A stretch of 64,000 nt of DNA from assembly GCF_037042905.1 (NCBI RefSeq), contig NC_087246.1, forward strand, positions 13,844,233 to 13,908,232, written 5' to 3'. The position numbers and the translations under genes were made by a program. The notes under the pieces were generated by a model, which ran no database searches, was not told where the DNA came from, and worked only from the letters and a program-made list of their open reading frames with translations. Positions 1 through 64,000 of this stretch are shown here, piece after piece. Source of the stretch: Lytechinus pictus. Lineage: Eukaryota. The number at the start of each line of letters is the position of its first letter. Within the stretch, counting starts at the first letter, position 1.

Positions 1-151
1 TAATTAAAATCAAAATTTACAGATCAATTTACATAGGCCGGGGGCTAAATCACCGCCCCCAAGAAGATATGGGGGAGATTCTGTTCAAGTGGATTAAATC
101 GCGCTTTAAAGGAGAATGAAATCTTTGGAACAAGATAACTTGTGTGAAAAC

Positions 152-612
152 AGAAAAATCAAAGAAATGCAGATCACCGAAAGTTTGAGAAAACTCGGAC
201 AAATAATGAGAAAGTTATGAGAATTTGAATATTGCGATCACTAACGCTATGGAGATCCTCACATTGGCAATGCGACAAAGATGTGTGATGTCACTTGTGA
301 ACAACTCTCCCCATTACTTTATCACATCTATCAGTAGATCATGTATAGGAGGGCATGTAATACAGATTTTTAAAGAATACATGATGGATAAAGAGTCTGT
401 ATCACCATAGAAAAAGCAAAAATATACATTTTGGGGGTATTTTACAGTCCATCAAAGTGAAAGTTGTTCACATGTGACATCCTTGTCGCATTGCCAATCG
501 GAGGATCTCCATAGCATTAGTGAATGCAATATTCTAATGCTCATAACTTTCTCATTATTTGTCCGATCTTTCTCAAACTTTCTTTGTTCTTATTCTTTTA
601 TTTTTCTATTAA
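152..612. mobile_element. Foldback / MITE-like element with arms of about 150 bp (152-310 and 463-612) around a spacer of about 150 bp
   Basis: The reverse complement of 463-612 aligns nearly base-for-base with 152-310 (..gcgacaaagatgtgtgatgtcacttgtgaacaac.. against ..gttgttcacatgtgacatccttgtcgc..). Confidence 0.7.
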
Positions 613-2430
613 TTTCGACACAAGCCTACTTGTTCCAAAGGTTTCATTCCCCTTTAAGTATCCAGTTATTTATACCAATATACATGCAAAAAAAATCTGC
701 TCATGTTTAAGGCTTTGAGAGACGCATCCTTTTCATGATTTCAGCCCGCGCTTTATGCTCGCATTCAGGATTATCCTCTTCACGAATTCCCGACGACCAG
801 TCCTTAGATATGTTCCTTTATTTTCAGCTCAGATATCAAAATTTTCAGCTCGCACTTCAGCGCTCTTCGCACCGATTATTTAGTTAGTTACACATCATTT
901 TGTGAATACAAAGTGTTTAAAATGCCAAGTTCATTATTTGTATGACCTTTATAATGAGGTCTGGTCGTATTCATCATACTTGGGAGTTATAAATTACTGC
1001 AGAAAATCAGCGATGCAGAGTTTGTTAAACTCCTAAAACTCGTCCAATTACACAAAATGACAAATGTTACTTTTATACAAATTTTCAACTTTGCGTTTCT
1101 TTTTAATTAGTACCTATGTAATGTGCTATTGTGGCTCTCAGAAAACGTATGGTATGAGAAACCACAAATTAATCATGAATAACTTTGTAAATACTTGTCC
1201 CTACCGGTTCTTAAAATCTAAACACCAATTTGGAAGCTTGTTAACCAAAGATTAACAAACTTTCATTCCTTGTTCAATGTAATCAAAATGCAGCATTGTA
1301 AAAGATTGTAAGCACATTTCCTTTTTTTTTTAATTAATATACGATACATTTCATAGATTTGAATAGATACATTTTATAGATTTGAATAGATCTAGATCAG
1401 CCATAGAAGGTGACCAGTAGAAATCTGGATTTAGAATTAAATCTCAAACAATTTATATTTAAAAGTAATTCCTCAGGATATAGATCTTACTGGTCACTAT
1501 TCACAGCCTGTATGAAATTATTCCGATGTTTATCATGGAAAATTGATAGCACTCTGGATGAAAAATACTTCAATATTGTCTTCTAAAAAACACTCTCCTC
1601 ACAGAATAACAAGCATCATGGATTTAAACTACTTCAAGAAAAATGAACATCTTTTAGACAAGTTAAATAACATTTCAGAGCAATCGTTGTATTGATATAT
1701 TTTCCTTTTTTATTGCAGTTTTCTTACAAAATATTAATAATGTACACATATTTACAAATACAATATAAACAGATTACCAAATAATATTGTAATTTCGAGG
1801 TATTTACAACACTGCCCATTATTCAATTATGAATAGCAATCCTTTACAATGGTCCTCAAGAATTGCATTCCTCATAAATGAGCAGTGTACAATTACACAT
1901 GCAATTTGTGTATGGATTGAAGGGCCCCAATTTCTGAAGAATTGCTATTCAGTAAAGTCATGTATTATATAAATAGTGCTCTTTAGAAATATAAAATTTA
2001 CCCCAACAAATAAGTTTGAAATACTAGAAGCCCATGAATAAAATTCATTATTCATTATTTCAATATGATGTATTTTGGGGAAAATGTGTTTTCAACTTAT
2101 CAGACTTTACACAATAGGTTATATTTTAATCTAATGGCAGTCTGTAACAACTCAACAATGAACTTTCATTAATCTTAGTTTTATTTCATTATGCTACAAT
2201 GTTCAGAACAACTATATTATGTTCAGAATTCAGTTTTTGTAAACATCAGAAGAGCTATAATTGATAGCTCTCTTGGTTTATAATTCATCAATTATTAAAT
2301 GCTTGGATATTTCCTCTCAGAACAAAATTTGAATATGCTAGTTTAAAGAATCATCCAGTTCTCAATTGTTTAATTACAATACCAGTTGGCTGTATATTAG
2401 AATGTTTATTTTGATACTGTAATTATATCC

Positions 2431-2499
2431 TCAATCGCTGTCAGGTAAAAACATATCTTCTGCTTCTTGGAGTACGCCATTTGCATCTGCAAGTTTGAT
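2431..2499 (-). CDS. MORN3: MORN gene terminal coding exon. IKLADANGVLQEAEDMFLPDSD*, stop TGA at 2433-2431.
   Basis: Acceptor ttttag|ATCAAACTT. Phase 0. AATAAA on the minus strand at 2410-2405, just downstream of the stop. Confidence 0.65.
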   Translation of the reverse strand: MKLADANGVLQEAEDMFLPDSD

Positions 2500-3244
2500 C
2501 TAAAATGAAACAGAACAGGAAGAGATGTATGAGTGCCATCAAAATAGAAATCCTTCCACAGAACATACGAGCGTTCACAGAAAATTCTATCTTGATTTGA
2601 TAAACAATACATAAATGCAGCTGTAAGATAGGATAACAGAAAAACTTTGCCAGTCAATCTCAAGTCAATAGAAATCTATGCCACAGGAAGTCTATGCACT
2701 TGGGGAAATTTTTACCTTCGTAAAAGGAAATTGGGATGTAAATTACACATATTACATTATCAGGTCTAAATACTGCCACTATCAACCATTATTTAACTTC
2801 TGAACAGTTGACTAGAGATATTAAAGGTTGACAACATATAAACTTAGCAAAAAGAAACTTTATACATGAATGGGTTCACTCAAATAGTAGGCCTACTGTT
2901 TGAATTTTACTCTTTCTAATTCTCAATATGCCCTATCTACTAAACCACTAAAATATCATTACCCTTTTATATAATTATTCATTTAATGACCATGCTCATA
3001 ATTATCATAATCCAGGGGCAGTGCTAGCACGGGGCAGCCAACGCTTATGAATTTCCAAGTAGTTTTTTTAAAAAGGTATTCAAAAACGGAAAGAAGGACA
3101 AAGATGAAGAGAGAAGAGAGTCAAAGGGACATGGAGTGTGTTGTGTAAGCCCTTGTTGCCCATTATTTTTGTTTGCTTCTATATTATTAACATGTGTGTC
3201 TATAAGAAAACTACAGATGTGACACCTATTAGTGTAAGACATAC

Positions 3245-3429
3245 CTCTGGAATGGGATACTGAGTTGGGTCTGGAGCTCCCTCTCTGCCAAAGTCTACCA
3301 TGGTGCCACACTTAGCAATGTCATTGACCCAGACACCCTCATAGACCTGACCTTTGTCCAAGTAGAAGAACTTTCCTGGTCCATTCTTCTTGTGATCCTT
3401 CCACGTGCCCTCGTAACGGTTCTCCGTCG
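3245..3429 (-). CDS. MORN3: MORN gene exon 4. ATENRYEGTWKDHKKNGPGKFFYLDKGQVYEGVWVNDIAKCGTMVDFGREGAPDPTQYPIPE.
   Basis: Acceptor ctcattcag|CGACGG and donor CCAGAG|gtatgt; 185 nt; phase-consistent with exon 3. Confidence 0.8.
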
Positions 3430-6403
3430 CTGAATGAGAGAAACCAAGAACAGACTTGCCAGATTAATCACCACTAGTTTTCCTTCAGAACAAGAGTGGT
3501 GTACATATAAGATTGAAATGGAAGATCTCCTCCATTGCTGACAAGTAATGACAAAAATGTTCAGTGTTGATCCTAATTACCACATTGAATCATTCACTTT
3601 TTTCAATAGCATTAACTTTATTGAAAAAAAAATACCGATTGTGACAAACTGAGAAGTACAAAATACAATATCTTTTCTTAACATGTAACCAGCAATACTT
3701 GGAAGTTTTAGACTAAATATAAGTCATAACCTTCCATAAAAAAAGGTGACAGACATTGAGATTTGTCTGCAAAAACCCGGTGGGCAATGCATCCGCAAGC
3801 ACCAGAAATTCAGCCTACCGCAAGAATTCTTGATGCTATGGCAGTACACAATCATGACATTTTTTTTTCATTGTATATATCTTGATATGTGTAGGACATT
3901 TATGTCTGTAGGCCTATTCATGTTTGAACAATTTACAAGAGTAGCTGTAATGGTGATTTTGGTTCTGAATCACAACCAAAGTTACTACATGTAATATTGA
4001 CTACCTTGAAACATATGATCTGATATCTTAAAACTATATATAAGATCAATAAACTGTAAAAGTATATCTTAATATCAGTCAGTCATTTAGATTATGCCCA
4101 TTGTTGCTTGAATAAAATGTATTAAAATTCCCAACCCTTTTTTCATATATATGCCAAACCACATTTAATACAAGAATGCATAGTGTAGCAACATATGCTG
4201 CTTATAATTAAATGACTGATGTCATATGCTGTATCAAATCAATTATATGAGTGTCCAATAAAAACGATTATTTACAATAATGTAAATAATTCCCATTTAC
4301 TACCAGATAAATTGCTGAAATACTAGAGGGCTTATTAAATGTAGTCTCTTGTTACAATATATTTTGTATTCACTATATCTCAGAAGCGAAATATCACAAC
4401 CAGGCCTCACAACAACTAACATATATTTTTCATGAAACAGAAAAGTTGAAATCATAATTAATAAAGACTGCCCCAGTTACAGATTTGTTGTTCTTAGCAG
4501 GAACTCCCAACTCTCTGTTCTTAGTGTGTGAAGGGTTGTGTTATCGTTGTATAAGCAGTAATGACAGAGCAATCTGGAAAATTGTAAACATGTTTATTCT
4601 CCTGTTGAATGCATTATTTTGTTTCCAGCAACCCTCTCTCTATCCCTGACCCAGACATCCTGGTTTACTGCACCTACTTTCCACATCCTCCAAATAATTT
4701 AAAGGACACATCAGTATAGCAAAGGTTACAAAATTTAAATTGAAATTGACCTCTTATACAGCATCTAAAAAAAAATGAAAAAAAAAAACAATGGGGGCTG
4801 AAGACGGAATTAACCTCCTAAATTAAAAAAAAAAAATAGCCCCTGTAAGTTACCATTTGGTTCAAATCAAACAGTACACAAATAACTTGAAATAAATGAA
4901 AATGGGAAAACTAGCCGCTGCACAGACAATACAATGTTTCACCCTGATAGAATTTTGTAATATAGGCTTTATAGCAATATCTTCGAAATAAAAACTGAAT
5001 GGGGTTGACTGTTTTTATAGACCATTATTAAATGACTCTGTACGAACAAGAAACTAAAAATTTCCAAGATGATAATACCTTCAAATTTTAAGCTGGGAAA
5101 TATGAAAATACTGGCTTTAAAAAATTCCTTACGTCAATTTGAATGTATATTTCTGGTATGAAATGGAATGTTTGTGAAACCATGCCATGTTTTGCCTCAC
5201 AGGACCAAGCTCAGTTACATTCAGGCTGCCTGCAATGTCAAAGGTGTACAGCTAAATCAATTCTATTGGGCAGATATTCTTACACAAGCAAGATATCACA
5301 GTATGAGACAGAGACAAACCATGCAGAGAACAATGGCAATAAAGATATTAAGCATACAGAGTACTTGTTTTACACAGTGTCAATGAGCAGCAATAGATTA
5401 ATAGTCTGACAAGAAATAGAGGTGAGGGGAGAAGAGAGGAGAGAAGAATGTTAGAGGGGCATATGTCTGAAAATATTCTGACCATGAAAAAAAGAACAGT
5501 AAGATGTTAAAACATCAGTATAATTCATCTCCTTTTCCTCTGTTTCTAATTTTGGTTGATTGATGGGGGACTTCCCAAGACCATTCAATATCAGACCATC
5601 ATTATAACTAATTCATGCGAATTTCAAACAATTAATACATAATAACAACAAATAAATAATAATTGTTTATTCATGTGTTATTGCAAGATGATCTGTCTAC
5701 CGTGATTGTTTAATGAATCTGGGTGGGGTTGATTGATTGTGATTGATTGTGGGTGAATGTGTGTTGGGAGATAGGGTGGATGGATGGATGTGTAGTGTGT
5801 ACTCCTCTAATGGGTCACAAGGTTTGCAAATGGTTCCAGGTTCCTCTTCTCTTTCTCATTTTAACTTGTAAATAACAATTTTTAATAAATTGCGTAAATA
5901 CGAACTGCCATTGTCATTCTTCTTTTTTTAGCTTATCATATGCAGCTGGTCATATTCTTATATCAGTTTTGATTTTTGAATTTGATGTAACTTTTTAACC
6001 TTGTCAGGACCTTGATATAAAACAGTGTTTTTATACTGATCTTGTGTTTTCCTGAATAAATATATTTCAATAAATGAAATAATAATAATAGCCAGTTATA
6101 GCGCTTTTCCCAATACGGGTTAAAGCACTTTCTAGCATATTATTACCCCAGCCATAAAGAAAATATAGATAGATTTATTAAAATGAAAAATAATGTTTTA
6201 TGATCACTAAAGTAACAAAGTGATGAATTAATAAAATATAACTTTACAAAACAAATACTGAATAGAATGAAAAATAAAGTACTGTACATAAACAAATAGG
6301 GAAATTACACTTGCAGATATTCACATCAGTTAGCAAATAAGCACATAAAAAAATTAAAACCAAAATTTATATACTAATATATGGTTTAAATAGAATAACC
6401 TAC

Positions 6404-6563
6404 CTAATCTGAGCATGCCCTGTCCATTCCTCTCATCATTGTACCACTCTCCCTCATATGTGCTTCCATCAGCAAAGTACATCCTACCCCACCCACTGCG
6501 TTTATCAGCATACCATTCTCCTTCATAATACTCTTCTGCTGAGTAAAAATGTGTTCCATAACC
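6404..6563 (-). CDS. MORN3: MORN gene exon 3. GYGTHFYSAEEYYEGEWYADKRSGWGRMYFADGSTYEGEWYNDERNGQGMLRL.
   Basis: Acceptor tgttcag|GGTTATGG and donor AGATTAG|gtaggt; 160 nt, phase 0 in, phase 1 out. Matches ORF 6354..6626(-). Confidence 0.8.
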
Positions 6564-7194
6564 CTGAACAACATTGGAAGAAGAAATATTAGAAATTAGT
6601 TTGCACGTAAAACTTGATTTTTGCATTTCATTTTTGCTTTTGAGAAATATTTACACAAGTTGATTCAATTTTATATATTTATTCATTTATAAATTTTTTC
6701 CTCATAAAAAGCAGGGTAGTCCGAGTGCCAGAGGCCTGCTTTACGAGGGAGCCTTGTTATAAAAACAATTCATATTTCAAACATTATACAATCACATTTA
6801 TAACATACACAATCAAATCAAACATCAAATATACACAATACAAAAAAGAGGGGGAAAAAATATATATGTGTATATGTATATACAGTATAAATTACACAAA
6901 CACAAATAAATAAGCTCACTTGGATTTTACTTTAAAATAGGAATTGAGGCAGAGCATTTAATACGTACAGATAACATGTTGAAAATTTTCAATGCTGTAT
7001 AGGAGAACAGCTGTTTTTTTATACTCCTTTCTTGGTTTTGCGAGATGTGATTTCTGCATTGAGAAGGATCTTGTAATGTAGAGTAATGATTAGTTCTCAG
7101 AGGCATGGTTTGCTTTAATTACCAGGACTCCAGGAGCAAGACCGTCCAGAATTTTATACAATCTGTTTTTAACAGATAGCAATTTCAAAGAATC

Positions 7195-7960
7195 CAACAA
7201 ACCCTGGGGTGATATTTTGATCATTGTCTTTTCTCCACATTTTCTCTTTTCTCAGAGATATGACAGAATCAGTATTCTGGTGGATGTCATAAGTTAACTT
7301 TTGTCATAAAAATCTTCTCTTAAGCGTGCACCAAAAATATGCGGTTCTTAAATGCACATAATCACAATATACAAGCAAATGATATGACAAAATTCATGAC
7401 ACAGTCCAGCACTTGTAGCAGTCATAAAATTTTGTCATATCTTTTAGTATCAATTCCCTGCCGACTATTAATGTCAAGCATACAATTCTATTAATTAGAT
7501 TACATTGTGGCATTAATTTCATTCATCTTCCATGACTATTTTCATAGATATTTTTTCATGCTACAATTAGTTAAGCCCTGCATATTAATTGTTTTCCCCT
7601 TTTTTCTATCTCTTCTAAAAATTCTTCACAGCTCTGTCTCTCATTCTAATTAAGCGCATCAATATAGACGCAGTTGTGTGATGCCAGCTACTGTATTGAA
7701 GATATGCCCCACTTGCCACCGGGTCTTCCTATTGATTAGAAGAACTCCCACTGGGAACTAATGGTGATTTTGATTGGTGCCTCTGAAAAGATGGGAATGA
7801 ACTTGGAGAGATATGACAAGGAAAAGACAATGTTCAGAATACCGATTTGTGACAGTATCATAGCGGTGTCATATCTCAGAGAGAAATAACAAAATTTATG
7901 ACAAAAGTTATGACAGTGTTCTAGAATACCACCCCTGGACTCTGCTATAATAATCTGCAT
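7195..7960. mobile_element. Probable foldback element with inverted ends that share the motifs cattgtcttttc, gagatatgaca and ttgtcataa
   Basis: 7213-7300 against the reverse complement of 7780-7950, imperfect. Confidence 0.35.
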
Positions 7961-8596
7961 CTAAAACCAAAAGACAAGATTTGTTTTGACACTTCTGTAT
8001 TCGCTGCAAATCTTTCACTTTTAATGATCCTGAGACAGTTGAACCTTATGTAAACATGTACACGTACAGTATATATTTCTTTTCTTTTTTTTTTTACTTG
8101 AAGAATATTCTATGATGGTAAAAAAAATGAAGATTTGAGATGGCATGATGTAATTTATAAATTTCTGAGATGTCGTTTTTCATTATCATATTCACTTGAT
8201 GATAATTCTTATTTAGTTGATTTCATCAATACTATTTTTTTGTGATAGTTAAAACGCAAACAATCAGTTTGATTGGTTCTCCAGAACTGACATATAAGAT
8301 TTAGATTAGAAAAATAATTTTCCTATTTTTCTGGGTATTCTTTTTTTCACTCCAGGTAACTTTACCAACTTCTGCAATTACATCTTATGCAGCTGTTGAT
8401 ATAGCTCTAGGGGGCCTTTTTTGATCAACTCTCACTCATCTAGAATCTATTCGGCCACATGCCACAGTTCCTATATTTCTTCTCTAGTCTTTTAATCTTA
8501 AATTTTTAGAGGAATTTCACAGAAAAAATATTTAAGGAAATATTTGACTCAAGAATCAAGTTAACATGCATGGTTTCCTGTTCTTAGAGCACTCAC

Positions 8597-8751
8597 GTGT
8601 CGTTTATCATTTTTCCAGCCACCAGAGTAGATTCTTTTGTAGCCTCCTCCCTCCATTGGGGTACTTAATGTTCCAAACCCGTTCCTCTTTCCGAACTTCC
8701 AATCTCCATCATATAAAGCTCCCGACTTCTTCCACTTGTAAGTTCCTTTGC
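8597..8751 (-). CDS. MORN3: MORN gene exon 2. GKGTYKWKKSGALYDGDWKFGKRNGFGTLSTPMEGGGYKRIYSGGWKNDKRH.
   Basis: Acceptor cattacag|GC and donor CGACAC|gtgagt on the minus strand. Phase 1 in, phase 0 out. MORN repeats match ORF 8561..8830(-). Confidence 0.8.
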
Positions 8752-9973
8752 CTGTAATGAAAGAAGCAATGTAATTACAATAAATGCAGATATATGGTTT
8801 CAGGGGTAAAAGAGAACTAATCTGGTACACATTTTAGTCTTGGATTAAATAAACAGCTCCAAGTTAGGATGGTTTGAAGAATGGTACATTCCCCCCATGG
8901 TTTAAATACCAGAGATCATTTATAGCATAAAGATACTCATGGTTTAATCATGCACAGGCAATGTTTGTTGTTCTTTTTTTGTATTAAAAGAAGTCTAGTA
9001 TTAGATTTCCTCCAATATTTATTTTATAGGTTGTTGTATGTCCAAATATGTTGTTGTATGTCCAAACAAGTTGCTTAAGTGGATAAGACGGTAATTTTGG
9101 GAAATTGCGATCAATACTTCATTAATAAAAAAAATTATCAGACAATTACAAAGCACATGTTATACTTGCAATTATTTACGCTAATTAATTTTAATGCACG
9201 ACTTTGGGGAAAATCTAGAGCAAAGGTTATTTTTTATAATCTGCTTACGTGTCTGGACAGGAATCCCAACCATACTTTATGCATTTCATTTGACAAAAAA
9301 CTTGTACTTTATGTATGGTGTGCCATAGTGTTTTCTCCAAAACATATTATGAACAATGTATAATGGAAGCATCATCTAACTTAAGCTCTATTCCCATTGT
9401 ATTAGGGCAAGGCCACCGTTTCTATTAGATATAGTAGAGTGCAAATTTCTTTATGACAGCACAATGGGGAATTCAAAAGGGCATCAAAAATTTATTAGGC
9501 CAATCATTTTAGAGGGGCATTGCCATTGAAGTCAGTCAACAGGGCATTACTGCCATGGGAGTGGCTAAGTTGGTATATAATTCACACTCTGCCATTTAAG
9601 ACGAGAAATACAACTTTACAAGTAAATATCATTTAATTTTAATAGGGTAGTCTGAAATAATAAGTGCAGCACAGAAGATCAAATACAATTGGGAAAAAAA
9701 CTATGTAACAGTAACATAAGACTTTTGGTTTTGTTCGTTTTTAAATTCTTTGCAATTTACAAGTTGATCATTACTGAAGTTGGGAGCAAACAATCAATCC
9801 AGAGCCTATCAGTATCACGTTTTTCCAATCTACATGTAGCCCCCCCCCCCAACGTTACTTATTTTTTACTTCAACTTGTACTAGAATCATAAAACCTTTG
9901 ACTTTTTTACTCTTAGTCTTAATAGTTTTGGTCTGCCTATATTAGTTTTTTTTTTTTTGAATCTCAGTCTCAC

Positions 9974-10118
9974 CATGTTTTTTGTTGTCGAGCCATTCTC
10001 CTGTATATTCATCTCCATTTACAGAATACACTGTACTCCTGACACCTTTTTTCTGTGCCTTATAGTCCCAATCATGCCACAGAGGTTGCGTTTTCTTTGG
10101 TACTTTCTGATACGGCAT
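9974..10118 (-). CDS. MORN3: MORN gene coding exon 1 (start codon at 10118-10116). MPYQKVPKKTQPLWHDWDYKAQKKGVRSTVYSVNGDEYTGEWLDNKKH, ends phase 1.
   Basis: ATG in gaaagATGc context; donor CATG|gtgag at 9973-9972; 145 nt. Confidence 0.7.
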
Positions 10119-11104
10119 CTTTCCCTGGTTGAGTTCAGCTAGATCTACAGGGTTTACTGTACGATACCCACGCCAGCGGGCTCGGCTGGTACGAGTTTCA
10201 GCAATCCGATAAAAGCAGCTGAATTTTTAGTGTCTCTTAATCTTATGCTTCAAATTAATACACCGACAGAGGAATTTCATCCGCTTTTCACAAAAACTGT
10301 GAATGTCACAGACAGTATCAGGTTAGAATCATAGATTTATAGTGTGAAATGATGAAGTAGTAAACAATTACAATCGTCTTCTTCCTTCAAGCATTGCCTT
10401 CGTTCGGAGAGAAACGGGGTACCGGTGAAAAACTATTGTTTGGGTCAAAGGTCACAAAGCTATGGTAACGATCCGCAAAAGCTCCATGCTCTCAAGCGAA
10501 TTAGAATGAGTGCATGGGGGATGTGGGCAGGTCAGTGGGTGGGGTGCGCGGGGCACGAATCTTAATATTTTTTCTCAGCTCAGGGAAGTAAGAAAAAGTG
10601 AAAATGAAATAGAAAAATGATAATTGAGAGAGGGATCACGAGTCCCTTTTTTAAGTGACGTTATTGTATTTATTTTGAAGGATAGAGAATGAGAAGGGAA
10701 CTTTGAAGATATAGCTATATATAGAACAGGGGCAGCGGCACCACCCTATTGACGGGGGGGGGGGGCAAGACGATCTTTATTTATCTCAATTAAATTACAG
10801 GGGTAATACAGAGTTACCCGACCAATACCTCTCTACTTCTTCTCTTCAGTTTCTTCTTCAGTTTAACGTTTCCCCCTTTTCACGTAAAGTTGTATCGGCG
10901 GTTGCCCTCCTGCCCCCACTGTAGTACAGCACCGCCCTGTTCTAGGAACAGGGCGGATTTTTTTTTTTTAATCATTATATGTAGGCCTTCCTTCCAGGCC
11001 ATCAACCCATATTCTTTATCGGTACCGACATGAAAAATAACAGTGAATATGGGTGTCGATCATGGGGGAATGGGGATATTTTTTTTCTTGTATTTATGTG
11101 AATG

Positions 11105-11190
11105 GGGATATTTTCTTTCTTTCTTTCTTTCATTCTTTCTTTCTTTCAGGCTTTCTTTCCTTCTTTCTTTCTTTATTTCCCCCTGTTTTA
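11105..11190. repeat. (TTTC)n microsatellite
   Basis: tttctttctttctttc... repeats directly. Confidence 0.9.
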
Positions 11191-11263
11191 TGCGCCTCCA
11201 AGAGAGGATCCGCCGATGGAAGTACAATTTTTACCCTTATGTTCTGGACACGGATTTCTAAAG

Positions 11264-11498
11264 CACACTCTAAATTACAGGGATTTAAAACAAGTCCACA
11301 TGGACTGTAGTTAGGGACCAATCGAATTCCGGATTTAGTTTGAATCCTTAAGATTCATTTTTAAATCTCGAAAGATTTAAATTTAAATCATTTGAGATAT
11401 AAATTTAAGTCGTTAGGATTAAAACTAAATTCAGAAATCGATTGGTCCCTAGCTACAGTCCATCTGGACTTATTTTAAATCCCTGTAATTTAGAGTGC
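11264..11498. mobile_element. MITE of about 235 bp with terminal inverted repeats of about 60 bp (cacactctaaattacagggatttaaaacaagtccacatggactgtag...)
   Basis: 11264-11330 is the reverse complement of 11432-11498. Confidence 0.75.
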
Positions 11499-12559
11499 AG
11501 GCCGCATATGAGTGACCCCTACCCCCCCCCCGGGCCTTCTCATCCCTCCGGAGGGTACCTGTAGAGTATTTGTGAAAACAACCGATGGCAAAAAGAGATT
11601 TAGGCTATATTGGCTCACTGATATTATGCAGGTTAAAGAAAACTGTCAATACCCGCTGAGTCAATTTTGTCCAAGCGCCATCTCATGCATGGTCTTACAC
11701 TTTTTAAATATAATGTATATCTAATAAATTTCATGACATCCGCAGAAATAAGAGAAAAGGTCAAACATTACACTTGTACCTGACTTTCGGAGACTGATCT
11801 TTATCAAAGTTTGATTCTATCCAAAACAGTCTGTGGGCCTAAATTGCCTTTTTGGAATGTTCACTGTTAGGATAGTTTGCTTTTCAATTAATTACTGCAT
11901 TGCAGATCTGATTCGCCAATTTCATTTTGCCTATACTCAATCCTTTCCTCTTGCTTTCGATATGCTTTATTTTGCCACGCGAGTATAGGCCAGGCTAGGA
12001 TATAGTCTTTCAGATGGTTCAAATAATATTTATAACATAGAACTCAAATATTATTAACTCAGCCGATCGGATAAAATGTGGTTGATTTTTTCTCCCGCCA
12101 TGCCCCTCCCCATAATTATTCATCCTCCTCTGATGTGACATATCCCTGGTATAGACCTTCTAAATTATCATCTAAACCACATAGACAGCCACATGACAAG
12201 CTATAATAGTCTCATGGACTAGCTTGGGTTTGAAACGGCTTGATAGGCCTATTAAGGTTTAAAAAGTTCAATAAATGAAAATTCGGAAATAATTATTTTT
12301 ACAGATCAATTATCTGAATTGTTTCTCTTAGGTTTAATGGTTAGATATGGGGTCTTTCTTTTTGTTTTTTGTGTTTTTAATCATTATTCGATTTGCCACA
12401 GGCTGCATAATTTTTATTGTTCTTATCGGCTTTCTTTACCCATGGACCATTGGACCTAGTTCCATCCTTTATACCTTGGAAAAATAAGTATTCCATATGA
12501 ATTTGAGTTCAGTTGAAAAAAGTAGGTAAACTGTTTAAAAGGAAAACTTTGAGGAATAT

Positions 12560-12745
12560 GCCCCGGCCCCCCCCCCCCCCCCCCCCCCCGCCTCCCGGGC
12601 ACCTACCTCCGATTCGGGTTCCCAGGTGTGGGTTTGGGGCATCGATGTATAGATCAGCAAAACAATTCTGTACAATAAACAGTCATAAAAACAAACAAAA
12701 CAAAAAACATATACCGTACCCCGCCCCCCCCCCCCCCCACACACA
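12560..12745. repeat. Two long poly-C tracts (12562-12600 and 12720-12745) flanking A-rich sequence
   Basis: Homopolymer runs of at least 18 C. Confidence 0.9.
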
Positions 12746-13235
12746 CAAAAAAAAGGAGGAAAATATATGCAATGACACAGACATATAAAATTATCGGTTA
12801 CACAGTACCCTAAAATGGAATAGCCTGTCCTCCAAAATAGGCCCATAACGTAACATTATGCATTATGCATTTAAGAAATATTGTGCCCCTCCTAAAAAAA
12901 AAACGACCGCGTTCATACTTGAACGGCTGAGATCGATTTTGCTGGATGACAGTAGCCTTTATATAGTTTGAACGCGTTCATAAAATTTTCAAAATAAGTG
13001 ACGACGCCGTTGTTTACGGATGCTAGGGAACAATAGATCTACTTGAATTTTCATGTATGTTACGGAGTTTATCTTTTAAATCACAAGCAAAACTAGAGGT
13101 CTGAAGTGACTGCTTACAGGTAATACCCTTTAAAGATTAATTCTTGATATTTAGTGTGGTTTTCGTGTGATAAAATCTAGACTTAATTTAATGTCATCTC
13201 GTGTGTAGTCCGAGTCGTTTGTTTCTGTGTTACGT

Positions 13236-15730
13236 ATCATTTGGGTTACCTCGAGCGAAGTTCGTGCAGGCTCCACTCCACTACCGCTACACTACAGCTA
13301 CACTACACTCCACCTACCCGAACTTCGAGACGGTGAACCAGTTCGGATATGGATGGAAATCATGCTTATCGTAAATAACTTAATATCTTACTCTACACCC
13401 GTATTTCACTCCGTTTCCATCCTCCGGTTTATTTAATTGCTACCACCAAAGTTCCAAACAGATATCCGAACGGTTTCCGCCCGCGTGGACGGATAACGCC
13501 TTAGTTTAACGGTTTTCATTTTTCGGGTTCGGGTATCCGTGGACACTGATTCACCACTTTCCTGTCACAAAAACTCATTAAATTTAGTAAGACTCACCAA
13601 AAAATTTATAAGTTTTAGACTTTTAGTCGCCAATATAATCACCAATATCAGTTAATCTTCTTCGGTAATAATATATTCCCGCCGAAAACCATCGTTTTTA
13701 TATCAGTTTTGAAACATGACCTGTCTTATATCAGTTTTGGAGCATGACCGTCCGTGAATGGAGTAAAGTTCCATTCTGACAACGATGGCGATTTTACTAT
13801 GGTGTCGCTTAAGATCGTTTTTCTTTCCCGTCTTATGTTTTGATGATTTTAAATGCGTAACTCATAGTATATTTTCTTACCTCGACTTTCAATGCGAGTG
13901 AAGAATGAAGATAATTTGAAACCATTTAAGCGTCAAATAAATGTTGATCGGTTACTCAGGTGTGTCATGTTGTTTCTTGTAATTTATTCATCAAATGCAA
14001 AATGAATTCTACTTTTCTCACAGCAACTTTGGTTACCATGATTAGTTTTGAAACTATGAAAAGTTGAAAACGTCGAATGAATGTTGATTGCGTGTGTCAT
14101 GTTGTTTCTTGTAATTTATTCATCAAATGCAAAATGAATTTTACTTTTTCTCACAGCAACTTTGGTTACAAATGAAGATGATTATTTTTCAAACTATGAA
14201 AAGTTGAAAACGTCGAATAAATGTTGATTGCGTGTGTCATGTTGTTTTTGTGATTTGATAATGGCGGACTTTGTGATGAATGATAATGAGAGTGAAACTG
14301 AAATGAATGACGATGATGATGAGTGATGGCTAGTGAAAATGATTTTAAATAATTATCAAGATTGGTGAAGATGATAGCAATGAATGATGATGAGAATTAT
14401 GAAAGAATGATAATTGTCAATTGAAAATCTCTTTCATGAATTAATATTCAATATATAAATTACAAAACACACATTTTCCTTTCTTTCAGTTTAAATGGCA
14501 TATCCACTATAAATTTTGATATCCATCATCACGTAAACAACAATACTTAAAAGGCGGTATCGTGCCAGAAAAAAGGTTTATGATGTGCGCCCGCCGAGTA
14601 TGTGGTCGGTTGTGAATCGACGTGTTTTGCAGTAAAACTTACTGGTGATGAATGTAAGTGATTAGTTACTGATACTGTGATTAAATCTTGTCTTTAATCT
14701 TTGTTAGAAGTGTGATTATGTTTCAGAAGTTGAGAAATGAGAAGCTTGGCTATAATTTGGGGAATGGGGAGAAACCCGACATGAAAATATTCCAAGTACG
14801 ATCCCATTTGAAGGTGTAGCGAGTGTAATGTGACCAAATATATATCGGACGATTCACTCCAGACACGTCCAGCCAGGACAGCACGTGCGTGAGCTGAATG
14901 ATGTAGGCCTGTCTGGTTTTAGACTTTTAGTAATAGTAGACTCGCACTTACACTCGCCTCTGTCAAATTCATTGCATCTTATTTCATTCGATCGGAACTA
15001 AAAAATAAACACACATACTCTCGCAACCATTAAATGGGATCGTAACTAGGCCTGACTTGTATAACTCAAATAATAGTCATTTACTAATAGCTTACACAGT
15101 CATACGATCTACATTTGTAGCCGTAGCCTCACGCTAACTCACATTAGTCAAATTCAATTGCAAAACAGATTCAACCCAAAATATTCAGCTTCTCGTAATT
15201 TTGTGGTTTTCAGAAATATTTTACCGGTATTAGCGCACGCTGACTCTCGCCATCATCGGATAGGTTCAAAACTCAAATATAACTGAAAATCTTAAATATA
15301 ACTCAAATAAGTGCAAATGGATATTTATTATTATTTTTTATATTTCAGGGTAAAATTTCGGATACCCGTCCGCCGTCCGGTTTTCAGTGTCGGGTATCCG
15401 AATATTGAAATATCCGTTTCAAGTCAGGCCTACTCCGGTTATCCTCAAAATTGGTGATTTTGGGCCAGTATCTTTTTCCTCACACGTATTATTCACGGCC
15501 GATTTCTAAACATCGCATGCGGGTGTAGAGTAAGATATTAAGTTATTCATCTTTCTCGTTATATTTTTTTCTTAAATTTTTACGATAAACATGTTTCCAT
15601 CCCACCTTTGTGACTCGATATATCCGAACTGGTTCACTGTCTCGAAGTTCGGGTGGGTGGAGTGTAGTGTAGCGGTAGTGAAGTGGAGTGGAGCCTGCAC
15701 GAACTTCGCTCGAGGTAGTGCACGCTCCAC
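13236..15730. mobile_element. Non-autonomous DNA-transposon-like element of about 2.5 kb. It has TIRs of about 200 bp (ctacctcgagcgaagttcgtgcaggctccactcc...ccgtatttcactccgt.tccatcctc), subterminal inverted GGATACCCG/CGGGTATCC motifs, and an internal tandem repeat.
   Basis: 13236-13440 is the reverse complement of 15480-15730. Subterminal motifs lie at 13455-13545 and 15355-15420. Confidence 0.7.
13958..14262. repeat. Internal tandem repeat, about 2.3 copies of a unit of about 135 bp (gtgtgtcatgttgtttcttgtaatttattcatcaaatgcaaaatgaatt...)
   Basis: Direct repeats at 13958-14091, 14092-14233 and a partial copy from 14234. Confidence 0.8.
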
Positions 15731-16230
15731 TTCACTACCGCGACACTACACTCCACCTACCCGAACTTCGGGATGGTGAACTCGATCGGATATTCCAAGT
15801 GACAAAGGTGGGATGGAAATGTTATTTATTGTAAAATTTATAGAAAAAAAATATAACGAGAAAGAAAAATAGTTTAATTTCTTACTCTTCACCCGTATTT
15901 CACTCCGTGTCCATCCTCTGGTTATCCTCAAAATTGGTGATTTTTGGCAAGTATCTTTTTCCTCACACATAAAATCACCAATTTTGAGGATAACCGGAGG
16001 ATGGACACGGAGTGAAATACGGGTGAAGAGTAAGAAATTAATCTATTTTTTATTTCTCGTTATATTTTTCAAAATTTTTTTCTATAATTTTTACAATGAA
16101 TAACATTTCCATCCCACCTTTGTCACTTGGAATATCCGATCGAGTTTACCGTCCCGAAGTTCGGGTTGGTGGAGTGTAGTGTAGCGGTAGTGAAGTGGAG
16201 TGGAGCCTGCACGAACTTCGCTCGAGGTAG
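15717..16230. mobile_element. Compact foldback copy of the same TIR family, two arms of about 250 bp meeting at a perfect palindrome centred near 15960. It abuts the right TIR of the 13236-15730 element.
   Basis: 15717-15960 is the reverse complement of 15960-16230. Its terminal sequence is shared with 13236-13300. Confidence 0.7.
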
Positions 16231-17520
16231 ATTGGGGTAGACAGCTGGCAGCCGTCTGTTTCGAGGATTTTTTAAAACATTTTTTTTTTCTCCTCGTGCA
16301 CAAACGGCTCGTGATCGTGCAGCTGCCATTAGGGGATTGACAAAGCAAATTCCCCCAACGGGGCTCATTGATTTGTGTCTTTCATAAAAATTAAAAAAGA
16401 ACTGGACCAAAATAAAGATTATTATTCCTTTTTGGCTTGAATAAGCTCTAAAACGGGAAAAATAAACTTAAAAGGACAATAACAGTGAATTACTTCGGCT
16501 GTCGCGCAACTTCAGTCTTCTCTTCCTTGGTTTATCCGAACTTAATACATAATCATATGGCCATTGAGTCCCTGTACAGATCGAGTTACTCGATGCATGC
16601 AATAATAAGTAACAATTTGAATATTTGAACTGATTTTCTTACTCTTATTTCTTGTAAATATTCTCATTATCATTACCCCAAAAGTAAGTATCTCAAGCCT
16701 CACTAGGAATTAAGCCCTAGCCGAGGCTTTAGTCAGTAAATGTAAAATTCTGCCACCGTGTAACACTAACGACGTAAGTTAAAACTGGCAACGCCTCCCT
16801 TGGCTCGGTCTGTGGGATTTTGAAGCTATGCACACTTTATTTATTTTGGCTTTCGTGCAAAAATATTGCATTTCCTGTGCATTAATTTCACAAATATGTT
16901 CATGATTGTAGGATAAAATAGACAAGATGAATAAATAAAATTTAAATGCAAAATTCCAAGTTGTTGTTTTTATTTGCATTCTGTTGCGGCCTCTAGAAAA
17001 CCTGAATAGGAATCGTTTGTCACAATGCAGTTTGCTGTCACAGTTCCACACACAAAGTGAACATTTTGCATTTGAAACAGATGCGCATTGTTTAAGTGGT
17101 CCATAGCTTCATTCAGCCTTAGGACCCCGCACCATAAAACTTTTAGTCGTTGGGATCCAACAGATTATTAGAAAGAATCTACTGAATTAAATTCTTCTAA
17201 ATAAGAAGTTGAAGGATGACGGGGAGGAGGAGAAGAAGAAATGGGATCTACAAGTACATTGTACACTTGCTATTCTTTGCAAGAGTTTTATGTTACAATT
17301 AAACATTTAGATCTATTTCTTTTCCCCCACAAAGTTATGTACAGTACATGCTAAAAGAAGTTGGAAGAAATTTTAAGACAAGTTTGTAAAATCAGTAGTA
17401 TCTAAATGTTTTTTTTTTCCAATGAAAAATATGATTTTGCAAGGCTTTAGGGTAAATCAGATTAAAAAAAATACATGTATGTCAAAGAAAGGGCACATCT
17501 TGTTTGTATGGCAGTTTTTG

Positions 17521-18618
17521 TCTCACCTGCATAGCAGTGTGAGACTATAGGCGCCGCTTTTCCGACGGCGGCGGCGGCGTCAACATCAAATCTTAACCTA
17601 AGGTTAAGTTTTTGAAATGACAGCATAACTTAGCAAGTATATGGACCTAGTTCATGAAACTTGGCCATAAGGTTAATCAAGTATTACTGAACATCCTGCC
17701 TGAGATTCATGTCACATGACCAAGGTCAAAGGTGATTTAGAGTCAATGAACTTAGACCATGTTGGGGGAATCAACATCAAAATCTTAACCTAAGGTTAAG
17801 TTTTTGAAATGTCATCATAACTTAAAAATGTATGGACCTAGTTCATGAAACTTGGACATAAGGTTAATCAAGTATCACTGAACATCCTGCATGAGTTTCA
17901 CGTCACATGACCAAGGTCAAAGGTCATTTAGGGTCAATGAACTTTGGCCAAATTGGGGGTATCTGTTGAATTACCATCATAACTTTGAAATTTTATGGAT
18001 CTGATTTATGAAACTTAGACATAATAGTAATCAAGTATCACTGAACATCCTGTGCAAGTTTCAGGTCACATGATTAAGGTCAAAGGTCATTTAGGGTCAA
18101 TGATCTTTGGCCAAATTGGGTGTATTTGTTGAATTACCATCATTACTTTGAAAGTATATTGGTCTAGTTCATTAAACTTGGACATATAAGAGTAATCAAG
18201 TATCACTGAACATCCTGTGCGCATTTCAGGTCACATGACCAAGGTTAAAGGTCAATGAACTTTGGGCGAATGGGGGTATCTGTTGAATTACCATCATAAC
18301 TTTGAAAGTTTATGGATCTGATTCATGAAAGTTGGACATAAGAGTAATCAAGTATCACTGCACATCCTGTGCGAGTTTCAGGTCACATGATCAAGGTCAA
18401 AGGTCATATAAGGTCAATGAACTTTGGCCAAATTGGGGGTATTTGTTGAATTACCATCATATCTCTGTAAGTGTATTGGTCTAGTTCATAAAACGTGGAC
18501 ATAAGAGTAACCAAGTATCACTGAACATCTTGTGCGAGTTATAGTAGGTTTCAAAGTCAGCACTGCTGCTATATTGAATCGCGTGATGCAGGTGAGACGG
18601 CCAGAGGCATTCCACTTG
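17521..18618 (+). mobile_element. TIR-bounded element (termini gtctcacctgca...tgcaggtgagac) carrying an internal satellite-like array of 5-6 units of about 170-190 bp
   Basis: Units recur with ggtcaaaggtcatttagggtcaatgaactttggccaaattgggggtat and atcaagtatcactgaacatcctg. A second copy lies in inverse orientation at 62830-63610. Confidence 0.7.
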
Positions 18619-18837
18619 TTTTTTTCTTAACTTAAGTGTGATAATGAATTTCATTTTTTTTTAAACATAATTCATAAGTGGGAAAAAGATACAATTTTAT
18701 TAAACAGTCTTTACACTACAGTCTTTTGCTTTTTCTCTAAGGTTTGGTTTGATATAGGAAGGAAATATAAAATATCTATAAATCTGGTATCTAAGCAAAG
18801 CCTACATCTTTTATAACCTGCTCATCAAACGCTGATG

Positions 18838-19141
18838 TGGTTTACGGTACACCATGTGAAGTGTTGTAGAAACAGTGGATAGGAGAAGAGAAGAAATTGA
18901 TAGGCGAGAAAGTGGAGATTTGAGAGTAGAGTATTCTTCCTTGAAAGTAGTCCTGAAAAGGACTGTAAACCAGGAAAGATTGATGAGTTGAGAACAGCTT
19001 GAGTAGTAGAGCTAGTGAGGAGATGCTGGCTTGAGTCGGCGAGTAGAGATGATGAGTAGTAGAGAGACTCGACGTTTCGGGCAGGTTGACTGTCCGACTG
19101 TCAGTCTCCTGAAGACGGACAGTCAACCTGCCCGAAACGTA
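18838..19141 (+). repeat. Dispersed repeat copy of about 300 bp ending in a perfect hairpin palindrome at 19070-19141 (25-bp arms acgtttcgggcaggttgactgtccg)
   Basis: Shares ggtttacggt.caccatgtg...ttgaaagt..gtcctgaaaaggactgtaaaccag...ctcgacgtttcgggcaggttg with 34830-35076. Confidence 0.65.
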
Positions 19142-19799
19142 CCACATACCACCATGCAAACCTTCAAACAACATCTGCTCATCAAAATATTTAAAAAAAA
19201 AAAATCTTCTGGCTTCTCTTGATATCCTCAATTGAAATGCCCCCAAATAGCCTCTTCCATGAGCATGATAATTCCGCACTGAAAATGGGCCAATTTGTGC
19301 AACGTCACATCACGTCTTTGGTCATCGGCCCTGCACCCCACTGTGCATATGCTTTTAAAATGTAATTTAAAAAATATTCCTATGATGTCAAATAAACTGG
19401 AACATAGACATTCATATATCTTGCTGTGATTAAATGAAATTTCATGCAAAATATGCATGAATTTATGGCCATGATCTTTATGTCATTATTTATATTTTAT
19501 ATGATTGATAGATTTGGATAAGGTGAAACTTTAATCAAAATTTTTTGTGCTCCCATTTGTGAGATAAAAGAACATAACAGTAAAATGAAAAATAAAGAAG
19601 CATAATTTTGGGAGAGTACCATAGAGCTGCCAGTTCACCTTTATTATGAGAAATATTTTTGGCATGTACATGTAGAGTGTGTTGTGTACCAACTTCCAAG
19701 TATTTGACAATCTTGATTAAAAGCTCATGAATAGCCAAATTTGTAGTATCATTTCCTGTATTTCTATTCATGACATACTTACACATCAACTGCTATAGT

Positions 19800-20110
19800 C
19801 ACTGTCCCTCACCTTTTCATTTACTTTTCAGCTTCACTCCCCCTCTCCTTCACAAGCTGTATGCTCACTCACTCTGTATCTCTATCACTTGATCTCTTCC
19901 ACTCTCTTCCTTCATCATCCTTCTGCTCTGTATCCTCCACTCTCTGTCTCTTTATTTTTCTACAGTACATAGCTGTTTCTCCATTTTTCCTGTTCTTTCA
20001 CTCCCATTGTGCTACAGTATTATTTTATCTTACCCTTTCCACCCCCCCTCTCTCTCTCTTTCTCTCCCTCTCTCTACCATCCTCTTTCATTTTGCTATCC
20101 CGCTGACAAT
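19800..20110 (+). repeat. Pyrimidine-rich (CT-rich) low-complexity block immediately upstream of the large gene's first coding exon
   Basis: C+T is over 80% on the plus strand, with (CT)n and (TC)n runs. Confidence 0.8.
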
Positions 20111-20140
20111 CTTTGTAATGCTTATGTTTGTATATAATGT

Positions 20141-20150
20141 TGCTAGTAAA
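20141..20150 (+). promoter_or_regulatory. TATA-like element (gtatataatg) about 155 bp upstream of the first ATG of the large gene
   Basis: tatataa motif at the 3' edge of a long pyrimidine-rich tract (19800-20110). An in-frame TGA at 20268 rules out a longer N-terminus from this exon. Confidence 0.25.
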
Positions 20151-20303
20151 AGAGTACTGCTAATTAAGTTCTTTTAATTGCCATTTCCAGGAACATGTAC
20201 GTATGATGGTAGTATTATCGCAGCTGCATTAAACCATGTGAGAAATCCTGTCATCTGCATTATCCTGTGATTGGATTCTTCCATTAATCAACAACAATCC
20301 GTC

Positions 20304-20961
20304 ATGTTTGGCTGGAAGAAAAAGAAGAAGGAAAACAAGAATACTTCCTCACCCTCTGGAGGTTTTTCATCATCTCTGAACAACCTCCTCAAAGGTTCGC
20401 CCAAGGCCAAGAAGGCCAATAAGCATGGTAAAACTGATATCCTCAGCGGTAGTCAGACATCAGGGAGCAACTCTCCGCACTCTGTCACCGACCGAGCCCA
20501 CCTCACAAACACTCCCACCTCGTTCATCTCCAATGGCTCAGCTTCGCCGTCCCCCAGCAACAACTCCAGCCAGATCACCTCCCAGTTTGTGCAATCCTTG
20601 CCACCGCCAGAATACTCTTTGCGTGTGCCTCCAGAACACAGTCGCCTGACGCCAAAGACAAGTAACTCTGATCACCCATCTTTGCGTGCTACTTACACTC
20701 CACCTCCTGGGTATGGCATTCTGAAGCAGGTTGGTCGACCTGGATCCTCTGCTTCTGAATTGTCCAATGCATCCAGACTCACTTCACCCTCAGCTGAAGG
20801 GGAGGATGCAGACTTTGATGTTACTGGAGAATCAAACAATGTGTCAAAGAGTGCAAACAGGAGCACTCATCCTTCCAAGCCTCTTGAGGATTGGTCAGAA
20901 GCAGAGATTCTGCAATGGTTGAATGACAGTGATCTTGAGTACTTTGCTGACATCTTCCAAG
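20304..20961 (+). CDS. Large gene exon 1. MFGWKKKKKENKN..., an S/T/P-rich disordered N-terminus, ending in the start of SAM domain 1 (...WSEAEILQWLNDSDLEYFADIFQ).
   Basis: ATG at 20304 after an in-frame TGA at 20268; donor CAAG|gtatgt; 658 nt, ends phase 1. Matches ORF 20271..21044. Confidence 0.75.
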
Positions 20962-23118
20962 GTATGTTATCACAATATTATCATGCTCATTGCTCAACAA
21001 TGTACTGTACACTGTTTAAAATTTTAAAATATCTGAAGGTCTAACTATTATAGGGGAAGTTTACCCTGACAATAAATTGGTTTAATAATTAAAAGCGGAA
21101 CAAATAGAGAAAAATATTGGCATTACAAACATGATATTGAAAGAACATCTTAACATAGAGGTACAAATGTATATGCCAGAGAAAGTATACTCCTTTTCAA
21201 TCATGTTTTTTTTTTTCTACTTTTTTTTTTGGGGGGAGAGGGGGGTTAATGTGTTGAACTTGTATTCACACAACCTAATTAAATTCTGATTGATAGATTC
21301 AATAAACATGTATACACCGAGTCATTACATGTATATTCATTTATTTGAATGTAAAATATTGGACACTTTATCCCAATTCAATACTGCATACATACGAAAT
21401 CTACTCTGAAAATGGATGAAACAAGATTGTCTTCTGGCAGTCGGTATCTTGCTTCCGTTCCCTATAAAATAATCCTAATACTTTAAGATCCAGAAGCTCA
21501 AAGTAGCATGTGTCACGCTGGAAAAACTTTGGAAGGATTTTCAAGGAGAAAATTTATTATTTGTGTCATCTGAAGTATTGTACTTAAAATGAAAGTCAAA
21601 TACATATGTAATGCATGTTTTAAACACACTTGAAAATTTTCAGAATAGATCAATTGTCCAAATGATGTCAATGATGAATAATTCCTTTTCAATCAATATT
21701 GTACTGTTTATATCATTCAAAATAGTACATTTCCTCTGCGCATCACTGTTAAAAATACATATTTATTCTTCTGTAACTTTTTAACATTATTTTCTTTTTG
21801 ACACCAAGTGTAATTCTCTCAACAAAAAGTTGTTTGTAATTATGCAGATTGATAAGAATTCGTCATTTTACATGTTGTATAGTAAGAAAGAGTGTTGAAA
21901 TACATTTTGAAAAGTGTCCTTGGTAAGTTTATACCCGTATACATGTATACAGTATTTTTTGCCAAGTACCAGCAGAATTTATTGAAAATTCCCGCCTATA
22001 TCATGTAGGTCAACTGAAATCAATCCCCAAATCCATTTTAAAGCAGCTACATGTAAAATTACCCTGCTTTTTTCTTTCAACTAAGATGTTTTTGTGTCCT
22101 AAATTTTGATGCCCTTGGTTTTATACTATACATGATGTATACATAATTTTTTAATTCCCTGTGTCTGTTTGATTATAAAGTATAGAACAAATGTTCAATT
22201 TATGTGACAAATTTGCAGCTAGTCACTGAAATACCATTAGTCCATTAGCTCAGTTATACATGTAAATGTAATTTAACTGTTATCGTGAACAGGTTTATGA
22301 AATTTACATTCATTTGTCTCAACAGTCATTAGTTCAGGACCCTGTTGCATAAAAGTTACCAATTATGGTAACTTTGCCATCCAATGGCTACTACCATGGT
22401 AACACTGAAAAACAGATGGTAACACTGAAAAACAGCCAATCAGAATCAAGGATTTCATGCAAGTTACCATTGCGTGGCAAACTTACCCCTGTTACCATGA
22501 TGGTATTTATCTTTTACACATCAGGGCCCTGGAGTTTATAACCTGTATTAAAGTTTATTGTACAAACTGCATAACTTGGTATGAATAAATTCATTCAGTG
22601 GCCAATTCTACCTTATCTCCTAATTTTCAGGTCAGGAAATATCCTTCTATTGAAGCGAAGCAGAAGTAAATGAGATACTTCCCAAATCAATTATTTCTTG
22701 TTTCCTTGCTTTTAGGGAAGTTGTTTTTCAAATTGATGAACAAACAAATGATCAATTTTGAGAAGATACATAGATCTATGATCTATATGCTTATTTTCAG
22801 TAAAGTTTTTAATTGCTACATGTACAGTATGCCAGATCTATGATGAGAGTAGATTAGGTTTAGATAGTAAAACATTAATATTTACTTTTACTATGTGGAG
22901 TCTCTAGAATACGTCATTGATCCCCTCCTCCAATGACTGTTGTTGGTTTTTTTTTTTTTGGGGGGGGGGGTTTCAGTGTAGAATTGGTTGTGTTATTTTT
23001 ATTGTATTTAATACTTGACATGTACTAATTCTGTCAAATTCATTAATTCAGATACATGTATTTCTTCCTGTTTGTGTCATTTCTTAAATATTTGCTTCCA
23101 ATTTTCACAATGATACAG

Positions 23119-23169
23119 GTTGTGATATTGATGGGGATTACATTTCCCAAGTCACTGAAGAAGATCTCG
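23119..23169 (+). CDS. Large gene exon 2 (GCDIDGDYISQVTEEDLG), SAM1 continued
   Basis: Acceptor tgatacag|GT and donor CTCG|gtaagt; phase 1 in, phase 1 out. Confidence 0.7.
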
Positions 23170-23959
23170 GTAAGTATGGAATGACTGATCACTATATTTG
23201 ATAAACTATATCTACTGTGTATATAATACTCAATTACATGTATACATGTACATAATCTTACTCAATATGTTCTTCCATTTTATCATTTCTTTTGCTTTCT
23301 TTTTAAAAGGTATTGTACCTATTAGGGTTGGACCTTATGAACCAACTTTCTTTGATTGTTTTGTACTTTCTGCAATTATGGACTAACAATTTTTGAAAGT
23401 ATTATGAATGATAATAACTAATTCAGTGAATTAATTTCATTGTGATTTGATTGTGGTCTCTTTCAGTATGCGAGTCAATAAAATGAAACCTACCAAAAAT
23501 TCCACCAAGTTCATTTTCTGCGTTTTTGTTTTCTTTATTTGAAAACAAGCCTTTTTCAGGGCCACTTTTCTGTAGGGTGTATCACGATATCATATTAGGG
23601 GTTCAATAATTATCCAAGAAGGGAATTGAGGCAATTCATTAGTTCATCCAAGGTCTTGGCCTTCCTGGATGTTTATTAATTTCAAAGACCTTGAAAATGA
23701 AGTGATTATTTGTGTACAGGATCTTTATGGATGTATGAAACTGAAAAGAAAATATTGTTGATGATGGAAATAGAAGTTATTGCCACTCTACTATTAAAAT
23801 GTATAGTATTTTCCCCATTATATTTCTGTTTTCAAAGGATTTGCATTTGATACAAAAACTGGAACAGGTTGTTGATAGATGTATAATGATAAAAGTCTAA
23901 TTTCAGCATCAAAATTTTCGCATTCAAGTTATTTTTTTTTCCTTTTCTATATGCTTCAG

Positions 23960-24054
23960 TTGACTTGGAAGTAGAGGAAGGGAGCCTTAGAGAACAGCTT
24001 TTGAGAGAAATCACAAACCTTAAACAAGAACTTGCACAAGAATCAAATACTCAG
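23960..24054 (+). CDS. Large gene exon 3 (VDLEVEEGSLREQLLREITNLKQELAQESNTQ), SAM1 C-terminal helix
   Basis: Acceptor atgcttcag|TT and donor ACTCAG|gtagta; phase 1 in, phase 0 out. Confidence 0.65.
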
Positions 24055-27049
24055 GTAGTAATAATCTTGCTTCTTTGTATACATGTTTGTTAATTCAGAG
24101 AAACATGAATTAGAGTGATGGGGGGGGGGGGGGGTTAAGCCTTGAATTACTTTTTTTTTTTTTGCATCCTGAAACGATTGGAGTCATTATTACTGAAGGT
24201 GATATTATTATTCAAAAAATAAATTAAAGATTTGTATTTTTTTTTAGTTATACAAGTGAATTTTCAATTAGAATGTTTTTTCCCTTGACAAAATAACTTG
24301 TATCCTTGAGCTATTGGAATCAGTATTTCCTTCATGCATATTACAAACAAAAGTAAACTGTTTGTATTCATTAAGGCTTTACAAATACATCAACAACACA
24401 ACAGTACAATATCATTGACATTGTTTTTTTTTCAAATGCAACCATGACATGTAGTCATTTTCATTACTTACTAGTATTTCTAATAAGTAATGAAACTGGA
24501 CCACACGGGTCCTGCTGAGTTCCTACGGGAGTTACCATAAACTGAAACTCAAACTGATTTATAAGTTAGTATTTTTTACTCTGTAAATAAAGAGGCTTTA
24601 ATAGGAGGTAATAATAATTTGTGAACAAATTTTCGGCATTACTCCTATGTGTTTAAGATCGCATGCTCGATCTGTGATAAAAATAATTTTTTACTCTGGT
24701 GAATTTTGTCATGAAAATTGTTGAGCAGAAGATATGTTTACTTCCCTGTTCTATCTTAATTTACTACACATTCCAGTACACATACATGTTCAGCATCCCT
24801 AGGCATTGATACAATGGGCAAGATTGCAATTTGAATGCAAAGGAAGATCCTAAATGTATTCTGTGTAAGAGGAAGTATAAAGAACTGAGAAGCTTTGCCA
24901 TTGATTCCACTCAATTCCTTGTGAAGGAAAAGCCTCCCATTCATGATTCCCACTTTCATTGACACTCACATGCTAGACAAGCTTTAAAGGAAATTATATC
25001 TATTTTGACATCGTCTTGAAAGAAATCTAAATATTGAATTGTTTTTACAAAATTTTCATAAGTTTTCACAAAAGAAATAACGGAATAATGCTTGGTTTTG
25101 TTAAAAAGAAAAGAACATAATTAGTTGTGAATGTTGCCCTTTTTTCTTGCTTATTATAAATAAAGGAAGATTTTGATACATTGTTCATGTAACCATTTTT
25201 TCAAAGAAAATTTGTAATCATGTATAATATGAAAAGTATATTTTTTTGTACATTTGTGTAAACTCTGTATTTTACTTTGATGATATTCATCAAAGTAAAG
25301 TTAAAGGAAACTTTCTTTATTAAGATACATGTAGATAAACTTTAATTTCCATCTTTGATCTCCTTGTGCTAAATATGCAGTAGGTAGCGGAAAGTGGGGT
25401 AATTGAGGCCATGGGATAAATAAGGCCCCCAGTGAGTTTTTAGCTTACTGCTCAATTATACCAGTGCCAAAAGGGATTGTGGTTTGTGTGGTATTTGAGA
25501 CAGTTCCTTAGCACACATTTTGAGCATAAACAATGTCTCATAGCTCAATGCGAATAGCCAGGAGGAGCACAAACCCAGCGGCACCTCGAAATTGAAATTT
25601 TTAAAGTAGCATCGCCACTTTAGAGAGGCGAGTACAGTTATGTGCATAAACTTTCATCTTAGTTTACTTTTGTCAGGCATCATTATGCTTGCCAGTACTG
25701 TACTAAAATTCACCACTTTCCCTCTTATTTTCTGACCAGAATCCTATGAACTCAACATGCCTGATGGGGCAAATGAGGCCCCCAGATTAAAACATAATTA
25801 ACCCTGTATGGTTACATCTGTTAAAACAGTAAATTGCAGTGTAGACATCTCCACACATGCTTTATGTACACGTAGGCCTACACTAAAAGTGTCCATTTCC
25901 AATAGACATGTAGAAAAATATAACTCTAATAGTTGAAAAAACAATCCAACAATCACTTTTTTTCATAATATTGGATAGGATTATTTAAAAAATAAATCCT
26001 TAAATGGGGGCCTTTTGGGAAAATAAGTAAATATTAATCATGTGACTGTTACTAGTCAATGTTCAGTGATTGTGTCAAACCAACTGAAAAATTTTTGCTT
26101 TGAATATGGCAACACAAAGTAGTTTTAAATCGAGGAGCCTCATTTTCCCCATATTGACGGAGCAAATAGGGTCCCCTGACAACAATGTTTAATGCTTATT
26201 AATATGCAAATGAGATTGATTTAGTTCTTATATTTCTATTGGATAATGCAGGTCTACTGTAAGACCTATTATTAGACATCTTATAATGTTACTACTGCTA
26301 TGCATTAACAAGATATGATTGGAATTGTGAAAAAGATGGCCTTATTTACCCCACTCTCCCCTACATAGTATTCTTCACAGTTGGTCTTTAGATTATTGAT
26401 GATTTCCTCTTTATATTTACTAGGATATCATCAGATATATGCAAAAATTAAAACAGAATGCTAAGCAAAAAACGAGAGTGCAGAAAAAACTTGCATTTCT
26501 AAAAATTCTGGTTATTTATTATTAAAGTCTGTCATAACAATTGTAAAATTTATCTTACATCATTCAGCTGGAATGGTATGAGCTTTAATGAGAAGTTATT
26601 TTCTTGTTTAAAGCACAAATTACATTTTAAAATCTTCCATATTTATGTAGCAAATGTTAGCCGTTTTCTTTTCAGATTTCTTTGATATAGTACTCAGCCT
26701 AGAAATATGTATTTAGGCATGATCTATCAGCATCACACTCCCTTTAAAGTAGTCGATTCTCTATGTTTCTTTAATAAGTTGACTGAAGTACAGACAGCTA
26801 ATGATTCATGTATCATAGATTTACTGGGATTGTCATTCTTAGACCCAGCTTAGCAGTCGCTATGACAGGGTTTCTTAAAAACAAGGTATTTTTAGGCTCT
26901 CTACCTTGTCACGAATGTCACATTCTCAGCCATATCTAATTATAATGGATGGGATTAGAGATGATAGTATGAACATGTGATGATAGATTCCCAGGGTCTC
27001 AAAATGAAGGAGCTTTGAATTTATTTGGGAGAAGTTTTAAATATGGTCC

Positions 27050-27450
27050 ATGTTTAGCAGTGTTCGGATCATTCTGATTTTCTTCTTCCTCTTTATGTTT
27101 TCTTATTCTTTCTCATTCTCATTTTTCTTATCTATCTATTATTCTTTTTTTGTGTTTCTTATCTCCCCCCCTCCTGTCACTTTATATTTCTCGCTCTCTC
27201 TGTCTGCCTTATTTCTCAGTCTCTCTCTCTCTTTATTGTCCATCTCCCCCCTTTTCATTTAATATTAAGATTCCACCCTCTCTTTCTATTTTGTGTCTAA
27301 TTTTTTTTTAAGTTTCCTACATTACATTTTGTCCTTTTTCTTTTACCCCTTTCTTGTTTTTTTTCTATAAATACAACTTGATTGCTCTGTCTTTATGATT
27401 TTGTTTACTCTCTTACCCAAAATACACTCCCTCGGTTTTATATCACTGTA
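27050..27450 (+). repeat. Pyrimidine-rich low-complexity block about 270 bp upstream of exon 4
   Basis: Same composition and strand as 19800-20110. Confidence 0.8.
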
Positions 27451-27718
27451 TTTTTTCCTGCATAGCATACACAGAAATCTCTTATTTGCTTAATTCTGAT
27501 GCATGACCATATTAGTGACATGTTAATTTTCATCTGACCACAGTCATTAATACTTTTTGCTCTGCAATTAAAATCTATTATACATAATTTCCATATATTG
27601 AAATGAGTCCGTAGTCAAAATTGTGTTTTCAACCCCATATTATGTACATTTACATGAATGATTATCGTACATGAATATGTATATAGTTTCATATACTTAA
27701 TTGCTTGCATTTTTGTAG

Positions 27719-28073
27719 CAAGCTGAACACAATGGAGAAGAAGAAGAAGAACAATCTAGCTCAGTGCATTTTGGAGACACCTCCGATGAAGATCTCTTCC
27801 CAGACCTTCCCACCTCACCCTCCCTTTCTGCCCTCAAGAGTGGTCCAAAACCCTCCATGACATCATCCGTCAAAGGAAATATTTCAGAGACACAGAATGA
27901 GATAAAGGAGGATGGAAAAAAGAAAATGAAAGAGAAGGAGCAGAGGAAACGACAAGATAGTGATTTGTCTTCTATCTTGAGTGGTAGTTCTTTGAAGTCA
28001 TCAGGGTCAGGGAGTGGACCACATAGAGGACAATCTTCTGATGATAGAGGAAGCAAGATAAACTCATCTTTAG
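27719..28073 (+). CDS. Large gene exon 4 (QAEHNGEEEEEQSSSVHFGDTSDEDLFPDL...SKINSSL), an acidic/serine-rich linker
   Basis: Acceptor ttttgtag|CAAGC and donor TTAG|gtgagt; 355 nt, phase 0 in, phase 1 out. Same frame as ORF 27764..28258. Confidence 0.75.
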
Positions 28074-28845
28074 GTGAGTCATCAGAATCAGGTGTTCTTG
28101 AAATTCTTTCTCTATTTAATAAAATAAATACATTCTTTCCCTTCCGTCAATTAAATTATATGTATCTAGTGATATTGCCCAAAAGTCAATCAAAACCCCG
28201 GCATGGATTATATATGTACATGTACATTACTCAATGGGACCTTCTGTCTTCTGGCTAGGCACTCAGAATTTACAGTAGGTTACATAATGGTAATTAATAC
28301 ATGCTATGCAGCGTAGTTTCAAAACTGATTTGGCTACTCTGGGTAAAGAAGATATTGGTAACTCTATTTGTGGTAGTTGTTCAATTTGTGACGTTTTTAA
28401 TTTATTCTGTGGTAGTTTTATAATTTGTGACAAAGTTAATATTTCTACTATTAGGTAACAGACTTTAATGATTAGATTAAAGAGTGTACATGTACATTTG
28501 TATATACATGTACTTCATCAATTTTGATGATGTACAGTGTATGGTATAATATGACTTATTGAAATAGAATGTATTGACTCGTTTTGTGTCCTTTTCTTTG
28601 AAGGAGTTAAATTTGTTATTTCTTATTTTTGTTCCTTCTACTCAAGAAGACTAAAATTGCAGATCAAACCCACAATTAAAAGTTGTATGATTGGTTTGTC
28701 TCTAAAACGTTCAATAAGAATATAAAGATATTGTGATTATAGTTGAATAGTAAACCATTTTGCTTTCATTTCTTTCTATATATTATTAGATTTTACTTTA
28801 AAACTTCATTTCTATTCCCTTTTTAATTCTTTCATCCCAATACAG

Positions 28846-28980
28846 AAGCAAGCCCAGAACATGCAATCCCCAAATCTAGCATTCCATTTAGCAAGAAAAG
28901 GGTTTCTCAGTGGACAGAGAGAGATATCATACATTGGTTGGATTCTATAAACCTGGGACATCTAGCTCAAAACTTCATTG
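28846..28980 (+). CDS. Large gene exon 5 (EASPEHAIPKSSIPFSKKRVSQWTERDIIHWLDSINLGHLAQNFI), start of SAM domain 2
   Basis: Acceptor caatacag|AAGC and donor TCATTG|gtgagt; phase 1 in, phase 1 out. Confidence 0.75.
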
Positions 28981-29978
28981 GTGAGTATAAAAAAATAAAG
29001 CTCTGTTTGCAAATGATGTTATGAAACTGTTGAACAATAAACAAGGGAATCTAGCAATTCAGTTCCCTTCTCAAGACTTACATGTATTTGCTACATGTAG
29101 GGTTTAATAAAGATAACATTACAGCAAAATCAAAGTACATGTAAATATGAACAATTGAATGCTTGCCAGGTGTTTTCATTTATTGGTGAGAAGTGGGAGG
29201 GAATCGGGATGGCCAAAACCTTGTTGTCAAAACAAAAAAGCAAATCGTGGCATGCATTTTAAAGAAACTTATTAGATTATCTCCTCATAGAACAGTTACC
29301 TCTCCTGCAGTGTTTTGGATTCCACCCAGCTTTGTCATCAGGCTGAAAATCATTTTGAAAACTTGCAGATTACAATATATATATATAAATAGATTAGAAA
29401 AGAAAAGACAAATGGTTAACATTCAATAGTATGATAGAAAAATTTTGGAACTACTTATTTAGTGATATGTGGAGTATCTTGAAGTCAAAACTCTTTTTTT
29501 GGGGGGGGGGGCAAATTTTTATCATGATATTCCACGCAAGTATACAGTGCGTTATACATATATATTGGATTACATCCATCTTGATTTTTTTTATTTTTAT
29601 GTATACATGTACATGTAAATACACAGGGCTCAACATTAGCAGTGGCCCGAGGCAACCAGAAATGAGAGTTGGGCCACCAAAATTCTGTACAAGCCCACAC
29701 TTGGTGGCCCGGTTTGGCTATGAAAGTTTTGATAAATTGTAATGTTTTCTATTGTTTCAAGGCCACCAAATTTTTTTGCGGGCCACCAAAAATATGAAAT
29801 TGATGATTTGATCAAGAAAAATGTGGAGCCTTGAATACACCCTGTGTTAGGTACACATTCTTTGTTCAACATGTACGTATGTCACCCTGAGGCTCTAATG
29901 CCATTGGTTATCCCAGTAACATTGTTTTTTTTTTCATTCTTGTAATCGTATTCACATTGTTAAACATACTGATGATTA

Positions 29979-30285
29979 ATGTTTTTCAAAGTGTATCCCC
30001 TGCAATTTAATCAATTCCACATTCTCTCTCCTTTTCACCTTCTTTCTCTTCTTCACCCTCTCCCCACATCAAGTCTATCTTATGTCTGTCTTTCTGTCTG
30101 TCTCTCTCTCTCTCTTTATGTCCCTTGCCCTTATTTCTCTTCTTCACCCTCACTCTCTCCCACATCGTTTCTTCTTTCATCTCATCTCTCTCTGTCCTTT
30201 CATCTCCATCCACCTTCTTCATTTGCCCCTTCTCTACATCATCCTCTATTTGATGACTATTATCTGAAATATATTTGATATACTT
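29979..30285 (+). repeat. Pyrimidine-rich low-complexity block ending about 8 bp before the acceptor of exon 6
   Basis: Same composition and strand. Confidence 0.8.
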
Positions 30286-30292
30286 CTTTCAG

Positions 30293-30343
30293 ATCATGAC
30301 ATTTCTGGAAAAGAGCTAATGGAAATTGATATGTCCTTGCTTG
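30293..30343 (+). CDS. Large gene exon 6 (DHDISGKELMEIDMSLL), SAM2 continued
   Basis: Acceptor ttctttcag|AT and donor CTTG|gtgagt; phase 1 in, phase 1 out. Confidence 0.7.
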
Positions 30344-31067
30344 GTGAGTAATTCTTGTCTAAACCAAAGTAATTAGTTTCTGGCACCTGTCCCAACTGAA
30401 CTTTCTTGTAATTTTTCATGTAAATAATTTATTGATCCATCAAATAACAGTCCATATCCTTTGATAAATCCCATCAGTAGTCATTTATATCCCTGTACAT
30501 GTTGTTGGGGGCTTCCCAGCATTTTATATCCTTCAAAACTTTCAGACCTGTTTAATACACATTATGTATCAAATTCCATGTTCAGTAATAATTCAGATAA
30601 CAAATAAAATCTCATTGTTTGATGAGCTTTAAGTATCAAATCATACTTGCAACATGTATAATAATTTAAGGAAAATGAAATAAAAACATTGATTTAAGTT
30701 TTTAGTAAGTTTGGATCTTTTTTCATTAATTTTAATTTGTTGAACTCAGACCGAATGAATGATAATCTTTAATGCCTTATTGATATTGCTCATGTTCCAA
30801 TTATATCACACTTGCACTCTGCATATATAGTTTGAATAAGGGACAACCCTTTGGCTGGGTTTTGTAAAATACATGCAATTGTGTAGTGATGCTAAAGATT
30901 TCCTGAAGATACATGTAGTATTGAATATTTCATTTAATTTGTCCATATCTCTTACATTCCTGGGATGGCGATAGTATGACAATATTTTTAACTTTTTAGC
31001 CCCTCTAAATTTTTTTTATTTGGATAATAATTTGATATTTTTTAAATATTCTTGTGTCTCCTTACAG

Positions 31068-31169
31068 ATGAAATGAATATAGATTCCTCAATAGAAAGAG
31101 AGAAAATCTTATCTACTCTCTACGAATTGACCAACCCATCTTCTACTACTGCGAGAGATGATGTTTTGA
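31068..31169 (+). CDS. Large gene exon 7 (DEMNIDSSIEREKILSTLYELTNPSSTTARDDVL), end of SAM2
   Basis: Acceptor ccttacag|AT and donor TTTTGA|gtaagt; phase 1 in, phase 1 out. Confidence 0.7.
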
Positions 31170-31443
31170 GTAAGTTGCCAATGATAACAGTGCTTTGTGG
31201 CTACTACAGGGACTCTGTTGGTTTAATGGATATATTCGAATTTCAATTAATATAGACTACTTTGAGCTTAGGTTTATAGTGTGTGATAGGGTTTTTAATC
31301 AGAATAAATATGAGGACTATGATTCATGTTTGAGATTAGGTGTCATATTTGTCTTCATGTGCAGATTTTCTATTGGAGCAATTACCACTAGAGAAAACCT
31401 TCCTACCAATTGTCAAAACACAATTCTACATATTCTTTACCAG

Positions 31444-32485
31444 GTGTTATCAGCCATACCAGCGGCTATGAGAAACAGAAATACATGGCAGCGGTAAGTG
31501 TGTTACAATCAGATGACCCTGAAGACATTCAGCTCTTACCACCAGAAGAACGGGACAGTCTACTATCTAGTCCGGAGAAGAATGACAGCAGAGAAGAGAA
31601 CAAGAGACTGAAGGATGAATGGGATGACGATGATGATTGGGATGATGAAGAGGATACAGAGGAGAAGGTTGATAAGAAGAAGGTCACAGGAAGAATGGAT
31701 GCCTCGGATGAAGAAACCGATGATTCTGATGGAGATTTTGATGATGAAGATGATACAGAGAAGGAGATTGATAAGAAGAAGGTCACAGGAAAGATGGATG
31801 CTGCTGATGATGAAACCGATGATTCTGATGGTGATTGGGACGATGAAGATGATGAGGAAGAAGAAGAAGTTGTGGAACTTCTGGCAGAAATCAAAGAAAC
31901 TGAAAAAAAAGCCAAACTTGCTGCAAACCAAGCAAGTAAAGATGCAGAGAAAAATATACCCTCTGGTAAGACTGCTGATAAGGACAGCAAAGAATCAGAA
32001 GACAGCGACTTTGACTTTGACAATGATGATGAAGAAGAAGTTGAGTTTATGAATAAAAAACAGAGCAATGAAGCTCTGAAATCAGCCATGATAGTTAATA
32101 ATATCTCAGGAAATGTGAAATGTGTTGAAAATAATGCTTCCAAAAATACTGCCAATAGTACCAAGGTGCTAAAACAAGGTTCTGTTGAGAAGGACAATAT
32201 CTTGAAAGGCTCCCCCAAAGAACCTGTGACAAGAAAAACCTCTGTTGACAAAAAAGGCCTGTCTAGAACAACTTCCAGTGATTCTCTAGGTGCAGTGATC
32301 CCAGCGAATGTTTCAGTAGATGGGACTGAGCATGGGGCCAAAAAGGATTTCACAAAGGGAAGGAAGGTTGAGACTGAGATACCAGTAGAGGAGGAGAGTC
32401 CCAGGCGAGGAGATGTGAAGCCAACAAGAAGTGAGAGCAGTAGAAGTTCTGGGAGTGAGAAAGAAGAAAAGAAGAAGAAAGGAGG
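31444..32485 (+). CDS. Large gene exon 8 (1042 nt). A highly acidic, disordered region with a tandem 40-aa repeat (EEKVDKKKVTGRMDASDEETDDSDGDFDDEDDT and EKEIDKKKVTGKMDAADDETDDSDGDWDDEDDE), then a K/S-rich segment.
   Basis: Acceptor ttctttaccag|GT and a strong donor GGAGG|gtaaga. An in-frame TAA (32487-32489) lies inside the donor consensus, so the unspliced read stops there (ORF 31410..32489). Splicing continues in frame into exon 9. Confidence 0.7.
31655..31894 (+). repeat. Coding tandem duplication (2 x about 120 bp) inside exon 8
   Basis: Near-identical 120-bp units at 31655-31774 and 31775-31894, each encoding a K-rich then D/E-rich 40-aa unit. Confidence 0.8.
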
Positions 32486-32819
32486 GTAAGAAAACATGTC
32501 AATACGTTATGAAAGTCTCTTGATTTTTCACCATTGCGTTATAATAGTAACTTCCAATTCCAAAGACACATGCTGTAAACATCGTTTACTGGTAGACGAT
32601 GAACACAAAAAAAGGTGAGGAAAAAGAAGAATCCTTTATCAATCATTTAACCATTTTAGAAATCTATAGATATAAAGTTTGTTGAATTTAATGTATCTTT
32701 TTTCTTTTACCTGTTTTTCATCACTGAAGAGATGCTTTATTAATCCAACTTTTTTAGTCTAAATCTCACTATCGAAAGAAAAAGACTATTTTGAATGTGT
32801 ATGATTCTTGTTCATGTAG

Positions 32820-32917
32820 ACTCTTCAAGCTGAAAGAAGTGATCTCCCCGTCAAATTGGAAGAAGAGTCCAAGAGATAGCAACACCATTCATGTATGGAC
32901 AGATGTTGGACAAACAG
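32820..32917 (+). CDS. Large gene exon 9 (GLFKLKEVISPSNWKKSPRDSNTIHVWTDVGQT)
   Basis: Acceptor catgtag|A and donor AACAG|gtatcc; phase 2 in, phase 1 out. Same frame as ORF 32791..33063. Confidence 0.65.
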
Positions 32918-33062
32918 GTATCCATTTTATATCTTACATTGATGATAATTTATATTTGATTCACGCAATAAACATATGCAGCATATTGCAGAATGATAAT
33001 ATATCTAAATGTTTTCTCTTTAAAAGAACTGGGTATGGTTCACTTAGTTTCATCTTATTGTG

Positions 33063-33320
33063 AGTTCTGTTATAAGGCGACCGCACACCTTACGATTGGT
33101 TTGTGACCCGATTTTAGAATAAAATGTAGTAGAATTTGATGCTAATATTGAGACTTGGAATATCTTACTGTGTAATGTTCTAAATCATCGTACGAATACC
33201 TATGTTCAAATCTGTGACTATGCTATCATCCTTCTTAGAATAAAAGCGAATTTAATATCTAGTCGTAATGACGTCATAGCAGTCGTACGAGTGGTTACGA
33301 TTTGAAAATAATTTGGCCTT
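33063..33320 (+). repeat. Dispersed repeat, copy 1 (ccgcacaccttacgattggtttgtgacccgattttagaataaaatgtagtagaatttgatgct.atattgagac.tgga..atcttactgtgtaatgttctaaatca..gtacgaatacctatgttcaaatctg)
   Basis: About 90% identical to 48893-49030. Confidence 0.7.
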
Positions 33321-33803
33321 TACTCCAAAATAAAGGCTTGCAATCTTTCAAAATGGTTGACATTAGTATTTTTTCAATTAATTTTAACCTCATATAAAAT
33401 GATATGTTCCATTCACATTTTCAGAAAATGAGCAAAATGCGATTTGTTCCAAATATGCTTGAATTCTTCCATGATATTTCAAATTAACATTGCATTATCA
33501 GTACAGGTTTGATATTCAATAGGTTAATTTAATGTTAATAATTATTCTATAATATAATGATTTATGACTTCTTTAGAAGAAAAATATGCTGAAATATATA
33601 GATAACATATAGATTGTCTATGAAGTATCTTGATTTTCAATGAACCACTGTGTATATATATATATGTTATTAATTTTTAATGAACATGAACGTTGTCTGA
33701 GTTGTCATCAATGTTCATTTATACTCACATAATCGTAGATTATAAAATGTTTTAGAAAAAAGGATAATATGTATTTAATTTTTTTTCATCTAAATAATTA
33801 TAG

Positions 33804-33950
33804 GGAGTGGATCAAAGACTCTGGTAGTGAAACTGACAGAGGAATCAACAACTCAAGATTTAATCAATTTATGTTTAAATCAGTTGGATCTGATTGAGGA
33901 CCCCAGACTCTACAGGGTGCTACAGGCTACAATTCATGGCAAAGACAAGG
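33804..33950 (+). CDS. Large gene exon 10 (GSGSKTLVVKLTEESTTQDLINLCLNQLDLIEDPRLYRVLQATIHGKDK), ubiquitin-like (RA/RBD-type) domain 1, first half
   Basis: Acceptor aattatag|GG and donor ACAAGG|gtaagg; phase 1 in, phase 1 out. Confidence 0.7.
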
Positions 33951-34403
33951 GTAAGGTGTATGCAGACACTACTTAATTGCTTTTCCCGAAAGATGTTGAT
34001 ATTGTCAATGGCACCATAACATTCTCATTAGAAAAAAGTTTTGATGGGTCATTCCGTCGTTTTTACACTCACTTGATTGCCCCTCCTAATCTTTGCCTCA
34101 TAACATTCCAGCAACACCGGTTAACTTGTTAATAAAATTAGGTTTTTAAATTACACATCAGATGTCTATCAATCAAGTTCAAAGGTGATCTTGTAGATCA
34201 CAAGCTTAAAAATGTAACTCAAATTTGAATCAGGATCAGCCGAATCGGTTCTACATGAAGGTATCAAATTAGCTCAACTTCCGGTGCACACAATACCCAG
34301 CTTTAATTGAAAAAAAATGAATGTAATACCAATATTCCTAAAAAGTAGTAGAATGATAATAATAATACAAATTTTCCTAACTTTTTAATGTCCCCATGTG
34401 CAG

Positions 34404-34522
34404 GTAATGATGTAGAGCTTGTGCCAATGGATAGCCCACTTGTTATTCAGCATGGCTGGAGTGATCATTCTAGTAATAGGTTTGAGTTCAGGCAGAAGAC
34501 TGCACAGGGTGGTGCTATAAAG
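34404..34522 (+). CDS. Large gene exon 11 (GNDVELVPMDSPLVIQHGWSDHSSNRFEFRQKTAQGGAIK), RA-like domain 1, second half
   Basis: Acceptor atgtgcag|GT and donor ATAAAG|gtgagc; phase 1 in, phase 0 out. Confidence 0.7.
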
Positions 34523-34829
34523 GTGAGCTGAAACCTTATACATTATAATTATTATGATGAAAGTTCATTAAGATACAGCAATTTGGTATTGATAAGTGCC
34601 AGTTGAAATGTATGCCTTTCATGTTTGTATCAAAGTTAATGAGGAATGTGCAGACTTAATGGATTGACTTTTATTGCTTATAATAGAGAATTAATGTCTA
34701 AAGTAATTATTTTGAAAACTATTTATTCTTGACAAACCATAACCAACTCTGATTTTGCTTACAACGTGTTTATAAGTTGATCTTTGTAGGTTTGCATGGT
34801 GGAGTTTATAACGTTGAGAAGGTTTACGG

Positions 34830-35076
34830 TTCACCATGTGTAATATGAAGAAGGGAAGGAAATACAGACAGAAAGATTGAAATGGAAAGACGAGAAAGGA
34901 TGAAAAGAGGAAATTAGAAGTATTCTTTTCTTGAAAGTGGGTGAAGTCCTGAAAAGGACTGTAAACCAGATGAGATGAGCTGAATGTGGCTTGAGCAGCG
35001 ATGGTTTGAGTAGAAGCAAGATGGAGTGAAGAGAGGTTACTCGACGTTTCGGGCAGGTTGTCTGTCCGTCTTCAGG
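34830..35076 (+). repeat. Second copy of the hairpin-ended repeat family, inside an intron of the large gene
   Basis: Aligned with 18838-19141. It ends with a single arm followed by the reverse complement of the loop (tcttcaggag). Confidence 0.65.
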
Positions 35077-35440
35077 AGTGTTTATAAGTGTTGTGACATG
35101 TTTAACTCTCTATGATTAAGAGTATTTACCAATATAGGCCCATCGTCAAAAGTCTGTTCGGTATAAAAGAGCTGTATGTCATATGATACCAGCTTTCCTG
35201 CATTCCCGTTTTTGTCTATGAGGACATGTGAAAATTGGTAATGAAAAGCCACTTGCTGATTTCCTGTGGGAAAGACACAGCTCTGATTTTGGCAAGGTGG
35301 CTAATTCATAATGTCGATACCAATTACACATACATGTAATATTATGTAATTTGCAACATGTTGTAGTTTACTACCATTAAAAGTTTTTTCTTTGAATTTG
35401 AATCACTATTATAATCCTGTCTATGTTACTCACTTTTCAG

Positions 35441-35600
35441 ACCGTCCTTAGAATCCCTGGTCAACCACCTAAGGGCAAGCTGGTCAGTATATCTCTGTCT
35501 ACTCCAGCCAATGAAGTGGTCATCTTGGCTCTCAAGAAGTTTGACATGAAGAATGTTGACCCAACTCTCTTCTGTCTTCTTGAAGTTGACAATGATGGAG
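35441..35600 (+). CDS. Large gene exon 12 (TVLRIPGQPPKGKLVSISLSTPANEVVILALKKFDMKNVDPTLFCLLEVDNDG), RA-like domain 2
   Basis: Acceptor cacttttcag|ACC and donor GATGGAG|gtatat; phase 0 in, phase 1 out. Matches ORF 35423..35608. Confidence 0.7.
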
Positions 35601-35616
35601 GTATATAATCTTGTTT

Positions 35617-35740
35617 CAGTTTTCTTGATTTTACTTGATTTGATTTGATTTGATTTGAATTGAATTGAATTGAATTGAATCGAATTGATTGGATTGGATT
35701 GGATTAAATTTGACTTGACTTGACTTATTGAGCTCACATT
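35617..35740. repeat. Pentanucleotide microsatellite (GATTT/GAATT/GGATT)n with a (GACTT)n tail
   Basis: Direct repeats. Confidence 0.9.
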
Positions 35741-35916
35741 CAAAAAATTATAATTTACAGAGTACCGAAGATCTTCAGGTTGTATGACTGCGTATCAAGA
35801 GAGACCTTCTAGTGGCTAATGACATGGCTCTTACATATGCTAAACATTGAGAAACTGTTGTGTAATGACTCATGATGATGATATATTGTATTTTCATTGT
35901 TGGTTGACCTCCTTAG

Positions 35917-36101
35917 ATGTATGTGATGTGGATGATGAAGCACTCCCCCTTCAGCTTGACTCACATGCCTTTGTGTTGTGTGACCGTAGCAACAGGGATC
36001 TTCATTGGACGACCCAGGAAGAAGAAGAAGCCAATGCTGGGGATCGTAAGGTCAAGCGTCAGGACTCTCTCACTTCGAGAGCTAGCTCCAAGATGTCCGC
36101 T
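35917..36101 (+). CDS. Large gene exon 13 (DVCDVDDEALPLQLDSHAFVLCDRSNRDLHWTTQEEEEANAGDRKVKRQDSLTSRASSKMSA), end of RA-like domain 2 plus an acidic linker
   Basis: Acceptor ccttag|AT and donor TCCGCT|gtaagt; phase 1 in, phase 0 out. Same frame as ORF 35847..36179. Confidence 0.7.
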
Positions 36102-37549
36102 GTAAGTACTCTCCTCGTGGCCATCTATGCATGTACTAATAACCTTGTATCTTTGCTTTTGTATATGATTTCATTTTGATAAATGCAATAAAAATCTGTC
36201 TTCAGTAATTGTTTCAAGTCCTATCAAGGTCTAATCATTTTAAGACATGTAGACTATAAAATGTATGCATACATGTAAATGTTTTATCAAGTGCAGCCAA
36301 GGATCAATTCCACACTATCATTTATCCTATCATTAATTTGTCTTCCTTTTGAAGCTGATTTTATTTCTCCTCAAGTTTTAAAGTGATTTATAGAGAAGAT
36401 GCAATATGAATACTACATCGAACAGTACATGATTTAGGGTAGACCTATATTATGATTTTGAAGCAGTTTTTATTTCACCAACTGCTGTGTTTTTAATTTG
36501 CAAGATTGCGTTTTCTTCAAAGCCCCTGTTACATTTGTTTAATTTTCTACATGTTCTTTCTCTTTTGATGCAGTGTTCTTTCATTTTGCATATTAATCTT
36601 CTTTTTTTTGTGAGATAACAGGTTGATGTTGTGATTTATTGTTCCACTGTGTAATAAGATTGATTTATGGTACATCTCTTGTACATATCAACATCTCAGA
36701 ATTTTATTGACCTTTTAGCCATTATCTTTTCTCTGCATGTGTATGTTGAAGTTTTATCGTCCTAAGGCAAGTCATGAATGTTTTATGGTATTTTCTCAAA
36801 AATGTGTATTTGGACAGTGTTGCCTCTGCTGTGAAAAAGGAGTGTTTTGGTGGGATGATTTTTTTTTGAATATTTGTTTGTATGTTTGCTCTCTTGTGCA
36901 AAGTGGGGATCAGTCATCAGATAAATATTTTAGGATTTTTCATTGCTAAACAACATTAATGCTCCAGTCACATTTCCCCTACGGTGGCCATACAGTGAAT
37001 CAAAAACAGCTATTTTATTCATTTTTATTCAAACCACCTACTAGCATATGTAGCTGGTGAAAAAAATTGCCGTTATCGACTCACCGTATGGCCTCTGTAG
37101 AGCAATTGTGGCTGAGGTATTAGTCTTCTAAAAAAGACACTAGATTGATCAGTGGCTGAGAGCCGTTTCACGAGGAGTTGAGTTGACTCAAGGTCCTATT
37201 TGAGCTCCGATACACGTATCAGTACATGTGAGGTAACACACAACCACATTGATGAGATCATGCTCTCTTTGGGGTTTAAATCAAAATTACACATGACTTA
37301 AAATTACATTTGACCCCTTGTGAACCAACTCCATGTTCCCTTTGTACTTGTAATGGATGCAAGTACATGTACAAAACAAAGTATTATTTCGTAAAATAGC
37401 CTTATAAACGGACATACTGAAGCTTTTCAACATGCACTCATCGGATTATTAGTATTATTTGATATCTGATCCCCTTTAGGTGTGAATGATGTGATATGGT
37501 GGTAGGGCTGCATTGGTTATTAAATACTATGATGGTTTGATTCTAACAG

Positions 37550-37636
37550 ATAAGCTTGGGGTCTTCTTACGGGTCTTCTGAAGTTCTTTGCTCATCACGT
37601 ATCGACAATGAAAAATTGTCCAAACTTGAAAAGGAG
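37550..37636 (+). CDS. Candidate cassette exon (ISLGSSYGSSEVLCSSRIDNEKLSKLEKE), 87 nt, phase 0 in and out
   Basis: Acceptor ttctaacag|ATA and donor AAGGAG|gtatgc; open frame, length a multiple of 3. No other support. Confidence 0.35.
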
Positions 37637-38249
37637 GTATGCTCATGAATATGTATCAATCAGTCATCAATATTCATGACGATCCAACCATGTATAATAT
37701 TCGCAATATATTCTGAATTTCTAATCTATGGTTAACTTATGTGCATATATCATGGTGCTTCATACTTCATTCCTTCCTCCTTCAATAAGAATGCAAGCTG
37801 AGTTTGATTTGTGGCTGTTCTTGTGATAGGTGCCTTTAATAATAGTATCATTATATAATACCATTTCATTGACATTTACTAACCTTTAATACATTGCATT
37901 GTGTATATTCAAATGATCTTTATTGCTTGTTGCTTGTTGTAAAATACATTGACAGATCATCCAAGGGCTGGGACTGGGACCCCCAGGTCCTCCCCTTAGT
38001 GAATCCGCTAATGTTGCATACATGTACGGTATACAGTACGTGTGATTTGTAATACTTGACATGACATTCTGATAATGATGCTCATGCACAGTTCCTACCA
38101 ATCCTGTTAAATACTAACACTTGTTTAATTGTTCCTTTGCAGCTTTTATGAATATTAATTTATCAACCAATGAAATAACTATAAATTACTTTTTCCACTT
38201 CACTTTTATGTGTAGGTTATTAATTGATGTTTTTATTTAAAGAGTCTTT

Positions 38250-38662
38250 GGCCCGAATTCATAAAGGTGGTTTTTAAAACCATCGGTTGAACCCATGGTT
38301 TATGCAGATTTTCTGTTTAAATTACCTCTAATTAACCGCGTATATAAAAATTATCTAATGCTGATGCACGCTTTTGACACATTGTGCCAAATTGACAGAT
38401 GTTGCCATTTGTAAGTATGCTATTTTATTTATGAGTCCACTGTTTAAAGAGTGGACTCATTAATTCAAAACAGTGGACTCCTGAATAAAATAGCGTACTT
38501 AAACATGGCAATAGGCGTCAATTTGGTGCACTGTGTCAAAAGCGAGCATCAGCATTGGACATTTTTTAATAAGCGCGGTAATTAAGTTTAATTTATACAG
38601 GAATCTGCATAAACCATGAGTTCAACCGATGGTTTTCAAAACCACCTTTGTGAATTTGGGCC
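38250..38662. mobile_element. Foldback MITE with arms of about 190 bp and a very short loop
   Basis: 38250-38440 is the reverse complement of 38475-38662 (ggcccgaattcataaaggtggtttttaaaaccatcggttgaacccatggtttatgcagatt...). Confidence 0.8.
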
Positions 38663-39892
38663 TTAATGCTTTTGGCGGGTATTTTGTATACAAGTGTATG
38701 AGTAACTGCAATAAATTTCTGCATAAATCCCCCAAAATTATTTATATTTTTAATCGTAAATTTTTGTATTGCATTATATTTACTGATTGAATGTAGAATA
38801 CATGTCATTCCATTACTGCATTTTATCCTCTTGCTTATCTGTTACCAGCCCCCCCCCCCCCCCAGTTCCTTTAAACACCATGCCCAAATTACACTGCATG
38901 TATAGCAAACATTGGAATAATAGCAATTTTTAGCTTTAAAATAGAACCCAGGATTACAACAGCATGTAGTTGCATATGAACTATAAAAGTATTGATGCTG
39001 TGTTTTCATATTTTTTTTAAAGAAGATAAAAAGCAAGACTCCTTGGTACGGGATATTTTTAGGGGATCACTGTCAACTTCATTCATTCATCATTAATATA
39101 TTGGTCTTATTCTGCATGCACTTATTCATAGTACTACTTTTACAGGAAGACATGTTTATAAAAATCAGTTTTGAAAGATGTGAAGATTCATAAGATATAA
39201 TTTCTATATCAATCCATACTTGTCATGGGGGTGGGTTATGTTTAGTATTTATACATGTATCAAAAATCAGAAAAGACATTTAGTACTATTAAAAAGGGAT
39301 TCATCTTATTGGTAGTGTTTAGAAAAAAAAAGACTTTTCCCAATAGTTGTTGAAGTTTGACTTTGTGGCTCTCATGTACTCATTTTTTTTTACCTTGTTT
39401 CAGAAAGGTCAGCTAATTTTATATTGTGTGTTTGTTATCTTTCGTTTACTGTTATATCCATGCATAAATCAGTAAATCATTATTACTGCATAGTCTGTCA
39501 CATCTAATTCATTTGCAAGTTTGGATGATATAAATTTGGTTTATTTTCCTTGCTATTTCCACCTCCTACCCCTAAGCCAAGTGTATATCCTGTCTCAAAG
39601 TATATTATTTATCCAGCAGTAGTGCACTCAACATTGTTATTTCATTACATTTTCATAATCATGTAATGTTACATTAGTTCATTTTCCTTGCTCTTTCAAT
39701 CTCCTGTGCCCAAGTCCCTATCCAAATTTAGGCGTGTGCCATGACATCGGGGTATTGCCCCCAGCCAGGCAATCTTGCAACTGACTATTTGAGAAAACGA
39801 ACCCCTAAATTCCTGAAAGTTCGGGTTCAATTCATCCAACCCTATTGGCTTATAAAGAAGATAATCTTTATAAGATTATAAAGATCGTTGTG

Positions 39893-40090
39893 GAGCGTTG
39901 TGGCCCAGTGGATTAGTCTTCGGACTTTGAAACAGAGGGTCGTGGGTTCGAATCCCAGCCATGGCGTAATTTCCTTCAGCAAGAAACTGATCCACAGTGT
40001 GCTGCACTCAACCCAGGTGAGGTAAATGGGTACCGGTAGCACCTAACAAGGTGGATATGTGCGCAATATAAATACCCTATATTATTAGAA
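39893..40090 (+). mobile_element. tRNA-derived SINE. The head has an A-box-like tggcccagtgg and a B-box ggttcgaatcc; the body is unrelated to tRNA.
   Basis: Pol III box motifs occur at the right spacing, but no cloverleaf can be folded, so this is not a tRNA gene. The tail ends in an A/T-rich stretch. Confidence 0.5.
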
Positions 40091-40947
40091 CTTTCACAAA
40101 GTGTCTGGTATTAATTGGATCGGACCTTTTTAAGATATTTATGGGGTCCTTTTATCGAATGGTCGGGCTACGCGATTGCCCGGCTGGATGCAATAGCCCG
40201 ATGTGAGGGCATAGACCAAGTTTTTATCCTGTCACACATTTATATTCATATTCATCCTTCAATAATGCATCCAATAGGCCTGCTCATTACATTCTTTATA
40301 ATTTTGTAATATCTGTATAATTTGAAACATTGCTTGTTTCCTATGATAAAAAATAGATACTTTATGGAAGTGCATCGAGATATTCTGGACATTAATTTAT
40401 ACCGCAAATCCTTTTTTAAGGATTAATTGATTAAATTAGGACAACCCATACCGTATTCGTATTGGCTAATAATTACAATTTGGAATGTTAAATGAATAGC
40501 AAATATGGACTAATAATAGATAACAACAAAAAATATTATAAATTATAGATGGAAACAAATGCAAAATACTCATAATGTTTTCAGTCCTCATAATAATCAC
40601 CTTTCACTTAATCTTACAAAGTGAAAAAAATAGCAGTGTATTCAGTTGTGATACAATAAATGATGCATTGTTTATCAGGTGTTTTTCAGTTATATACGTG
40701 TAGTACTTTGATATGAATATTGATGTAAAGCACATGGATATACCATGCTTTAGTATTCAGTCAGAAACAAAATTAAAAAAAAAAAATCTTTTCCCATTCT
40801 TACTTTATGATCAAATGAATAGGATGAATAATGCTTAACATGCATATCAGGAGCTCTTATATAGCACTGTATGATATATACTTTAGCAGTCTCTGCTCAC
40901 TATATATTCTGTAGAAGTAATACTTTTATGATTATTATTGTTGATAG

Positions 40948-41061
40948 ATGGCCAGTATTGAGGAATCTTTAGTACCAGGTAAAGATACTTCAACACCAAG
41001 TGCAGCTCCAGCGTCAACCCAAGTCAAAGTAAAGGACATCAGTCCTATTCCAGAAATTCAT
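40948..41061 (+). CDS. Large gene exon 14 (MASIEESLVPGKDTSTPSAAPASTQVKVKDISPIPEIH). Alternatively this is the first coding exon of a separate downstream gene.
   Basis: Acceptor ttgatag|ATGGCC and donor ATTCAT|gtgagt; phase 0 in and out. It begins with ATG straight after the acceptor. Confidence 0.55.
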
Positions 41062-41385
41062 GTGAGTAGCAGCACAAAGATATTTTTCATGTTAAATATT
41101 CTTTTGAAATCTTGATATAATCTGTTTCCATATTTTGATAGTGACTGATGGTTTTGTTCCTTCTTGGCCTGATGAATGGCCACATATATACCTTGAATTG
41201 TATATCTGCCTTGTATATCTCTATATGGAACCACTAATTTACACTGATATCAATGGGGCAAAATTAGTATTCATACCAGCATGTCTTGTGCGCCATGATC
41301 TGATTCCTAACAAATTTTAAATAGGTTCTGGGTGTTTTTGATGATGCTCTACCAGACCATCATACATGTATCTAAAATGCTGAAA

Positions 41386-41560
41386 GAAATAACCCCCACC
41401 CCCCCCCCCAAAAAAAAAAATAATAATAATAATAATAATAATGATATTAATAACAAAAAAACAAAAAAATGAATGAATGAATGATTGAATAATATATAAA
41501 CAAATAGATAGATAGATAGAGAGATGAATAGATAGATAAATAAAAATAAAATACTGTGTG
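41386..41560. repeat. Compound simple repeat: C13, A11, (AAT)7, (GAAT)n, (AGAT)n
   Basis: Direct. Confidence 0.9.
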
Positions 41561-43312
41561 ACATCATCACTATAGTACTCTATTCTGATATTAAAAAAGA
41601 AATCATTACTGAACATCATGAACATGCACATTCTTCCAATGTGCATTGCATGCTGTAATTGGCAATGATGGAGTGTCTTACAGGAAATACCAATGTGTCT
41701 GCCTACTCCTTTGCTTTCATCCCCTTCTCTAACCTGATTGGTCATCACAACTCTCTAATGCCCTTTTTGTCTCCTTGTTTCTAGTGTTGCTGTTGCATGT
41801 CTATGGTCTATATTATGTTTGTTCCACTAGGATCGAAAGCTTAGGCCCCTTTTGACTCTCTAATTTACTCCATTGGTTCTCTTTTATTAGATAAGCAGTT
41901 TTCAGCAGCTTTTTTCTGTCATTGAAATACCAACCAAATAGTAGATTTCCATCCTGCCTTGATTTGAAATGTACTCTCTTAGTATGTAGTAATCTACTTG
42001 GGCATGTGGCACCTGCTTTGCATTTTTAAGATGTTAAATTCATAAAATGATTGACATGTAGAGATCTCCACCTTTCAAATATTTCTGTTGGTGGGGTTTT
42101 TTAATATGCTTCCCTTGAACTTGTATCAAAGTAAGTGAACTTTGTGTGATTTTGAAACTTTTATTCTTTCTAATGAGTAGCATAATAATAATTAGTAGTA
42201 GTTTGAGGATCTAGGTTTAAAATATTTCAAGGAAAAGAAAAAAAGCTAAAGATTCCAATTTTACTTCTAACCTCTTAATTATTGTTGCATGATTTACAAT
42301 AAAAAATGTACTTATTTTTTGCAAATTAATTCATTGTGATAAATTGAATATACATTATACATGATCAGTGTTAGGTCCAGCGGAGATAGGAACGGGGGGG
42401 GGGGCACCCTTCTACAACACACAAGTCTGATGACTTTTTTATTTTTTCTTGTTTGCTTGTAAGATTTTTTGTAAGGAATATGAGACATATATAGTAATTT
42501 TTGTAGTGATAACTTCTCTCTTTTGGGCATTAAAGGGATCGTTTAACTTTGTGAGCAGCTGATTTAAAAAATTCTCAAACTGAGACAAAACATGTGTATG
42601 AGTGCATGTATTTGTCCTCAAAAACCCTGAAACAAACCACAATATAGAATGAAAAACTCTAATTTAGATACAAGTAGCAATTTATTAGCTTGATTTTGAG
42701 AACCGTCTAGTAGACAGGTTAAGCTTATGACCAGTTTACTCCAATTCAAAAAGTCAGTTGTCTATTTTGACTGCCTTCTGTTGTGTGTATCTCCTATTTA
42801 CACACACACGCTATTAGCTGCACTGAACATTCAGTGTATACCTAGTACACACTGTATGTAGGCCATGCTGTGTTCATCTAGAGTTCGTGTGTTGTGGTGC
42901 ACAGGGTTCACTGTATACACATAGTCATTGAAACCAACTCCCAATTATTTTCAAACTTTGGTTTACATCTTTAATGTTTTAAAATTGATCCTGTGGATAT
43001 AATACTTTGAAACTTTTGGGATGGTATTTTTACACTATAAGCCTAATGTTAAGCCCATTTTCAAGAACCAAAATAAGAATTTTTTAAATCAGAACAAAGT
43101 GAAATGATCACTTTAATGATTTCATCTCTCTAAAAAAAATGCCAAACAAAATGAAACAATTTTCTGAATCTTCTCTTGTGCCATTCATTCATAAGTTCTT
43201 GGATCTGCTGCTGTACATGATCATAAATCTTTTTCCCCACTTTACTCCAAGTCTTTCTAATGTTTATAATTCAATTTATTATGTAATGTTAAATTTATCT
43301 TATACCCCTCAG

Positions 43313-43384
43313 ATAAATGATGTAGAAGAAGACAACTCCAGTGAGAAATATATTTATAGAGATCTAGAGGAAAAAAATAGACAG
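43313..43384 (+). CDS. Large gene exon 15 (INDVEEDNSSEKYIYRDLEEKNRQ)
   Basis: Acceptor cccctcag|ATA and donor GACAG|gtgagc; phase 0 in and out. Matches the tail of ORF 43139..43393. Confidence 0.6.
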
Positions 43385-44085
43385 GTGAGCTGACAGTTTT
43401 ATAAAAAAAAAAAATTTATTTGAACAATGTATACAGAGATGCCAGTCAGGCTTTTGCATGATTTCAGGCTCTGGCAACTTCCAGTTCAGGCTCTATTTTG
43501 TACTGAATATATGGGGGCTTTAACCAGTTTTTGCTTGTTTTCAGGACCAGTAAGTAAGCTGTCTGGCATCCTGATGAATAGAGGAGAGATGCTTACAGCA
43601 TGCTAACATAAAAAGCCTAATAATATTTTAGAGAAATGATGTTCTAAAATCAATTTGTGACAGTTTTAATTCTAGCCATGTACATAGACATAGGAAATTA
43701 TTTATATTCTTGACCATATTCTAGAGTATTAGAAATAGATACAGTGTAAATATTTTTTTATGGTTTAAACAGGAAAATTTAAGAAAAGACAATTTGTTAA
43801 AATGATTGATGATTTTCCAAATACCTATTCTTATACTAAGGTGGTTTGCCATAAGAAAGCAGCAACTTGGTTTTAAAACTTATGCATTATAAAAAGTGAA
43901 TATCCCTAAGCTCATACTTTAAACATATTGTGATCATATTTTCATATAAATTACAATGCAGAAATGTGGTTAGAATTTTTTAATCATAAAAAAGGATGTC
44001 ATTCCCATGTTAGGATCTTGTCTTTAGGACATATTTGTGCATTATATTAATGTATTGCCTTTTTATTTTCATGTTATGTTTACAG

Positions 44086-44197
44086 CTGACTACATTACAA
44101 GAGGCTCTAGCTGATCTCGGGAACTCCTACAATCAGATGAATGTAGACGCTAGATTACAAGCACTGGAACAAAGACTAACATCTTGTCCTGAAACAG
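44086..44197 (+). CDS. Large gene exon 16 (LTTLQEALADLGNSYNQMNVDARLQALEQRLTSCPET), coiled coil
   Basis: Acceptor tttacag|CTG and donor AACAG|gtaaga; phase 0 in, phase 1 out. Matches ORF 44035..44319. Confidence 0.65.
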
Positions 44198-45066
44198 GTA
44201 AGATTCCATTATCAACATTTATTGCCTTGTTAGTCAGAAATTTTTCTTTCAGGATGGTGATCATATTGCAGCTATTTCATGAGAAACCTGGGTCCCGTTT
44301 CATAAAGACAAGTTTGTAATATCACATGCACAATAGTTTACTTACTATCAGTCAATCAAATTGAATGATTTCAGTAGCTTTAAATTGTTATTCCAAATTT
44401 GTTATTGTAACAAGATTTATGAAACAGAACCCTTGATAAAATAATGATGAAATGCAACAAACATGTCAATCAGCTTTCATAGTTTCATTTCACTGATATA
44501 AGGGGTGAATTTTAATTTCAGTATTGTGAGAAAGGTACCATAAAAAGAATACTGAATGTTTATACTTTCACAGAATTTATTAGTCTGAATTGTGCTATGT
44601 TGTCAATAGTTTAATTGGTACACTGGAATGGGAACTAATAAATTTTATACTTATATTTTTTTACAATGTACTTTTATATGAAAAGTGTTTGTAGTTGTGT
44701 GTAGAGGTAAGCAACCAGGGGACCAATAGCTTTAGGTCCTCTTAGAGGATTATGAGGATAAAAGCCTTAATAAAGCACTAGTACATGAGCTGTGTATGCT
44801 TTTTATGTTGTATTACCTTTAAATGATGATAGAAATTAGAATTTTTGGAGTGCATTATATAAATAGTGGGAAGTCGGTTATGTAATAGAGTAGATTATGT
44901 GTATAGTAAACACTTAATTATCTTGTGTATAGTTTTTTTTTCTGAGAGAGCAATATGAAGAAGAGACGATGAAATAAAAAGAAACATAGCTACAAAAAGA
45001 AAAAAAATGAAAAATGAAACCAGAAAACTGTATTACATGTTGTCTCTTCCTTTTTTCCTCCCCAAG

Positions 45067-45199
45067 AATCCCTACCAGAGAGGCTTCTTGAGTTATTAGC
45101 AGAACTGGAAGCAGCTAGTCAAGAAATGGACGACAGACAGAGAGACCTTGATGAGATCAAACAAAGCGTTGAGGAGTTAGGAGCAAGCATGGATGACAG
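45067..45199 (+). CDS. Large gene exon 17 (ESLPERLLELLAELEAASQEMDDRQRDLDEIKQSVEELGASMDD), coiled coil
   Basis: Acceptor cctccccaag|AA and donor GACAG|gtatat; phase 1 in, phase 2 out. Confidence 0.65.
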
Positions 45200-45757
45200 G
45201 TATATTAGCATACAATAATAGATCTCAATCTAAGTTTAAGTAGTTTAACACAATCACATTGTTAAATTACTCCTACACAATTCTTGTATATATTGCATAT
45301 TTACACCCAAAAAATTGTGCCTCGAAATTGTTTTGAACAGTTTGCAAGATAAAATTCTTTATATATTTATAAATTATACTTTAAAAAACATTATGTTGCC
45401 TGCAATCTATCAATTCTGGGGCTGAGAAGGAGATTTGTTACACCTCTGAAATTCTTATAACATGTGAAATTATGAATTAGCATGCTACCCAAACTGCCAT
45501 GAAACTTCGAGATGTTTAAAATGTGAAGGAATATGCACTTTCTGGTATTTGGGAGCAAATGTGGTAGCCCATGTTGCGGAATATTCAACTCTTCACCCTT
45601 ATGCGGAGTAAAGCTAATTCCCCCCTAATCAGAAGATTCTACATCATGGATGAGAAATAAAAAGCTTCCTATATAACAGTTAAACATGAATCCATGCATG
45701 AAGAAATGCCCATGAACATAATGTCACAGTTGTTCTCAATGTTTATTTTTTCTACAG

Positions 45758-45881
45758 CACATCATCAATGTATGAAGTGACTCTAGCCGAGGTAGCTCTC
45801 CTAAAGGCACAGTATGATCACAGTACACTCCTAGCTAACATGGAGATTGCTATTGCTGACTACCAACTTCAAGCTGCAAAG
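45758..45881 (+). CDS. Large gene exon 18 (STSSMYEVTLAEVALLKAQYDHSTLLANMEIAIADYQLQAAK)
   Basis: Acceptor ttctacag|C and donor GCAAAG|gtaatt; phase 2 in, phase 0 out. Confidence 0.65.
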
Positions 45882-46511
45882 GTAATTAAAAAATCCTGAT
45901 GAGCAATGTAAATTCTGAAGTGTATCTTATTGACAACTGCTGCATATTGAACTCTCCCATTTCCCGCTATCATTCATAATGTCAAATTTGATATTGTTTT
46001 ATTACTTTAAATACCTCTTTTGAAATTATGTGTAATGAAGAATATCTCTAATGCTCAGTCAATTTTACTTTCAAAAACAAATTCAAAAACAAATATTCAA
46101 GTTGTCATTATCGCCACTGAAATAAAAATAAATGCTGTAATACTCTACTTCAAAAGGAAAGAGAGTTATATCTTGTTTCTTTACCTTTCTTTTACTTTAT
46201 TTAAATAATTTTTTTTTTACATTTCCCGTACACTAATTAGTAAATTCTATTCATTTTGATTTTCTACATGTTTTATGTATTGGCTTTTATAGATGTGAAC
46301 TAGCTGGTACAGACCCAAGAAGACAGAGTTCAAGGAAATTGTTCTTCTTTCATAATAATCAAGGTTTCCACTTTTGTGTACCACTGCATGCATTATAAAT
46401 AAAGGAATGGCCAAGGACTTGAATATTTTTTTTTACAAGATTGAGTGCATTCACAAGGCAGATCAGTAGCAGCACTTTTTCTTCTTCTTTTTTTGTACTT
46501 TTGACTTTTAG

Positions 46512-46723
46512 ATCGAGGAAGCCAAGAAGAAGGCTGCCATTTCTCCCCGTGGTGCTCCCAACTTCTACAACACCTTGCCTCATAACCAGCAGTTTTCAGT
46601 GTTTGCTCTACATGCTAGTGCAAGCTCACAGGGTTTTCACTTTCAGGTGGCTGAACAAAACTCTCAGAGTGGAGTCTACATACAGAGCTGTCGCTCTGCA
46701 GATGTGCTGCGTGTTGGTGATAG
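46512..46723 (+). CDS. Large gene exon 19 (IEEAKKKAAISPRGAPNFYNTLPHNQQFSVFALHASASSQGFHFQVAEQNSQSGVYIQSCRSADVLRVGD), N-terminal half of the PDZ domain
   Basis: Acceptor ttttag|ATCGAGG and donor GATAG|gtgagt; 212 nt, phase 0 in, phase 2 out. A PDZ-like beta-strand pattern with QGFHF in place of the usual GLGF loop. Confidence 0.65.
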
Positions 46724-47223
46724 GTGAGTATACCACTTTCATAAAACTTGTTATTGATATGTCATAATGTCTCTGATATAAGCTACAGAAATAGTCCTAA
46801 TTTGTTGGCTGAAAATAGGGTGTTCATCGATAATAAGTTCTATGAAACAGCACTGTATTCATATTTGTAATATATTAGTATCGGACATTTTCTGTTGAGG
46901 TTGCCATTAATTTGTACATTTTATTAAAACTTCCTTCAAAATTATGTTTTTATAATTTTATATTAGATCCCCTTTAAAAATACAGATATGAAACTTATAT
47001 ATTACATTTATGTCAGTGTAAAAATGGATCAATGATCAAGACCTGTCTCATGAGAAAGATAAATATGATATGTGAGATAGTTGCCTGTATGATTGCCTGA
47101 ACATGTTTATATATAGTATGAAAAACCATCACTGAGACACAATGATATTGCTTTATTTACAGTAGAATGAGGATTGTTTTTCAGATAGCACTTTAATTTT
47201 ATCCTTGAAATCTTGTACAACAG

Positions 47224-47442
47224 AGTCGTAGAGGTCAATGGTCACAGCACGTTGGGGTCAAGTGTCTTAGAGGTCAACACCTTGTTGAACCGGTCCAAGA
47301 AAGCCCAGCTGGTATGCATGCGGGCTGGACGGGATCAGGTTAGCATGGAAGTGGACAGACTGACCAGACAACTAGCCACTGCTTCAGAACACTATGAGGC
47401 ATGCTGGCAGGAGAATAAGAGGTTAACAGATATAGTTCATAG
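47224..47442 (+). CDS. Large gene exon 20 (RVVEVNGHSTLGSSVLEVNTLLNRSKKAQLVCMRAGRDQVSMEVDRLTRQLATASEHYEACWQENKRLTDIVH), PDZ C-terminal half, then the start of the coiled coil
   Basis: Acceptor tacaacag|A and donor CATAG|gtaaga; phase 2 in, phase 2 out. Matches ORF 47213..47446. Confidence 0.7.
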
Positions 47443-47454
47443 GTAAGATAATAG

Positions 47455-47700
47455 AGAGGAGAAAGGAATAAGCAGCAGGATTTGATTGTGATAGATGAAG
47501 TGATGTTGGTGGCGGTGACGGTGGTACATATAGTAGTGACCATGGTAATGATGGTGAAGATGGAGAATGGTCATGATGAAGATGTTGCTGTTGATGCTTA
47601 TGGTAGTGGTGATAGGGCTTATGATGCCATTGATCATAATATTTGTGGTAGTGTGGTGGTGATGATTTTAATGGTGATGAGGAGGAGGAGGTGTTGGTGG
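47455..47700. repeat. Imperfect GTG/ATG-rich minisatellite (GGTGATGRT-like units) in an intron
   Basis: Direct; it produces the spurious ORFs 47437..47703. Confidence 0.7.
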
Positions 47701-47859
47701 TAGTTAAGTTTGCTTATTTTAGGGGAAGGAGTGGAGAGGATGGTGGTTATAATTATGTCTTCATGTTTGCTATGATTTTCTAAATCTTACCATAAAAGAA
47801 TACCATGTATACTGAACTCAAGCCATGAATAGTTGATTATCTGTTGCCTTCTTCTTTAG

Positions 47860-47932
47860 ATTGAGACCTCTAGAGCATCAGATCCTGGAACTTACTCAGC
47901 AGAAAGTCACAATGCAACAACTTCACCAAAAG
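47860..47932 (+). CDS. Large gene exon 21 (RLRPLEHQILELTQQKVTMQQLHQK), coiled coil
   Basis: Acceptor ttctttag|A and donor CAAAAG|gtaaca; phase 2 in, phase 0 out. Confidence 0.65.
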
Positions 47933-48257
47933 GTAACAATGTTTATAGTTCATATATAGAGTCATGATCAATGAATGCAGGCATCCAGTTGAAATATATG
48001 CAATGATATTCTCTGCTGTAAATTTTATTATTTTATATATTAGAATATTTTTTATGATATTGAAAGACCGGTTTCGTGGAATGAATGGAAGTGGTCTTCA
48101 ACCGCTCTCATGATTTAACTTAGGTTCAGTACAAGCCATTTTATATGAAATGTCTTTTTCAATACAGACTCCCAAATTTCAATTGCAATGTCATTCTATG
48201 ATTCCCCGAGTTTGGCTGCAATGTATCTCTTAATATCTGTTTTGAATTGTTGTATAG

Positions 48258-48380
48258 ATTGAGACATTAGAGTCTAGGAATCAGGAGCTATCAGAGGAGT
48301 TGCGTATGGCCCATGAAGGGAACATCAACCAATCAAATCATGCTATCAGTCGATTGCAGGGAGACAAGGAAAGATTAGAG
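48258..48380 (+). CDS. Large gene exon 22 (IETLESRNQELSEELRMAHEGNINQSNHAISRLQGDKERLE), coiled coil
   Basis: Acceptor tgtatag|ATT and donor TTAGAG|gtaagt; phase 0 in and out. Confidence 0.7.
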
Positions 48381-48884
48381 GTAAGTGTTTGTATTTTTGT
48401 TTATATCCTTGTGTCATTTCAGTTAGGATTGCTTGATTGTGATTTGGGCTATTACTTAAAATAATCAACTTTTTTTGTCCATACGACCTCCATTTTTCTT
48501 TATTCTTTATTTCATAGCCATTCAAGCCATGATAATTTGAGTATATTTGCAAACTTTCAAATGAACTAGAAAACTGAGAGAAATCATTTCAGCAAGGTCA
48601 TACATAGATGGGTCAGATTTACGCAAATTCCCAATCGTTAAAAGTGATGATAATCCTTCTTCTCCTCCCCCTCTTATATTGGTCTAACTGGAAAAGTATC
48701 TGTCCTTTGAATGCTAATCAGCAAATGGTGTTTTTTTGTAGGGGTCCATAAGATTCTCTTTGAGAATAAATCTTTGCCTTTAACCTTATGTGTGACTAAT
48801 TAATCATTTGATCTCATGACAGACTTGTCTTGGTCAATATAAGGAAAGCATAATAACCTGTTTAAATAAGAATGTAAAGTATTA

Positions 48885-49060
48885 AGGCCTCCGCACACCT
48901 TATGATTGGTCTGCGACCTGATTTTTGAATAAAACGTAGTCGAATTTGATGCTCATATTGAGACATGGATATCATACTGTGTAATGTTCTAAATCACTGT
49001 ACGAATACCTATGTTCAAATCTGGGACTATGCTTTGATCCTTATGTTAAGTTTACCTAAT
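48885..49060 (+). repeat. Dispersed repeat, copy 2 (3'-truncated), in another intron of the same gene
   Basis: Aligned with 33069-33210. Confidence 0.7.
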
Positions 49061-49103
49061 AAGTTTACCTAAACTTGTATACTTTTTTATTTAACTTATA
49101 CAG

Positions 49104-49163
49104 ACAAGGGTACGACAACAGGAACAGAAGCTTAAAAAGTTGGAAGCTGAATTAGCACAGAAG
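49104..49163 (+). CDS. Large gene exon 23 (TRVRQQEQKLKKLEAELAQK), coiled coil
   Basis: Acceptor ttatacag|ACA and donor CAGAAG|gtaata; phase 0 in and out. Confidence 0.65.
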
Positions 49164-49283
49164 GTAATATACTTGAATGAATATATTCTTATTGCCTCAT
49201 ATAAATTTTATGTCATATATAATGCTTTTGTGTGGTATCAGTAATAAAGAAGTTATCTTTAATCTGTATTCTTTGTACCATAG

Positions 49284-49442
49284 AACTCAGAGACCTCATC
49301 TATAGTAAAGGAGCGTGATGATGCCCTGAGTAGGCTAAAGTCTATTGACCTCAATCGGAATGAAGAGGTCAAGGTCGATGACCTTATTGCCAGTGCTAAT
49401 AATGATGCACCACTCTGGGAAGTTCTTAAACCTGCCAATAAG
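49284..49442 (+). CDS. Large gene exon 24 (NSETSSIVKERDDALSRLKSIDLNRNEEVKVDDLIASANNDAPLWEVLKPANK)
   Basis: Acceptor gtaccatag|AAC and donor AATAAG|gtgagt; phase 0 in and out. Confidence 0.7.
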
Positions 49443-50027
49443 GTGAGTAAAATTAAAAGTTGTAAAGCCCATGTCTGTTGACACAAAGTATGCAATTAAA
49501 TAGATAATTGCTTGATAAAATAAACACAAAAATGAGCAACTTAGTAAATACTGTGCATGAGAAAGAAGTCTACTGACAAAAGTAAGTAGAATTAGATGAT
49601 GAATGAATATTAAGATGAATATTTATTAATAATCAGAAGTAAATGTCGATGAATCAATAAATGGATGAATGGAATGTATTGTAAATTTGGATGAATAAAG
49701 AAGACTGAATGGATATATATATATAAAGTCATCAAATGATAGATGGTAGATTGATGGATTGATGTAAAAACCAGTAAAGAGTTTTAAAAAAAGGATGAAA
49801 ATGTTCCTCAAAACACGAAGTAAAGAAAGAATAACATATGGTTGTTTCTTTACTTTTTATCTGAGATATATACATATATATAGGTATGATATATGAAAAG
49901 ATATAAATAGTTTATAGAGAAATTAAGATATACCTCAGATATTATATTAATTTATATTATATTTTGCTTGCGATATACATGTGAATAAATCTAATATGAT
50001 ATGTGTGTGTGTATTTATCTTTGATAG

Positions 50028-50168
50028 GATGAGATACTTCATGTGCTTCAAGATGAGTTAGAGGAAGCAGGGAGACAGAAACAGTATTTAGATCAACTCT
50101 ATACCCTTATGTTAGAGAGAGCTCCAGAGCTATTAGAACATCTAGAACAGGACTTTGAAGGAAGGTAG
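50028..50168 (+). CDS. Large gene terminal coding exon (DEILHVLQDELEEAGRQKQYLDQLYTLMLERAPELLEHLEQDFEGR*), stop TAG at 50166-50168
   Basis: Acceptor tttgatag|GAT; the in-frame TAG overlaps a donor-like AAGG|TAGGT. No convincing downstream exon was found, so I treat it as terminal. Confidence 0.6.
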   Translation, partial: DEILHVLQDELEEAGRQKQYLDQLYTLMLERAPELLEHLEQDFEGR

Positions 50169-51796
50169 GTATCAATGAAATTAGAAACTTACATCAAGCC
50201 TAGGGTCACTTTATAAGGTTACACATGGTTTGCAAACATATGGAGTGCCAAAAAAAGATGTTACATGTTTCCTCAATTCAAAGTCTTTTCATTAATCATC
50301 TATATGGTGTGGCATGAAATGTACTTAAATTGTAATTAAAAGTAAAAATGTCAGTCTATGTGATTATACTACATGTATACATAGATTATAATTCAATGTA
50401 AGCTGATTGGGACATTACACTTGACTTATTTCAACTTGATTAAACTTACTGGCTCTTATTTCTACTATTTTTTATTTCTTCCCTTGTATTATTCAGTGAA
50501 TTGTCAGGCAGCGAAGAATTCTGCTAGTTCTCAACTCAATTTCTGCTACCAAGCAGCGAGATGGACAACTCACTTTTTATTCCAGTATTGGAAGTCAGCA
50601 TCAGGAAGCAATTACTAGTCATCACATTTTGTCATTGTTACTTGTATTGCAGATTTGTTATTGCTACGGTTGATACATTCTATTCATTATTACTGATCTT
50701 ATTTGCCTTCAACCTTGAGAGGATGGGGGGGGGCATAAAGTCCAATTCACCCCCCCCCCCCCTCGCATGTCACCCTATTATTCTGAAATGCGCAGGGATA
50801 ATCCTGTATGTGCAACTTCACAAAATTCTTCTTTGAAGTCTTGTGTAGCTTTTGAAGTCAAGTAAATATGGATCCATTTCTTTAGCACAGCGAATATGAA
50901 AGCACTCTACTGCACCCATTGACCTCACCTTAGTTGAGTGTTGCATAATGTAGATGAATTTCTTGCTGAAGGAAATATAACACTACGACTGGAATTCAAA
51001 CCCATGGCCCACATACTTGGTCCATAGTTATTATACGCAACAAAATATTTCTCCTGTCTCTGCAATATTTTTTGTTGCCTCATATTCCCATTGACAAAAA
51101 GACACATAATTTTTCTCAGCAATTAATGTTTGTACAACATGAAACATGCATCCAAAGGGTATGCTTTTATTATTTTCATTGAATTATAATTTATGAAAAC
51201 TTGTATACTTGCACTGTTTTCTTTACGCTCAGCTTCTAAACGTTATTAATATGAAAAATGAACTAGTATTATGCAATATTTTGGTATTCCTGTCTTGTGT
51301 GCTTGGACTTTGGTTTTGATTCGTATTCTGTAATGCACCTTGAATTGTATATTCTATTTCATTTTCAGTCCATCCACTGCCTAATATTGCACTCAAATAA
51401 TGAAAAAAAATTATATTTATCCAGATTTATATTTTGATGGAATTTCATTTTATATGTGTAGTACAGAAATAGCATTTTCTTTAGCTAGGATTACACATTT
51501 CTGCCTCACTCAAAGTTCTGCCATGAAGCCTGTGTGTGAGGACTGTTAATATCTCAAATCAAACAAGAAAAGTTGGTCTTTATGGTCAAATTGAATCTGT
51601 ACAGGAATTTTAGCTGAATACTGGCCCACTAGTATGATTAAGTCTAGTAGTGTAATAAAATGATTGCAGTACAGTATTCAGTGAGTACATCCCTCATAAA
51701 AAACATCAACTTTTCAGTGCAGTTCTTCACCAAAATCTTGAACCAAAAAAATAATTAAAGAATAGAGGAGACATGAGAAGATGTATCATCTTTTAA

Positions 51797-52400
51797 AGGT
51801 CAAGTCCACCCCAGAAAATTTTGATTTGAATAAATAGAGAAAAATCAAACTAGCAGAATGCTGAAAATCTCATCAAAATCGGATGTAGAATAAGAAAGTT
51901 ATGGCATTTTAAAGTTTCCCTTATTTTTCACAAAACATTGATATTCACAACTCGGTGACATCCAGATGAGTCGGTCAATGATGTCCATCACTCACTATTT
52001 CTTTTGTTTTTTATTGTTTGAATTATACAATATTTCATTTTTTACAGATTTGACAATAAGGACCAACTTGACTGAACCATATATGATTAAATAATGCTAA
52101 TCCCACATGTTCAGGGAGGAATTAATTGTTGTTTCACTTGACAATGATTAAAAAATTAGAATATTTCATATAACAAAATACAAAAGAAATAGTGAGTGGG
52201 TGACGTCATCAGTCTCATTTGCATACGGACCAGGATGTGCATATAACTGTTTTGTGAAATTAAGCGAAACTTTAAAATGTCATAACTTTCTTATTTTACA
52301 TCCGATTATGATGAAATTTTCAGTTTTATGTTTGTTGGATTTTTCTCTTTTAATTCAAATCAACTTTTTGTCGGGGTGGACTTGTCCTTTAATGATAATG
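51797..52400. mobile_element. Foldback element with arms of about 215 bp separated by a spacer of about 170 bp
   Basis: 51797-52017 is the reverse complement of 52185-52400 (aaaggtcaagtccaccccagaaaattttgatttgaa... against ...ttcaaatcaactttttgtcggggtggacttgtccttt). Confidence 0.75.
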
Positions 52401-55400
52401 GAACGTTTGTTTGAAAGAATCTGCAAAGTTATGCTTATCAGTGTTGGATATACTCACTTCTGTTGGATGCTGTATATTGACAAGTGGTTATTAGTTCATT
52501 GGATCATTTCATAAAATGGTAACTGGTGTAAGTGGAAGTTGGGCCAAGTGGTGGTTGTAACGCTAAGACCACAAAAGTATTTTGGTATTAGACCAAATAG
52601 GTTTAGCCACTCGACTATATTACAGTGTAGGAATAAGACCAAGTGTTGTATTGACTAGAAACATAATACTCTTCTCTTATAATCAATTTTTGTGACCCAT
52701 TTCAAGTCTTTATTCTATTATCTAACTCAAAAGTTATTTCCAGAGGTCTTAATTTATTTGACTTATGTTAGATGTATTTTTTGTGATCAATGCATTTCCT
52801 TTTTATATTTTCTCAGGAAAATCCAACAATCAAATAATTTATAATTTTGGAAGAGCTGGAATAAAAGCGAACTCAATCTAAGAGAACAAATCGTGATTTA
52901 AATTGAAATTCATTTAACAAATTGCAAACAATCAGATTTGTTTAACTTTGTGCTTGACCTGTTCATAAGTGTATGTATTTTGTATTTATCATGTTATTAG
53001 TTTTATATTGATAGATAGGACATATAAGTTTGTTTTTTTGATGTGACTTTATACAGACTTATCACTTTGTAAAAAAATTGTAGATTTACATTTATATCTC
53101 AATTTCCACTAATTTTGTTTCATTTGAATAACTTCAAATTGACTGTAGTCTTATGTATACATGTACATTTAAATGTTTAAATTTTTCTGGTATGATTCAT
53201 ATACATCACTTACATACAATTCATGATAGTTTCAGTAGATTTGTTATTGTGTGATTGTGAGGTTGATATGTTCCCCTCCTTCTTAAATTACATGTTTGAA
53301 CGAAAGCATATAACCATTGTTGTTAAGTGGTAATTTCTTTTTGGAATATTCAAATGTAGTTTCCAATAAAAATCTTGTTTTGTCTGTGCAGTATGTGTTC
53401 TTAATTTTATATTTAGAAATTGATTTGAATTATTGATTTATTTATACTTACAATCAACACTGAAATTCTTTGTCTGTACTGCTCATTGTTTTCTTCATCT
53501 CTCATCACCAAAACACATGTACATTTCACTAGCTTGCCAAATGCTTTTTGTAATATATACAGTATATATATCAATGAACTATATTTATTCATGTATATAT
53601 TTGTTTCAAGTTTTTGTAGATTTTTAATCCAGTGTCTAAATATCACTTAAATGATTTCAAATTGTCAAATATTGAATCTTGAAATTTGGTAATAAATTGG
53701 TATATATATAGAGTGGTCATAATGATGTTGTCAAATATTGTACATACATGTATTATGTTCCATGTATATCAAATTTGTGTATAGTGTATGTTTTGTAACA
53801 TAATAAATAAGGAAGGGAAGTTAATTAATGTATTAAGAAGTGTTTTTCTTTAGTGTAAACATTCAACAAGAATGAACTCATTCAAAATCACATTTTAATG
53901 TTATGTCATGTCACCCATATATACAAAAATAATACAAAAATAACAATAACCCTCCTCAGACACGAAGATTACCTCAGCTATTACAAATTATTCCCAGTTG
54001 AAAAAAGAGAGAAATTAGATCAAGTAACTTTCCTTCAGGCAAAATGAACAATTTTCATCTGCAAAATTGAGCTAGAATTCACAAAGGTTGGATATATAGT
54101 TTAAACCCAAGGAAAATTCAGATATGGTAACTAAAGGGGTTCTTGATTTTAGAGCACAAAGGTCCAGTAATGCAATGCACATGCTTTTGGCAAATCAATG
54201 TAAATAAGATGGGTTAAACCATACCATCATGCATGAATATAGCTACATTTTAAAACTACGAGGTCCGTTATTGGACCCACAGCACAAAGTGTACAAAATT
54301 GGTTTTAACGTTGATTTATATGCTTGATTGTAAATATTGACCAGTGTAATCAATTATACCTTCAATCAAGCACCTTTAGCTTTGTCTTTAATATGGAGGC
54401 CCTGATTGCAAGCTACATGTACATGCAATGTCCCCTCAATGAGAAGATTTCACAAGACTTCCTTTTCTTAATTTCATGGTTTTATTTCTTGATATCTATC
54501 ATCCTTTTTATATCCTTTTTCATCAAGCAAACCAGATTTCCATACAAAAGTTTCTTAGAAACAAACAAATGTTACCAACAAATCAATTCAGCATCATTAT
54601 TGTACATGAAATTGTGGAAGCAACAGAAATGAAGCATTGTTTCAAAGACGAAAGAATTGTGAACATAATCAATTTATACATGTAACTAATTTCTAATTTC
54701 TAAGTACATTTGGAGTGTAATAATCATTAATAGAAAATTAATTGAACATGACCTTGTTTAAGAATTCACATTATGTATTATTTGGTGAGCTAAGCATAAC
54801 ACAATGTGGATTGATATTGTTCGTTCTTAAAAAAAGGTAATGGATCATTTTTTTTAACTTCCACTTGCAATTTATATGTATACTGTATATACAATGCCTG
54901 CACACATGATCAAGCACATTCATTTGAAATCTGTACTTAGTGTCATATGGTTGCACAAGAATTAGAAAATATTTAAATATATTTACATACAGTAGATGTC
55001 TGAAAATGTAACAAAACAATCTCATAATCTTTTATTCAAACATCACATTTCATACGACCTCAATATTTGTATGGAAATTCCAAGGTGGTTACTTTCAAGG
55101 ATTTCGTAAACCTTTGCAAAACATTGTGCACTTATGTATATAGCCTCTCTGCAAAATATAATCAGAGAAAAGGGAAAATGTGATGAATAGGTCAATGAAC
55201 CTAAAAAATATTTGTTCATTGAAATAGAAAAACGTGACTTATCCAATCCTCGGTTTGCCAATTAAAAAAAAAAAAGTTAGTTAATTGAACCAATACAGTA
55301 AACATAGATTGACTAAGTATCTGTATGCATGTGTCGGAAGCCACTTTGGTAAATCATCCCAAAGAACAGTTTGAATTTTGGATTGATTAAAATATACATC

Positions 55401-55984
55401 ATACAATTGTAATGCTTATATTATGTTGAATATTCTCTGAATATATCCATCAACTTGCATATATACATATGCATGGTACTGTATACACACACATTTGCAT
55501 CTAGCACCCGTTTTCTTTAAAACAATATTCACAGGACCTTCCGGATTTAGCAATCTGTCCACATATTGATTACCTTTTCTCAATAAAAAGGAGGAAGAAT
55601 CCATCCTCTTTGATCAAATATCATACTCTCTTTTCAAACATGAGACATTTTACCTCCTTGTCTTGCTCCAACTTAAAACAAGACAAATATTGCCCTCAAG
55701 ATCAATGTAATCACTTTACAGAAATAAATTAAGGGAAGAAACAAGCTAAGTTCTTCATGCAAAATTCAACGAAATTATATAAGAAGTATTCATTTTGAAA
55801 TGTCATACACTTAGGGCTGTAACAGAATAACTTCAACTGTCAAATTAAAATCCTCAATCTGTTGACATCAGTACACATAGTGTTGTTTCATTTTTATATT
55901 TGGCTTGTATCGTGTTTTTATTAGGCTTACATTATGCCAAAACTGACACAGATGTCCTCAACACAATGGCACAAATGTCCTGGC

Positions 55985-56215
55985 CATGACATATGCTTTT
56001 CCATTGATGAAGGCCACTGAACCTTCAACTCCCTGGCTGGGTGCAGGGGTATTTGTGATTGACATAGAGCTAGGTTCAATGCCTAGTAGATCAACAAAAT
56101 GCATATGATGGAGTTTTGCATAGTCTACAAACAGTGGAACAATCTCATGAATGAATGAGAGGCGTTGAATTCCCTCACTCGGCACAGGGATATGAGATTG
56201 AAATGAGTCTTAGTA
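55985..56215 (-). repeat. Two degenerate tandem copies of the 3' end of the SPT6 terminal coding exon, lying in the 3'UTR
   Basis: Plus-strand 56025-56085 (tcaactccctggctgggtgcaggggtatttgtgattgacatagagctaggttca) and 56150-56205 align with the coding segment 56295-56365 (cccctcctccctggctgggtgcaggggtgtttgagatggacattgggctaggttca). Confidence 0.65.
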
Positions 56216-56276
56216 CACGTAATGCAGGTACTGGCTATTCGATGGAGCTTCATGAGGTCCATAAACATCAATACAT

Positions 56277-56502
56277 TCAAATCTCTTCATCAATGAGGGG
56301 CGTTGAATCCCCTCCTCCCTGGCTGGGTGCAGGGGTGTTTGAGATGGACATTGGGCTAGGTTCATGTAGGGCAGGGCTAGGTTGGACGGCTGGGCTTCGC
56401 AGGTTCTGTTGGCGTTGTTTGGCCCAAAGGGCAGCTTGCTGGGCCCAGTCCACTGGGCCTCCAGTACGTGGCACTTCACGGCTACTGCTGCTACCACTAC
56501 TC
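56277..56502 (-). CDS. SUPT6H: SPT6 terminal coding exon (RSSGSSSSREVPRTGGPVDWAQQAALWAKQRQQNLRSPAVQPSPALHEPSPMSISNTPAPSQGGGDSTPLIDEEI*), stop TGA at 56279-56277
   Basis: Acceptor tatattcag|GAGTAGTGG; phase 2 in. The C-terminus resembles the Spt6 tail as I recall it (..[23 protein letters not shown]...[21 protein letters not shown]..). Confidence 0.85.
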
Positions 56503-57141
56503 CTGAATATATAACAAGTAATAAATTGTTCTTGAATTCATATATGAATCACAAAGTCTTTTTCAAGTAGGTAAATTTCATACACAAAACCAATATATAT
56601 TACTACTTCATACACTTGATTTGGTAGAATCCCATTTTTTCTAAAACTTTTATTTATTTATCTATTCATGAAATTATTTATTACATCTTTACTCATCAGA
56701 GTAGCCCCATTATTCATTAGAATACTGTTATAAAACACCCGATTGCTCCATACAACATATAAGCAAATACAATCTAAAACAAAATAACACTCCTTCAAGT
56801 CAGGCTAATTGGTCAGGAGACAAAACACGCAAAACTAAGTGGACTGAGCAACAATTCACTAATTTGATCAAAGACAATATATGATTAGAACAGCAATTAG
56901 AACAACTGAATGAATATCATACAGATTAATCCATACTGGTGTTAGATGATATGGAAATTAGACAATAGGGTATTTGACCAAGAAGCTATAAACCACTTCA
57001 AAATATGCTATCTGACCAGATGGACATTAAAGTCACTTACAATTGTTCTTAAATAGAAAAATAGTATAAACTTTGGTCTTAAAATGGCATATCAGGACTT
57101 GAATTCCCCTATCCCTGAAGAAGAAATGTGAGTAACCATAC

Positions 57142-57353
57142 CTCTGTGGTGTTCTTCCAGCACTCCTGTGTGGAACCTGTTGTTGTGTAGGAGTACTCCC
57201 ACCCCATGACTGGCGAGGAGTGGTTCGTGATTGGTACTGGGGTGTGCCCTGGGGTGTCAAGCCTGCCACAGAAGGGGTACGGGCGGGGTTGATCTGGGGG
57301 GTCCTGTTTACCTGTGGGGTGCGGGCTACACCTCCCTGAGGGGTGCGCATTCC
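57142..57353 (-). CDS. SUPT6H: SPT6 exon (GMRTPQGGVARTPQVNRTPQINPARTPSVAGLTPQGTPQYQSRTTPRQSWGGSTPTQQQVPHRSAGRTPQ)
   Basis: Acceptor tcttccag|GGAATGCGC and donor CACAGAG|gtatgg; 212 nt, phase 0 in, phase 2 out. Matches ORF 57033..57401(-). Confidence 0.8.
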
Positions 57354-58207
57354 CTGGAAGATATTATGAAGGCCAAATATATGGTCAAACATGCAGTACA
57401 AGTAGCATATTTATTTCTTATACAAAACTACTATTACCAAACTTTTATCCTTACAGTTGACCAAAAAACTTCCTAACACTTCAGATAGAAAACATATTCA
57501 CTGAGTGTGAATGGAAATAATTCTATATTTCTACAAAATACAATTTAACTCCATGAAAATATTTTTTTCATCACTTTAGGACATCCTATAAGGTTTTCTG
57601 TTTTTCTTCTTTTTTTTTTTACTATCATATAATAATAGTGACATTAACATTATAATACTTAAAACAGATACGAACCAATATCGCCATCTCGAGTCCTCAA
57701 CTACTCATACCTGGCCAGTTTCCTGACCCATAATGCTAGTGTAGTCTAGTAATATAGACCCACTTAAATGATAACGTGCTAATTAACTACTCAATACATT
57801 TATACCGCAATAATTATGTTACCAAGTAGCAAAACAATTCCTTTTCTTTTCAAAAATTTAAGCTTCTCTATACGAATACAATTATAGGTCAATTTATTCT
57901 CTGTAGTATTAGTAGATATCTGAAAACGTACATTTTAACACAATGTATTTATAACACACAGTCAATGAGAGACCACACACAGTTCACTCCCCCTTTAAAA
58001 TCTGACACATTGCCTAAAAAAAAAACACCTCAGAATAGAATTTAACCGAATAACTTAAAGACTTTCAAAGAAGTGTGTCATTTTCTCAATAAAGATCATA
58101 AAATACAAGCGATTCCATTATGCATTGCTCTATGCCAAAATGCATGTGAATATTCTATAACTCTTTGCTCTTTCAGAAAACAAGAACAAATCCAGAAACC
58201 CTCTCAC

Positions 58208-58413
58208 CTGGTAAGAAGGAGTGGCACCAACAGGTGTAGTGATATTCTGTGGGGTAGTGTAGGGGTAGCCATAACCATAGCGACCTGCTGCTGTACCAGT
58301 CAAGGGTGTCTGACGGCCTGGAGTCTGTCGAGGGGTACCTTGAAGCACACTGGGCGTGGCATACATACCCCCTGTGAATGTGGTACCGGTCTTTTGGATC
58401 ATGGGTGTGCCCG
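58208..58413 (-). CDS. SUPT6H: SPT6 exon (TGTPMIQKTGTTFTGGMYATPSVLQGTPRQTPGRQTPLTGTAAGRYGYGYPYTTPQNITTPVGATPSYQ)
   Basis: Acceptor tttcaccag|CGGGCAC and donor TTACCAG|gtgaga; 206 nt, phase 1 in, phase 0 out. Matches ORF 58130..58468(-). Confidence 0.8.
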
Positions 58414-58806
58414 CTGGTGAAAAATCATTAAGCAAATTCATGAATATCAAATAAAATATGGAAAACATAAAACTATTATATTAAATTTTTTACAAATTTC
58501 TTTCATTTCTAAGTATGAGCTGTAATCAAGCATAGAAAAACTCTATTCGTTTACAAGTAAACTTGGTTGTATGAACAAAAGCTTTAAGACATGCAAGAAG
58601 AAATATTGATAAACTATTGTAAAACAATTTTTCTATTTTTTTTTTCCTCCTCAAAGAAAAAAAATGAAAATATGGACAACACACATGACCTAAGATCATT
58701 ATCAATGCTACCATGGTCATTATCATCATCAAAATGAAAAATCAAACTTGTTGATGTCTTCAGTACTTGGTAAAGACACCAAAGAGAATACAAATGTCTT
58801 ACTCAC

Positions 58807-58884
58807 TTTGCCAAGGTGTGCCATCATGGGCCACAGACATAGGTGTCCTGTGAGTACTCATCGGTGTTGGAGTCACATTCATAC
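58807..58884 (-). CDS. SUPT6H: SPT6 exon (GMNVTPTPMSTHRTPMSVAHDGTPWQ), start of the C-terminal TP-rich tail
   Basis: Acceptor ttgttgcag|GTATGAATG and donor GCAAA|gtgagt; phase 1 in, phase 1 out. Confidence 0.75.
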
Positions 58885-59303
58885 CTGCAACAAAAGATGA
58901 TGAACATATGAGTCAGATTATTGTCACTTCCATATGCATACATGTATATGACCCTAATTTAAAGTTCATCCCAATGTTTGTTCAGTCATTCTTGAGTAAC
59001 TGTCTTCATAATGACCTCAAGTGATCTTTCGATGGTAAAACCCTAAAATCTAATCAGATAATAGTCCCTCCTATAGACATACTTGACCAAAGTTTAAAGT
59101 AGTTCCAATAAACAATTCATTCTAGGGTGATCACTAGAACATAAAATAGACTACTGGACAAATAAAAATAGCTTTTTAAAAGACAAAGTTGTACTATTAG
59201 TTTTTCAATTAGTTCATTCTGCTTGACATTTTTAATGTCCCTGACGGACGTATAATCTGTGTATAAATGCAATAAAATATATCAGTAATGTGCAGTAACT
59301 AAC

Positions 59304-59456
59304 CAGGTATTGGATCTCTAAAATGAACCTTGAACCAGCGATGTAAAGAGTTGATGGTTGTGAACATCTGACCTCTGAACTTATACCCATCCGGTGTAAT
59401 TGTAACATACTCATGTCTTCCTTTGCTACGCGGCTGGTATGACAATAGGAACTTGC
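59304..59456 (-). CDS. SUPT6H: SPT6 exon (GKFLLSYQPRSKGRHEYVTITPDGYKFRGQMFTTINSLHRWFKVHFRDPIP), SH2 domain 2
   Basis: Acceptor ttattcag|GCAAG and donor TACCTG|gttagt; phase 1 in, phase 1 out. Confidence 0.85.
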
Positions 59457-59817
59457 CTGAATAAAAGACCACCAAACATAGCATGAAATGAATAGATAAA
59501 ACTGAAGAAAAAGGACAATCAAAAGTACTAAGCTGTAATATATTTTTCTTGACTTAATTATGGAGTATACAAATCCTAATATACTCATACATTTTAGAAT
59601 TCATTCAACCATAATGGCCAGATTCATGTGGGAAGACTGAAAATGCCTTAAAACAACATGGAATGAACATGGTTTAGCATTATCTTCCACATGTATAGAT
59701 AAAATATCAGGTATATAAACCTAGTCAAAGCATTTAATCTAAGATCCAACATTGACCAAAAACAAATATGAAATTTTTGAAACTTTGAAACTGATCATAT
59801 GTTCTGCTTTGTCATAC

Positions 59818-60016
59818 CTGGATATTCTTTAGAGAAACACATGAAATATGGGATACGACTTGGTGCCTTCTTCTTTTCAGCAGCGAGACACTTGTCCATG
59901 AGTTCCTTGCTACCTCCTTCTACATCCCGGTAGTATTTATGAGAGGTGACGTCTCGTACGAAGGCTGCCATCGGCTGGATGTGACGGGCTATGATTTCAT
60001 CCAAGTCCTCAAATCC
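59818..60016 (-). CDS. SUPT6H: SPT6 exon (GFEDLDEIIARHIQPMAAFVRDVTSHKYYRDVEGGSKELMDKCLAAEKKKAPSRIPYFMCFSKEYP)
   Basis: Acceptor aattttcag|GGATTTG and donor ATCCAG|gtatga; 199 nt, phase 0 in, phase 1 out. Matches ORF 59795..60004(-). Confidence 0.85.
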
Positions 60017-60481
60017 CTGAAAATTAAAGATGATGAGAATACATATATTGTGAGATCATTTCCACATGTGAATATTTGCATTTACATCACATTTCTCACA
60101 AGACGGATCACATCAAGTAAGACAGAATATTTTATATATTAACAAAATCATCTATCTCTTTATGATTAACCATATGAGTACAGACAATTATGATGATGTA
60201 TAGAAAAATAAAAAAAATTGAATAAATGTTTATTTTATCTACTACAAGAAAGAAAGCAACATAAGTCCAAGGAATGGTGAAATTATGGCTCAATAAAATA
60301 GAAAAATTTCTTTGCAATGATGATGATGATTATGAAGATGATATCAATAAAGATAATGATTATGATTATGAAGATAATAATTATGGTGCATTGAGTGGGA
60401 TAGATTGCTCATAATAACAAAAACACATCTTGCATCAATATAATGTTTTAAAGTGTTAAAAGACAATGATGATATACCAAC

Positions 60482-60604
60482 CTCTTCTCCAATCTTTAAT
60501 GTTGATCCCAGACTGAAATCATTATCTTTGCCTTCTTCTTGTACATCAATATGCTGATAAATACCATCATCTACTTTCCATGTAACAGTTAAGTGATCAG
60601 CTCC
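60482..60604 (-). CDS. SUPT6H: SPT6 exon ([41 protein letters not shown])
   Basis: Acceptor ttaatag|GGAGCTG and donor GAAGAG|gttggt; 123 nt, phase 0 in and out. A partial duplicate lies at 60641-60752. Confidence 0.8.
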
Positions 60605-60640
60605 CTATTAAATCAAATTAAATCAAATCAAATCATTTAA

Positions 60641-60752
60641 TGTTGATCCCAGACTGAAATCATTATCTTTACCTTCTTCTTGTACATCAATATGCTGATA
60701 AATACCATCATCTACCTTCCATGTCACTGTCAAATGATCAGCTCCCTAATAA
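60641..60752 (-). pseudogene. SUPT6H: Partial tandem duplicate of the previous SPT6 exon, in the upstream intron. The acceptor is intact, the last 13 nt and the donor are missing, and every coding difference is synonymous.
   Basis: ggatttattag|GGAGCTGATCATTTGACAGTGACATGGAAGGTAGAT... is colinear with the exon at 60482-60604. There are six nucleotide differences, all synonymous. The copy is followed by a (TGATTT)n-like tract and then the true exon's acceptor. Confidence 0.6.
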
Positions 60753-61193
60753 ATCCAATTAAGTCAATCAAATCATTGAAAGTTAATTTTTAAATATAAT
60801 CATTCTGAATTGTTGTGTAGGAAGATTTTTTGGTGTATTTTGTGTACTTCTGTGTTGTTTCTTTTGAACAAAAATCCTCGCAAATTCTGATTTTTGTTTT
60901 ACCATTAAATTTCACAAACACATCCACATCATCATATATAATCTGGCCTGCCTACACACAATGTACGCATTCTACACTTTAATCCATAGAGATGTATTCG
61001 TGCTAGTGAGATGTATTCAAACCAGTTGCTGTGTGAGGTACCCACGATACTGAGGAAACTCCCTGACTTCACATAGCAAAAATACACATTTTAAATTTAA
61101 AAAAAAACACTACCTTCAAGTACATTTAGCATTAGAGAAAAATTTATATTGCTTATCTATCCACAAGAATAATTCATATTTGCAGAAATTTAC

Positions 61194-61309
61194 CTTACTA
61201 CTTGGTCTAATGATGACATCGCCTACATCTGATTCTCTCATCACTTTCTCAGCTTGCTTGTAGGTGATATTTTGGAAGGATGGATGCACGATAACCCTCT
61301 TCACATATG
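61194..61309 (-). CDS. SUPT6H: SPT6 exon ([39 protein letters not shown]), start of SH2 domain 1
   Basis: Acceptor aattcag|CATATG and donor AGTAAG|gtaaat; phase 1 in, phase 0 out. Confidence 0.85.
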
Positions 61310-61932
61310 CTGAATTTATATAAAGTAAAGAAAACAGTATTTAAAAAAATTGTGAATATCTTAATTAAAATCTGAAAAATAAGAAAATGTGCCTAATTTT
61401 ATTGTTACTTTCTATACATGAATACATATATAGTGACAAAACATCACATATGATAATTTTTTCTAAAGTATAAAACATTGAATTACAGGTAATACTCGGC
61501 TGCCAATTACGTAATTACGGCTGCCAAGCTACAGCTGGGGTAACAATATCCAAGTCCTTTGAAAGCGCATAGAGACATTATTCGTAATCGTGATATGCGC
61601 TATACAAGAACTGTTTATTATTATTATTACTCGTGGAACAGCGGTTCATTTCATAATCTACATAAGAAAACCATACCTGACATCCATAAATATTACGAAT
61701 GAATACAATTAAAAGAAATTTTTGAAGACTTTCTTCATTTCCCATATGCATATATTTTAAAAATTCCTATCTCTTCTAATAACAAATCAAACACAAGGTA
61801 AGAAGATGATGTTTTCTGTTGAAACGTCATGGAATATTTTTCAATAAATCTTGGTTCTGATTCACAATTTTTCATCCGATTGAACTCAAACCGAGGAATG
61901 ATATTAATCACTTCAAACAGGATGTGACTTAC

Positions 61933-62131
61933 TGCTGGATGCTGCGGCCTTCTTCTTCTCATCTTCATCCTTTTGTTTATCCATCTCAGCTGATTCATAG
62001 TCATAGTAAGTATCACGAGGCGGTGCCCATTCTCCGTTACGATCCTGGAGATCGGAGCTCCTACTCGTCAGATCCACCTGAAACCTCTCAATGTCAATCT
62101 TCATGATGCGAGCGTGGAGGGTCATACCAAT
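61933..62131 (-). CDS. SUPT6H: SPT6 exon (IGMTLHARIMKIDIERFQVDLTSRSSDLQDRNGEWAPPRDTYYDYESAEMDKQKDEDEKKKAAASS)
   Basis: Acceptor tctgtgtag|ATTGG and donor CCAGCA|gtaagt; 199 nt, phase 0 in, phase 1 out. Confidence 0.85.
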
Positions 62132-62518
62132 CTACACAGAATCAAGTAACTGATTATTCACTCATCTCCAATTTGTCTGTGCAAATTGTGGACTATTTGA
62201 ATGCAAACATAGTGGACATTGCAGGAAACTTACAATCCATTGAAAAGCTCCAAATCGGTACTGAAACTGGAAATTATACATTTGCAATTCATTATACACT
62301 CCATCCATTTCTTGCATCAAAAAATTGCAACTAACCTATCGGTTTCAATTTTGTAGCTGATATCTGCAATCGATTGCAACTTCCCGGGTTCTTGCAAATT
62401 ACCATTCACAAAAAAACACAATGGCAATCTGTAATTGAAACTTCTTAACCACTTTTCAGATTATCTGTACAACATCAATTAAAGGACATTTGATGGTCAG
62501 TTGATAGGTCAGACTTAC

Positions 62519-62659
62519 CTTGACCCTGTCTTCAGGATTCTTGACCTTGCTATCACTCAAGAACTTGGTGTGAATAAATCCCATGATGCCATTGTCCAGA
62601 CGAACTTTGACCCCTACTGCCTGACCTGGGCAGTTACCCGTGTCAAAGTGGCTCCATAC
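62519..62659 (-). CDS. SUPT6H: SPT6 exon ([47 protein letters not shown]), S1 domain
   Basis: Acceptor ctcactcag|GTATGG and donor GTCAAG|gtaagt; 141 nt, phase 0 in and out. Confidence 0.85.
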
Positions 62660-62829
62660 CTGAGTGAGAGAGATTGTAATTGGGAAATGATCAAAGTCTA
62701 GTCTGCAAAACATTGTTCAGAGAACAGGGACTTCTCAACTGCTGCTTTCTGACTCTAAGGAAAAAACATCAGTTTGAATTTATCAATTTCTTGCGACGAA
62801 GAGCTTATCCCCACTGAATATCGTAATCT

Positions 62830-63610
62830 AACAAGTGGAATGCCTCTGGCGGTCTCACTTGCCTCACGAGATTCAATATAGCAGCAGTGCTGACTTTGAA
62901 AACTACTATAACTTGCACAAGATGTTCAGTGATACTTGGTTACTCTTATGTACACGTTCTATGAACTAGACCAATACACTTACACAGATATGATGGTAAT
63001 TCATCAGAGACCCCCATTATGGCCAAAGTTCATTGACCTTTGACCTTGGTCATGTGACCTGAAATGCGCACAGGATGTTCAGTGATACTTGATTACTATT
63101 ATGTCCAAGTTTCATGAATCAGATCCATAAACTTTCAAAGTTATGATGGTAATTCAACAGATACCCCCAATTCGGCCAAAGTTCATTGACCCTAAATGAC
63201 CTTTGACCTTGGTCATGTGACGTGAAACTCGTGCAGGATGTTCAGTGATACTTTATTAACCTTATGTCCAAATTTCATGAACTAGGTCCATATATTTTCT
63301 AAGTTATGATGACATTTCAAAAACTTAACCTTAAGTTAAGATTTTGATGTTGATTCCCCCAACATGGTCCAAGTTCATTGACCCTAAATGACCTTTGACC
63401 TCGGTCATGTGACATGAAACTCAGGCAGGATGTTCAGTAATACTTGATTGACCTTATGGCCAAGTTTCATGAACTAGGTCCATATACTTTCTAAGTAATG
63501 TTGTCATTTCAAAAACTTAACCTTCGGTTAAGATTTGGTGTTGACGCCGCCGCCGCCGCCGCCGTCGAAAAAGCGGCGCCTATAGTCTCACTCTGCTATG
63601 CAGGTGAGAC
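62830..63610 (-). mobile_element. Second, shorter copy of the satellite-carrying TIR element, inverted relative to 17521-18618, inside a SUPT6H intron
   Basis: 62830-62900 is the reverse complement of 18545-18618. 63540-63610 (gacgccgccgccgccgccgtcgaaaaagcggcgcctatagtctcac) is the reverse complement of 17521-17590. Confidence 0.75.
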
Positions 63611-63635
63611 AAAAACAACAAACAATCTGTCTTAC

Positions 63636-63784
63636 CTCGTTGAGTTCAAAGAAGTTATCTTGTTGACAGAAGGGACAGAGCCATAATCCTGTCTCATCAT
63701 TCTTACTAGGATTAGCATCATCTAACATCTCCCTGGTGGGTCTCCTCCTTGCAATACCAGTCACTACACATGTTACCATTTTAC
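63636..63784 (-). CDS. SUPT6H: SPT6 exon ([50 protein letters not shown])
   Basis: Acceptor ttacag|GTAAAATGG and donor AACGAG|gtaaga; phase 2 in, phase 0 out. Matches ORF 63588..63779(-). Confidence 0.85.
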
Positions 63785-64000
63785 CTGTAAAAGGTTATAC
63801 AAAGTTTGTTCCAACAAAGTCAAGCACCTGTAAGCAAAGTTTTTAGTGTGACAAAGAATACCTGACAATTTTTACTGACATTGCTTCAGAGTATCCAAAT
63901 TTTCCTGATATACCATGTTTGAGATGCCAACATTTCAAATCAACAATAATTATATTGAAGATGAGCCCATCCATTCCTGAAATTTCAGGTGTAGGCATAA

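Follow-up and report, generated by a model that had tools for sequence, protein, structure and literature searches.

Three non-autonomous class II (DNA) transposons have very probably piled up at this locus of a bilaterian nuclear genome. Two of them, FB1 and FB2, are copies of one foldback (hairpin) MITE family of ~0.5 kb, and the third, X, lies nested inside FB1. The 2.5-kb object described in the original prediction as a single element with long terminal inverted repeats (TIRs) is a foldback of ~460 bp that was split by an independent insertion of 2003 bp, with an exact 8-bp target-site duplication around the insert. The palindrome serves as its own empty-site control, and its mirror arm gives the direction of the event. 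The broader assignment of the complex to nested and abutting non-autonomous cut-and-paste (class II) transposons holds, as no ORF longer than 95 aa occurs in 13000-16500, six-frame translations of X have no match in Pfam, and a target-site duplication surrounds one component.

Architecture of the foldback elements

A terminal module of ~180-260 nt occurs four times in the locus, in the orientations +, -, +, -, against a chance expectation of 0 matches. This agrees with the fourfold terminal sequence of ~200 bp that had been predicted, and the four copies (A to D) could be mapped to the arms of two hairpins. The window referred to below is the whole 64-kb stretch of DNA that was analysed.

13247-13429, + strand: FB1 left arm (copy A, reading rightward from 13247), 183 nt, tip TACCTCGAGCGAAGTTCG..., CGGATA at 13344
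13279-13307: 11-bp tandem CACTACAGCTA, 2.6 copies, within the FB1 left arm
15441-15717: remainder of FB1, with an inner stem piece to 15461 and a loop-equivalent at 15462-15488; matches 15916-16229 of FB2 directly
15489-15717, - orientation: FB1 right arm (copy B, reading leftward from 15717), 229 nt, intact tip ...CGAACTTCGCTCGAGGTA
15718-15944, + strand: FB2 left arm (copy C, reading rightward from 15718), 227 nt, outermost 17 nt of the tip missing; adjoins the FB1 right tip directly
15945-15970: FB2 hairpin loop, 26 nt
15971-16229, - strand: FB2 right arm (copy D, reading leftward from 16229), 259 nt, intact tip; single mirror copy of the 8-mer, AACCGGAG, at 15992-15999

The arms are unequal in length, and their outermost 36 nt (TACCTCGAGCGAAGTTCGTGCAGGCTCCACTCCACT) are 100% identical across copies A, B, and D (0 matches in 100 shuffles). 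A 27-nt core recurs in every copy, A to D, with no more than one mismatch. Copy C lacks the outermost 17 nt together with one CTCCA unit. Arm identity reaches 95.6% between C and D and 91.8% between A and B, compared with 84-90% between elements, and all informative sites (10/10) place (A,B) apart from (C,D). Sequence divergence among the four copies amounts to 4-16%, accompanied by several indels. The hexamer CGGATA/TATCCG is present once in each foldback arm, which has a chance probability of ~0.008.

FB1 spans 13247-13429 plus 15433-15717, and FB2 covers 15718-16229. The latter, at 512 bp, consists of two arms around the short loop and folds into a near-perfect hairpin (-246.6 kcal/mol, z = -40.7). 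Deletion of 13430-15440 reduces FB1 to 460 bp, of which 377 of 425 aligned positions (88.7%) are identical to FB2. Both elements have the structure that characterizes MITEs and foldbacks, in which terminal inverted repeats make up most of a short element (under ~800 bp). A concatenate of 555 aa, assembled from the open frames across the arms, gave no match at E <= 0.1 in a collection of 5.8 billion protein clusters, which does not include the host.

Several details of the earlier description changed on closer mapping. The two outer objects had been placed at 13236-15730 and 15717-16230; their actual limits are 13247-15717 and 15718-16229. The abutting 0.5-kb foldback is real as the FB2 hairpin, but its junction with FB1 is not a perfect palindrome. 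Instead of a perfect palindrome at the meeting point, the longest perfect palindrome with zero spacer in the region measures 10 bp (AAACATGTTT), the FB2 loop separates its arms by 26 nt, and the B/C junction is asymmetric by 17 nt. Likewise, the string proposed as a palindromic extreme terminus, tacctcgaggta, is absent from the window, and palindromy at the tip is restricted to the 6-bp CTCGAG within TACCTCGAGCG.

Insert X and its target-site duplication

The interruption of the FB1 left arm is defined by two direct copies of an 8-mer, between which the following features are arranged.

13422-13429, + strand: first copy of the target-site duplication, CTCCGGTT, belonging to the FB1 left arm
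13430-15432: insert X, 2003 bp, non-coding, composite, non-autonomous, nested in FB1
13463-13539: subterminal cluster of hexamers at the left end of X (TATCCG at 13463, CGGATA at 13490, TATCCG at 13534, the last inside CGGGTATCC)
13698-13749, + strand: 28-bp tandem duplication TTATATCAGTTTTGRARCATGACC, inside X
13910-14256, + strand: tandem repeat of 132-140 bp, ~2.2-2.5 copies, inside X
14797-15044: candidate 248-bp MITE inside X, inverted ends TACGATCCCATTT.../...AAATGGGATCGTA, TA at both tips
15047-15059, + strand: inverted internal copy of the X right tip, TAGGCCTGACTTG, no matching 8-bp flank
15257-15416: subterminal cluster of hexamers at the right end of X (CGGATA at 15257 and 15359, TATCCG at 15395 and 15411), with the 9-mers GGATACCCG at 15360 and CGGGTATCC at 15391
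15420-15432, - strand: X right tip, ...CAAGTCAGGCCTA, reverse complement TAGGCCTGACTTG
15433-15440, + strand: second copy of the target-site duplication, CTCCGGTT

The two flanks of X match at 8/8 positions, and the + strand of the window contains only these two copies of CTCCGGTT. An exact match between 8-mer flanks arises by chance with an empirical probability of 4.5e-5. When X is removed, the reconstructed empty site is collinear with FB2 and the join is seamless. Read as its reverse complement, arm D runs through ...CCATCCTCCGGTTATCCTCAAAATTGG... without a break, matches FB1 minus X identically there, and carries the 8-mer once. Since the element is palindromic and its mirror arm is uninterrupted, it is the interrupted arm that is derived, irrespective of the relative age of the two copies. 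For the same reason, the short form was not generated by a microhomology deletion.

The tips of X do not mirror each other. The left tip is TATTTAATTGC (TATTTA...) and the right tip is TAGGCCTGACT (TAGGCC...). Beyond a short motif, no significant terminal repeat of X, inverted or direct, was detected; within the terminal 200 nt, the best inverted local alignment was equalled by 48 of 300 shuffles. The internal copy of the right tip at 15047-15059 lacks a matching 8-bp flank and is hence not the functional left end of an insertion event. A 386-bp unit bounded by these 13-nt perfect inverted ends (15047-15432) was also considered as the true insert and was ruled out, as CTCCGGTT does not recur in its left flank.

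The interior of X is heterogeneous. The internal tandem repeat of 135 bp noted in the original prediction is present with a period of 132-140 bp and is located inside X. TRF reports it at 13960-14256 (score 473, 90% matches, 2.2 copies), with a weaker third unit starting from 13910. The candidate 248-bp MITE has ends that are perfectly complementary over 13 nt and 79% complementary over 28 nt, a borderline signal (E = 0.049 within X).

Hexamer arrays at the ends of X

Inverted motif arrays had been predicted at the ends of the element. Such arrays exist, but they occupy the ends of X and not the foldback termini, and the recurring unit is the hexamer CGGATA/TATCCG; the longer 9-mer GGATACCCG/CGGGTATCC occurs three times only. 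The window contains 13 hexamer copies, 11 of them in this region. Seven fall within the ends of X (terminal 111 + 183 nt), where 0.0096 are expected (P = 1.5e-18), and the 1709 nt of the X interior hold none. By analogy, this layout is that of putative transposase-binding subterminal repeats, as found in hAT elements and some MULEs. X and the arms also have the 10-mer ATATCCGAAC in common; chance alone would give roughly one match of this kind, and it was given no weight.

Flanks and the junction between FB1 and FB2

The target site of the foldback is less sharply defined than that of X. Two flanking segments were examined as duplication partners.

13238-13246: genomic flank on the left, CATTTGGGT, which may form a 9-bp duplication with 16230-16238
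16230-16238: genomic flank on the right, GATTGGGGT, which may form a 9-bp duplication with 13238-13246

These outer flanks match at 7/9 positions, a level reached by 0.3% of random site pairs before correction for ~20 alternatives and corresponding to only ~0.03-0.06 once the lengths and boundaries tried are allowed for. At k = 7 the flanks differ by four mismatches and at k = 8 by three. A duplication of 8-11 bp is seen neither at the flanks of FB1 itself nor in other pairings, and the TTAA target duplication of piggyBac-type MITEs is absent at the foldback, whose flanks read ...GGGT and GATT... Of the target-site duplications proposed as a check on the original prediction, the one around X is exact (8 bp), and the candidate at the outer flanks of the foldbacks matches at 7/9. 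The dinucleotide TA lies outside all three intact tips (13247-8, 15716-7, 16228-9); being self-complementary, it is, in these copies, indistinguishable from two more bases of the inverted repeat. From these sequences, the foldback would belong to a superfamily that targets TA or to one that duplicates 9 bp (7/9).

The abutment of FB1 and FB2 with 17 nt missing does not fit a simple insertion. Nesting of FB1 in the tip of FB2 was ruled out, since it should have left a 17-nt stub and a duplication on the left side of FB1, and neither is there.

Searches beyond the locus

The copy search covered the 64-kb window and recovered two foldback copies and one X, all at this locus. The known copies of the foldback family are thus two adjacent ones, and structure, rather than dispersed copies, suggests that the family was mobile. 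Pfam searches detected no transposase domain in the six frames of X or in 25 other long frames of the window, and no autonomous hAT or MULE partner is found within the 64 kb. An Rfam scan of the whole window returned no family, and a structured-RNA explanation was therefore dropped. Exact-pattern scans with the 27-mer core and a 26-nt tip retrieved nothing from JGI metagenomes, IMG/VR viral contigs, and GTDB genomes, collections that do not include the host genome. A search with the exon at 20271-21041 retrieved two relatives, of 73% and 70% identity, from a TARA Oceans metagenome and from SRA run SRR28370578, and exons of SPT6 assign the host to the bilaterian animals. The window additionally carries at least four other, unrelated hairpin MITEs, which indicates a MITE-rich genome. 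Two other MITEs, at 114-649 and 51793-52392, carry TTAA at both tips.

Proposed origin and alternative explanations

In the preferred reading, FB1 and FB2 are gene-free hairpins, each with two arms of ~230-260 nt around a loop of ~26 nt, arranged head to tail such that the intact right tip of FB1 meets an FB2 left tip shortened by 17 nt. X integrated later into the left arm of FB1, ~30 nt from the hairpin apex, through a staggered cut that duplicated the 8 bp CTCCGGTT. All three elements would have been moved in trans by transposases encoded elsewhere. For X, a hAT- or MULE-type enzyme with an 8-bp stagger is the probable candidate, and for the foldback family it may be a Tc1/mariner-like enzyme that targets TA or a MULE-like one with an 8-9-bp stagger.

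The reading closest to the original prediction retains a single non-autonomous element at 13247-15717, with TIRs of ~200 bp and subterminal arrays of its own, and derives FB2 from it by miniaturization through a deletion between the 8-bp microhomologies CTCCGGTT. Microhomology-mediated deletion, a documented route to MITEs (PMC3814204), can in principle account for direct repeats around a segment that a related copy lacks, and the rare hexamer shared by each arm and the X ends (P ~0.008) hints at a link between them. Nevertheless, mirror arm D of FB2 holds one unbroken copy of the site that X splits, with the 8-mer present once, and neither end of X is an inverted copy of the other end or of an arm. 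This reading is consequently considered highly unlikely. X could also be viewed as filler DNA from the repair of a double-strand break near the FB1 hairpin apex, with the 8-bp duplication arising by fill-in of a staggered break. Consistent with such an origin are the lack of terminal inverted repeats, the patchwork of tandem repeats and short inverted-repeat units that makes up X, and an insertion point just ~30 nt from the apex, where palindromes tend to break. However, the confinement of all seven hexamers to the X ends (P = 1.5e-18) is the signature of a transposon end, and hAT- or MULE-type integration regularly yields exact 8-bp duplications; repair filler is improbable. Inverted duplications lying side by side are also a known class of assembly artefact, for example from a chimeric or palindromic long read, and the abutting arrangement would fit that class. 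Yet artefactual palindromes would be near-identical, whereas these copies differ by 4-16% with several indels; the nested insertion carries a clean duplication, and unrelated MITEs of similar shape are spread across the window. The chance of an artefact appears close to negligible.

The independence of FB1 and FB2 is less secure. A single insertion with a 9-bp outer duplication, followed by local duplication or by repair of a transposase-induced break at the left tip that copied a foldback template, would produce a right-to-left junction lacking 17 nt, and it is a possibility to be taken seriously, though not the favoured one. The 7/9 agreement of CATTTGGGT and GATTGGGGT (0.3% of random site pairs), the absence of an 8-11-bp duplication from FB1's own flanks or other pairings, and the truncation of copy C exactly at its junction with the intact B tip all point in this direction. 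On the other hand, FB1 and FB2 differ by 11%, and the 10/10 partition of informative sites into (A,B) and (C,D) would demand concerted evolution of the arms within each copy after a local duplication. The flank agreement also falls to ~0.03-0.06 when alternative lengths and boundaries are taken into account, and TA at the tips offers a simpler account, in which FB1 inserted into a TA flanking FB2 and 15 nt were then lost. A more unified version attributes the foldbacks and X to one MULE- or hAT-like transposase producing 8-9-bp duplications, and explains the FB1/FB2 junction and the 7/9 outer duplication by a transposase-induced break at one tip of a resident foldback, which was repaired by copying a diverged family member. 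It draws on the rare CGGATA hexamer common to both and on the candidate duplications of 8 bp and 9 bp, and we consider it rather unlikely. If true, it would mean that tandem transposon arrays can arise through templated repair, here in an unstudied lineage of marine animals.

Significance for annotation

For the host genome, the preferred reading provides two entries for repeat libraries, namely a family of foldback MITEs and a non-autonomous element with hexamers at its ends. A naive interpretation as "long TIR plus subterminal motifs" would fuse two unrelated elements into a false consensus. The use of the palindrome's mirror arm as an empty-site control is reusable for calling nested insertions without a second genome. 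Hairpins of this kind can be hotspots of breakage, ectopic recombination, and small-RNA production. Beyond annotation, the locus matters little and displays no sign of a host function; hairpin formation and recombination may be its only possible effects.

Comparison with known transposon systems

Foldback MITE families in which the whole sequence forms the hairpin are well known, for example, PALTA/PALTTAA in C. elegans and Hairpin in Arabidopsis (PMC3814204). Like the FB family, these are non-coding, ~0.5 kb long, and nearly all hairpin with a short loop. PALTA and Stowaway-like families also have TA outside their tips; TA lies outside every intact FB tip too, where it could equally be part of the inverted repeat. 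The likeness drawn is one of structure and not of sequence, and the host is a different animal.

Among the traits of animal MULEs (PMC5225508) are TIRs longer than 100 bp, a terminal motif that is palindromic, short tandem repeats in subterminal position, and duplications of 8-9 bp. Muta1-14 of Aedes aegypti, with the non-autonomous elements derived from them (PMC5225508), resemble the FB family in their long TIRs (>100 bp; FB arms of 183-259 nt) and in a short palindromic tip motif, for which CTCGAG within TACCTCGAGCG is the FB counterpart. Their short subterminal tandem repeats (~9 copies in Muta1) correspond to the 11-bp FB unit, present in 2-2.6 copies. As for their 8-9-bp duplications, that of X is exact at 8 bp, whereas the FB outer flanks, at 7/9, are imperfect and statistically weak.

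Galileo/Kepler/Newton of Drosophila (P superfamily; PMC4168063) likewise display long TIRs, internal tandem repeats of ~140 bp, nested transposons, and structural dynamism. However, Galileo produces duplications of 7 bp (rarely 8 bp), lengths at which the foldback flanks mismatch at 4/7 and 3/8 positions. Moreover, the tandem repeat studied here belongs to the nested insert and not to the TIRs, and the elements are much smaller.

hAT elements generate 8-bp duplications and carry arrays of hexamers or other short repeats in their terminal ~200 bp, with asymmetry between the ends (PMC3260210, PMC10368747). X resembles members such as maize Ds and those with Hermes/hobo-type ends (PMC3260210, PMC10368747) in its exact 8-bp target duplication and in hexamers of both orientations that are confined to the terminal 110-180 nt and arranged differently at the two ends. 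Unlike X, hAT elements have matching short TIRs (11 bp in Ac; about 10-25 bp, usually starting with YARNG), and the CGGATA hexamer differs from AAACGG or the Hermes motif. By analogy, X resembles a non-autonomous element of the hAT or MULE type, yet it has no detectable TIR, which is atypical of both. Its heterogeneous interior filler is again shared with non-autonomous hAT elements. Taken as a whole, the components of this locus are ordinary nested class II transposons and not a new kind of element.

Terminal modules and foldback arms

The region 13247-16229 carries one terminal module four times in alternating orientation, as the original prediction had held.

Starts at 13247, rightwards: module copy A
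Starts at 15717, leftwards: module copy B
Starts at 15718, rightwards: module copy C
Starts at 16229, leftwards: module copy D

The outer 36 nt of A, B and D are all identical, and a 27-nt core recurs in 4/4 copies with at most one mismatch (0 chance matches expected in each case). No module copies beyond A-D were found across the 64-kb window. In copy C, the outermost 17 nt (TACCTCGAGCGAAGTTC) and one CTCCA unit are missing. These copies are the arms of two foldbacks, FB1 (A and B; 13247-13429 and 15433-15717) and FB2 (C and D; 15718-16229). As DNA, FB2 folds into a near-perfect hairpin of -246.6 kcal/mol (z = -40.7) with a 26-nt loop. The proposed 0.5-kb foldback thus stands, but none of the junctions forms the perfect palindrome described, the longest perfect zero-spacer palindrome of the region measuring 10 bp.

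Each foldback arm has CTCGAG inside its tip and, about 60 nt inward, repeats the tip 9-mer in inverted orientation (CGAAGTTCG ... CGAACTTCG). It also bears 2-2.6 repeats of an 11-bp unit (CACTACNGCTA) and a single CGGATA hexamer (chance P about 0.008). The string described earlier as a palindromic extreme terminus, tacctcgaggta, is absent, and CTCGAG alone is palindromic in the tip. FB1 and FB2 are distinct copies: all informative sites (10/10) group arms (A,B) against (C,D), and arm identity is higher within elements (C-D 95.6%, A-B 91.8%) than between them (84-90%).

Insertion of X into FB1

The element formerly described as 2.5 kb long with long TIRs is a foldback of ~460 bp, FB1, split by a 2003-bp insert, X (13430-15432). 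Similarity of arm A to the other arms ends at 13429 (...CCATCCTCCGGTT) and restarts at 15433, opening with the same 8 bases, CTCCGGTT. Deleting 13430-15440 in silico leaves a 460-bp sequence that is collinear with the 512-bp FB2 over its full length, with a seamless join and 377/425 (88.7%) identity. The 8-mer match is exact (empirical chance 4.5e-5), and plus-strand copies occur at the two X junctions only. The motif arrays assigned to the long-TIR element belong to the ends of X. Their recurring unit is the hexamer CGGATA/TATCCG, the 9-mer originally quoted occurring just 3 times. The left 111 nt of X contain three hexamers and the right 183 nt contain four, and the 1709-nt interior is free of them; 0.0096 would be expected in the ends (P = 1.5e-18 for the seven seen).

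Microhomology-mediated deletion between two 8-mers, a known route to MITEs (PMC3814204), could instead have produced the short form. FB2 provides a paralogous empty site for X, and its mirror arm D an internal control from the palindrome. The 8-mer occurs once in arm D (AACCGGAG, 15992-15999). In reverse complement the arm shows ...CCATCCTCCGGTTATCCTCAAAATTGG... unbroken, identical to FB1 minus X, and the overlap of the inverted-repeat pairs I7 and I11 consists of just those 8 nt. It follows that the interrupted arm is the derived state and X an insertion. That X is filler DNA captured at a hairpin-induced break is unlikely, because the rare hexamers are restricted to its ends.

Composition of X

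No coding remnants were found in any frame of X, and no transposase domains elsewhere in the window. The interior of X contains a 28-bp tandem together with the following features.

13960-14256: tandem repeat of period 132-140 bp, 2.2 copies (predicted at about 135 bp)
14797-15044: candidate 248-bp MITE; inverted ends 13 nt perfect (28 nt at 79%), TA at both tips
15047-15059: inverted internal copy of the right tip of X

Because the nested candidate MITE adjoins the inverted tip copy, ending 2 nt short of it, X may be layered from several elements. An exact 16-nt direct repeat, GTTTTAGACTTTTAGT, occurs at 13612-13627 and 14916-14931, the second copy directly following a degenerate X tip motif (TAGGCCTGTCTGG at 14904).

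Junction of FB1 and FB2

The intact right tip of FB1, TA included, is joined to nucleotide 18 of the FB2 left arm. An origin by nesting of FB1 within FB2 is excluded, since the sequence left of FB1 shows neither a 17-nt stub nor a duplication. FB1 may have entered the TA flanking FB2, with later loss of 15 nt. The pair may also stem from a single insertion that made a 9-bp duplication, after which the element was duplicated locally and its arms evolved in concert, or a break at the FB2 left tip may have been repaired by copying another family member.

Genomic context

The window is eukaryotic nuclear DNA with a GC content of about 34%, and no Rfam families were found in it. Two genes show exon-like frames.

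6357-6650, minus: MORN repeats (Pfam PF02493), exons within 3000-10300
59200-63800 (59-64 kb), minus: SPT6, S1 and tandem SH2 (PF14633)

Identity of the SPT6 exons to orthologues from vertebrates, hemichordates and insects is only 57-69%, so public protein sets cover the host lineage poorly, and none of the recorded proteins is a near-identical match. For another exon, the nearest relatives (73% and 70% identical) derive from one SRA run and from a TARA Oceans metagenome. The host is a bilaterian animal and probably a marine one. A long exon-like frame at 31410-32489 (+) predicts a highly acidic protein with no Pfam family and includes a coding tandem repeat (31629-31826; 99-bp, 33-aa unit).

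Hairpin MITEs are commonplace in the host genome, at least four unrelated to FB1 and FB2 lying in the window.

114-649: 536-bp hairpin MITE, TTAA at both tips (TTAA|AGGAGAATGAAA...)
51793-52392: 600-bp hairpin MITE, TTAA at both tips (TTAA|AGGTCAAGTCCACCCC...)
38250-38662: 413-bp hairpin MITE, GGCCC tip, tips GGCCCGAATTC..., flanks ttt/tta
11266-11497: 232-bp zero-spacer palindrome, 116-nt arms, 86% complementary, tips CACTCTAAATTACAGGG

The TTAA pair shares a ~70%-identical stretch (541-610 and 52280-52349), and both members resemble piggyBac-type MITEs with a TTAA target, showing no relation to FB1 and FB2. The 413-bp element is Tourist/Harbinger-like by its tip and probable 3-bp target. Apart from the 232-bp palindrome, no element in the window has arms that meet without a spacer. 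A tandem array of ~163/191-bp units (17514-18620) has a 95%-identical inverted copy 45 kb away amid SPT6 exons (62830-63616) and represents a satellite-like or composite repeat family. A direct repeat of ~160 bp (33073-33233 and 48883-49042; 87-92% identity, 15.8 kb separation) is probably a further interspersed element. Upstream, two long poly-C tracts of about 20-25 C each (12556-12593 and 12709-12746, 153 bp apart) precede the transposon cluster by roughly 500 bp.

Significance and comparison with known systems

The locus comprises nested, non-autonomous class II transposons, and is real yet ordinary. With four module copies, the FB2 hairpin and the tandem repeat all seen, the raw observation behind the original prediction was essentially correct, three details being wrong. 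The chief value lies in correcting the annotation to three elements, not two, and moving the motif arrays to X; secondly, the mirror arm is usable as an empty-site control.

Among known systems, Ac carries AAACGG hexamers within its terminal 200 bp and makes 8-bp duplications, and Ds contains heterogeneous filler (PMC3260210). The Hermes BED domain binds subterminal repeats that are asymmetric between the two ends (PMC10368747), and animal MULEs also make 8-9-bp duplications (PMC5225508). X resembles hAT elements in its end-clustered hexamers and 8-bp duplication. However, X has no inverted repeat at its termini: the tips are TATTTAATTGC and TAGGCCTGACT, and inverted alignment of its terminal 200 nt scored at best no higher than shuffles. 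X therefore lacks a defining hAT feature. We describe X as hAT/MULE-like in behaviour and place it in neither family.

For the foldbacks, Galileo/P-type 7-bp and piggyBac-type TTAA duplications are excluded by the flanks. TA outside every intact tip fits Stowaway/PALTA-like foldback MITEs (PMC3814204), though it may be part of the inverted repeat, from which it is inseparable because it is self-complementary. Alternatively, the foldbacks recall the 'type 2 foldback' animal MULEs (PMC5225508) in their long TIRs, the palindromic motif of the tip, short tandems in subterminal position and a candidate 9-bp duplication, the outermost flanks matching at 7/9 positions (CATTTGGGT and GATTGGGGT; 0.3% of random pairs, ~0.03-0.06 after the alternatives tried). 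Roughly judged, a TA-type and an 8-9-bp-type superfamily are equally plausible but tentative assignments, and any other superfamily is less likely.

Follow-up and report, generated by a model that had tools for sequence, protein, structure and literature searches.

Two blocks of related sequence that lie about 44 kb apart in inverted orientation within the 64,000-nucleotide stretch of DNA analysed here (the window) are, with high probability, insertions of one non-autonomous HINE family, DINE-1/Pearl-like, presumably Helentron-mobilized and belonging to the Helitron2 group. The element is non-coding and is known here from three copies: copy 1 (1,106 bp; 17515..18620, plus strand), copy 2 (786 bp; 62830..63615, minus strand), which sits in sense orientation within an intron of SUPT6H, and a related element on a Tara Oceans scaffold, L006. 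We base the HINE/Helitron2 identification on subterminal, asymmetric repeats, the lack of a target-site duplication, a 5′ hairpin, a microsatellite and T-rich insertion sites. This classification explains the shared ends of the copies, the missing target duplication, the variable number of internal units and their satellite-like content. The two window copies are independent insertions that have diverged by about 5%, and their inverted arrangement is incidental.

Two copies with common ends

A sequence-only reading of the window had proposed that a mobile element occurs here in two inverted copies, which have their termini in common and contain an array built of two kinds of unit, and alignment of the two copies confirms each of these points. 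The plus strand of 17.5–18.6 kb matches the minus strand of 62.8–63.6 kb far beyond chance: aligned module by module, the copies are identical at 595 of 626 positions (95.05%, JC distance 0.051), and a repeat search recovers inverted arms between them of 265 and 266 nt at 95% identity and of 211 nt at 93%. The boundaries given in that reading, 17521–18618 and 62830–63610, were right to within a few bases and are refined here to 17515–18620 and 62830–63615 by a three-way alignment of copy 1, copy 2 and the third copy from the unrelated contig L006. Homology stops sharply at common bases at both ends, and beyond TTTTT...CACTTGTT the flanking sequences bear no relation to each other. An 8-nt similarity upstream of both window copies, TTGTTTGT, raised the possibility of a longer 5′ end; this was discarded, as L006 has nothing in common with the two copies ahead of the run of five T residues. 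The 5′ subterminal inverted repeats of the window copies are identical at 13/13 positions and their last 60 bp at 56/60, values that place copy 1 and copy 2 in one HINE family and subfamily under the criteria of Thomas et al. 2014.

A sensitive BLAST search with copy 1 found no further copies elsewhere in the 64-kb window. The longest open reading frame that overlaps copy 1 encodes 57 aa and extends across its flank; there is no longer frame in the element, and no long transposon reading frame occurs in the window. As neither tRNA genes nor Rfam families were found anywhere in the window, a SINE or tRNA origin of the element was rejected.

Terminal signals and insertion sites

The element begins with TTTTTGTCTC... 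and ends with ...CCACTTGTT. Its first five bases, as delimited by alignment, are the T5 run (17515..17519, plus strand in copy 1), which is found in all three copies known and is followed immediately by the 13-nt 5′ subterminal inverted repeat GTCTCACCTGCAT (17520..17532, plus strand). The exact reverse complement of this repeat, ATGCAGGTGAGAC, forms the 3′ subterminal inverted repeat at 18586..18598 (plus strand), 21–22 nt inside the 3′ end, so that the two repeats of copy 1 are complementary at 13/13 positions; exact matches to GTCTCACCTGCAT within the window are confined to element ends. Copy 2 retains an exact 5′ repeat (63598..63610, minus strand) and a degenerate 3′ repeat, AGGCAAGTGAGAC, with two mismatches (62852..62864, minus strand).

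Six bases separate the 13-mer of copy 1 from a second, internal inverted repeat, GTGAGAC (17539..17545, plus strand), which can base-pair with the initial 7 nt of the 5′ subterminal repeat and is followed by the conserved stretch TATAGGCGCCGCTTTTCCGA. The resulting 5′ hairpin, GTCTCAC...GTGAGAC, has a predicted DNA folding energy of −20 kcal/mol and stands out clearly from shuffled sequences (z = −5.2 in copy 1 and z = −5.7 in copy 2). The right flank of copy 1 (18547..18620, plus strand) comprises the 3′ subterminal repeat, a short GC palindrome and a conserved tail, with ATGCAGGTGAGAC followed by GGCCAGAGGCATTCCACTTGTT, which runs to 18620. Directly past the 3′ repeat lies the mini-palindrome GCC-AGA-GGC (18600..18608, plus strand), which reads CGCC-AGG-GGCG in L006 and may be considered a weak candidate for a 3′ hairpin; folds of the 3′ end contain a GC stem of 3–4 bp and do not stand out clearly from shuffled sequences, with z-scores of −0.5 to −2.6 in the window copies and 0.08 in L006. 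An extended 3′ stem, CAGGTG/CACTTG, is predicted in the window copies; it was rejected as it is not retained in L006.

None of the three insertions is flanked by a target-site duplication, and neither copy 2 nor L006 is flanked by any direct repeat of at least 2 nt. All three have a T-run at the 5′ boundary and a T at the 3′ boundary, and their 5′ flanks are T-rich. Published accounts describe HINEs as having subterminal inverted repeats of 12–15 bp, placed a few nucleotides inside the 5′ end, and a palindrome near the 3′ end. [quoted passage not shown] Helitron2 elements are defined by asymmetric terminal inverted repeats of 8–15 bp, of which the 5′ one lies 0–2 bp from the end and forms a 5′ hairpin and the 3′ one lies 20–30 bp from the 3′ end, together with a preference for a 5′ T and compensatory changes between the repeats (PMC3627910). 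Several features by which HINEs are recognized are present in this element: it is non-coding, its subterminal repeats are asymmetric, it has a 5′ hairpin, it lies in T-rich DNA with no target-site duplication, and it contains a microsatellite and internal repeats of fixed orientation.

The description of the sequence as a TIR element, taken in the usual sense, does not hold, because its repeats are subterminal and asymmetric, with the 3′ one 21–22 nt inside the end, and no target-site duplication accompanies them. The same observations bear on the possibility that it is a classical cut-and-paste MITE, with terminal repeats recognized by a DDE transposase and a target-site duplication created on insertion. 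A perfect 13-nt inverted repeat near both ends, the small size and the lack of coding capacity would suit such an element, and the original descriptions of related bivalve elements treated them as MITEs with a putative AA/TT duplication (PMC3879986). However, the 3′ repeat is not terminal, and the 21–22 nt beyond it are conserved in copy 1, copy 2 and L006; neither copy 2 nor L006 has a duplication of at least 2 nt; the Helitron2/HINE definition is matched by the 5′ hairpin, the microsatellite and the asymmetry of the repeats; and such ‘MITEs’ have since been reclassified as HINEs (PMC4067079). The asymmetric ends thus largely refute a MITE, which we regard as very unlikely. A canonical Helitron1 was also considered, as elements of that type share a presumed rolling-circle mobilization, the absence of target-site duplications and a 3′ subterminal hairpin as an end signal. 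It was rejected: Helitron1 elements have 5′-TC and CTRR-3′ ends, insert between A and T and possess neither a 5′ hairpin nor inverted repeats, whereas this element has a 5′ hairpin and ends that differ from 5′-TC...CTRR-3′.

An internal array of two unit subtypes

Between the flanks lies a tandem array that directly adjoins a (CGG/GGC)n microsatellite. In copy 1 the microsatellite closes the left flank with four repeats (17566..17579, plus strand), in copy 2 it has six (63545..63564, minus strand) and in L006 five. We split the arrays into units at conserved anchors. Copy 1 starts with two type-A units of 191 and 189 bp (17580..17959, plus strand), each with the junction palindrome CTTAACCTAAGGTTAAG, and continues with type-B units of 163, 154 and 163 bp and a shortened last unit of about 107 bp (17960..18546, plus strand); its type-B stretch has a dimeric higher-order pattern with a period of 317. 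Copy 2 has two type-A units of 191 and 190 bp (63164..63544, minus strand) followed by type-B sequence that comprises one 153-bp hybrid unit and a truncated last unit (62905..63163, minus strand). Each copy therefore has 2 type-A units, with 3.7 type-B units in copy 1 and 1.7 in copy 2, for totals of 5.7 and 3.7. Tandem Repeats Finder reports periods of 191, 163 and 317 in copy 1 and 192 in copy 2. The sequence-only reading was right about the two unit subtypes and less so about their size, which it put at 170–190 bp; the A units measure 189–191 bp and the B units 153–163 bp.

The two subtypes differ by a single module: type A has the sequence of type B with a further 27 nt inserted where units join, and this insert contains the palindrome CTTAACC-N-AAGGTTAAG. 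The hybrid B unit of copy 2 resembles the copy-1 units B3 and B5 in its 5′ part (92/95) and B4, including its 10-bp deletion, in its 3′ part, from which it follows that the arrays differ by unequal exchange or slippage and not by simple truncation. The orientation of the array relative to the flanks is identical in copy 1, copy 2 and L006. With only 3.7 and 5.7 units, housed within a transposon, the arrays are not classical satellite DNA, which consists of long homogeneous arrays.

Within the unit, a perfect DR1 motif, AGGTCAAAGGTCA, is followed by TTTA-GGGTCA. Allowing at most one mismatch, AGGTCAAAGGTCA has 8 occurrences in the two copies and 10 in the window as a whole, where 0.09 would be expected, and the unit consensuses of the window and of L006 agree fully over an 18-nt box, CAAGGTCAAAGGTCATTT, despite an overall unit identity of only 65%. 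This raises a slim possibility that the arrays act as a transposon-borne enhancer, with each unit contributing a perfect, predicted DR1 nuclear-receptor response element. The excess over expectation, the retention of the 18-nt box in L006 and the position of copy 1, which precedes the first coding exon of a large plus-strand gene by about 1.7 kb, would all be in keeping with such a role. If it were true, genes close to HINE insertions, such as the one downstream of copy 1, could come under the control of an HNF4/RXR/COUP-type regulatory network. However, satellite and HINE units often contain conserved boxes, for which repeat turnover or transposition is the usual explanation (PMC3879986), and the DR1 box is itself an internal GGTCA micro-repeat, of which a 10-bp slippage variant exists. 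We think it improbable that the family disperses arrays of a conserved, putative nuclear-receptor response element.

A related element in a marine contig

To find relatives beyond the window, a 50-aa open frame of the array was translated and searched against a representative library of 1.84 billion proteins. The only significant match, P0241 (E = 3.8e-14), contains four repeated stretches and clearly represents the translation of a tandem array, not a true protein; three other candidates from the search, P0242–P0244, were set aside as unrelated repetitive proteins. P0241 derives from L006, a 1,270-bp Tara Oceans scaffold that contains a complete related element. From its 5′ end this element reads TTTTT, GTCTCGCCTGCGT, AGCAAGA, GCGAGA, TATAGGCGCCGCTATTCCGA and (CGG)5. 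Its array opens with a 162-bp unit that lacks the palindrome, continues with two units of 179–180 bp that carry the palindrome CTTAACCAAAGGTTAAG, and closes with two units of 153–154 bp without it and a truncated, degenerate last unit; the 3′ part reads ...GCGCG, ATGCAGGCGAGAC, CGCCAGGGGCGTTCCACTTGTT. The order of long and then short unit subtypes is kept.

The similarity among the three copies starts exactly at the T5 run and stops exactly at CACTTGTT, in three unrelated contexts. Between the window copies and L006 the flanks are roughly 85–90% conserved, as read off the alignments, and the units are 60–69% identical. L006 shares 11 of the 13 bases of the subterminal repeat, and these are non-contiguous, so it represents a related but separate family or subfamily. 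From the window copies to L006, one and the same position has changed at three sites, A to G in the 5′ subterminal repeat, T to C in its hairpin partner and T to C in the 3′ subterminal repeat, a pattern of covariation that amounts to a single difference between two lineages. The 5′ hairpin is thereby kept as GTCTCGC...GCGAGA, with an A:T pair replaced by G:C. This coordinated change at three pairing sites is what L006 adds to the picture, and it fits the published model of Helitron2 end recognition; L006 also shows that diverged genomes have retained the family together with its ordered array of two unit subtypes.

L006 likewise weighs on a simpler account, in which a short satellite array was copied locally by inverted segmental duplication or gene conversion and no transposition took place. 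In favour of this account, the 64-kb window has no more than two visible copies, which lie 44 kb from each other. Yet their homology ends abruptly at the same bases between unrelated flanks, the ends carry conserved transposon-like signals, and a third element with the same ends occurs in a different context in the Tara Oceans contig. The same module order and ends between unrelated flanks in L006 imply a mobile family and not a local duplication, for which we see hardly any room.

Scans with DNA patterns for the unit core, the subterminal repeats or the tail gave no matches in viral contigs. Similar scans returned one 20-mer match without extended similarity (L001) in JGI metagenomes, and only four 18-mer matches, taken as chance, in prokaryote genomes.

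Relation to known elements

A close architectural parallel is Cg_HINE of the bivalve C. gigas, which has the same order of modules (5′ subterminal inverted repeat, complementary inverted repeat, microsatellite, array, 3′ subterminal inverted repeat and palindrome) and central units with consensus lengths of 138–181 bp, with two consecutive arrays of related units in some families (PMC7492417). Fixed array orientation, insertion at TT or oligo-T without target-site duplication, and copies in introns and near genes are further points in common (PMC7492417). The differences lie in the host, here probably an echinoderm and not a bivalve, in the microsatellite, which is of the GTCY type in Cg_HINE and (GGC)n here, and in the 3′ palindrome, which is weaker here than in Cg_HINE. 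In Pearl (CvA, CvE and CvG), DTC84 of Donax trunculus and MgE of Mytilus, likewise, cassettes bearing short inverted repeats flank an array of no more than about six units of roughly 160 bp; a microsatellite adjoins one end of this array, a palindrome lies near the unit junction, and the unit variants occur in a fixed order but in varying copy number (PMC3879986). Unlike in these Pearl-type elements, the junction palindrome is here confined to the longer unit subtype.

DINE-1/HINE elements of Drosophila, a mite and a mosquito, which depend on Helentrons, also have 13-nt subterminal repeats, an inverted repeat 3–22 nt from the 5′ one, a microsatellite, optional tandem repeats, T runs at their boundaries and TT or T-rich targets that are not modified (PMC4067079); in the mite families the 3′ repeat lies 38–60 nt from the 3′ end, compared with 21–22 nt here (PMC4067079). 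With Helitron2 the element shares the asymmetric repeats, the 5′ hairpin, the position of the 3′ repeat, the 5′-terminal T and compensatory changes (PMC3627910). It departs from the Helitron2 definition in that a clear 3′ hairpin is expected and only a 3–4-bp stem is present, and its assignment is one of structure, the element being non-coding and the group being defined by RepHel phylogeny. Tsp elements of Strongylocentrotus purpuratus, to judge from their description where they are cited (PMC4067079, PMC3879986), appear to be the same kind of element in echinoderms.

By analogy with these elements, we infer that mobilization could proceed through a Helentron Rep-helicase and a single-stranded intermediate; Helentron proteins have been reported in echinoderms (PMC4067079). 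The cis signals would be the T-run, the 13-nt 5′ subterminal repeat and the 21-nt 3′ tail in the conserved ends of the cassette, and the 13-nt repeat could pair either with the nearby internal repeat, as the 5′ hairpin, or with the 3′ subterminal repeat. The Rep-helicase(-endonuclease) of an autonomous Helentron elsewhere in the genome would nick the 5′ end, unwind the strand and recognize the 3′ end through the subterminal repeat and hairpin signals, and the single-stranded copy would insert into T-rich DNA without a target duplication. The number of units would change by unequal exchange or slippage within the array, which would explain both the 5.7 versus 3.7 units and the hybrid unit of copy 2.

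Elements of this kind are well known in marine invertebrates and insects, and this member appears not to match a published sequence. K-mers of its subterminal repeats and units are absent from the searched parts of the supplements on Cg_HINE and the C. gigas satellitome, and a search of full-text literature with twelve such k-mers returned only unrelated papers, mostly on PPAR/DR1 oligonucleotides. The suggestion that a small transposon may seed satellite DNA agrees with a documented theme for this class and is not a new idea: satellite-like arrays in such elements, and the seeding or dispersal of satellite DNA by them, have been documented (PMC7492417, PMC8268682, PMC11136912, PMC12628747, PMC3879986), with DINE-1, Pearl, DTC84 and Cg_HINE as examples of array carriage and satellite seeding. 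Our findings leave current understanding unchanged. They are of value for annotation, as such elements are routinely mislabelled as MITEs, satellites or ‘unknown’ repeats.

Gene context of the two copies

The placement of copy 2 within a SUPT6H intron, proposed from the sequence, is borne out by the flanking exons, which align to residues 1164–1521 of human SPT6 (E = 5e-158). The host intron is 976 nt long (62660..63635, minus strand), and its junction, ...ELNE|VWSHFD, is gapless relative to human SPT6. Copy 2 begins 20 nt past the GT donor and fills about 80% of this intron. One copy thus occupies most of an intron of an essential gene and the other sits just upstream of another gene, the large plus-strand gene whose coding exons span about 20.3–50.2 kb. 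That gene is indeed bracketed in full by the two copies, as had been stated, but the interval also contains the 3′ exons of SUPT6H (57.0–62.66 kb, minus strand) and a duplicated pseudo-exon at 60.5–60.8 kb.

An inverted pair in this position had been put forward as a substrate for inversion. Recurrent or polymorphic inversion of the 44 kb by non-allelic homologous recombination, which would flip the large gene, is the least probable of the readings weighed here, unsupported and disfavoured: about 0.8 kb of inverted sequence at 95% identity can in principle support such recombination, but the window itself has no sign of an inverted allele, two copies of an abundant transposon type are unremarkable in a repeat-rich 64 kb, and the inversion would split SUPT6H, detaching the exons that encode SPT6 from about residue 1214 through its C terminus. 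Since copy 2 lies within the SUPT6H intron, SPT6 would be truncated after about residue 1213, losing the tandem SH2 domain along with the rest of its S1 domain. In organisms where this has been tested, the elongation factor SPT6 is essential, so an inverted allele should be strongly deleterious and strongly selected against. A viable inversion polymorphism between the copies is less likely even than the DR1-array proposal, as SUPT6H would be broken by it. Many other repeats and foldback structures occur in the window.

Several observations concern the genes themselves. SAM-like and PDZ-like stretches can be read by eye in the large plus-strand gene; a Pfam search of eight isolated open reading frames, five of them exon frames of this gene, returned no domain match, and the long exon frame at 31410–32489 has no relatives at E ≤ 1e-10 in the protein collection. 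The SPT6 fragments match members of the same collection at no more than 64% identity and point to no taxon. The host is probably an echinoderm whose own proteins are absent from that collection, to judge from the exons of MORN3 at 3.2–8.8 kb: their best named matches are from a sea cucumber (86%) and a feather star (84%), followed by amphioxus, acorn worm and scallop at 78–80%.

Conserved motifs of the array units

Every full unit of the central array, in both copies of the HINE-like element, contains by sequence match a DR1 nuclear-receptor response element, AGGTCAAAGGTCA. Copies 1 and 2 hold 8 such matches, six perfect and two with one mismatch, and the whole window holds 10, compared with 0.09 expected; in six of the eight, the response element is followed by TTTA-GGGTCA. 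The matches lie within 17723-18406 in copy 1, 63034-63401 in copy 2 and 230-915 in L006, the Tara Oceans contig that carries a complete related element. An 18-nt box, CAAGGTCAAAGGTCATTT, is identical between the unit consensuses of the window and of the Tara element, with an overall unit identity of 65%.

What sets the longer unit subtype apart from the shorter is an additional 27 nt at the unit junction, and this insert holds the palindrome CTTAACC-N-AAGGTTAAG. This palindrome occurs at 17592-17608 and 17784-17800 in copy 1 and at 63532-63516 and 63340-63324 in copy 2, and is conserved in the Tara element (L006, approximately 279-296 and 458-476). A similar palindrome at the junction of DTC84 units has been proposed as a hotspot for changes in array length (PMC3879986).

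The array of the Tara element has also entered a protein collection. On L006 (TARA_SAMEA2731664_METAG-scaffold_27604), a public metagenome gene call at 268-957 yields a 229-amino-acid ‘protein’, P0241, which is the translated tandem array of the transposon; the DNA is that of an animal and was present in a plankton sample. P0241 exemplifies how repeats give rise to spurious entries in large protein collections.

Copy 2 and a partial exon duplication in SUPT6H

Copy 2 lies in sense orientation within a SUPT6H intron (62660-63635) that would measure approximately 190 nt without it. Because the element begins 20 nt past the 5′ splice site, its strong hairpin and GC-rich microsatellite adjoin the SUPT6H donor.

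Elsewhere in the same gene, a tandem duplication of 141 bp, 91% identical, is found at 60488-60787 (minus strand), with a duplicated segment comprising the 3′ end of an intron and the first approximately 108 nt of the exon that encodes the SH2 domain. In the upstream copy an acceptor-like site (attag|GGAGC) persists, a donor is lacking and the reading frame meets a stop codon. In this essential gene, that copy would function as a decoy 3′ splice site or pseudo-exon.

Other repeats and coding features

A repeat search of the window returned palindromic or foldback MITE-like structures at 106-657, 11266-11497, 15517-16230 (two overlapping palindromes), 38250-38662 and 51793-52392, with arms of approximately 115-300 nt at 75-89% identity. 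A 70-nt segment common to 106-657 and 51793-52392 suggests that these two belong to one family. Two introns of the large plus-strand gene share a dispersed direct repeat of approximately 160 bp (33073-33233 and 48883-49042, 89% identical), probably another short interspersed element. A repeat-rich intergenic block contains a tandem repeat with 2.2 copies of a 132-140-bp unit (13928-14256), close to dispersed or inverted repeat pieces (13247-13430 and 15620-15923); inspection of these regions by eye revealed no obvious HINE-like ends.

An in-frame tandem repeat in the large plus-strand gene (31629-31853; 99 bp, 2.3 copies, 86%) codes for an acidic, D/E-rich segment inside a 359-amino-acid exon open reading frame, for which no relatives were detectable in the protein collection. 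Protein matches also place exons of MORN3 (MORN repeat-containing protein 3) on the minus strand at approximately 3203-8833, the best named matches being from the echinoderms Apostichopus japonicus (86%) and Anneissia japonica (84%).

Follow-up and report, generated by a model that had tools for sequence, protein, structure and literature searches.

Related systems and domain architecture

Several described systems share parts with the protein reported here. Sprite (Drosophila sprt / CG30023 orthologues) carries a MASIE motif, a coiled coil containing a motif of the [AV]-E-[LI]-[ED]-Y type, a short-loop PDZ domain (G-D-R-L-x-E-V-N-G) followed by another coiled coil, and a C-terminus of the x-W-C type. 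Its function is essentially undescribed in the literature searched; one paper counts sprt as a ‘cell motility’ gene and gives no data on its protein (PMC12355558). Rab11-FIP proteins have a Rab-binding domain, for which structures of FIP3 with Rab11 exist (e.g. 2HV8, 2D7C, 4D0M), and possess C2 (class I) or EF-hands (class II). The Rap effectors afadin and RADIL have RA domains and, further on, one PDZ domain. PDZ domains of RIM recognize CaV2 channel C-termini with the motif D/E-D/E/H-W-C-COOH (PMC7456537); CaV2 C-termini are also bound by Mint PDZ domains (PMC11405698).

The window analyzed here is a stretch of 64,000 nucleotides from Lytechinus pictus. On its + strand, the region 20304..50527 is one protein-coding gene encoding a large multidomain scaffold protein. 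Its 27 exons code for 1617 aa, or 1588 aa if cassette exon 14 is skipped (Table 1). Every intron of the spliced model is GT-AG, and one phase-consistent open frame runs from the ATG at 20304. All exons were recovered by tblastn at 75–100% identity with the Lytechinus variegatus homologue P0001 (1614 aa) as query, and the full-length model is 96.5% identical to this prediction, the orthologue models used for comparison being mostly computational predictions. The initial annotation had proposed 25 exons and about 1580 aa. Its single + strand gene starting at 20304 stands, while exons 14 and 27 were missing and the 3' end was wrong: the stop at 50168 results from read-through into the intron beyond the donor after 50164.

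The protein starts with a basic N-terminus (M-F-G-x-K-K-K-K is common to the aligned orthologues), followed by SAM1, SAM2 with a conserved helix, an acidic insert and the RA-RA pair. After these come a Ser-rich linker with the cassette exon, a coiled coil, the PDZ domain, a second coiled coil, a FIP-like helix and the EEFC end. Each element listed initially (two SAM, acidic repeat, two RA, coiled coil, PDZ, coiled coil) is supported by scans or models. As stated initially, the protein is also distinct from afadin, CNK, liprin, caskin, neurabin, ARAP and RGS12, in agreement with the Pfam scans, in which no FHA, DIL, CRIC, PH, GAP or RGS domain was found.

Table 1. Features of the gene, with positions in the window and the basis of each assignment.
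Feature	Position	Strand	Content	Basis
Exon 1	20304..20961	+	Start codon, basic N-terminus MFGWKKKKK, Ser/Pro-rich stretch, SAM1 start	SAM matches
Exon 2	23119..23169	+	SAM1 middle, CDIDGDYISQVTEEDL	tblastn, splice model
Exon 3	23960..24054	+	SAM1 end	tblastn, splice model, Pfam
Exon 4	27719..28073	+	Inter-SAM linker, acidic and Ser-rich	tblastn, splice model; weakly conserved in alignment
Exon 5	28846..28980	+	SAM2 start, WTERDIIHWLDSINLGHLAQNFI	tblastn, splice model, Pfam
Exon 6	30293..30343	+	SAM2 middle, DHDISGKELMEIDMSLL	Detected only via homologue; splice sites present
Exon 7	31068..31169	+	SAM2 end	tblastn, splice model, Pfam SAM_2
Exon 8	31444..32485	+	Conserved SGYEKQKYMAAV helix, then ~300-aa acidic insert, KKKKGG at end	
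Acidic tandem repeat in exon 8	31635..31864	+	Unit 99 nt (33 aa), 2.3 copies	Tandem Repeats Finder
Exon 9	32820..32917	+	Conserved basic LFKLKEVISPS, RA1 first strand	tblastn, splice model
Exons 10-11 (33804-33950, 34404-34522)	33804..34522	+	RA1 body	Pfam RA, structure model
Exons 12-13 (35441-35600, 35917-36101)	35441..36101	+	RA2, then Ser-rich linker	Pfam RA, structure model
Exon 14	37550..37636	+	87-nt in-frame cassette, ISLGSSYGSSEVLCSSRIDNEKLSKLEKE, new relative to the earlier model	Homologue comparison
Exon 15	40948..41061	+	Conserved MASIEESL	M-A-x-I-E invariant, urchin to insects
Exons 16-19 (43313-43384, 44086-44197, 45067-45199, 45758-45881)	43313..45881	+	First coiled coil	tblastn, splice model
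Exons 20-21 (46512-46723, 47224-47442)	46512..47442	+	PDZ, second coiled coil start	Pfam, PDB profile, Foldseek
Exons 22-25 (47860-47932, 48258-48380, 49104-49163, 49284-49442)	47860..49442	+	Second coiled coil; conserved P-L-W-E-x-L-K motif	tblastn, splice model, alignment
Exon 26	50028..50164	+	Rab11-FIP-like helix, KDEILHVLQDELEEAGRQKQYLDQLYTLMLERAPELLEHL	Pfam RBD-FIP, PDB profile
Exon 27	50497..50527	+	31 nt, true C-terminus SELSGSEEFC and stop codon	tblastn, acceptor and stop present

In the gene's own protein, Pfam SAM_2 scores 81.3 bits over two stretches (curated cut-off 20.5), and Pfam RA gives 37.4 bits for RA1 and 28.4 bits for RA2 (cut-off 21). In the family alignment, K-L and W are invariant in the exon 9 segment, as are the columns P-K-G-K ... 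S-L-S-T-P in RA2. The nearest solved RA sequences, by profile against the PDB, are those of RADIL (3EC8) and afadin (1WXA, 6AMB). Unlike in these two proteins, the RA domains are here directly adjacent and FHA/DIL are missing; conversely, both afadin and RADIL are devoid of SAM domains and of the FIP-like helix. The AlphaFold model of the RA pair (pLDDT 84) consists of two ubiquitin-like folds, with predicted packing against each other (pTM 0.78). It resembles tandem ubiquitin-like structures, e.g. talin F0F1 and di-ubiquitin.

The PDZ domain (about aa 1303–1388, with VGD|R split by an intron), initially called atypical, scores 21.2 bits with Pfam, slightly below the cut-off of 23.2. The call is rescued by two other results. 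The family profile matched NHERF and PATJ PDZ domains in the PDB (E ~1e-6), and the AlphaFold model of the region (pLDDT ~80–90) gave only PDZ domains among the Foldseek top 50 (TM 0.7–0.8). Since the usual short first helix is missing and Q-G-F-H-F takes the place of G-L-G-F, peptide binding by this domain is not assured. Long helices are modeled on both sides of the PDZ, that of the first coiled coil abutting it. The first coiled coil has the [AV]-E-[LI]-[ED]-Y-type motif region and is homologous to insect Sprite.

C-terminal helix and tail, and a possible adaptor role

Like Rab11-FIP proteins, the protein has a ~40-residue helix behind a coiled coil at its extreme C-terminus, with the pattern Y-[IL]-D-x-L-x-x-x-[MLV]-[LM]-E-x-x-P-x-[IL]-L. 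Y-L-D, M-L-E and A-P-x-L-L are invariant across deuterostome members. Five PDB profile matches have E <= 10; the top four of them are all the Rab-binding domain of Rab11-FIP3, aligned end to end, with E values of 0.08–0.35 only. Pfam RBD-FIP was matched in 9 of the 12 family members tested (best E 2e-9). The homologue P0170, which also has the SAM-RA-RA-coiled coil-PDZ-coiled coil order, reaches 29.9 bits against a cut-off of 23.3, and 39.8 bits for its PDZ. The gene's own helix is sub-threshold at 14.9 bits, and its Rab binding is putative. In contrast to Rab11-FIPs, the protein has neither C2 nor EF-hands and adds SAM, RA and PDZ domains as well as a conserved acidic tail ending in F/W-C. 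The helix had been overlooked in the initial annotation, as had the conserved EEFC end and the true last exon.

The product of exon 27 matches P0001 at 100%. An x-[F/W]-C end is common to most family members, whether deuterostome, mollusc, cnidarian or arthropod, and the observed C-termini are E-E-W-C, D-D-W-C, E-Q-W-C, E-K-W-C and E-E-F-C. Judged by sequence, the E-E-[F/W]-C terminus resembles the PDZ ligand of CaV2 channels. It would be a putative ligand on a cytosolic scaffold and not on a channel, and deuterostome tails have F at the position of W in the CaV2 motif.

The analysis shows the gene structure, the identity of the domains, their conservation and the membership in the family. The best explanation as a whole, to which we give somewhat better than even chances, is a full-length gene of the Sprite family whose protein would be a dimeric adaptor, connecting GTPases of the Ras/Rap and Rab11 types with PDZ partners. 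The adaptor role and the binding partners that we infer are as follows. The protein would form a coiled-coil dimer acting in membrane traffic and signaling. Its RA pair may bind a GTP-loaded Ras/Rap-family GTPase, and its C-terminal helix a Rab11-type GTPase, by analogy with the FIP domain, which does so as a parallel dimer. The PDZ could capture a peptide from the C-terminus of a cargo or partner, and the SAM domains may provide oligomerization. The acidic aromatic-Cys tail would be a PDZ ligand, either for the protein's own PDZ by fold-back or for RIM/Mint-type PDZ domains. Against this reading counts that the modules are separable, as arthropod Sprite keeps the tail but no longer has the SAM domains, the RA domains or a FIP-like part.

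Alternatively, the helix could serve only for dimerization or as part of a coiled coil, without Rab binding, and the EEFC tail could be the functionally decisive end, docking on RIM/Mint-type PDZ domains. The protein would then be a presynaptic or secretory-site scaffold and not a Rab11 effector. The tail is indeed the most widely retained feature, present even in the helix-less arthropod members; many members end exactly in E-E-W-C or D-D-W-C, fitting the published RIM ligand motif (PMC7456537), and the FIP similarity of this gene's protein is sub-threshold. However, the helix retains Y-[LI]-D and P-x-[LI]-L, non-heptad positions that characterize FIP domains, and exceeds the Pfam cut-off in a homologue, and deuterostomes have F rather than W. 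We consider this alternative possible but rather unlikely.

A single gene of an old animal family

The initial annotation had raised the possibility of two adjacent genes fused in the model: a SAM/RA gene whose end lies near 36.1 kb, followed by a coiled-coil/PDZ gene with its ATG at 40948. Exon 15 does open with an ATG behind a 4.8-kb intron, and the downstream half can stand alone, as arthropod Sprite consists of the MASIE motif onward only. Such a misjoining is nevertheless very improbable, being contradicted by orthologues of equal domain order. Predicted proteins from echinoids, an ophiuroid, asteroids, crinoids, a holothurian, a hemichordate and amphioxus all span the 36101 to 40948 junction. 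The questioned intron contains the conserved in-frame cassette exon, which is included in P0001, several orthologues and the older S. purpuratus model P0006, and skipped in isoforms P0002, P0007 and P0012. About half of the intron positions are shared with amphioxus. At least 13 of 26 coincide with the amphioxus locus L001, including the intra-PDZ intron, the tail mini-exon and positions on both sides of the junction. In short mollusc proteins of 430–580 aa, the SAM module of the ‘upstream’ half is combined with the PDZ-coiled coil-tail module of the ‘downstream’ half, and a coral order of SAM-RA-RA-coiled coil-tail likewise mixes both halves.

By sequence comparison, this single gene is the full-length version, as found in deuterostomes, of an old and uncharacterized animal family. 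Its arthropod members are annotated as ‘PDZ domain-containing protein sprite (sprt)’; the literature search returned no functional papers on this family. hhalign against arthropod Sprite gave a probability of 99.7% (E 3e-26, 219 columns), and the insect matches carry the names sprite or sprt. Arthropod Sprite differs in being 600–850 aa long; both SAM and both RA domains as well as the FIP-like helix are missing, and it has a long disordered tail instead. The architecture of the sea-urchin protein is shared by all five sampled classes of echinoderms, by a hemichordate and by amphioxus, with at least 10 ambulacrarian species. In cnidarians, molluscs, a brachiopod, a nemertean, Ciona and teleosts, the protein is present in reduced form.

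The scaffold had initially been thought to be possibly lineage-specific, and one could imagine an echinoderm-specific Ras/Rap scaffold recently assembled by domain shuffling. In favor of this, the ~300-aa acidic insert, which contains the 33-aa repeat, is restricted to sea urchins and absent from non-echinoid orthologues, and there is no tetrapod relative among the matches whose source was looked up. Against this, the same order and tail are found in homologues from amphioxus, cnidarians and a metagenomic eukaryote, the core is strongly homologous to arthropod Sprite, and the family reaches lophotrochozoans and teleosts. Only the insert is echinoid-specific, and a recent assembly appears highly improbable. 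About 400 aa of heptad-rich sequence and orthologue record names (‘titin homolog’, ‘interaptin-like’, ‘autophagy-related protein 23-like’) would suggest a giant filament protein or a structural protein of the coiled-coil type. This reading is scarcely credible, as Pfam scans found neither Ig, FN3 and kinase domains nor calponin-homology and Atg domains, and these mutually conflicting names look like low-complexity or coiled-coil artefacts. The acidic repeat itself scored 341 with Tandem Repeats Finder, with 84% matches.

Gene model

The window is AT-rich (G+C 32-40%), and its plus-strand coding potential is split into short open segments, as expected for an intron-bearing animal gene. Joining these segments by splice sites alone gave a chain of 23 exons with one frame clash. 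The best database match is P0001, the predicted orthologue of Lytechinus variegatus (1614 aa). With this protein tblastn placed every exon and added four small ones that the ab initio chain had missed (see the table), so that a complete and clash-free model was obtained only because a homologue was used. The final model comprises 27 exons with GT-AG at all introns and a single open frame of 1617 aa closed by TAG, and is 96.5% identical to P0001. The gene start is sound, since the orthologues open with the same M-F-G-x-K-K-K-K.

The initial annotation had proposed 25 exons. These are the exons of the present model minus a cassette exon and the last exon, as fits the quoted 36101 to 40948 junction and the end at 50168, and the remainder stands. 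The end at 50168 was a read-through: a donor follows 50164, and the conserved SELSGSEEFC is encoded 330 nt downstream. The correction thus supplies the true last exon and the 87-nt exon, which behaves as a cassette because some isoforms include it and others skip it. 'X2' isoforms from S. purpuratus, a feather star and Ptychodera lack it and other isoforms carry it; such alternative use may be old.

Features of the gene under study and of the surrounding window (nucleotide positions in the window unless marked aa)
Feature	Position	Strand	Evidence
Gene under study, 27 exons	20304-50527	+	
SAM domains	aa ~195-262 and ~406-473		Pfam SAM_1/SAM_2
Exon, middle of SAM2	30293-30343	+	tblastn with P0001
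Pre-RA exon	32820-32917	+	tblastn with P0001
87-nt exon, in frame, conserved	37550-37636	+	tblastn with P0001
Exon 26, C-terminal helix	50028-50164	+	
Last exon, 31 nt	50497-50527	+	tblastn with P0001
Open segment with MORN repeats (YEGEWYADKRSGWGRMYFADGSTYEGEWYNDERNGQG)	6354-6626	-	Pfam MORN, E 4.6e-8
Two open segments rich in Thr-Pro repeats (RTPQ, GTPRQTPGRQTP)	57033-57401, 58130-58468	-	no Pfam match
S1 RNA-binding-domain exon	62456-62713	-	Pfam S1, E 5.6e-6
Pyrimidine-rich simple sequence	~19800-20170, 27040-27310, 29980-30280		S-L-S-L or F-L-S-L runs in all three plus frames

SAM, RA and PDZ domains

The domain calls of the initial annotation were checked by profile HMM and structure-based searches, as it had proposed, with scores taken on the window's own translated sequence against the Pfam curated cut-offs. 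The two SAM domains are recovered by SAM_2 (81.3 bits, cut-off 20.5) and SAM_1 (65.2 bits), each in two stretches. Both RA units also lie above the cut-off of 21 bits (RA1 37.4, RA2 28.4), and RA matches were found in all seven family members scanned. The AlphaFold model of the RA pair (pLDDT 84, pTM 0.78) consists of two adjacent ubiquitin-like folds, with units of the beta-beta-alpha-beta-beta-(alpha)-beta type. Its Foldseek matches are talin F0F1, di-ubiquitin, ISG15 and the USP7 UBLs, the first three being the best, and the nearest solved RA domains by sequence are those of RADIL and afadin. In RA2, P-K-G-K and S-L-S-T-P are invariant and appear to mark a conserved surface. Some RA-fold domains do not bind Ras. 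The acidic repeat, a 99-nt unit present in 2.3 copies, sits within an insert of ~300 aa found only in sea urchins. Outside animals, P0114 of Capsaspora owczarzaki is related in the RA pair only and has three RA stretches beside ArfGAP, ankyrin and talin-like domains; on this basis the adjacent-RA module may be older than animals, in another context.

In the window's sequence the PDZ domain scores under the Pfam cut-offs (PDZ 21.2 bits versus 23.2; PDZ_6 20.6 versus 27), and P0170, a metagenomic homologue whose domains follow the same SAM-RA-RA-CC-PDZ-CC order, clears the PDZ cut-off with 39.8 bits. Despite its low score the domain is secure, because a seven-member family profile matches the NHERF, PATJ, PDZK1 and Par-3 PDZ domains in the PDB (E 7e-7 to 1e-5), and because all of the top 50 Foldseek matches to its AlphaFold model are PDZ domains (TM 0.7-0.8, rmsd ~2 Å). 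This model, with pLDDT ~80-90 over the domain, agrees with the PDZ fold, which is typified by six strands, a long second helix and a peptide groove. The domain had rightly been called atypical: the first-helix segment is ~5 residues shorter and modelled as a loop, and the carboxylate loop is unusual, Q-G-F-H-F versus G-Y-G-F in crinoids and amphioxus (usual type G-L-G-F).

At the domain level the nearest known parts are the Rab11-FIP Rab-binding domain, the RA domains of RADIL and afadin, and PDZ domains of the NHERF type. The earlier exclusion of afadin, CNK, ARAP and RGS12 holds. Afadin and RADIL carry FHA and DIL between RA and PDZ, whereas no FHA or DIL domain was found in any scan of the window's protein, and both were rejected. 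CNK, with its order SAM-CRIC-PDZ-PH, was rejected too, as there is no CRIC or PH match and the order is interrupted by RA domains and coiled coils. ARAP and RGS12 would require GAP or RGS domains, none of which was found in the Pfam scans.

C-terminal helix, tail and predicted contacts

Conservation within the protein is highest over its final ~70 residues. The heptad-rich character of this end had been recognised, but its FIP-like helix and conserved tail had gone unnoticed. A profile of the C-terminal block searched against all PDB sequences gave five matches at E <= 10, the best four of which are the Rab11-FIP3 Rab-binding domain, aligned end-to-end (E 0.08-0.23); with a wider 12-member profile the same four structures came on top. 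Against Pfam RBD-FIP (cut-off 23.3 bits) the window's helix scores 14.9 bits (E 0.024), P0170, whose tail aligns unambiguously with that of the urchin, clears the cut-off with 29.9 bits, and nine of 12 family tails scanned singly gave a match (best E 2e-9). At the extreme C-terminus, behind the coiled coil, the urchin protein has Y1582-L-D ... M-L-E-R-A-P-E-L-L where FIP3 has Y-I-D ... I-M-E-T-N-P-S-I-L, that is a Y-I-D-type motif and a P-x-I-L end. The Y-L-D, M-L-E and A-P-x-L-L positions are invariant across deuterostome members; we take their equivalents to be Rab11-contact positions in the FIP2/FIP3 complexes. From the PDB and Pfam matches, the P0170 tail and these retained positions, we regard the C-terminal helix as a predicted FIP-like domain. 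Because Pfam scans found neither a C2 domain nor a significant EF-hand, the protein lies outside Rab11-FIP classes I (C2) and II (EF-hands), which were rejected, and at most bears a FIP-like domain.

In nearly all complete family members the last four residues are, in order, acidic, variable, F or W, and C. Deuterostome tails read E-E-F-C, mollusc tails E-E-W-C or E-Q-W-C, coral and Nematostella tails E-E-W-C, a jellyfish tail D-D-W-C, and insect tails E-K-W-C or E-Q-W-C; E-E-W-C also occurs among arthropods. The E-E-F-C of the window's gene conforms to the x-[W/F]-C terminus of the arthropod Sprite family. In PMC7456537 the ligand of RIM PDZ domains on CaV2 channels is given as D/E-D/E/H-W-C-COOH, and Mint PDZ domains likewise bind such CaV2 tails (PMC11405698). 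As far as can be judged from residues, the family tail matches the CaV2-type RIM ligand in the form given there.

What stands is a conserved multi-domain protein with two different predicted small-GTPase-binding modules, one PDZ domain flanked by long helices, two SAM domains and a PDZ-ligand-like tail. We rate the gene as a variant of the multi-domain small-GTPase effector scaffolds. As FIP domains bind Rab11 as parallel dimers, we propose that the protein would dimerise via its coiled coils. The RA pair could then bind a Ras/Rap-type GTPase and the C-terminal helix a Rab11-type GTPase, while the PDZ domain and the tail might provide further contacts or self-inhibition. On balance we lean slightly towards this set of contacts taken as a whole, the uncertainty lying mostly in the partners. 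If they hold, the protein would form a physical link between Ras/Rap signalling and Rab11-dependent recycling and would have a docking code in common with presynaptic calcium channels. The main alternative for the C-terminus is that the helix merely dimerises and that the tail, whose residues resemble the CaV2 ligand, is the functional element and docks on RIM/Mint-type PDZ domains; we consider this rather unlikely.

Family relationships and neighbouring sequences

A profile HMM from the RA domains to the C-terminus, run exhaustively against 1.84 billion representative proteins, gave 522 matches with E <= 0.001, many of them generic PDZ proteins. The source organism was looked up for ~30 of the 522. 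These comprise amphioxus (full architecture, E 2e-161), Ciona, Lingula, a nemertean, several molluscs, corals, Nematostella, a jellyfish, many arthropods and teleost fish; no tetrapod member was seen among these ~30. The teleost relatives, in which a divergent SAM is combined with a single ubiquitin-like domain, a coiled coil and a PDZ, contradict an absence of the family from vertebrates. Three of them, P0323 (Esox lucius), P0326 (Xiphophorus) and P0081 (Poecilia), are uncharacterised proteins with the same PDZ type and one SAM, without the FIP-like helix and the F/W-C end. Word-indexed searching by the C-terminal profile yielded nothing but unnamed coral and cephalopod fragments of exon size and was uninformative on vertebrates.

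The closest named relatives are those of arthropods, annotated as 'PDZ domain-containing protein sprite' or 'sprt', which are homologous and much reduced. They match the family HMM with E-values of 1e-20 to 1e-17. When the urchin-type alignment was compared, profile against profile, with that of ten arthropod members, the match had a probability of 99.7% and E 3.3e-26 over 219 columns, which take in the PDZ and the coiled coil on either side of it, and the core from the MASIE motif through these elements is homologous. Short motifs are also common to both: M-A-S-I-E, [AV]-E-[LI]-[ED]-Y-type, G-D-R-L-x-E-V-N-G and the x-W/F-C end. The profile match and the motifs therefore place the gene in an old family as its full-length deuterostome member; insect Sprite, judged by sequence comparison, is a reduced form. 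The suggestion of a lineage-specific scaffold does not survive the homologues in amphioxus, cnidarians, molluscs, arthropods (Sprite) and teleosts. A bolder proposal, which we consider improbable in its entirety, is that the family could be an unrecognised pan-animal dual-GTPase effector: the RA pair would sense Ras/Rap-GTP, the FIP-type helix would bind Rab11 on recycling/secretory carriers, the invariant [D/E]-[D/E]-[W/F]-C tail would use the docking code of presynaptic CaV2 for RIM/Mint, and arthropods, and apparently tetrapods too, would have lost or reduced the full form. If true, Ras/Rap signalling and Rab11 traffic would be tied to release-site scaffolds. Study of the family is feasible in sea urchins, amphioxus and cnidarians because these keep a full or near-full version.

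That two adjacent genes were wrongly fused across the 36101 to 40948 junction, as the initial annotation had feared, is very improbable: predicted proteins, mostly computational models, span it with one and the same module order in three sea urchins, a brittle star, starfish, feather stars, a sea cucumber, Ptychodera (a hemichordate) and amphioxus; the cassette exon is in frame and conserved; and short relatives combine modules of both supposed halves (in molluscs, proteins of 430-580 aa join SAM2 and the helix after it to PDZ, coiled coil and tail; in corals and sea anemones, SAM and RA-RA occur together with coiled coil and tail). Orthologous exon structure, also proposed as a check, argues likewise, since at least 13 of the 26 urchin introns lie within two residues of an amphioxus exon boundary when the exon ends of one amphioxus locus are mapped onto the urchin protein, among them those bounding the RA exons, the one splitting V-G-D|R in the PDZ and another that precedes the tail mini-exon.

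Each of the building blocks, namely SAM, RA, PDZ, FIP-type helix and PDZ-ligand tail, is well known. No functional account of their combination or of sprite/CG30023 was found in the literature searched, and the main text of the Rab-effector survey PMC4232348 does not include the family; the combination and the whole family thus appear undescribed in the searchable literature, bar the insect name 'sprite'. The gene itself is not new, because its orthologues are already publicly annotated as uncharacterised or oddly named proteins. The public names of four orthologues (P0001, P0005, P0012, P0006) conflict, being 'titin homolog', 'autophagy-related protein 23-like', 'interaptin-like' and 'glutamic acid-rich protein-like'. 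The titin, interaptin and Atg23 names were rejected; labels like 'titin homolog' and 'interaptin-like' mislead. P0006, an older S. purpuratus model, has a scrambled order in which exons 4-8 come after the end of RA2 and the MASIE exon.

No Rfam family at gathering score and no tRNA gene was found in the window (1-64000). Of the pyrimidine-rich blocks, one immediately precedes the start codon and the rest are intronic. The MORN segment probably belongs, as an exon, to an upstream gene transcribed from the opposite strand. The Thr-Pro segments lie downstream of the S1 exon on the minus strand, at lower window coordinates, and together they suggest a downstream minus-strand gene, which we presume, as a guess, to be perhaps of the Spt6/Spt5 transcription-elongation type.

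Follow-up and report, generated by a model that had tools for sequence, protein, structure and literature searches.

In-frame stop codons in the phase-2 splice donors of a sea-urchin gene for a SAM-RA-PDZ protein

We consider it very likely that the two splice donors with embedded in-frame stop codons described here belong to the ordinary U2-type GT-AG class and are used constitutively, both at phase-2 introns of a 27-exon gene carried by the window (the whole 64,000-nucleotide stretch of Lytechinus pictus DNA that was analysed). At the first, the donor of intron 8, the exon ends in GGAGG (32481-32485) and the intron begins with GTAAGA (32486-32491), placing a TAA at 32487-32489; at the second, the donor of intron 26, the exon ends in GGAAG (50160-50164) and the intron begins with GTAGGT (50165-50170), placing a TAG at 50166-50168. 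Both introns are of phase 2 (cumulative CDS length modulo 3 equal to 2), which puts the stops in frame, and each stop forms the first full codon of its own intron. The earlier note that drew attention to this arrangement was right that both stops are present and located the second exactly, but its position for the first (32485-32490) was one base low.

Such stops follow from the donor consensus. In a phase-2 intron the split codon is completed by the first G (+1), such that the next codon occupies +2 to +4, and a GT(A/G)A or GTAG consensus then leaves TAA, TGA or TAG as the only possibilities for it; as it is recognition by U1 snRNA that shapes the donor, the in-frame stop is a by-product of that recognition and no purpose-built switch. 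Normal splicing would connect 32485 to 32820, leading on into two RA domains, one PDZ domain and the coiled coils, and 50164 to 50497, so that ten final residues (SELSGSEEFC) precede a stop codon at 50525-50527. Both introns are canonical in form (GT...AG, with a polypyrimidine tract and a YAG acceptor), intron 8 extending from AGG/GTAAGA to TTGTTCATGTAG/A and intron 26 from AAG/GTAGGT to CCCTTGTATTATTCAG/T. From what could be observed directly, namely the sequence, the intron phases, base rates, conservation across the junctions and the gene structures of orthologues, we infer that splicing at both donors would be the dominant outcome in this species.

The gene and its orthologues

The forward strand of the window holds one large gene, with 27 exons and a 4872-nt CDS for 1623 amino acids, coding between 20304 and 50527. 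The composition of the window (approximately 33% G+C), the interruption of coding sequence by GT-AG introns, and homology together identify a eukaryotic locus of sea-urchin type. The gene model was started from tblastn cores and frame-consistent GT-AG junctions, and in exon number, sizes and phases it agrees with isoform X1 of Strongylocentrotus purpuratus LOC589102. Domains follow the order SAM, SAM, acidic repeat, RA, RA, coiled coil, PDZ, coiled coil, C-terminal helix and EEFC tail, with the SAM, RA and PDZ domains identified by Pfam on the exon translations.

A protein search with a composite query returned uncharacterised proteins from the starfish Patiria and Asterias, the brittle star Amphiura, the sea cucumber Apostichopus and the acorn worm Ptychodera, along with an old S. 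purpuratus model (XP_011673032.1). The same kind of search with the C-terminal 337 residues gave no match at E <= 0.001, though true homologues exist: a later, exhaustive HMMER search with the last 75 residues recovered LOC589102 isoforms X1 and X2. Orthologue gene structures were obtained by exact protein-to-genome mapping for two proteins, that of Amphiura filiformis and S. purpuratus X1; mapped onto its own genome (L002), X1 occupies 27 exons with the same phases as those of the window and near-equal sizes, and this agreement in exon number, phase and size independently validates the gene model.

Judged by these sequence comparisons, the gene is the orthologue of S. purpuratus LOC589102 (XP_030847644.1 and XP_030847646.1, each an ‘uncharacterized protein’), with which it shares 27 exons, intron phases, domain order and the ...SELSGSEEFC end, at an exon nucleotide identity of approximately 84%. 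It differs in belonging to another sea-urchin species, in having an exon 8 that is 84 nt longer and in the donor of its last intron (GTAGGT, as against GTACGT in S. purpuratus). The closest known proteins are that of LOC589102 and its counterparts from starfish, brittle star, sea cucumber, crinoid, acorn worm and amphioxus. A literature search for the protein accession numbers found no match, and no Rfam family was detected within the whole window.

Most introns of the gene have no blastn match in S. purpuratus. Exon 14 (37550-37636, forward strand; 87 nt, phase 0/0, encoding ISLGSSYGSSEVLCSSRIDNEKLSKLEKE) lies in better-conserved surroundings: the two species agree throughout the final 17 nt of intron 13 (100% identity) and at 83% of positions in the initial 62 nt of intron 14. 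Its 29 residues are the sole difference between S. purpuratus X1 (1588 aa) and X2 (1559 aa, which omits it), and no other exon of the orthologue is annotated as alternatively used; on this comparison it looks like a regulated cassette exon. The start of intron 6 (30344-30421) is also unlike most of the introns, with its first 78 nt being 77% identical to S. purpuratus, and this segment, which adjoins the 51-nt exon 6, may be a splicing-regulatory element.

Two further features of the window lie outside the gene. Upstream of it, at 17580-18540, is a tandem array with periods of approximately 163, 191 and 317 nt, part of whose unit recurs, by eye, in reversed orientation within a 192-nt tandem repeat at 63179-63544; the two probably belong to an interspersed or satellite repeat family. 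On the minus strand, at 57033-57401 and 58130-58468, there are open frames rich in T-P, R-T-P-Q and G-T-P (for example RTPQGGVARTPQVNRTPQINPARTP), which may belong, as exons, to an adjacent gene on that strand that has a Thr-Pro repeat region; a Pfam search of these TP-rich minus-strand frames between 56 and 59 kb gave no match.

How common such stops are

A stop triplet (TAA, TAG or TGA) stands at +2 to +4 in 20 of the 26 donors of this gene, and four of its five phase-2 introns open with an immediate in-frame stop. Besides the donors of intron 8 (AGG/GTAAGA, 32486-32491) and intron 26 (AAG/GTAGGT, 50165-50170), these are the donors, likewise on the forward strand and of phase 2, of intron 20 (TAG/GTGAGT, 46724-46729, following the exon that ends at 46723), with an in-frame TGA at 46725-46727, and of intron 21 (TAG/GTAAGA, 47443-47448, following 47442), with an in-frame TAA at 47444-47446. 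The earlier note had thus picked out two of four identical cases within the one gene and left those of introns 20 and 21 unflagged; only the phase-2 intron that follows 45199, which begins GTATAT, lacks an immediate stop. Phase-2 donors are not enriched for stop triplets, which occur in four of five of them as against 16 of the 21 other donors (Fisher p = 1.0).

The orthologues give comparable figures. In Amphiura filiformis, for which the annotated protein was mapped exactly, 21 of 27 donors carry a stop triplet and three of four phase-2 introns start with an immediate stop; in S. purpuratus the counts are 16 of 26 and two of five, respectively. Pooled over the three orthologues, 57 of 79 donors (72%) have the triplet and nine of 14 phase-2 introns (64%) the immediate stop, so that the arrangement at the two sites is no more than chance, given the donor consensus, predicts. 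The identity of the stop also drifts between species, as expected of a by-product of the consensus: at the first site it is TAA in the window, TAA in S. purpuratus and TGA in Amphiura, and at the second the window has TAG and Amphiura TAA, with no stop (TAC) in S. purpuratus. A stop directly after exon 8 is thus present in all three species, for which chance alone would give approximately 0.72^3 = 37%; selection, either for a truncated product or for surveillance by nonsense-mediated decay (NMD), would also give it.

The stops in phase-2 donors are a textbook, and already known, consequence of a donor consensus complementary to U1. The rule concerning stops within the 5' splice-site consensus of phase-2 introns has been stated explicitly (Farlow et al. 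2010, PLoS Genet, PMC2809761), and 209 Yarrowia introns with exactly such a stop have been described, together with the rule for GTGAGT and GTAAGT (Mekouar et al. 2010, Genome Biol, PMC2911113). Both papers discuss the immediate premature stop that follows intron retention as helping NMD in its surveillance of transcripts left unspliced (PMC2809761, PMC2911113). The systems described there resemble the present gene in that a phase-2 GT(A/G)A donor yields TAA or TGA as the first full intronic codon; our second site is of the less common GTAG type, giving TAG, which is unlisted in those papers, but the logic is unchanged and we see no other substantial difference.

That the two sites are genuine donors, as the earlier note held, is borne out by the gene model, by the conserved peptides across the junctions and by the introns of the orthologues. 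Their description as ‘strong’ fares less well, since against a crude generic donor matrix they rank approximately 13th (first site) and 7th (second site) of 26, which is mid-range.

The exon 8/exon 9 junction and a hypothetical truncated product

Exon 8 (31444-32485, forward strand; 1042 nt) encodes the acidic region and ends ...EKEEKKKKG-G(G); it is followed by intron 8 (32486-32819; 334 nt) and by exon 9 (32820-32917), which encodes (G)LFKLKEVISPSNWKK...VWTDVGQT and begins the first RA region. The open reading frame at 31410-32489, to which the earlier note referred, does figure in the mechanical list of open frames, but the true exon starts at 31444. Within exon 8, at 31635-31864, there is an in-frame 99-nt (33-residue) tandem repeat in 2.3 copies, with the acidic unit DDxDDE...KKKVTG(R/K)MDA...DDSDGD. 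The exon has 958 nt in S. purpuratus, and the acidic region therefore varies in length between species.

Joining 32485 to 32820 gives ...SGSEKEEKKKKG-G-LFKLKEVISPSNWKK...VWTDVGQTG, and the peptide that spans this junction, KKKKGG/LFKLKEVISP, is matched in every homologue by KKKKGG/LSKLKGVISP or a similar sequence. Six classes or phyla are represented among the proteins that continue through it without a break, examples being KKKKGGLFKLKEAISP in S. purpuratus X1 and X2, KKKKGGLSKLKGVISP in a starfish, RKKKTGIMKLVGAISP in a brittle star, KKKGGFSKLKEVITP in a crinoid and KMKKGFSRLKEVVSP in amphioxus, such that junction peptides are conserved across echinoderm classes, acorn worm and amphioxus. 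The intron itself interrupts the same codon position in the same phase in S. purpuratus (AGG/GTAAGA) and in Amphiura (TGG/GTGAGT). As the regions encoded downstream (RA, PDZ and coiled coil) are likewise conserved parts of the protein, splicing across this junction would be the normal outcome here, as it is annotated to be in the orthologues.

Truncated isoforms can be produced, as a general mechanism, by intronic polyadenylation or by intron retention, and the earlier note took the first site to be a classic route to one. It was correct that, were this donor left unspliced, translation would stop at once, after two SAM domains and the acidic repeat, as the in-frame TAA and the gene model both indicate. 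The predicted length of ‘about 560 aa’ was too short, as reading through 32485 would give 836 aa, and for the route itself we found no support beyond the stop, which follows automatically from the donor consensus.

The reading at issue supposes regulated processing of intron 8, with occasional retention of the intron or else cleavage and polyadenylation within it, so that the TAA at 32487 ends an 836-residue SAM-SAM-acidic protein; through contacts between SAM domains such a protein, if real, could act as a competitor of the full-length scaffold. We regard this as very improbable. The stop does fall directly after exon 8, such that no foreign tail would be added, and S. purpuratus and Amphiura likewise have a stop at the corresponding donor, but a stop arises automatically at any phase-2 GTAA or GTGA donor. 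Loci that use intronic polyadenylation or retention share with this one an in-frame stop shortly past an unspliced donor and upstream of the exons for downstream domains, but what defines them is an intronic poly(A) signal, transcript 3' ends or retained-intron reads, and conserved intronic elements; intron 8, when searched for a canonical signal and for conserved elements, showed neither. Between 32486 and 32819 there is neither an AATAAA nor an ATTAAA, only a single weak variant (TATAAA) at 32671; with a background of 2.7 canonical poly(A) hexamers per kb in the introns of this gene, that finding is by itself unremarkable. In the comparison with S. purpuratus, blastn gave no HSP between the two copies of intron 8, in contrast to the conserved intron ends that flank exon 14.

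Annotated proteins point the same way. Every retrieved isoform that covers the junction splices through it; the retrieved current S. purpuratus models, X1 (1588 aa) and X2 (1559 aa), are both full length and include no truncated form; and the shorter isoforms annotated in amphioxus and crinoid are cut short at the N-terminus and keep the EEFC end. The one point in favour of truncation from this source is the old S. purpuratus model XP_011673032.1 (P0005, 680 aa), which ends exactly at ...KKKKGG, at the stop in the donor of S. purpuratus intron 8, and is the only model to do so. We rejected it as a real truncated isoform: it is an obsolete prediction whose exon order is scrambled relative both to the window and to the current S. 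purpuratus assembly, with exons 12-15 placed ahead of exons 4-8. A word-indexed protein search with exon 8 and exons 9-11, directed at transcript-derived proteins that stop at KKKKGG, returned only this old model.

XP_011673032.1 is one of three old S. purpuratus models that split the locus at intron 8, all superseded by LOC589102 X1 and X2 on the current assembly. Of the other two, XP_011673031.1 (935 aa) contains the N-terminus and continues over the junction, and XP_011673033.1 (803 aa) begins at a putative first exon within S. purpuratus intron 8. This is an ATG-bearing mini-exon, MACCDESNVFSEIKIAY, with the donor CAG/GTACAT, at 14733-14785 of L002, spliced to exon 9. As a candidate for a conserved internal promoter it was set aside, three 6-7-residue pieces of its peptide being absent, by exact search, from all frames of the window; gene prediction on the old, fragmented assembly probably created the mini-exon as an artefact, and an internal promoter in S. 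purpuratus intron 8 is conceivable.

An mRNA that retained intron 8 would also have 18 exon junctions downstream of the stop, making it, on the exon-junction model, a predicted target of NMD, and we would expect such transcripts to be decay substrates and no source of stable protein. A stronger form of the same proposal, in which regulated retention or premature cleavage in intron 8 yields a stable head-only protein of approximately 836 aa, perhaps acting as a dominant-negative partner of the SAM-RA-PDZ scaffold, strikes us as more doubtful still.

The last intron and the carboxy-terminus

The second site was taken by the earlier note to hold the terminal stop of the gene, with the proviso that the gene would extend further if the donor were used. 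It is the proviso that holds: the donor at 50164/50165 joins the acceptor at 50496/50497, and the gene ends one small exon downstream. The penultimate exon 26 (50028-50164, forward strand) encodes DEILHVLQDELEEAGRQKQYLDQLYTLMLERAPELLEHLEQDFEG; intron 26, the last (50165-50496; 332 nt), has a polypyrimidine tract and a CAG acceptor; and exon 27 (50497-50527; 31 nt), the true last coding exon, encodes (S)ELSGSEEFC, followed by TAG at 50525-50527. The acceptor, TTCTTCCCTTGTATTATTCAG/T, is strong and lies 332 nt downstream of the donor; joining AG to T creates a Ser codon, after which ELSGSEEFC completes a tail identical to that of S. purpuratus X1 and X2. Downstream of exon 27, AATAAA hexamers at 51654 and 51829 are candidate poly(A) signals.

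All full-length homologues run 10-11 residues past the position aligned with the TAG, with the pattern ...[AGI]SELSxxEEFC; beyond the aligned ...DFE[GA] they end in SELSDNEEFC, SEISGDEEFC or SELSGSEEFC, in sea urchin, starfish, brittle star, sea cucumber, crinoid, acorn worm, amphioxus and a bivalve (pearl oyster, P0017). As 50497-50527 encodes this same ...EEFC tail, the donor is used and the TAG at 50166-50168 was wrongly read as the terminal stop. In Amphiura the corresponding site is a phase-2 intron of 1720 nt with the donor CAG/GTAAAT (hence TAA), leading to the same mini-exon, whereas in S. purpuratus the donor is AAG/GTACGT, which contains no stop and leaves the frame open for 32 codons into the intron; the TAG of the window is therefore a species-level accident of donor sequence.

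It might still be argued that some mRNAs keep intron 26 and stop at 50166-50168, giving a protein that ends ...EQDFEGR and lacks the SELSGSEEFC tail. The stop is immediate both in this species and in Amphiura, and retention of a last intron would in principle be insensitive to NMD, there being no junction downstream; but the S. purpuratus donor (GTACGT) means that the stop is not a conserved feature, and read-through there would instead add 32 unrelated residues. ATTAAA occurs twice in intron 26, at 50335 and 50439, yet this density is close to background for these AT-rich introns, and the intron is not conserved with S. purpuratus by blastn. No annotated homologue ends at the second site. We therefore hold a tail-less isoform to be the least probable of the outcomes weighed here, and retain the view that intron 26 is removed and exon 27 joined. 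Four short open frames (67-112 aa, from ENA and Logan contigs of 0.5-7 kb) do run from exon 26 into the intron, two of them (P0012 and P0015) stopping immediately and two (P0011 and P0013) not; P0011-P0013 and P0015 are most simply explained as exon open frames read on into the intron, and not as transcripts.

The helix encoded by exon 26, EILHVLQDELEEAGRQKQYLDQLYTLMLERAPELLE, has as its best Pfam match RBD-FIP (PF09457), covering profile positions 1-39 of 41 at 14.8 bits (E = 0.025), below the Pfam gathering cut-off of 23.3; its best PDB matches are chains of Rab11-FIP3, at E-values of 0.07-0.2 with either a single sequence or a six-sequence profile. This helix may therefore bind Rab11, in a SAM-SAM-RA-RA-PDZ family that otherwise has no name.

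The carboxy-terminal ...EEFC is invariant from sea urchins to pearl oyster (homologues P0001-P0031), with some short relatives ending in ...QWC or ...GWC. We take this acidic-aromatic-Cys end to resemble the tails of PDZ ligands, and the protein that carries it has a PDZ domain of its own.

Stops in phase-2 donors are, then, no signal worth flagging in genome scans, given that approximately two thirds of such introns have one. Annotation of this gene needs the 31-nt terminal exon at 50497-50527, the source of the deeply conserved ...EEFC; in what is otherwise an uncharacterised SAM-RA-PDZ scaffold protein, this carboxy-terminus is probably the end that matters for function.

What the first reader, a model, noticed from the sequence alone, without database searches (positions are those of the whole stretch)
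55985..56502. The SPT6 C-terminal coding segment is triplicated in tandem, with the two downstream copies decaying in the 3'UTR
The segment encoding ...SPMSISNTPAPSQGGGDSTPLIDEEI* recurs twice more downstream on the minus strand, at 56150-56205 and 56025-56085. These copies have frame-disrupting indels. The distal copy still reads ..SSMSITNTPAPSQGVEGSVAFINGKAY.., which may be a remnant of alternative terminal coding sequence or of replication slippage. The conserved core (tccctggctgggtgcaggggt) could also be a 3'UTR regulatory element kept in three copies.
Basis: seen in the sequence. Interest (0 to 1): 0.5.

Follow-up and report, generated by a model that had tools for sequence, protein, structure and literature searches.

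The report
Decaying tandem copies of SPT6's coding end
The last ~90 coding bases of the SPT6 gene, with its stop codon, were copied head to tail twice; the extra copies sit after the real stop codon, are decaying, and look like ordinary mutational debris that lengthened the 3'UTR.

Summary
On the minus strand there are three abutting, colinear units of about 140 nt: A 56372-56226, B 56225-56084 and C 56083-55935. Their pairwise local-alignment scores lie 7 to 23 SD above shuffles. Unit A is the true end of SPT6. It carries the metazoan-conserved terminus ...EPSPMSIS..GDSTPLIDEEI* and the first stop codon. Units B and C follow that stop and lie before the first AATAAA (55922-55917), so they are most likely 3'UTR.

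Two details in the finding are wrong. Only B has indels; C aligns to A without gaps over 77 nt at 79% identity. The 21-nt "core" occurs twice (A and C), not three times.

Nothing supports a function for the extra copies:
- The GDSTPLIDE motif is destroyed in both.
- A/C mismatches show no third-position bias.
- Splicing from the penultimate exon to the AG before C gives R-H-stop.
- There is no Rfam hit and no unusual RNA fold.
- There is no further copy in the 64-kb window.
- Four related SPT6 loci each have one copy only, at the coding end.

Best reading: neutral relics of local tandem duplication across the stop codon, now about 80% of the predicted 3'UTR. A second, younger 141-nt tandem duplication of an SH2 exon lies in the same gene. 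Low interest.

The parts
56277..56502 (-). Last coding exon of SPT6 (acceptor ...tattcag|G; stop TGA at 56279-56277). It encodes (R)SSGSSSSREVPRTGGPVDWAQQAALWAKQRQQNLRSPAVQPSPALHEPSPMSISNTPAPSQGGGDSTPLIDEEI*
   Evidence: Sequence reading and translation. Homologues end in GD[AS]TPL[IYLFW]DE plus 0-4 residues. The upstream exons hit Pfam S1 and SH2_2.
56226..56372 (-). Unit A, the functional and ancestral copy. It holds the last 96 nt of the CDS including the stop (56372-56277) plus the first ~51 nt after the stop.
   Evidence: It is colinear with the single coding ends of relatives L006 (nhmmer E 2.4e-6), L005 (E 2.2e-4) and L003 (E 6e-3).
56084..56225 (-). Unit B, the middle decayed copy. It matches A at 83/112 aligned positions with several indels (-2, -7, +1, -5...), and the homology includes ~45 nt of A's post-stop tail. 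The best-kept part is 56151-56176 (88% to A).
55935..56083 (-). Unit C, the distal copy. It is ungapped against A over 77 nt (56002-56078) at 61/77 identity: 45/50 in the 5' part and 16/27 in the part matching GGDSTPLID. Its tail is not recognisably similar to the tails of A and B.
56315..56336 (-). 22-nt run (acccctgcacccagccagggag on the minus strand) in unit A that is identical to 56029-56050 in unit C.
   Evidence: With the same number of mismatches placed at random, a run at least this long occurs with P about 0.04.
56029..56050 (-). The same 22-nt run in unit C.
55917..55922 (-). First AATAAA after the stop codon, 355 nt downstream and just past unit C. None of 11 hexamer variants occurs between the stop and this site. 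This is the predicted poly(A) signal, which places B and C in the 3'UTR.
   Evidence: consensus scan only; not transcript evidence
55883..55928 (-). A 22-nt unit repeated 2.1 times in tandem, overlapping the poly(A) signal. This is another small local tandem duplication.
55958..56185 (-). 75-aa open frame running through the end of B and all of C (…GIEPSSMSITNTPAPSQGVEGSVAFINGKAYVMARTFVPLC*). It is judged to be a leftover frame, not a coding exon.
   Evidence: A concatenated query that included this ORF found no homologue.

Best explanation
The array is a neutral relic of local tandem duplication, arising by replication slippage or unequal exchange in one or two events. The duplicated segment was about 140 nt and spanned the last ~90 nt of the SPT6 coding sequence, the stop codon and the first ~50 nt after it.

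The upstream unit keeps its own stop codon, so the protein is unchanged. The two downstream units are transcribed as 3'UTR, are free of coding constraint, and are decaying by substitutions (C) and by substitutions plus indels (B).

Net effect: the distance from the stop codon to the poly(A) signal grew from roughly 65-70 nt to 355 nt.

Shown: the colinear triplication, its statistical significance, the loss of the conserved motif, and the absence of extra copies in the relatives available. Inferred: 3'UTR status, the mechanism of duplication, and neutrality.
For: - Three abutting colinear units; pairwise z is 7 to 23 against shuffles.
- A-B homology continues ~45 nt past the stop. The duplicated unit was therefore genomic DNA spanning the CDS/UTR border, not a coding module.
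- Unit A alone carries the metazoan-conserved terminus GD[AS]TPL.DE. The motif reads GVEGSVAFIN in C and is broken by indels in B.
- The 16 A/C mismatches fall at codon positions 1/2/3 as 6/4/6, so there is no synonymous excess.
- No poly(A) hexamer occurs before 55922, so B and C lie within the predicted 3'UTR.
- nhmmer with a profile of the three units finds no other copy in the 64-kb window.
- The same profile finds exactly one hit, at the coding end, in each of L001, L003, L005 and L006. Self-comparisons of their downstream DNA are not significant: z 2.4, 1.9 and -2.0 for L001, L005 and L006.
- The locus and genome show the same kind of event elsewhere: a 141-nt tandem duplication of an SH2 exon at 60488-60765 (93% identity), a 22-nt x2 repeat on the poly(A) signal, and a 140-nt-period repeat at 13960-14256.
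Against: - Similarity of C to A is uneven: 45/50 in the 5' part against 16/27 in the 3' part (Fisher P 0.003, ungapped). There is also a 22-nt perfect run (P about 0.04). This could mean gene conversion or selection on that part, although allowing gaps softens the contrast.
- A is no closer to its neighbour B than to C, and C's tail is not recognisably homologous to the tails of A and B. The history is therefore not a simple clean triplication.
- The four relatives are too distant to show whether closer relatives keep the copies; their 3'UTRs are essentially unalignable.
- No transcript data are available to prove that B and C are in the mRNA.
Confidence: 0.8

Rival explanations
1. The copies, or at least the 22-nt core shared by A and C, form a selected cis-regulatory element of the SPT6 3'UTR. 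It could be a binding site for a protein or small RNA that also recognises the coding end, and it was multiplied to raise its dose.
For: A 22-nt perfect run and 45/50 identity in the 5' part of C contrast with 16/27 in the rest. Under a lenient scoring scheme only, the window 3'UTR shows weak colinear similarity to the downstream region of relative L005 (score 63 against dinucleotide shuffles 34.7 +/- 5.2, max 59).
Against: - The core is present in 2 of 3 units only.
- No extra copy is detectable in L001, L003, L005 or L006.
- The L005 similarity vanishes with stricter scoring.
- No Rfam family matches (best E 0.35, far below gathering).
- The fold energy is ordinary (z -1.33).
- The run-length P of 0.04 is marginal and was chosen post hoc.
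Confidence: 0.08
2. Unit C (or B plus C) is, or recently was, an alternative terminal coding segment that gives an SPT6 isoform with a different C-terminus.
For: - C is ungapped against A, and its frame stays open for 75 codons (55958-56185).
- An AG with a modest pyrimidine tract precedes C (ttttgttgatctactag|GC at 56083/56082).
- An intra-exonic GT (AGCC|GTGAAG, 56480) would join it in frame to give ...SSGSSSSRIEPSSMSITNTPAPSQGVEGSVAFINGKAYVMARTFVPLC*.
Against: - Splicing from the penultimate exon into that AG gives R-H-stop.
- The in-frame intra-exonic option is one of 24 trivially available GT-AG pairs. It has a poor donor context, and all real acceptors of this gene read here are CAG|G or CAG|C.
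- The isoform would lose both conserved blocks, VDWA..WAKQ and GDSTPLIDE.
- A/C mismatches show no synonymous bias.
- No protein in 5.8 billion matches a concatenated query of the ORFs of this region, including this one.
Confidence: 0.04
3. The similarity reflects low-complexity composition, an assembly artefact, or a dispersed repeat or transposable element that happens to overlap the exon.
For: The SPT6 C-terminal region is Pro/Ser/Thr-rich, and the exon has a small internal repeat (AACCTAGCCC twice, 21 nt apart). The genome is rich in 140-190-nt tandem repeats.
Against: - The alignments are colinear over 87-128 nt, include non-coding tail sequence, and far exceed shuffles.
- The copies differ by 21-26%, which a collapsed or expanded assembly would not produce.
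- There is no further copy on either strand of the 64-kb window.
- Unit A is orthologous to the single coding ends of four relatives.
Confidence: 0.02

Closest known systems
Small local tandem duplications from replication slippage or unequal exchange, such as internal tandem duplications of tens to hundreds of bp and their decaying relics (general knowledge, not tested against a database)
   Same: The units are head to tail, abutting and colinear, of about 140 nt. The breakpoints ignore functional borders, since the unit spans CDS, stop codon and UTR. Similar events lie nearby in the same gene (60488-60765; 55883-55928).
   Different: In-frame ITDs inside coding sequence change the protein. 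Here the first unit's stop codon shields the protein, so the event is silent at protein level and only lengthens the 3'UTR.
Tandem exon duplication giving mutually exclusive or alternative exons (Kondrashov and Koonin 2001; Letunic, Copley and Bork 2002; cited from memory)
   Same: A coding segment is duplicated in tandem next to its parent. One copy (C) still has an open frame and an AG in front of it.
   Different: The unit is not an exon: it starts inside the last exon and has no splice sites of its own. The frame from the upstream exon is closed (R-H-stop). The conserved motif is lost and there is no sign of coding constraint.
Repeated cis-regulatory motifs in 3'UTRs, such as multiple microRNA or RNA-binding-protein sites (general knowledge)
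   Same: Repeated sequence within one predicted 3'UTR, with a 22-nt block kept perfectly in two places.
   Different: The block is shared between the CDS and one UTR copy, not among all UTR copies. It is not conserved in the relatives examined, and no structure or Rfam family matches.

Membership tests
SPT6 / SUPT6H transcription elongation factor (identity of the host gene) | S1 domain followed by the SPT6-specific tandem SH2 domain (Pfam PF14633) | tested here: met
   Concatenated exons from 62.7-56.3 kb (minus strand): SH2_2 1-211/211, 273 bits, E 1.6e-81; S1 at 32 bits. Hits are named 'transcription elongation factor SPT6-like'.
SPT6 / SUPT6H transcription elongation factor (identity of the host gene) | Metazoan C-terminal end ...DWA..A..WA... 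then GD[AS]TPL.DE within 0-4 residues of the stop | tested here: met
   The window reads VDWAQQAALWAKQ...GGGDSTPLIDEEI*. The same pattern is seen in hemichordate, insect, fish and unnamed sequences (alignment).
Tandem duplication relic (non-functional copies) | Colinear head-to-tail copies with similarity beyond composition | tested here: met
   (z 7-23); units abut at 56226/56225 and 56084/56083.
Tandem duplication relic (non-functional copies) | Loss of coding constraint in the extra copies | tested here: met
   B has several indels and C has lost the motif. A/C mismatches by codon position are 6/4/6.
Tandem duplication relic (non-functional copies) | Extra copies absent from orthologous loci (derived and not conserved) | tested here: inconclusive
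   Only one copy is found in each of L001, L003, L005 and L006. These relatives are so distant that neutral copies would be unrecognisable anyway. No close relative was found.
Alternative 3'-terminal coding exon | Splice acceptor that joins the upstream exon in frame to an open frame | tested here: not met
   Penultimate exon (ends ...CAGAG|gtatgg) joined to TAG|GCATTGA gives R-H-stop.
Alternative 3'-terminal coding exon | Transcript or peptide evidence for the isoform | not testable with these tools
   No transcript of this species was found. A protein search with a concatenated query of the ORFs of this region found nothing.
Conserved 3'UTR cis-regulatory RNA element | Conservation in orthologous 3'UTRs, or a match to a described RNA family or structure | tested here: not met
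   There is no extra copy in four relatives. Best Rfam E is 0.35, below gathering. Fold z is -1.33. The core occurs in two units only.
Dispersed repeat / transposable element | Additional copies elsewhere in the genome | tested here: not met
   nhmmer --max and blastn (word 7) over the 64-kb window find only the three units. The rest of the genome is not available.

The most novel reading that the evidence does not exclude
The part of unit C that stays 90% identical to the coding end, including a 22-nt perfect block, may be kept by selection or by recurrent gene conversion. It could be a second copy of a sequence-specific RNA site shared by the SPT6 coding end and its 3'UTR, for example for autoregulation or small-RNA targeting. 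Alternatively, intra-exonic splicing (56480 to 56082) may yield a real SPT6 isoform with a replaced C-terminus that lacks the GDSTPLIDE motif.
Probability: 0.05. Interest if true: 0.45.

Novelty: new member of a known kind. Interest (0 to 1): 0.2.

Why it matters
It matters little for biology at large. It is a clean, datable example of how a small tandem duplication that straddles a stop codon is silent for the protein yet builds most of a 3'UTR (about 290 of 355 nt) from former coding sequence. This is raw material on which regulation could later act.

For annotation, it warns that gene predictors or protein-to-genome aligners may place the SPT6 C-terminus on the wrong copy. The same applies to the duplicated SH2 exon at 60.5-60.8 kb.

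If the uneven conservation of unit C proved selective, it would point to an uncharacterised RNA-level role of the SPT6 coding end.

Tried and rejected
- TRF on the region found nothing for the array because the copies are too diverged. It reported only a 22-nt x2 repeat and a TTTA run.
- A fourth unit downstream (55934-55790) or upstream (56510-56373): no significant similarity (z between -0.8 and 1.6).
- A protein search with all ORFs of the region concatenated, both strands, to fish out contigs of close relatives: no hit even at E 10.
- Protein searches with the C-terminal 265 aa and with a profile of six C-termini gave only distant relatives. Of these, L001, L003 and L006 carried the last exon. 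L002 and L004 did not reach it. P0019's contig had no DNA available.
- The one metagenome DNA scan gave L005, the relative with the most similar last exon. No paper mentions its accession prefix.
- Orthology of the 3'UTR with L005 depends on the scoring scheme, so it was left as inconclusive.
- A weak match of unit B and of L001's own coding end to L001 1549-1605 was not significant (z 0.4 and 2.4) and was dropped.
- The Rfam scan and RNA folding of the 3'UTR gave nothing.
- A literature search for a named class of stop-codon-spanning tandem duplications found nothing specific (one search failed on syntax).

Full report
**Gene and exon**

The minus strand of 56.3-63.8 kb carries the 3' part of an animal SPT6 gene. 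Its concatenated exons match Pfam S1 and the complete SPT6-type tandem SH2 model (PF14633, positions 1-211 of 211, 273 bits). Database hits carry the name 'transcription elongation factor SPT6-like'.

The last coding exon runs from 56502 (acceptor tattcag|G) to the TGA at 56279-56277. It encodes ...VDWAQQAALWAKQRQQNLRSPAVQPSPALHEPSPMSISNTPAPSQGGGDSTPLIDEEI*. Homologues from hemichordates, insects, fish and many unnamed assemblies all end in GD[AS]TPL[IYLFW]DE followed by 0-4 residues (alignment). The annotated stop is therefore the real, ancestral one.

**Check of the observation**

- The repeat finder reports a 77-nt ungapped pair, 56288-56364 and 56002-56078, at 79% identity and 286 nt spacing. 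It also reports a 26-nt pair, 56289-56314 and 56151-56176, at 88% identity and 138 nt spacing.
- Cutting the region into three abutting pieces and aligning them gives a colinear three-way alignment: A 56372-56226, B 56225-56084, C 56083-55935.
- Local-alignment scores against 200 shuffles:

| Pair | Score | Shuffle mean +/- SD | z | Notes |
|---|---|---|---|---|
| A-B | 65 | 17.9 +/- 3.3 | 14.3 | 83/112 identical, several indels, homology runs ~45 nt beyond the stop |
| A-C | 92 | 17.6 +/- 3.2 | 23.5 | 69/87 identical |
| B-C | 37 | 18.0 +/- 2.6 | 7.3 | |

- Neither a fourth unit downstream nor one upstream is detectable.
The copies are colinear and include non-coding tail sequence.

Two details of the finding need correction:
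- Only the middle copy has indels. The distal copy is ungapped against A over 77 nt and differs by 16 substitutions.
- The 21-nt core is found twice, in A and C, even allowing three mismatches. It is not found three times.

**Position relative to the transcript**

Scanning the minus strand after the stop for AATAAA and ten variants gives no hit for 354 nt. The first AATAAA is at 55922-55917, directly after unit C. This is a consensus argument, not transcript evidence. It places B and C inside the predicted 3'UTR. The two extra units (about 290 nt) make up roughly 80% of the 355 nt between the stop and the poly(A) signal, so the ancestral distance would have been about 65-70 nt.

**Are the extra copies used?**

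Coding:
- The conserved motif GGDSTPLIDEEI reads GVEGSVAFINGK in C and is broken by indels in B.
- The A/C mismatches fall on codon positions 1, 2 and 3 as 6, 4 and 6, so there is no synonymous excess.
- The AG in front of C (ttttgttgatctactag|GC, 56083/56082) joined to the penultimate exon gives R-H-stop.
- An intra-exonic donor (AGCC|GTGAAG at 56480) would be in frame. However, it is one of 24 trivially available GT-AG combinations, it has a poor context, and it would remove both conserved blocks.
- No protein among 5.8 billion matches a concatenated query of the ORFs of this region.

RNA element:
- No Rfam family matches (best E 0.35, 20 bits against a gathering score of 65.7).
- The 377-nt 3'UTR folds no better than shuffles (z -1.33).

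Dispersed repeat:
- A profile of the three units (nhmmer --max) and blastn with 7-nt words find only the three units in 64 kb, on either strand.

**Related loci**

No close relative is present in the searchable collections. Four more distant SPT6 last exons with downstream DNA were recovered:
- L001 (Logan SRR32120561...EPSPMVLATPASVGHGDATPLIDES*)
- L003 (ENA...GGDSTPLIDER*)
- L005 (JAAUXV010204817.1...INEPSPMSISTPAGDATPLFDET*)
- L006 (ENA...EPSPMSISSTPAHSMGGDATPLFDET*)

In each locus the three-unit profile hits exactly once, at the coding end: E 0.42, 6e-3, 2e-4 and 2e-6. Comparing each coding end with its own downstream DNA gives nothing significant: z 2.4, 1.9 and -2.0 for L001, L005 and L006.

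Unit A is therefore the ancestral copy, and B and C are additions not seen elsewhere. There is an important limit. These relatives are so diverged that their 3'UTRs are not alignable with the window. The only exception is a weak colinear similarity with L005, which appears under a lenient scoring scheme only (63 against 34.7 +/- 5.2, max 59) and disappears under stricter ones. The data therefore cannot say whether closer relatives share or conserve the copies.

**Open points in the anatomy**

- C is 45/50 identical to A in its 5' part but 16/27 in the part matching the conserved motif (Fisher P 0.003, ungapped). It includes a 22-nt perfect run (P about 0.04).
- B shows the opposite tendency: 32/50 in the 5' part, while its 26-nt stretch over the motif is 88% identical.
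- By eye, against the L005 and L006 sequences read and the alignments, most states shared by A and C in the 5' part are also those of the relatives. They look ancestral, so B has simply decayed more there and C more in its 3' part. I did not tabulate this.
- At one site (TCA/TCC in ...ATGTC[A/C]ATC...), B, C and L006 share A while unit A has C. This points to a synonymous change in A after the duplication.
- Patchy decay, a short gene-conversion tract between A and C, or two duplications with different breakpoints all fit. C's tail is not recognisably like the tails of A and B. These cannot be separated here.

**Mechanism proposed**

One or two local tandem duplications, by replication slippage or unequal exchange, copied a ~140-nt piece of genomic DNA straddling the stop codon. 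The first unit ends with its own stop, so translation terminates as before. The extra units became 3'UTR and drift.

The same process is visible elsewhere in this gene and window:
- A 141-nt tandem duplication of the acceptor and first 108 nt of an SH2 exon (60765-60628 and 60624-60488; 127/137 identical).
- A 22-nt x2 repeat on the poly(A) signal.
- A 140-nt-period repeat at 13960-14256.

**Comparison with known things**

- It behaves like any small tandem duplication relic.
- It is not a tandem exon duplication of the kind that yields mutually exclusive exons. The unit has no splice sites of its own, the frame is closed, and there is no coding constraint.
- It does not meet the criteria of a conserved 3'UTR element.

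It is a new instance of a known kind of event. It is mildly instructive as a case where former coding sequence now forms most of a 3'UTR, and it is a trap for annotation.

**Scores**

| Measure | Value |
|---|---|
| Interest | 0.2 |
| Confidence in the relic reading | 0.8 |
| Probability of the most novel reading not excluded (selected RNA site, or an alternative C-terminus through unit C) | about 0.05 |

Noticed in passing
window 60488-60765 (minus strand; TRF 60491-60784): A second, younger tandem duplication lies inside the same SPT6 gene, with a 141-nt period and 127/137 identity. The unit is the 3' splice site plus the first 108 nt of an SH2-domain exon. Both copies keep an AG acceptor and encode the identical 36 aa [36 protein letters not shown]. 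All 6 coding differences are third-position synonymous. Only the downstream copy continues to a donor (...KIGEE|gttggt); the upstream copy runs into NDLI*. It is probably a decoy acceptor or pseudo-exon. The synonymous-only pattern is unexplained.
   Followed up: partly
window 55883-55928: A 22-nt unit is repeated 2.1 times (79% matches), overlapping the predicted poly(A) signal AATAAA of SPT6. This is another small tandem duplication at the same gene end.
   Followed up: no
window 17580-18540 and 63100-63545: A satellite-like tandem repeat family with 160-190-nt periods is present twice in opposite orientation. One copy lies inside an SPT6 intron. The two are 95% identical over 445 nt.
   Followed up: partly
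window 13960-14256: Tandem repeat with a 140-nt period, 2.2 copies and 90% matches. It is unrelated in sequence, but its unit length is the same as the two SPT6 duplications.
   Followed up: no
window 31410-32489 (+), repeat 31635-31864: A long open frame (359 aa) encodes a very acidic Asp/Glu/Ser-rich protein and contains a 99-nt (33-aa) in-frame tandem repeat of 2.3 copies. A 322-aa ORF overlaps it on the opposite strand (31529-32497) and a 122-aa one as well.
   Followed up: no
window 55887-56144 against L005 375-638: A weak colinear similarity links the window's 3'UTR (from the tail of unit B to past the poly(A) signal) with the downstream region of the SPT6 last exon in L005. It is significant only under a lenient scoring scheme (63 against shuffle max 59) and absent under stricter ones.
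   Followed up: partly
L003 about 6930-7390: The relative's SPT6 downstream region carries a long imperfect microsatellite-like array (CAACAACAACCAACATCAA)n starting about 390 nt after the stop codon.
   Followed up: no
window 56351-56381 (minus strand): The 10-nt motif AACCTAGCCC occurs twice, 21 nt apart, inside the last exon (QPSP.../EPSP...), just at the 5' edge of unit A. It could have served as microhomology for slippage.
   Followed up: no

Follow-up and report, generated by a model that had tools for sequence, protein, structure and literature searches.

The question raised by this locus is why an intron of the Spt6/SUPT6H gene contains a second, incomplete copy of the exon that follows it, and whether the silent-only differences between the two copies mean that the intronic copy serves a purpose of its own. 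A first-pass annotation of the window (the whole 64-kb stretch of DNA analyzed here) had described the copy and had offered purifying selection, gene conversion, a former alternative exon, or an assembly artefact as possible explanations. We find that exchange with working versions of the exon is a more likely source of the silent-only differences than a function of the copy's own, and we set out below the anatomy of the duplication, the distribution of the differences, the state of the locus in a relative, and the splicing potential of the copy.

The window has a GC content of 34%, is without any N over its 64 kb, and holds the 3′ half of the gene on the minus strand; scans of it for Rfam families and tRNAs returned no matches. 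Seven colinear Spt6 exons could be placed, all of them with GT-AG borders. They were located as stop-free segments and by tblastn with homologues, and besides the exon under study they lie at ~63791-63633, ~62662-62516, ~62131-61934, the upstream exon at 61310-61194 (donor AAG/GTAAAT; here and below, a slash within a motif marks the splice position), the downstream exon at 60016-59816 (GFEDLDEIIARHIQPMAAF…KEYPG), and ~59455-59302. The exon under study, at 60604-60482, is 123 nt long and of phase 0/0, and its translation and tblastn matches colinear with Spt6 homologues support it. It has the acceptor TTTAATAG/G and the natural donor GAG/GTTGGT, whose GT lies at 60481-60480, and it encodes a 41-aa peptide (GADHLTV...KIGEE) in the N-terminal SH2 of the tandem SH2 domain. 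The assembled peptide matches the Pfam family SH2_2 (PF14633) at 2e-81, as well as S1 and Spt6_S1, and residues 1328-1524 of human SPT6 (tandem SH2) align to it without a gap (E=2e-88), one copy of the exon sufficing. By the homology of its predicted product, the gene is Spt6/SUPT6H, in its tandem-SH2 region. Spt6 is an essential transcription-elongation factor. The duplicate is contained in the 589-nt intron (61193-60605) that leads from the upstream exon to the 123-nt exon.

Three methods bear out the reported presence of a second exon copy in this intron. A repeat search gives a head-to-tail repeat on the same strand (60495-60626 versus 60636-60767; 132 nt, 93% identity, spacing 141), TRF reports 60491-60784 with a period of 141, 2.1 copies, and 91% matches, and blastn of the repeat aligns 151 nt at 92% identity (E=2e-57). 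The repeat is thus confirmed as a genuine feature of the sequence, far beyond chance. A blastn search of the whole window detected two copies only, with no third copy of the exon and no paralogue.

The duplicated unit consists of the last 31 nt of the intron together with exon nt 1-110, and one constant 141-nt register runs, uninterrupted by a spacer, across flank and exon. On the minus strand, the upstream unit (unit A) occupies 60775-60636 and unit B occupies 60635-60495, the latter running on into exon nt 111-123 and the donor; the flank of unit A is one base shorter than that of unit B. Alignment and sequence place the 30-nt intron flank of unit A at 60775-60746, where the decoy acceptor TTTATTAG/G is intact, as had been stated, and the exon-like 110 nt of copy 2 (exon nt 1-110, from alignment, translation, and blastn) follow at 60745-60636. 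The 31-nt flank of unit B (60635-60605; alignment and TRF) combines a (GATTT)n run with the productive acceptor TTTAATAG/G, and within it TRF finds a period of 5/10 at 60607-60635, corresponding to a (GATTT)n/(AAATC)n pentamer. Two details of the earlier description change accordingly. What had been taken for a (TGATTT)n tract separating the copies is the duplicated last 31 nt of the intron, with a pentamer as its repeat, and the interval that had been given for the copy, 60641-60752, includes 7 nt of acceptor flank and falls 5 nt short at the opposite end.

The duplication junction lies at 60635/60636, where exon nt 110 (…ACATTAAA) is joined to intron position -31 (TGATTTG…), and the sequence across it reads …GGATCAACATTAAA/TGATTTGATTTGATTTAATTTG…, the slash here marking the joint. 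Microhomology at the junction amounts to ~2 nt (AA), which is typical of slippage or unequal exchange, and in the same region the exon's AAAGATTGG is loosely similar to the intron's CAATGATTTG. Upstream of unit A, the ancestral intron has the sequence …ACTTTCAA/TGATTTG, and weak similarity continues as far as ~60786. The homology of copy 2 stops precisely where the flank of unit B starts, one 141-nt period along, so the donor was never duplicated rather than lost later. A candidate second boundary duplicate at the upstream exon (61301-61341 versus 61444-61484, spacing 143) was taken as chance, its similarity ending at the exon.

The two copies differ at six positions in 110 nt, namely exon nt 12, 15, 18, 21, 30, and 75 (copy positions 60734, 60731, 60728, 60725, 60716, and 60671), and the codons concerned, real exon first, are CAC/CAT, TTA/TTG, ACT/ACA, GTT/GTG, AAA/AAG, and GGC/GGT. 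In-register codon comparison upholds the earlier claim that all six exonic differences are synonymous: every one falls at codon position 3, and the 36 codons give an identical peptide. The NG86 method yields dN=0 and dS=0.34, and 6 changes at 22 synonymous sites against 0 at 86 nonsynonymous sites give a Fisher p=4e-5. This signal is genuine, although its basis is six sites singled out beforehand as odd-looking. The intron flanks of units A and B differ by three substitutions and one indel in 31 nt (13%). The annotation had described this flank as much more diverged than the coding part, a statement that finds no statistical support, since the flank is not distinguishable from the exon part (6/110; p=0.23) or from the third codon positions (6/36; p=0.74). 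The pattern is better put as one in which unconstrained positions differ and constrained ones do not, and a flank as diverged as the third positions fits two functional alleles.

The differences are also unevenly distributed. Five of those in the exon lie in nt 1-30 and a single one in nt 31-110 (p=0.006), and over the whole unit 9 of the 10 differences fall within ~50 nt, leaving 1 in the other ~90 nt (p=0.0005). A mosaic of this kind, 9 versus 1, is the mark left by a tract of recombination or conversion. The diverged block starts ~23 nt upstream of the acceptor and ends at exon nt 30, and of the six degenerate third positions that codons 4-10 contain, five differ: those of codons 4, 5, 6, 7, and 10. 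Synonymous divergence is saturated in the block, compared with a dS of 0.07 for codons 11-36, and the third positions of the block are more diverged than the adjoining intron flank (p=0.0016). No simple, clock-like history of a single duplication explains such a mosaic; the diverged stretch looks as if it had been copied from a far more distant yet functional version of the exon. Of all elements of the locus, this silent-only mosaic alone is still incompletely explained.

We compared the locus with Spt6 loci elsewhere, of which the nearest is an ENA metagenome contig (L001) with exons at ~78% DNA identity and introns that cannot be aligned. This contig carries the upstream exon, one copy of the 123-nt exon (1903-2025, 83% amino-acid identity), and two downstream exons. 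In this one, fairly distant relative, tblastn gave a single match to the exon and there is neither a second exon copy nor a tandem repeat, so the duplication appears to be lineage-specific. At exon nt 75, L001 and the real exon share a C, and the T in the copy, which makes a donor-like site described below, is therefore derived in the copy. A Tara metagenome scaffold (L002) of 691 nt holds the next exon only. Protein searches with the tandem-SH2 region returned no same-species sequence, the best identities being 64% with full coverage and, for one neighbouring exon, 85%. An exon-only protein search gave no candidates, the copy's junction-spanning ORF and a neighbouring ORF had no exact record match, and degenerate-pattern scans of JGI metagenomes and GTDB genomes gave 0 matches.

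The reading that we prefer, with not quite even confidence, is that of a real and probably young tandem duplication whose silent differences were copied, through unequal exchange or gene conversion, from a functional allele that had diverged. A 141-nt head-to-tail duplication, with breakpoints 31 nt upstream of the 3′ splice site and at nt 110 of the 123-nt exon, would have been joined at the ~2 nt of microhomology beside the (GATTT)n microsatellite, lengthening the intron by 141 nt. The upstream unit would persist as an intronic decoy, having a full 3′ splice-site region and 110 exon nt and lacking the exon end and the donor. Productive mRNA would splice the upstream exon directly to the acceptor at 60605/60604, and transcripts using the decoy acceptor would reach a stop, through read-through or through the donor-like site AAG/GTAAAG, and would be lost to nonsense-mediated decay. 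The diverged ~50-nt tract of one copy would have been templated from a different functional version of the same exon, either in an unequal exchange of two diverged haplotypes at the birth of the duplication or in a later gene conversion with a functional allele. Differences already tolerated by selection in a working exon, and no others, would have been carried over, and such templating from another functional allele may account for both the silent-only pattern and the block structure. The C-to-T change at nt 75 would be a later point mutation in the copy that by chance made a consensus donor.

Small local duplications are common in this region, in keeping with a real event: further two-copy tandem repeats, of 140-190 nt and ~90% identity, lie within the same 64 kb, and the Spt6 3′UTR contains two rearranged fragments of the last coding exon. 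The analysis establishes the anatomy, the silent-only mosaic, the absence of a useful reading frame in the copy, and the single copy in the relative; we infer that the duplication is real in the organism, that it is young, and that its diverged tract is of allelic or conversion origin. Of the explanations offered previously, gene conversion comes nearest: templating from a functional exon fits the silent-only and mosaic pattern best, the event itself being something that we infer rather than something demonstrated. That the differences are silent only is no evidence for translation of the copy. The weak point of this templating account is that the tract is extremely diverged for two alleles, which calls for a hyper-polymorphic species, for a haplotype block of great age, or for a diverged homologue of another kind. 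A second point against it is that two of the three silent changes able to create a donor are among those observed (see below), which hints that something beyond passive templating may act on the copy.

An older real duplication would need no outside template: the copy would be decaying neutrally, conversion between the copies would have re-homogenized most of the unit, and the silent pattern would reflect chance together with constraint on the real exon. The frequency of small tandem duplicates of ~90% identity in the window speaks for this account, which we nevertheless consider unlikely. If the real exon accepts silent changes only, the chance of any one difference being silent is 0.34-0.44, and the finding was, moreover, chosen by a reader for looking unusual. 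The relative L001 shares the copy's state at four of the five clustered sites, as if it were the real exon that had changed. This polarity is weak, the silent sites being saturated (7/23 identity) and L001 being GC3-rich; for that reason we dropped the polarization of the clustered sites and used nt 75 alone.

The periodicity of the differences weighs against neutral decay. With a neutral copy and constraint on the real exon alone, the probability that six of six differences are silent is 0.0015-0.007, and the probability that all six fall at codon position 3 is 0.001. Four to five silent changes of the real exon within 19 nt would predict many changes in the copy at all codon positions, and none is seen. 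As a sole explanation, the placement of all changes in the constrained real exon was rejected on the same ground, because a neutral copy would then show many changes of its own. The exon fragments in the 3′UTR of the same gene provide a useful internal control for the neutral decay of an exon fragment at this locus, and their differences do include first-position changes.

The splicing potential of the copy bears on whether it is used. Both acceptors have the same AG/G context and pyrimidines at 9 of the 17 positions from -20 to -4, compared with 10-13 of 17 for the gene's other acceptors. Two donor-like sites are present in the copy on the minus strand. The first, AAG/GTAAAG at 60675-60667, would cut after copy nt 73; it is made by the C-to-T change at 60671, scores 6.8 bits, and is nearly identical to the real donor of the upstream exon (AAG/GTAAAT). 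The second, AAG/GTAGAT at 60718-60710, would cut after copy nt 30; it is strengthened by the A-to-G change at 60716 and scores 5.4 bits, versus 1.1 at the same place in the real exon. For comparison, the natural donor scores 6.2 bits, the gene's real donors range over 6.2-11.8, and the real exon is without an internal site of at least 5 bits; all these bit scores are indicative only. The description of the copy as lacking a donor accordingly holds for the natural donor, which was not duplicated, and misses two donor-like sites that the real exon does not have. Of 66 possible silent substitutions, 3 would create a donor-like site, and the six observed differences include two of these (post hoc p=0.03).

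The predicted products of splicing into the copy are for the most part unpromising. Use of the decoy acceptor followed by read-through would give …GSTLNDLI and then a stop, with the TGA five codons past the junction, and a 73-nt cassette formed by the decoy acceptor and AAG/GTAAAG would shift the frame and end in …EEGS and a stop. A 30-nt cassette formed by the decoy acceptor and AAG/GTAGAT is predicted to add an in-frame 10-residue repeat of a beta-strand of the SH2 core. An in-register splice from copy nt 73 to real-exon nt 74, removing a 141-nt intron, would yield the normal protein, and its acceptor (…CAAGAAGAAG/G) follows a purine-rich tract. All predicted splice paths through the copy thus lead to a premature stop, except the weak 30-nt cassette and the in-register splice. 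On these predicted frames, a productive mRNA would have to skip the copy, treating it as intron, and because of this there would be no product through which coding selection could act on the copy. Purifying selection, one of the explanations originally put forward, is therefore left with no viable product, the exceptions being the 30-nt cassette and a splice with a poor acceptor. Folding of 60470-60860 against shuffles revealed no unusual RNA structure that could hide the decoy acceptor (z=+0.6).

About as unlikely as neutral decay, in our estimation, is that the copy is used, as a 73-nt poison exon feeding nonsense-mediated decay or as the first step in the birth of an intron or exon, and that splicing or coding selection has shaped the differences, including possible silent-site selection by which the real exon would prevail over the decoy. 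The equally good acceptors, the donor-like sites that rival the natural donor, and the representation of donor-creating changes among the six all point this way, as does the clustering of the differences round the 3′ splice site, where splice-site choice falls. The architecture matches that of potato RdRp, where a cryptic GTAAG donor became active, with support from RNA-seq (PMC4974935), and the in-register splice would restore the normal protein. Each predicted route nonetheless has its cost: with the strong donor the frame shifts and a stop follows at once, the 30-nt option duplicates a beta-strand within the SH2 core, and the purine-rich tract precedes the in-register acceptor. The splicing code gives no reason for a strict 3-nt periodicity, a second copy is missing from the relative, and the donor statistics were computed post hoc with scores that are indicative only. 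Somewhat less probable again is a newborn splicing element, either the 73-nt poison cassette or an exon/intron birth of the potato-RdRp type, in which the burst of silent changes would record selection settling the competition between the real exon and the decoy.

An assembly artefact, in which two divergent haplotypes of one exon were laid out in tandem, is disfavoured, and we judge it improbable. Silent differences are what would be expected between alleles of a conserved exon, the flank is as diverged as the third positions, and the adjoining (GATTT)n microsatellite is of a type that leads assemblers into error. Heterotype false duplications have been documented, false duplications of exons among them, and the gap between copies that is a listed hallmark of them (PMC9516828) is absent here, as is any N in the window. 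The junction of exon nt 110 with intron position -31 shares ~2 nt, and an overlap of haplotypes could not create such novel sequence. We found no other large, haplotig-like duplicates in the 64 kb, and nine differences in ~50 nt beside ~90 near-identical bases are hard to square with two alleles. False-duplication errors are, in addition, expected to be far larger than 141 nt.

Although tandem exon duplication is a known route to mutually exclusive splicing (PMC9013439, PMC9741552) and the copy has an intact acceptor and a conserved peptide, we reject as very improbable the suggestion that it is the remnant of a complete alternative exon whose 3′ end and donor were lost later: the 141-nt register shows that the breakpoint itself left the donor out, identical peptides (in the copy, running into a TGA) offer no isoform difference to select, the L001 ortholog has a single exon, and nt 31-110 differ at one base and so are not old.

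The Spt6 duplicate is a small and fairly ordinary structural quirk. If real, it shows cleanly, in a natural case, what remains in an essential single-copy gene after a small tandem duplication across an intron-exon boundary: a pair of equivalent 3′ splice sites at a distance of 141 nt, together with a truncated pseudo-exon. Boundary-crossing duplications have been proposed to supply the material from which new introns, cassette exons, and poison exons arise, and young examples on record are few. The locus also counsels caution: when a duplicated piece of an exon shows a dN/dS-like signal, translation does not necessarily follow, since functional alleles can pass such a signal on by unequal exchange or gene conversion. 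In genome annotation, the decoy acceptor is likely to give rise to mis-predicted isoforms. Otherwise, the duplicate is a local curiosity with no bearing on a major open question.

Several known systems invite comparison with the duplication. Poison cassette exons in regulators of gene expression, the inclusion of which leads to a premature stop, are typically conserved and regulated. The Spt6 cassette resembles them in being short, with consensus-like sites, a predicted premature stop upstream of later exon junctions, and an essential host gene; unlike them, the candidate is lineage-specific, born by duplication, and absent from the L001 ortholog. Rogers is said to have put forward, in 1989, an AGGT model in which introns are gained through tandem duplication. 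The Spt6 pair is like that model in that the copy reads A72-G73/G74-T75 where the real exon reads A72-G73/G74-C75, giving an in-register AG/GT pair on paper. With mutually exclusive tandem exons (PMC9013439, PMC9741552, PMC8373072) it shares a similar copy with its own acceptor in the adjacent intron, and it departs from them in that the copy ends at exon nt 110 without a natural donor, has 36 identical codons followed by NDLI and a stop, and appears young, with no counterpart in the L001 ortholog. Like heterotype false duplications (Ko et al. 2022, PMC9516828), the adjacent copies differ as alleles would, at silent sites only; unlike them, the pair has no gap between its members and no overlap able to make the junction.

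The closest parallel comes from intron birth. The creation of introns by segmental duplication has been demonstrated experimentally (Hellsten et al. 2011, PMC3265369), and the Spt6 architecture is also consistent with the wider set of models that derive new introns from tandem duplications. In potato RdRp a new exon and a new intron arose from a tandem duplication that crossed an intron-exon boundary (Ma, Lan & Niu 2016, PMC4974935), a structure that has RNA-seq support and is common to two species. In Spt6 as in potato RdRp, the duplicated unit combines the 3′ end of an intron with the 5′ part of the exon that follows; branch region, pyrimidine tract, and AG pass to the downstream copy, a cryptic GTAA-type donor lies in the exonic copy upstream (in Spt6 a candidate one, at an indicative 6.8 bits), and the two copies differ at about ten positions. 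Unlike the potato structure, the Spt6 copy has a strong donor that would give a 73-nt, frameshifting exon, and in the simplest predicted outcome splicing removes the whole copy along with the intron; and, whereas the potato structure is common to two species, the Spt6 duplication is absent from the relative L001.

The 123-nt Spt6 exon that has an exon-like copy in the adjacent intron is flanked by slippage-prone sequence, given that the intron directly downstream carries a microsatellite of the (ATG/ATGATT)n type (60317-60375) and that a (GATTT)n run lies at the acceptor. The upstream Spt6 exon (61194-61310, minus strand) also has a 41-nt direct repeat of 73% at its acceptor (61301-61341 versus 61444-61484; spacing, 143 nt). 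We do not take this repeat to be a real duplicate: its similarity ends before running on into the exon, and it therefore probably reflects chance in AT-rich sequence.

The Spt6 3'UTR contains two rearranged pieces of the last coding exon (56279-56365; …EPSPMSISNTPAPSQGGGDSTPLIDEEI*), at positions 56029-56078 and 56143-56178 on the minus strand. One of these fragments is 90% identical to the exon over 50 nt and has changes at first codon positions (P to S and S to T) among its differences, unlike the intronic exon copy, where no first-position changes are found.

Repeats also occur elsewhere in the window. A repeat element is present as two copies in opposite orientation (17514-18620 and 62830-63616, the latter within an Spt6 intron), which match over 714 nt at 91% and contain internal tandem repeats of 163-192 nt; it is probably a transposable element. 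A further tandem repeat, with a 140-nt period, 2.2 copies, and ∼90% identity, spans 13960-14256, and tandem duplications of about 140 nt seem to be common in this genome. On the plus strand, a long acidic ORF of 359 amino acids (31410-32489), for which no Pfam match was found, includes an in-frame tandem repeat of 99 nt in 2.3 copies (31635-31864).

The source organism of the window belongs to a poorly sampled animal lineage, since the searched collections contain just two near relatives of this Spt6 gene, both unannotated metagenome contigs, with exon DNA identities of 78% for a 6171-nt contig from ENA ERZ26222911 (L001) and 84% for a 691-nt Tara metagenome scaffold (L002).
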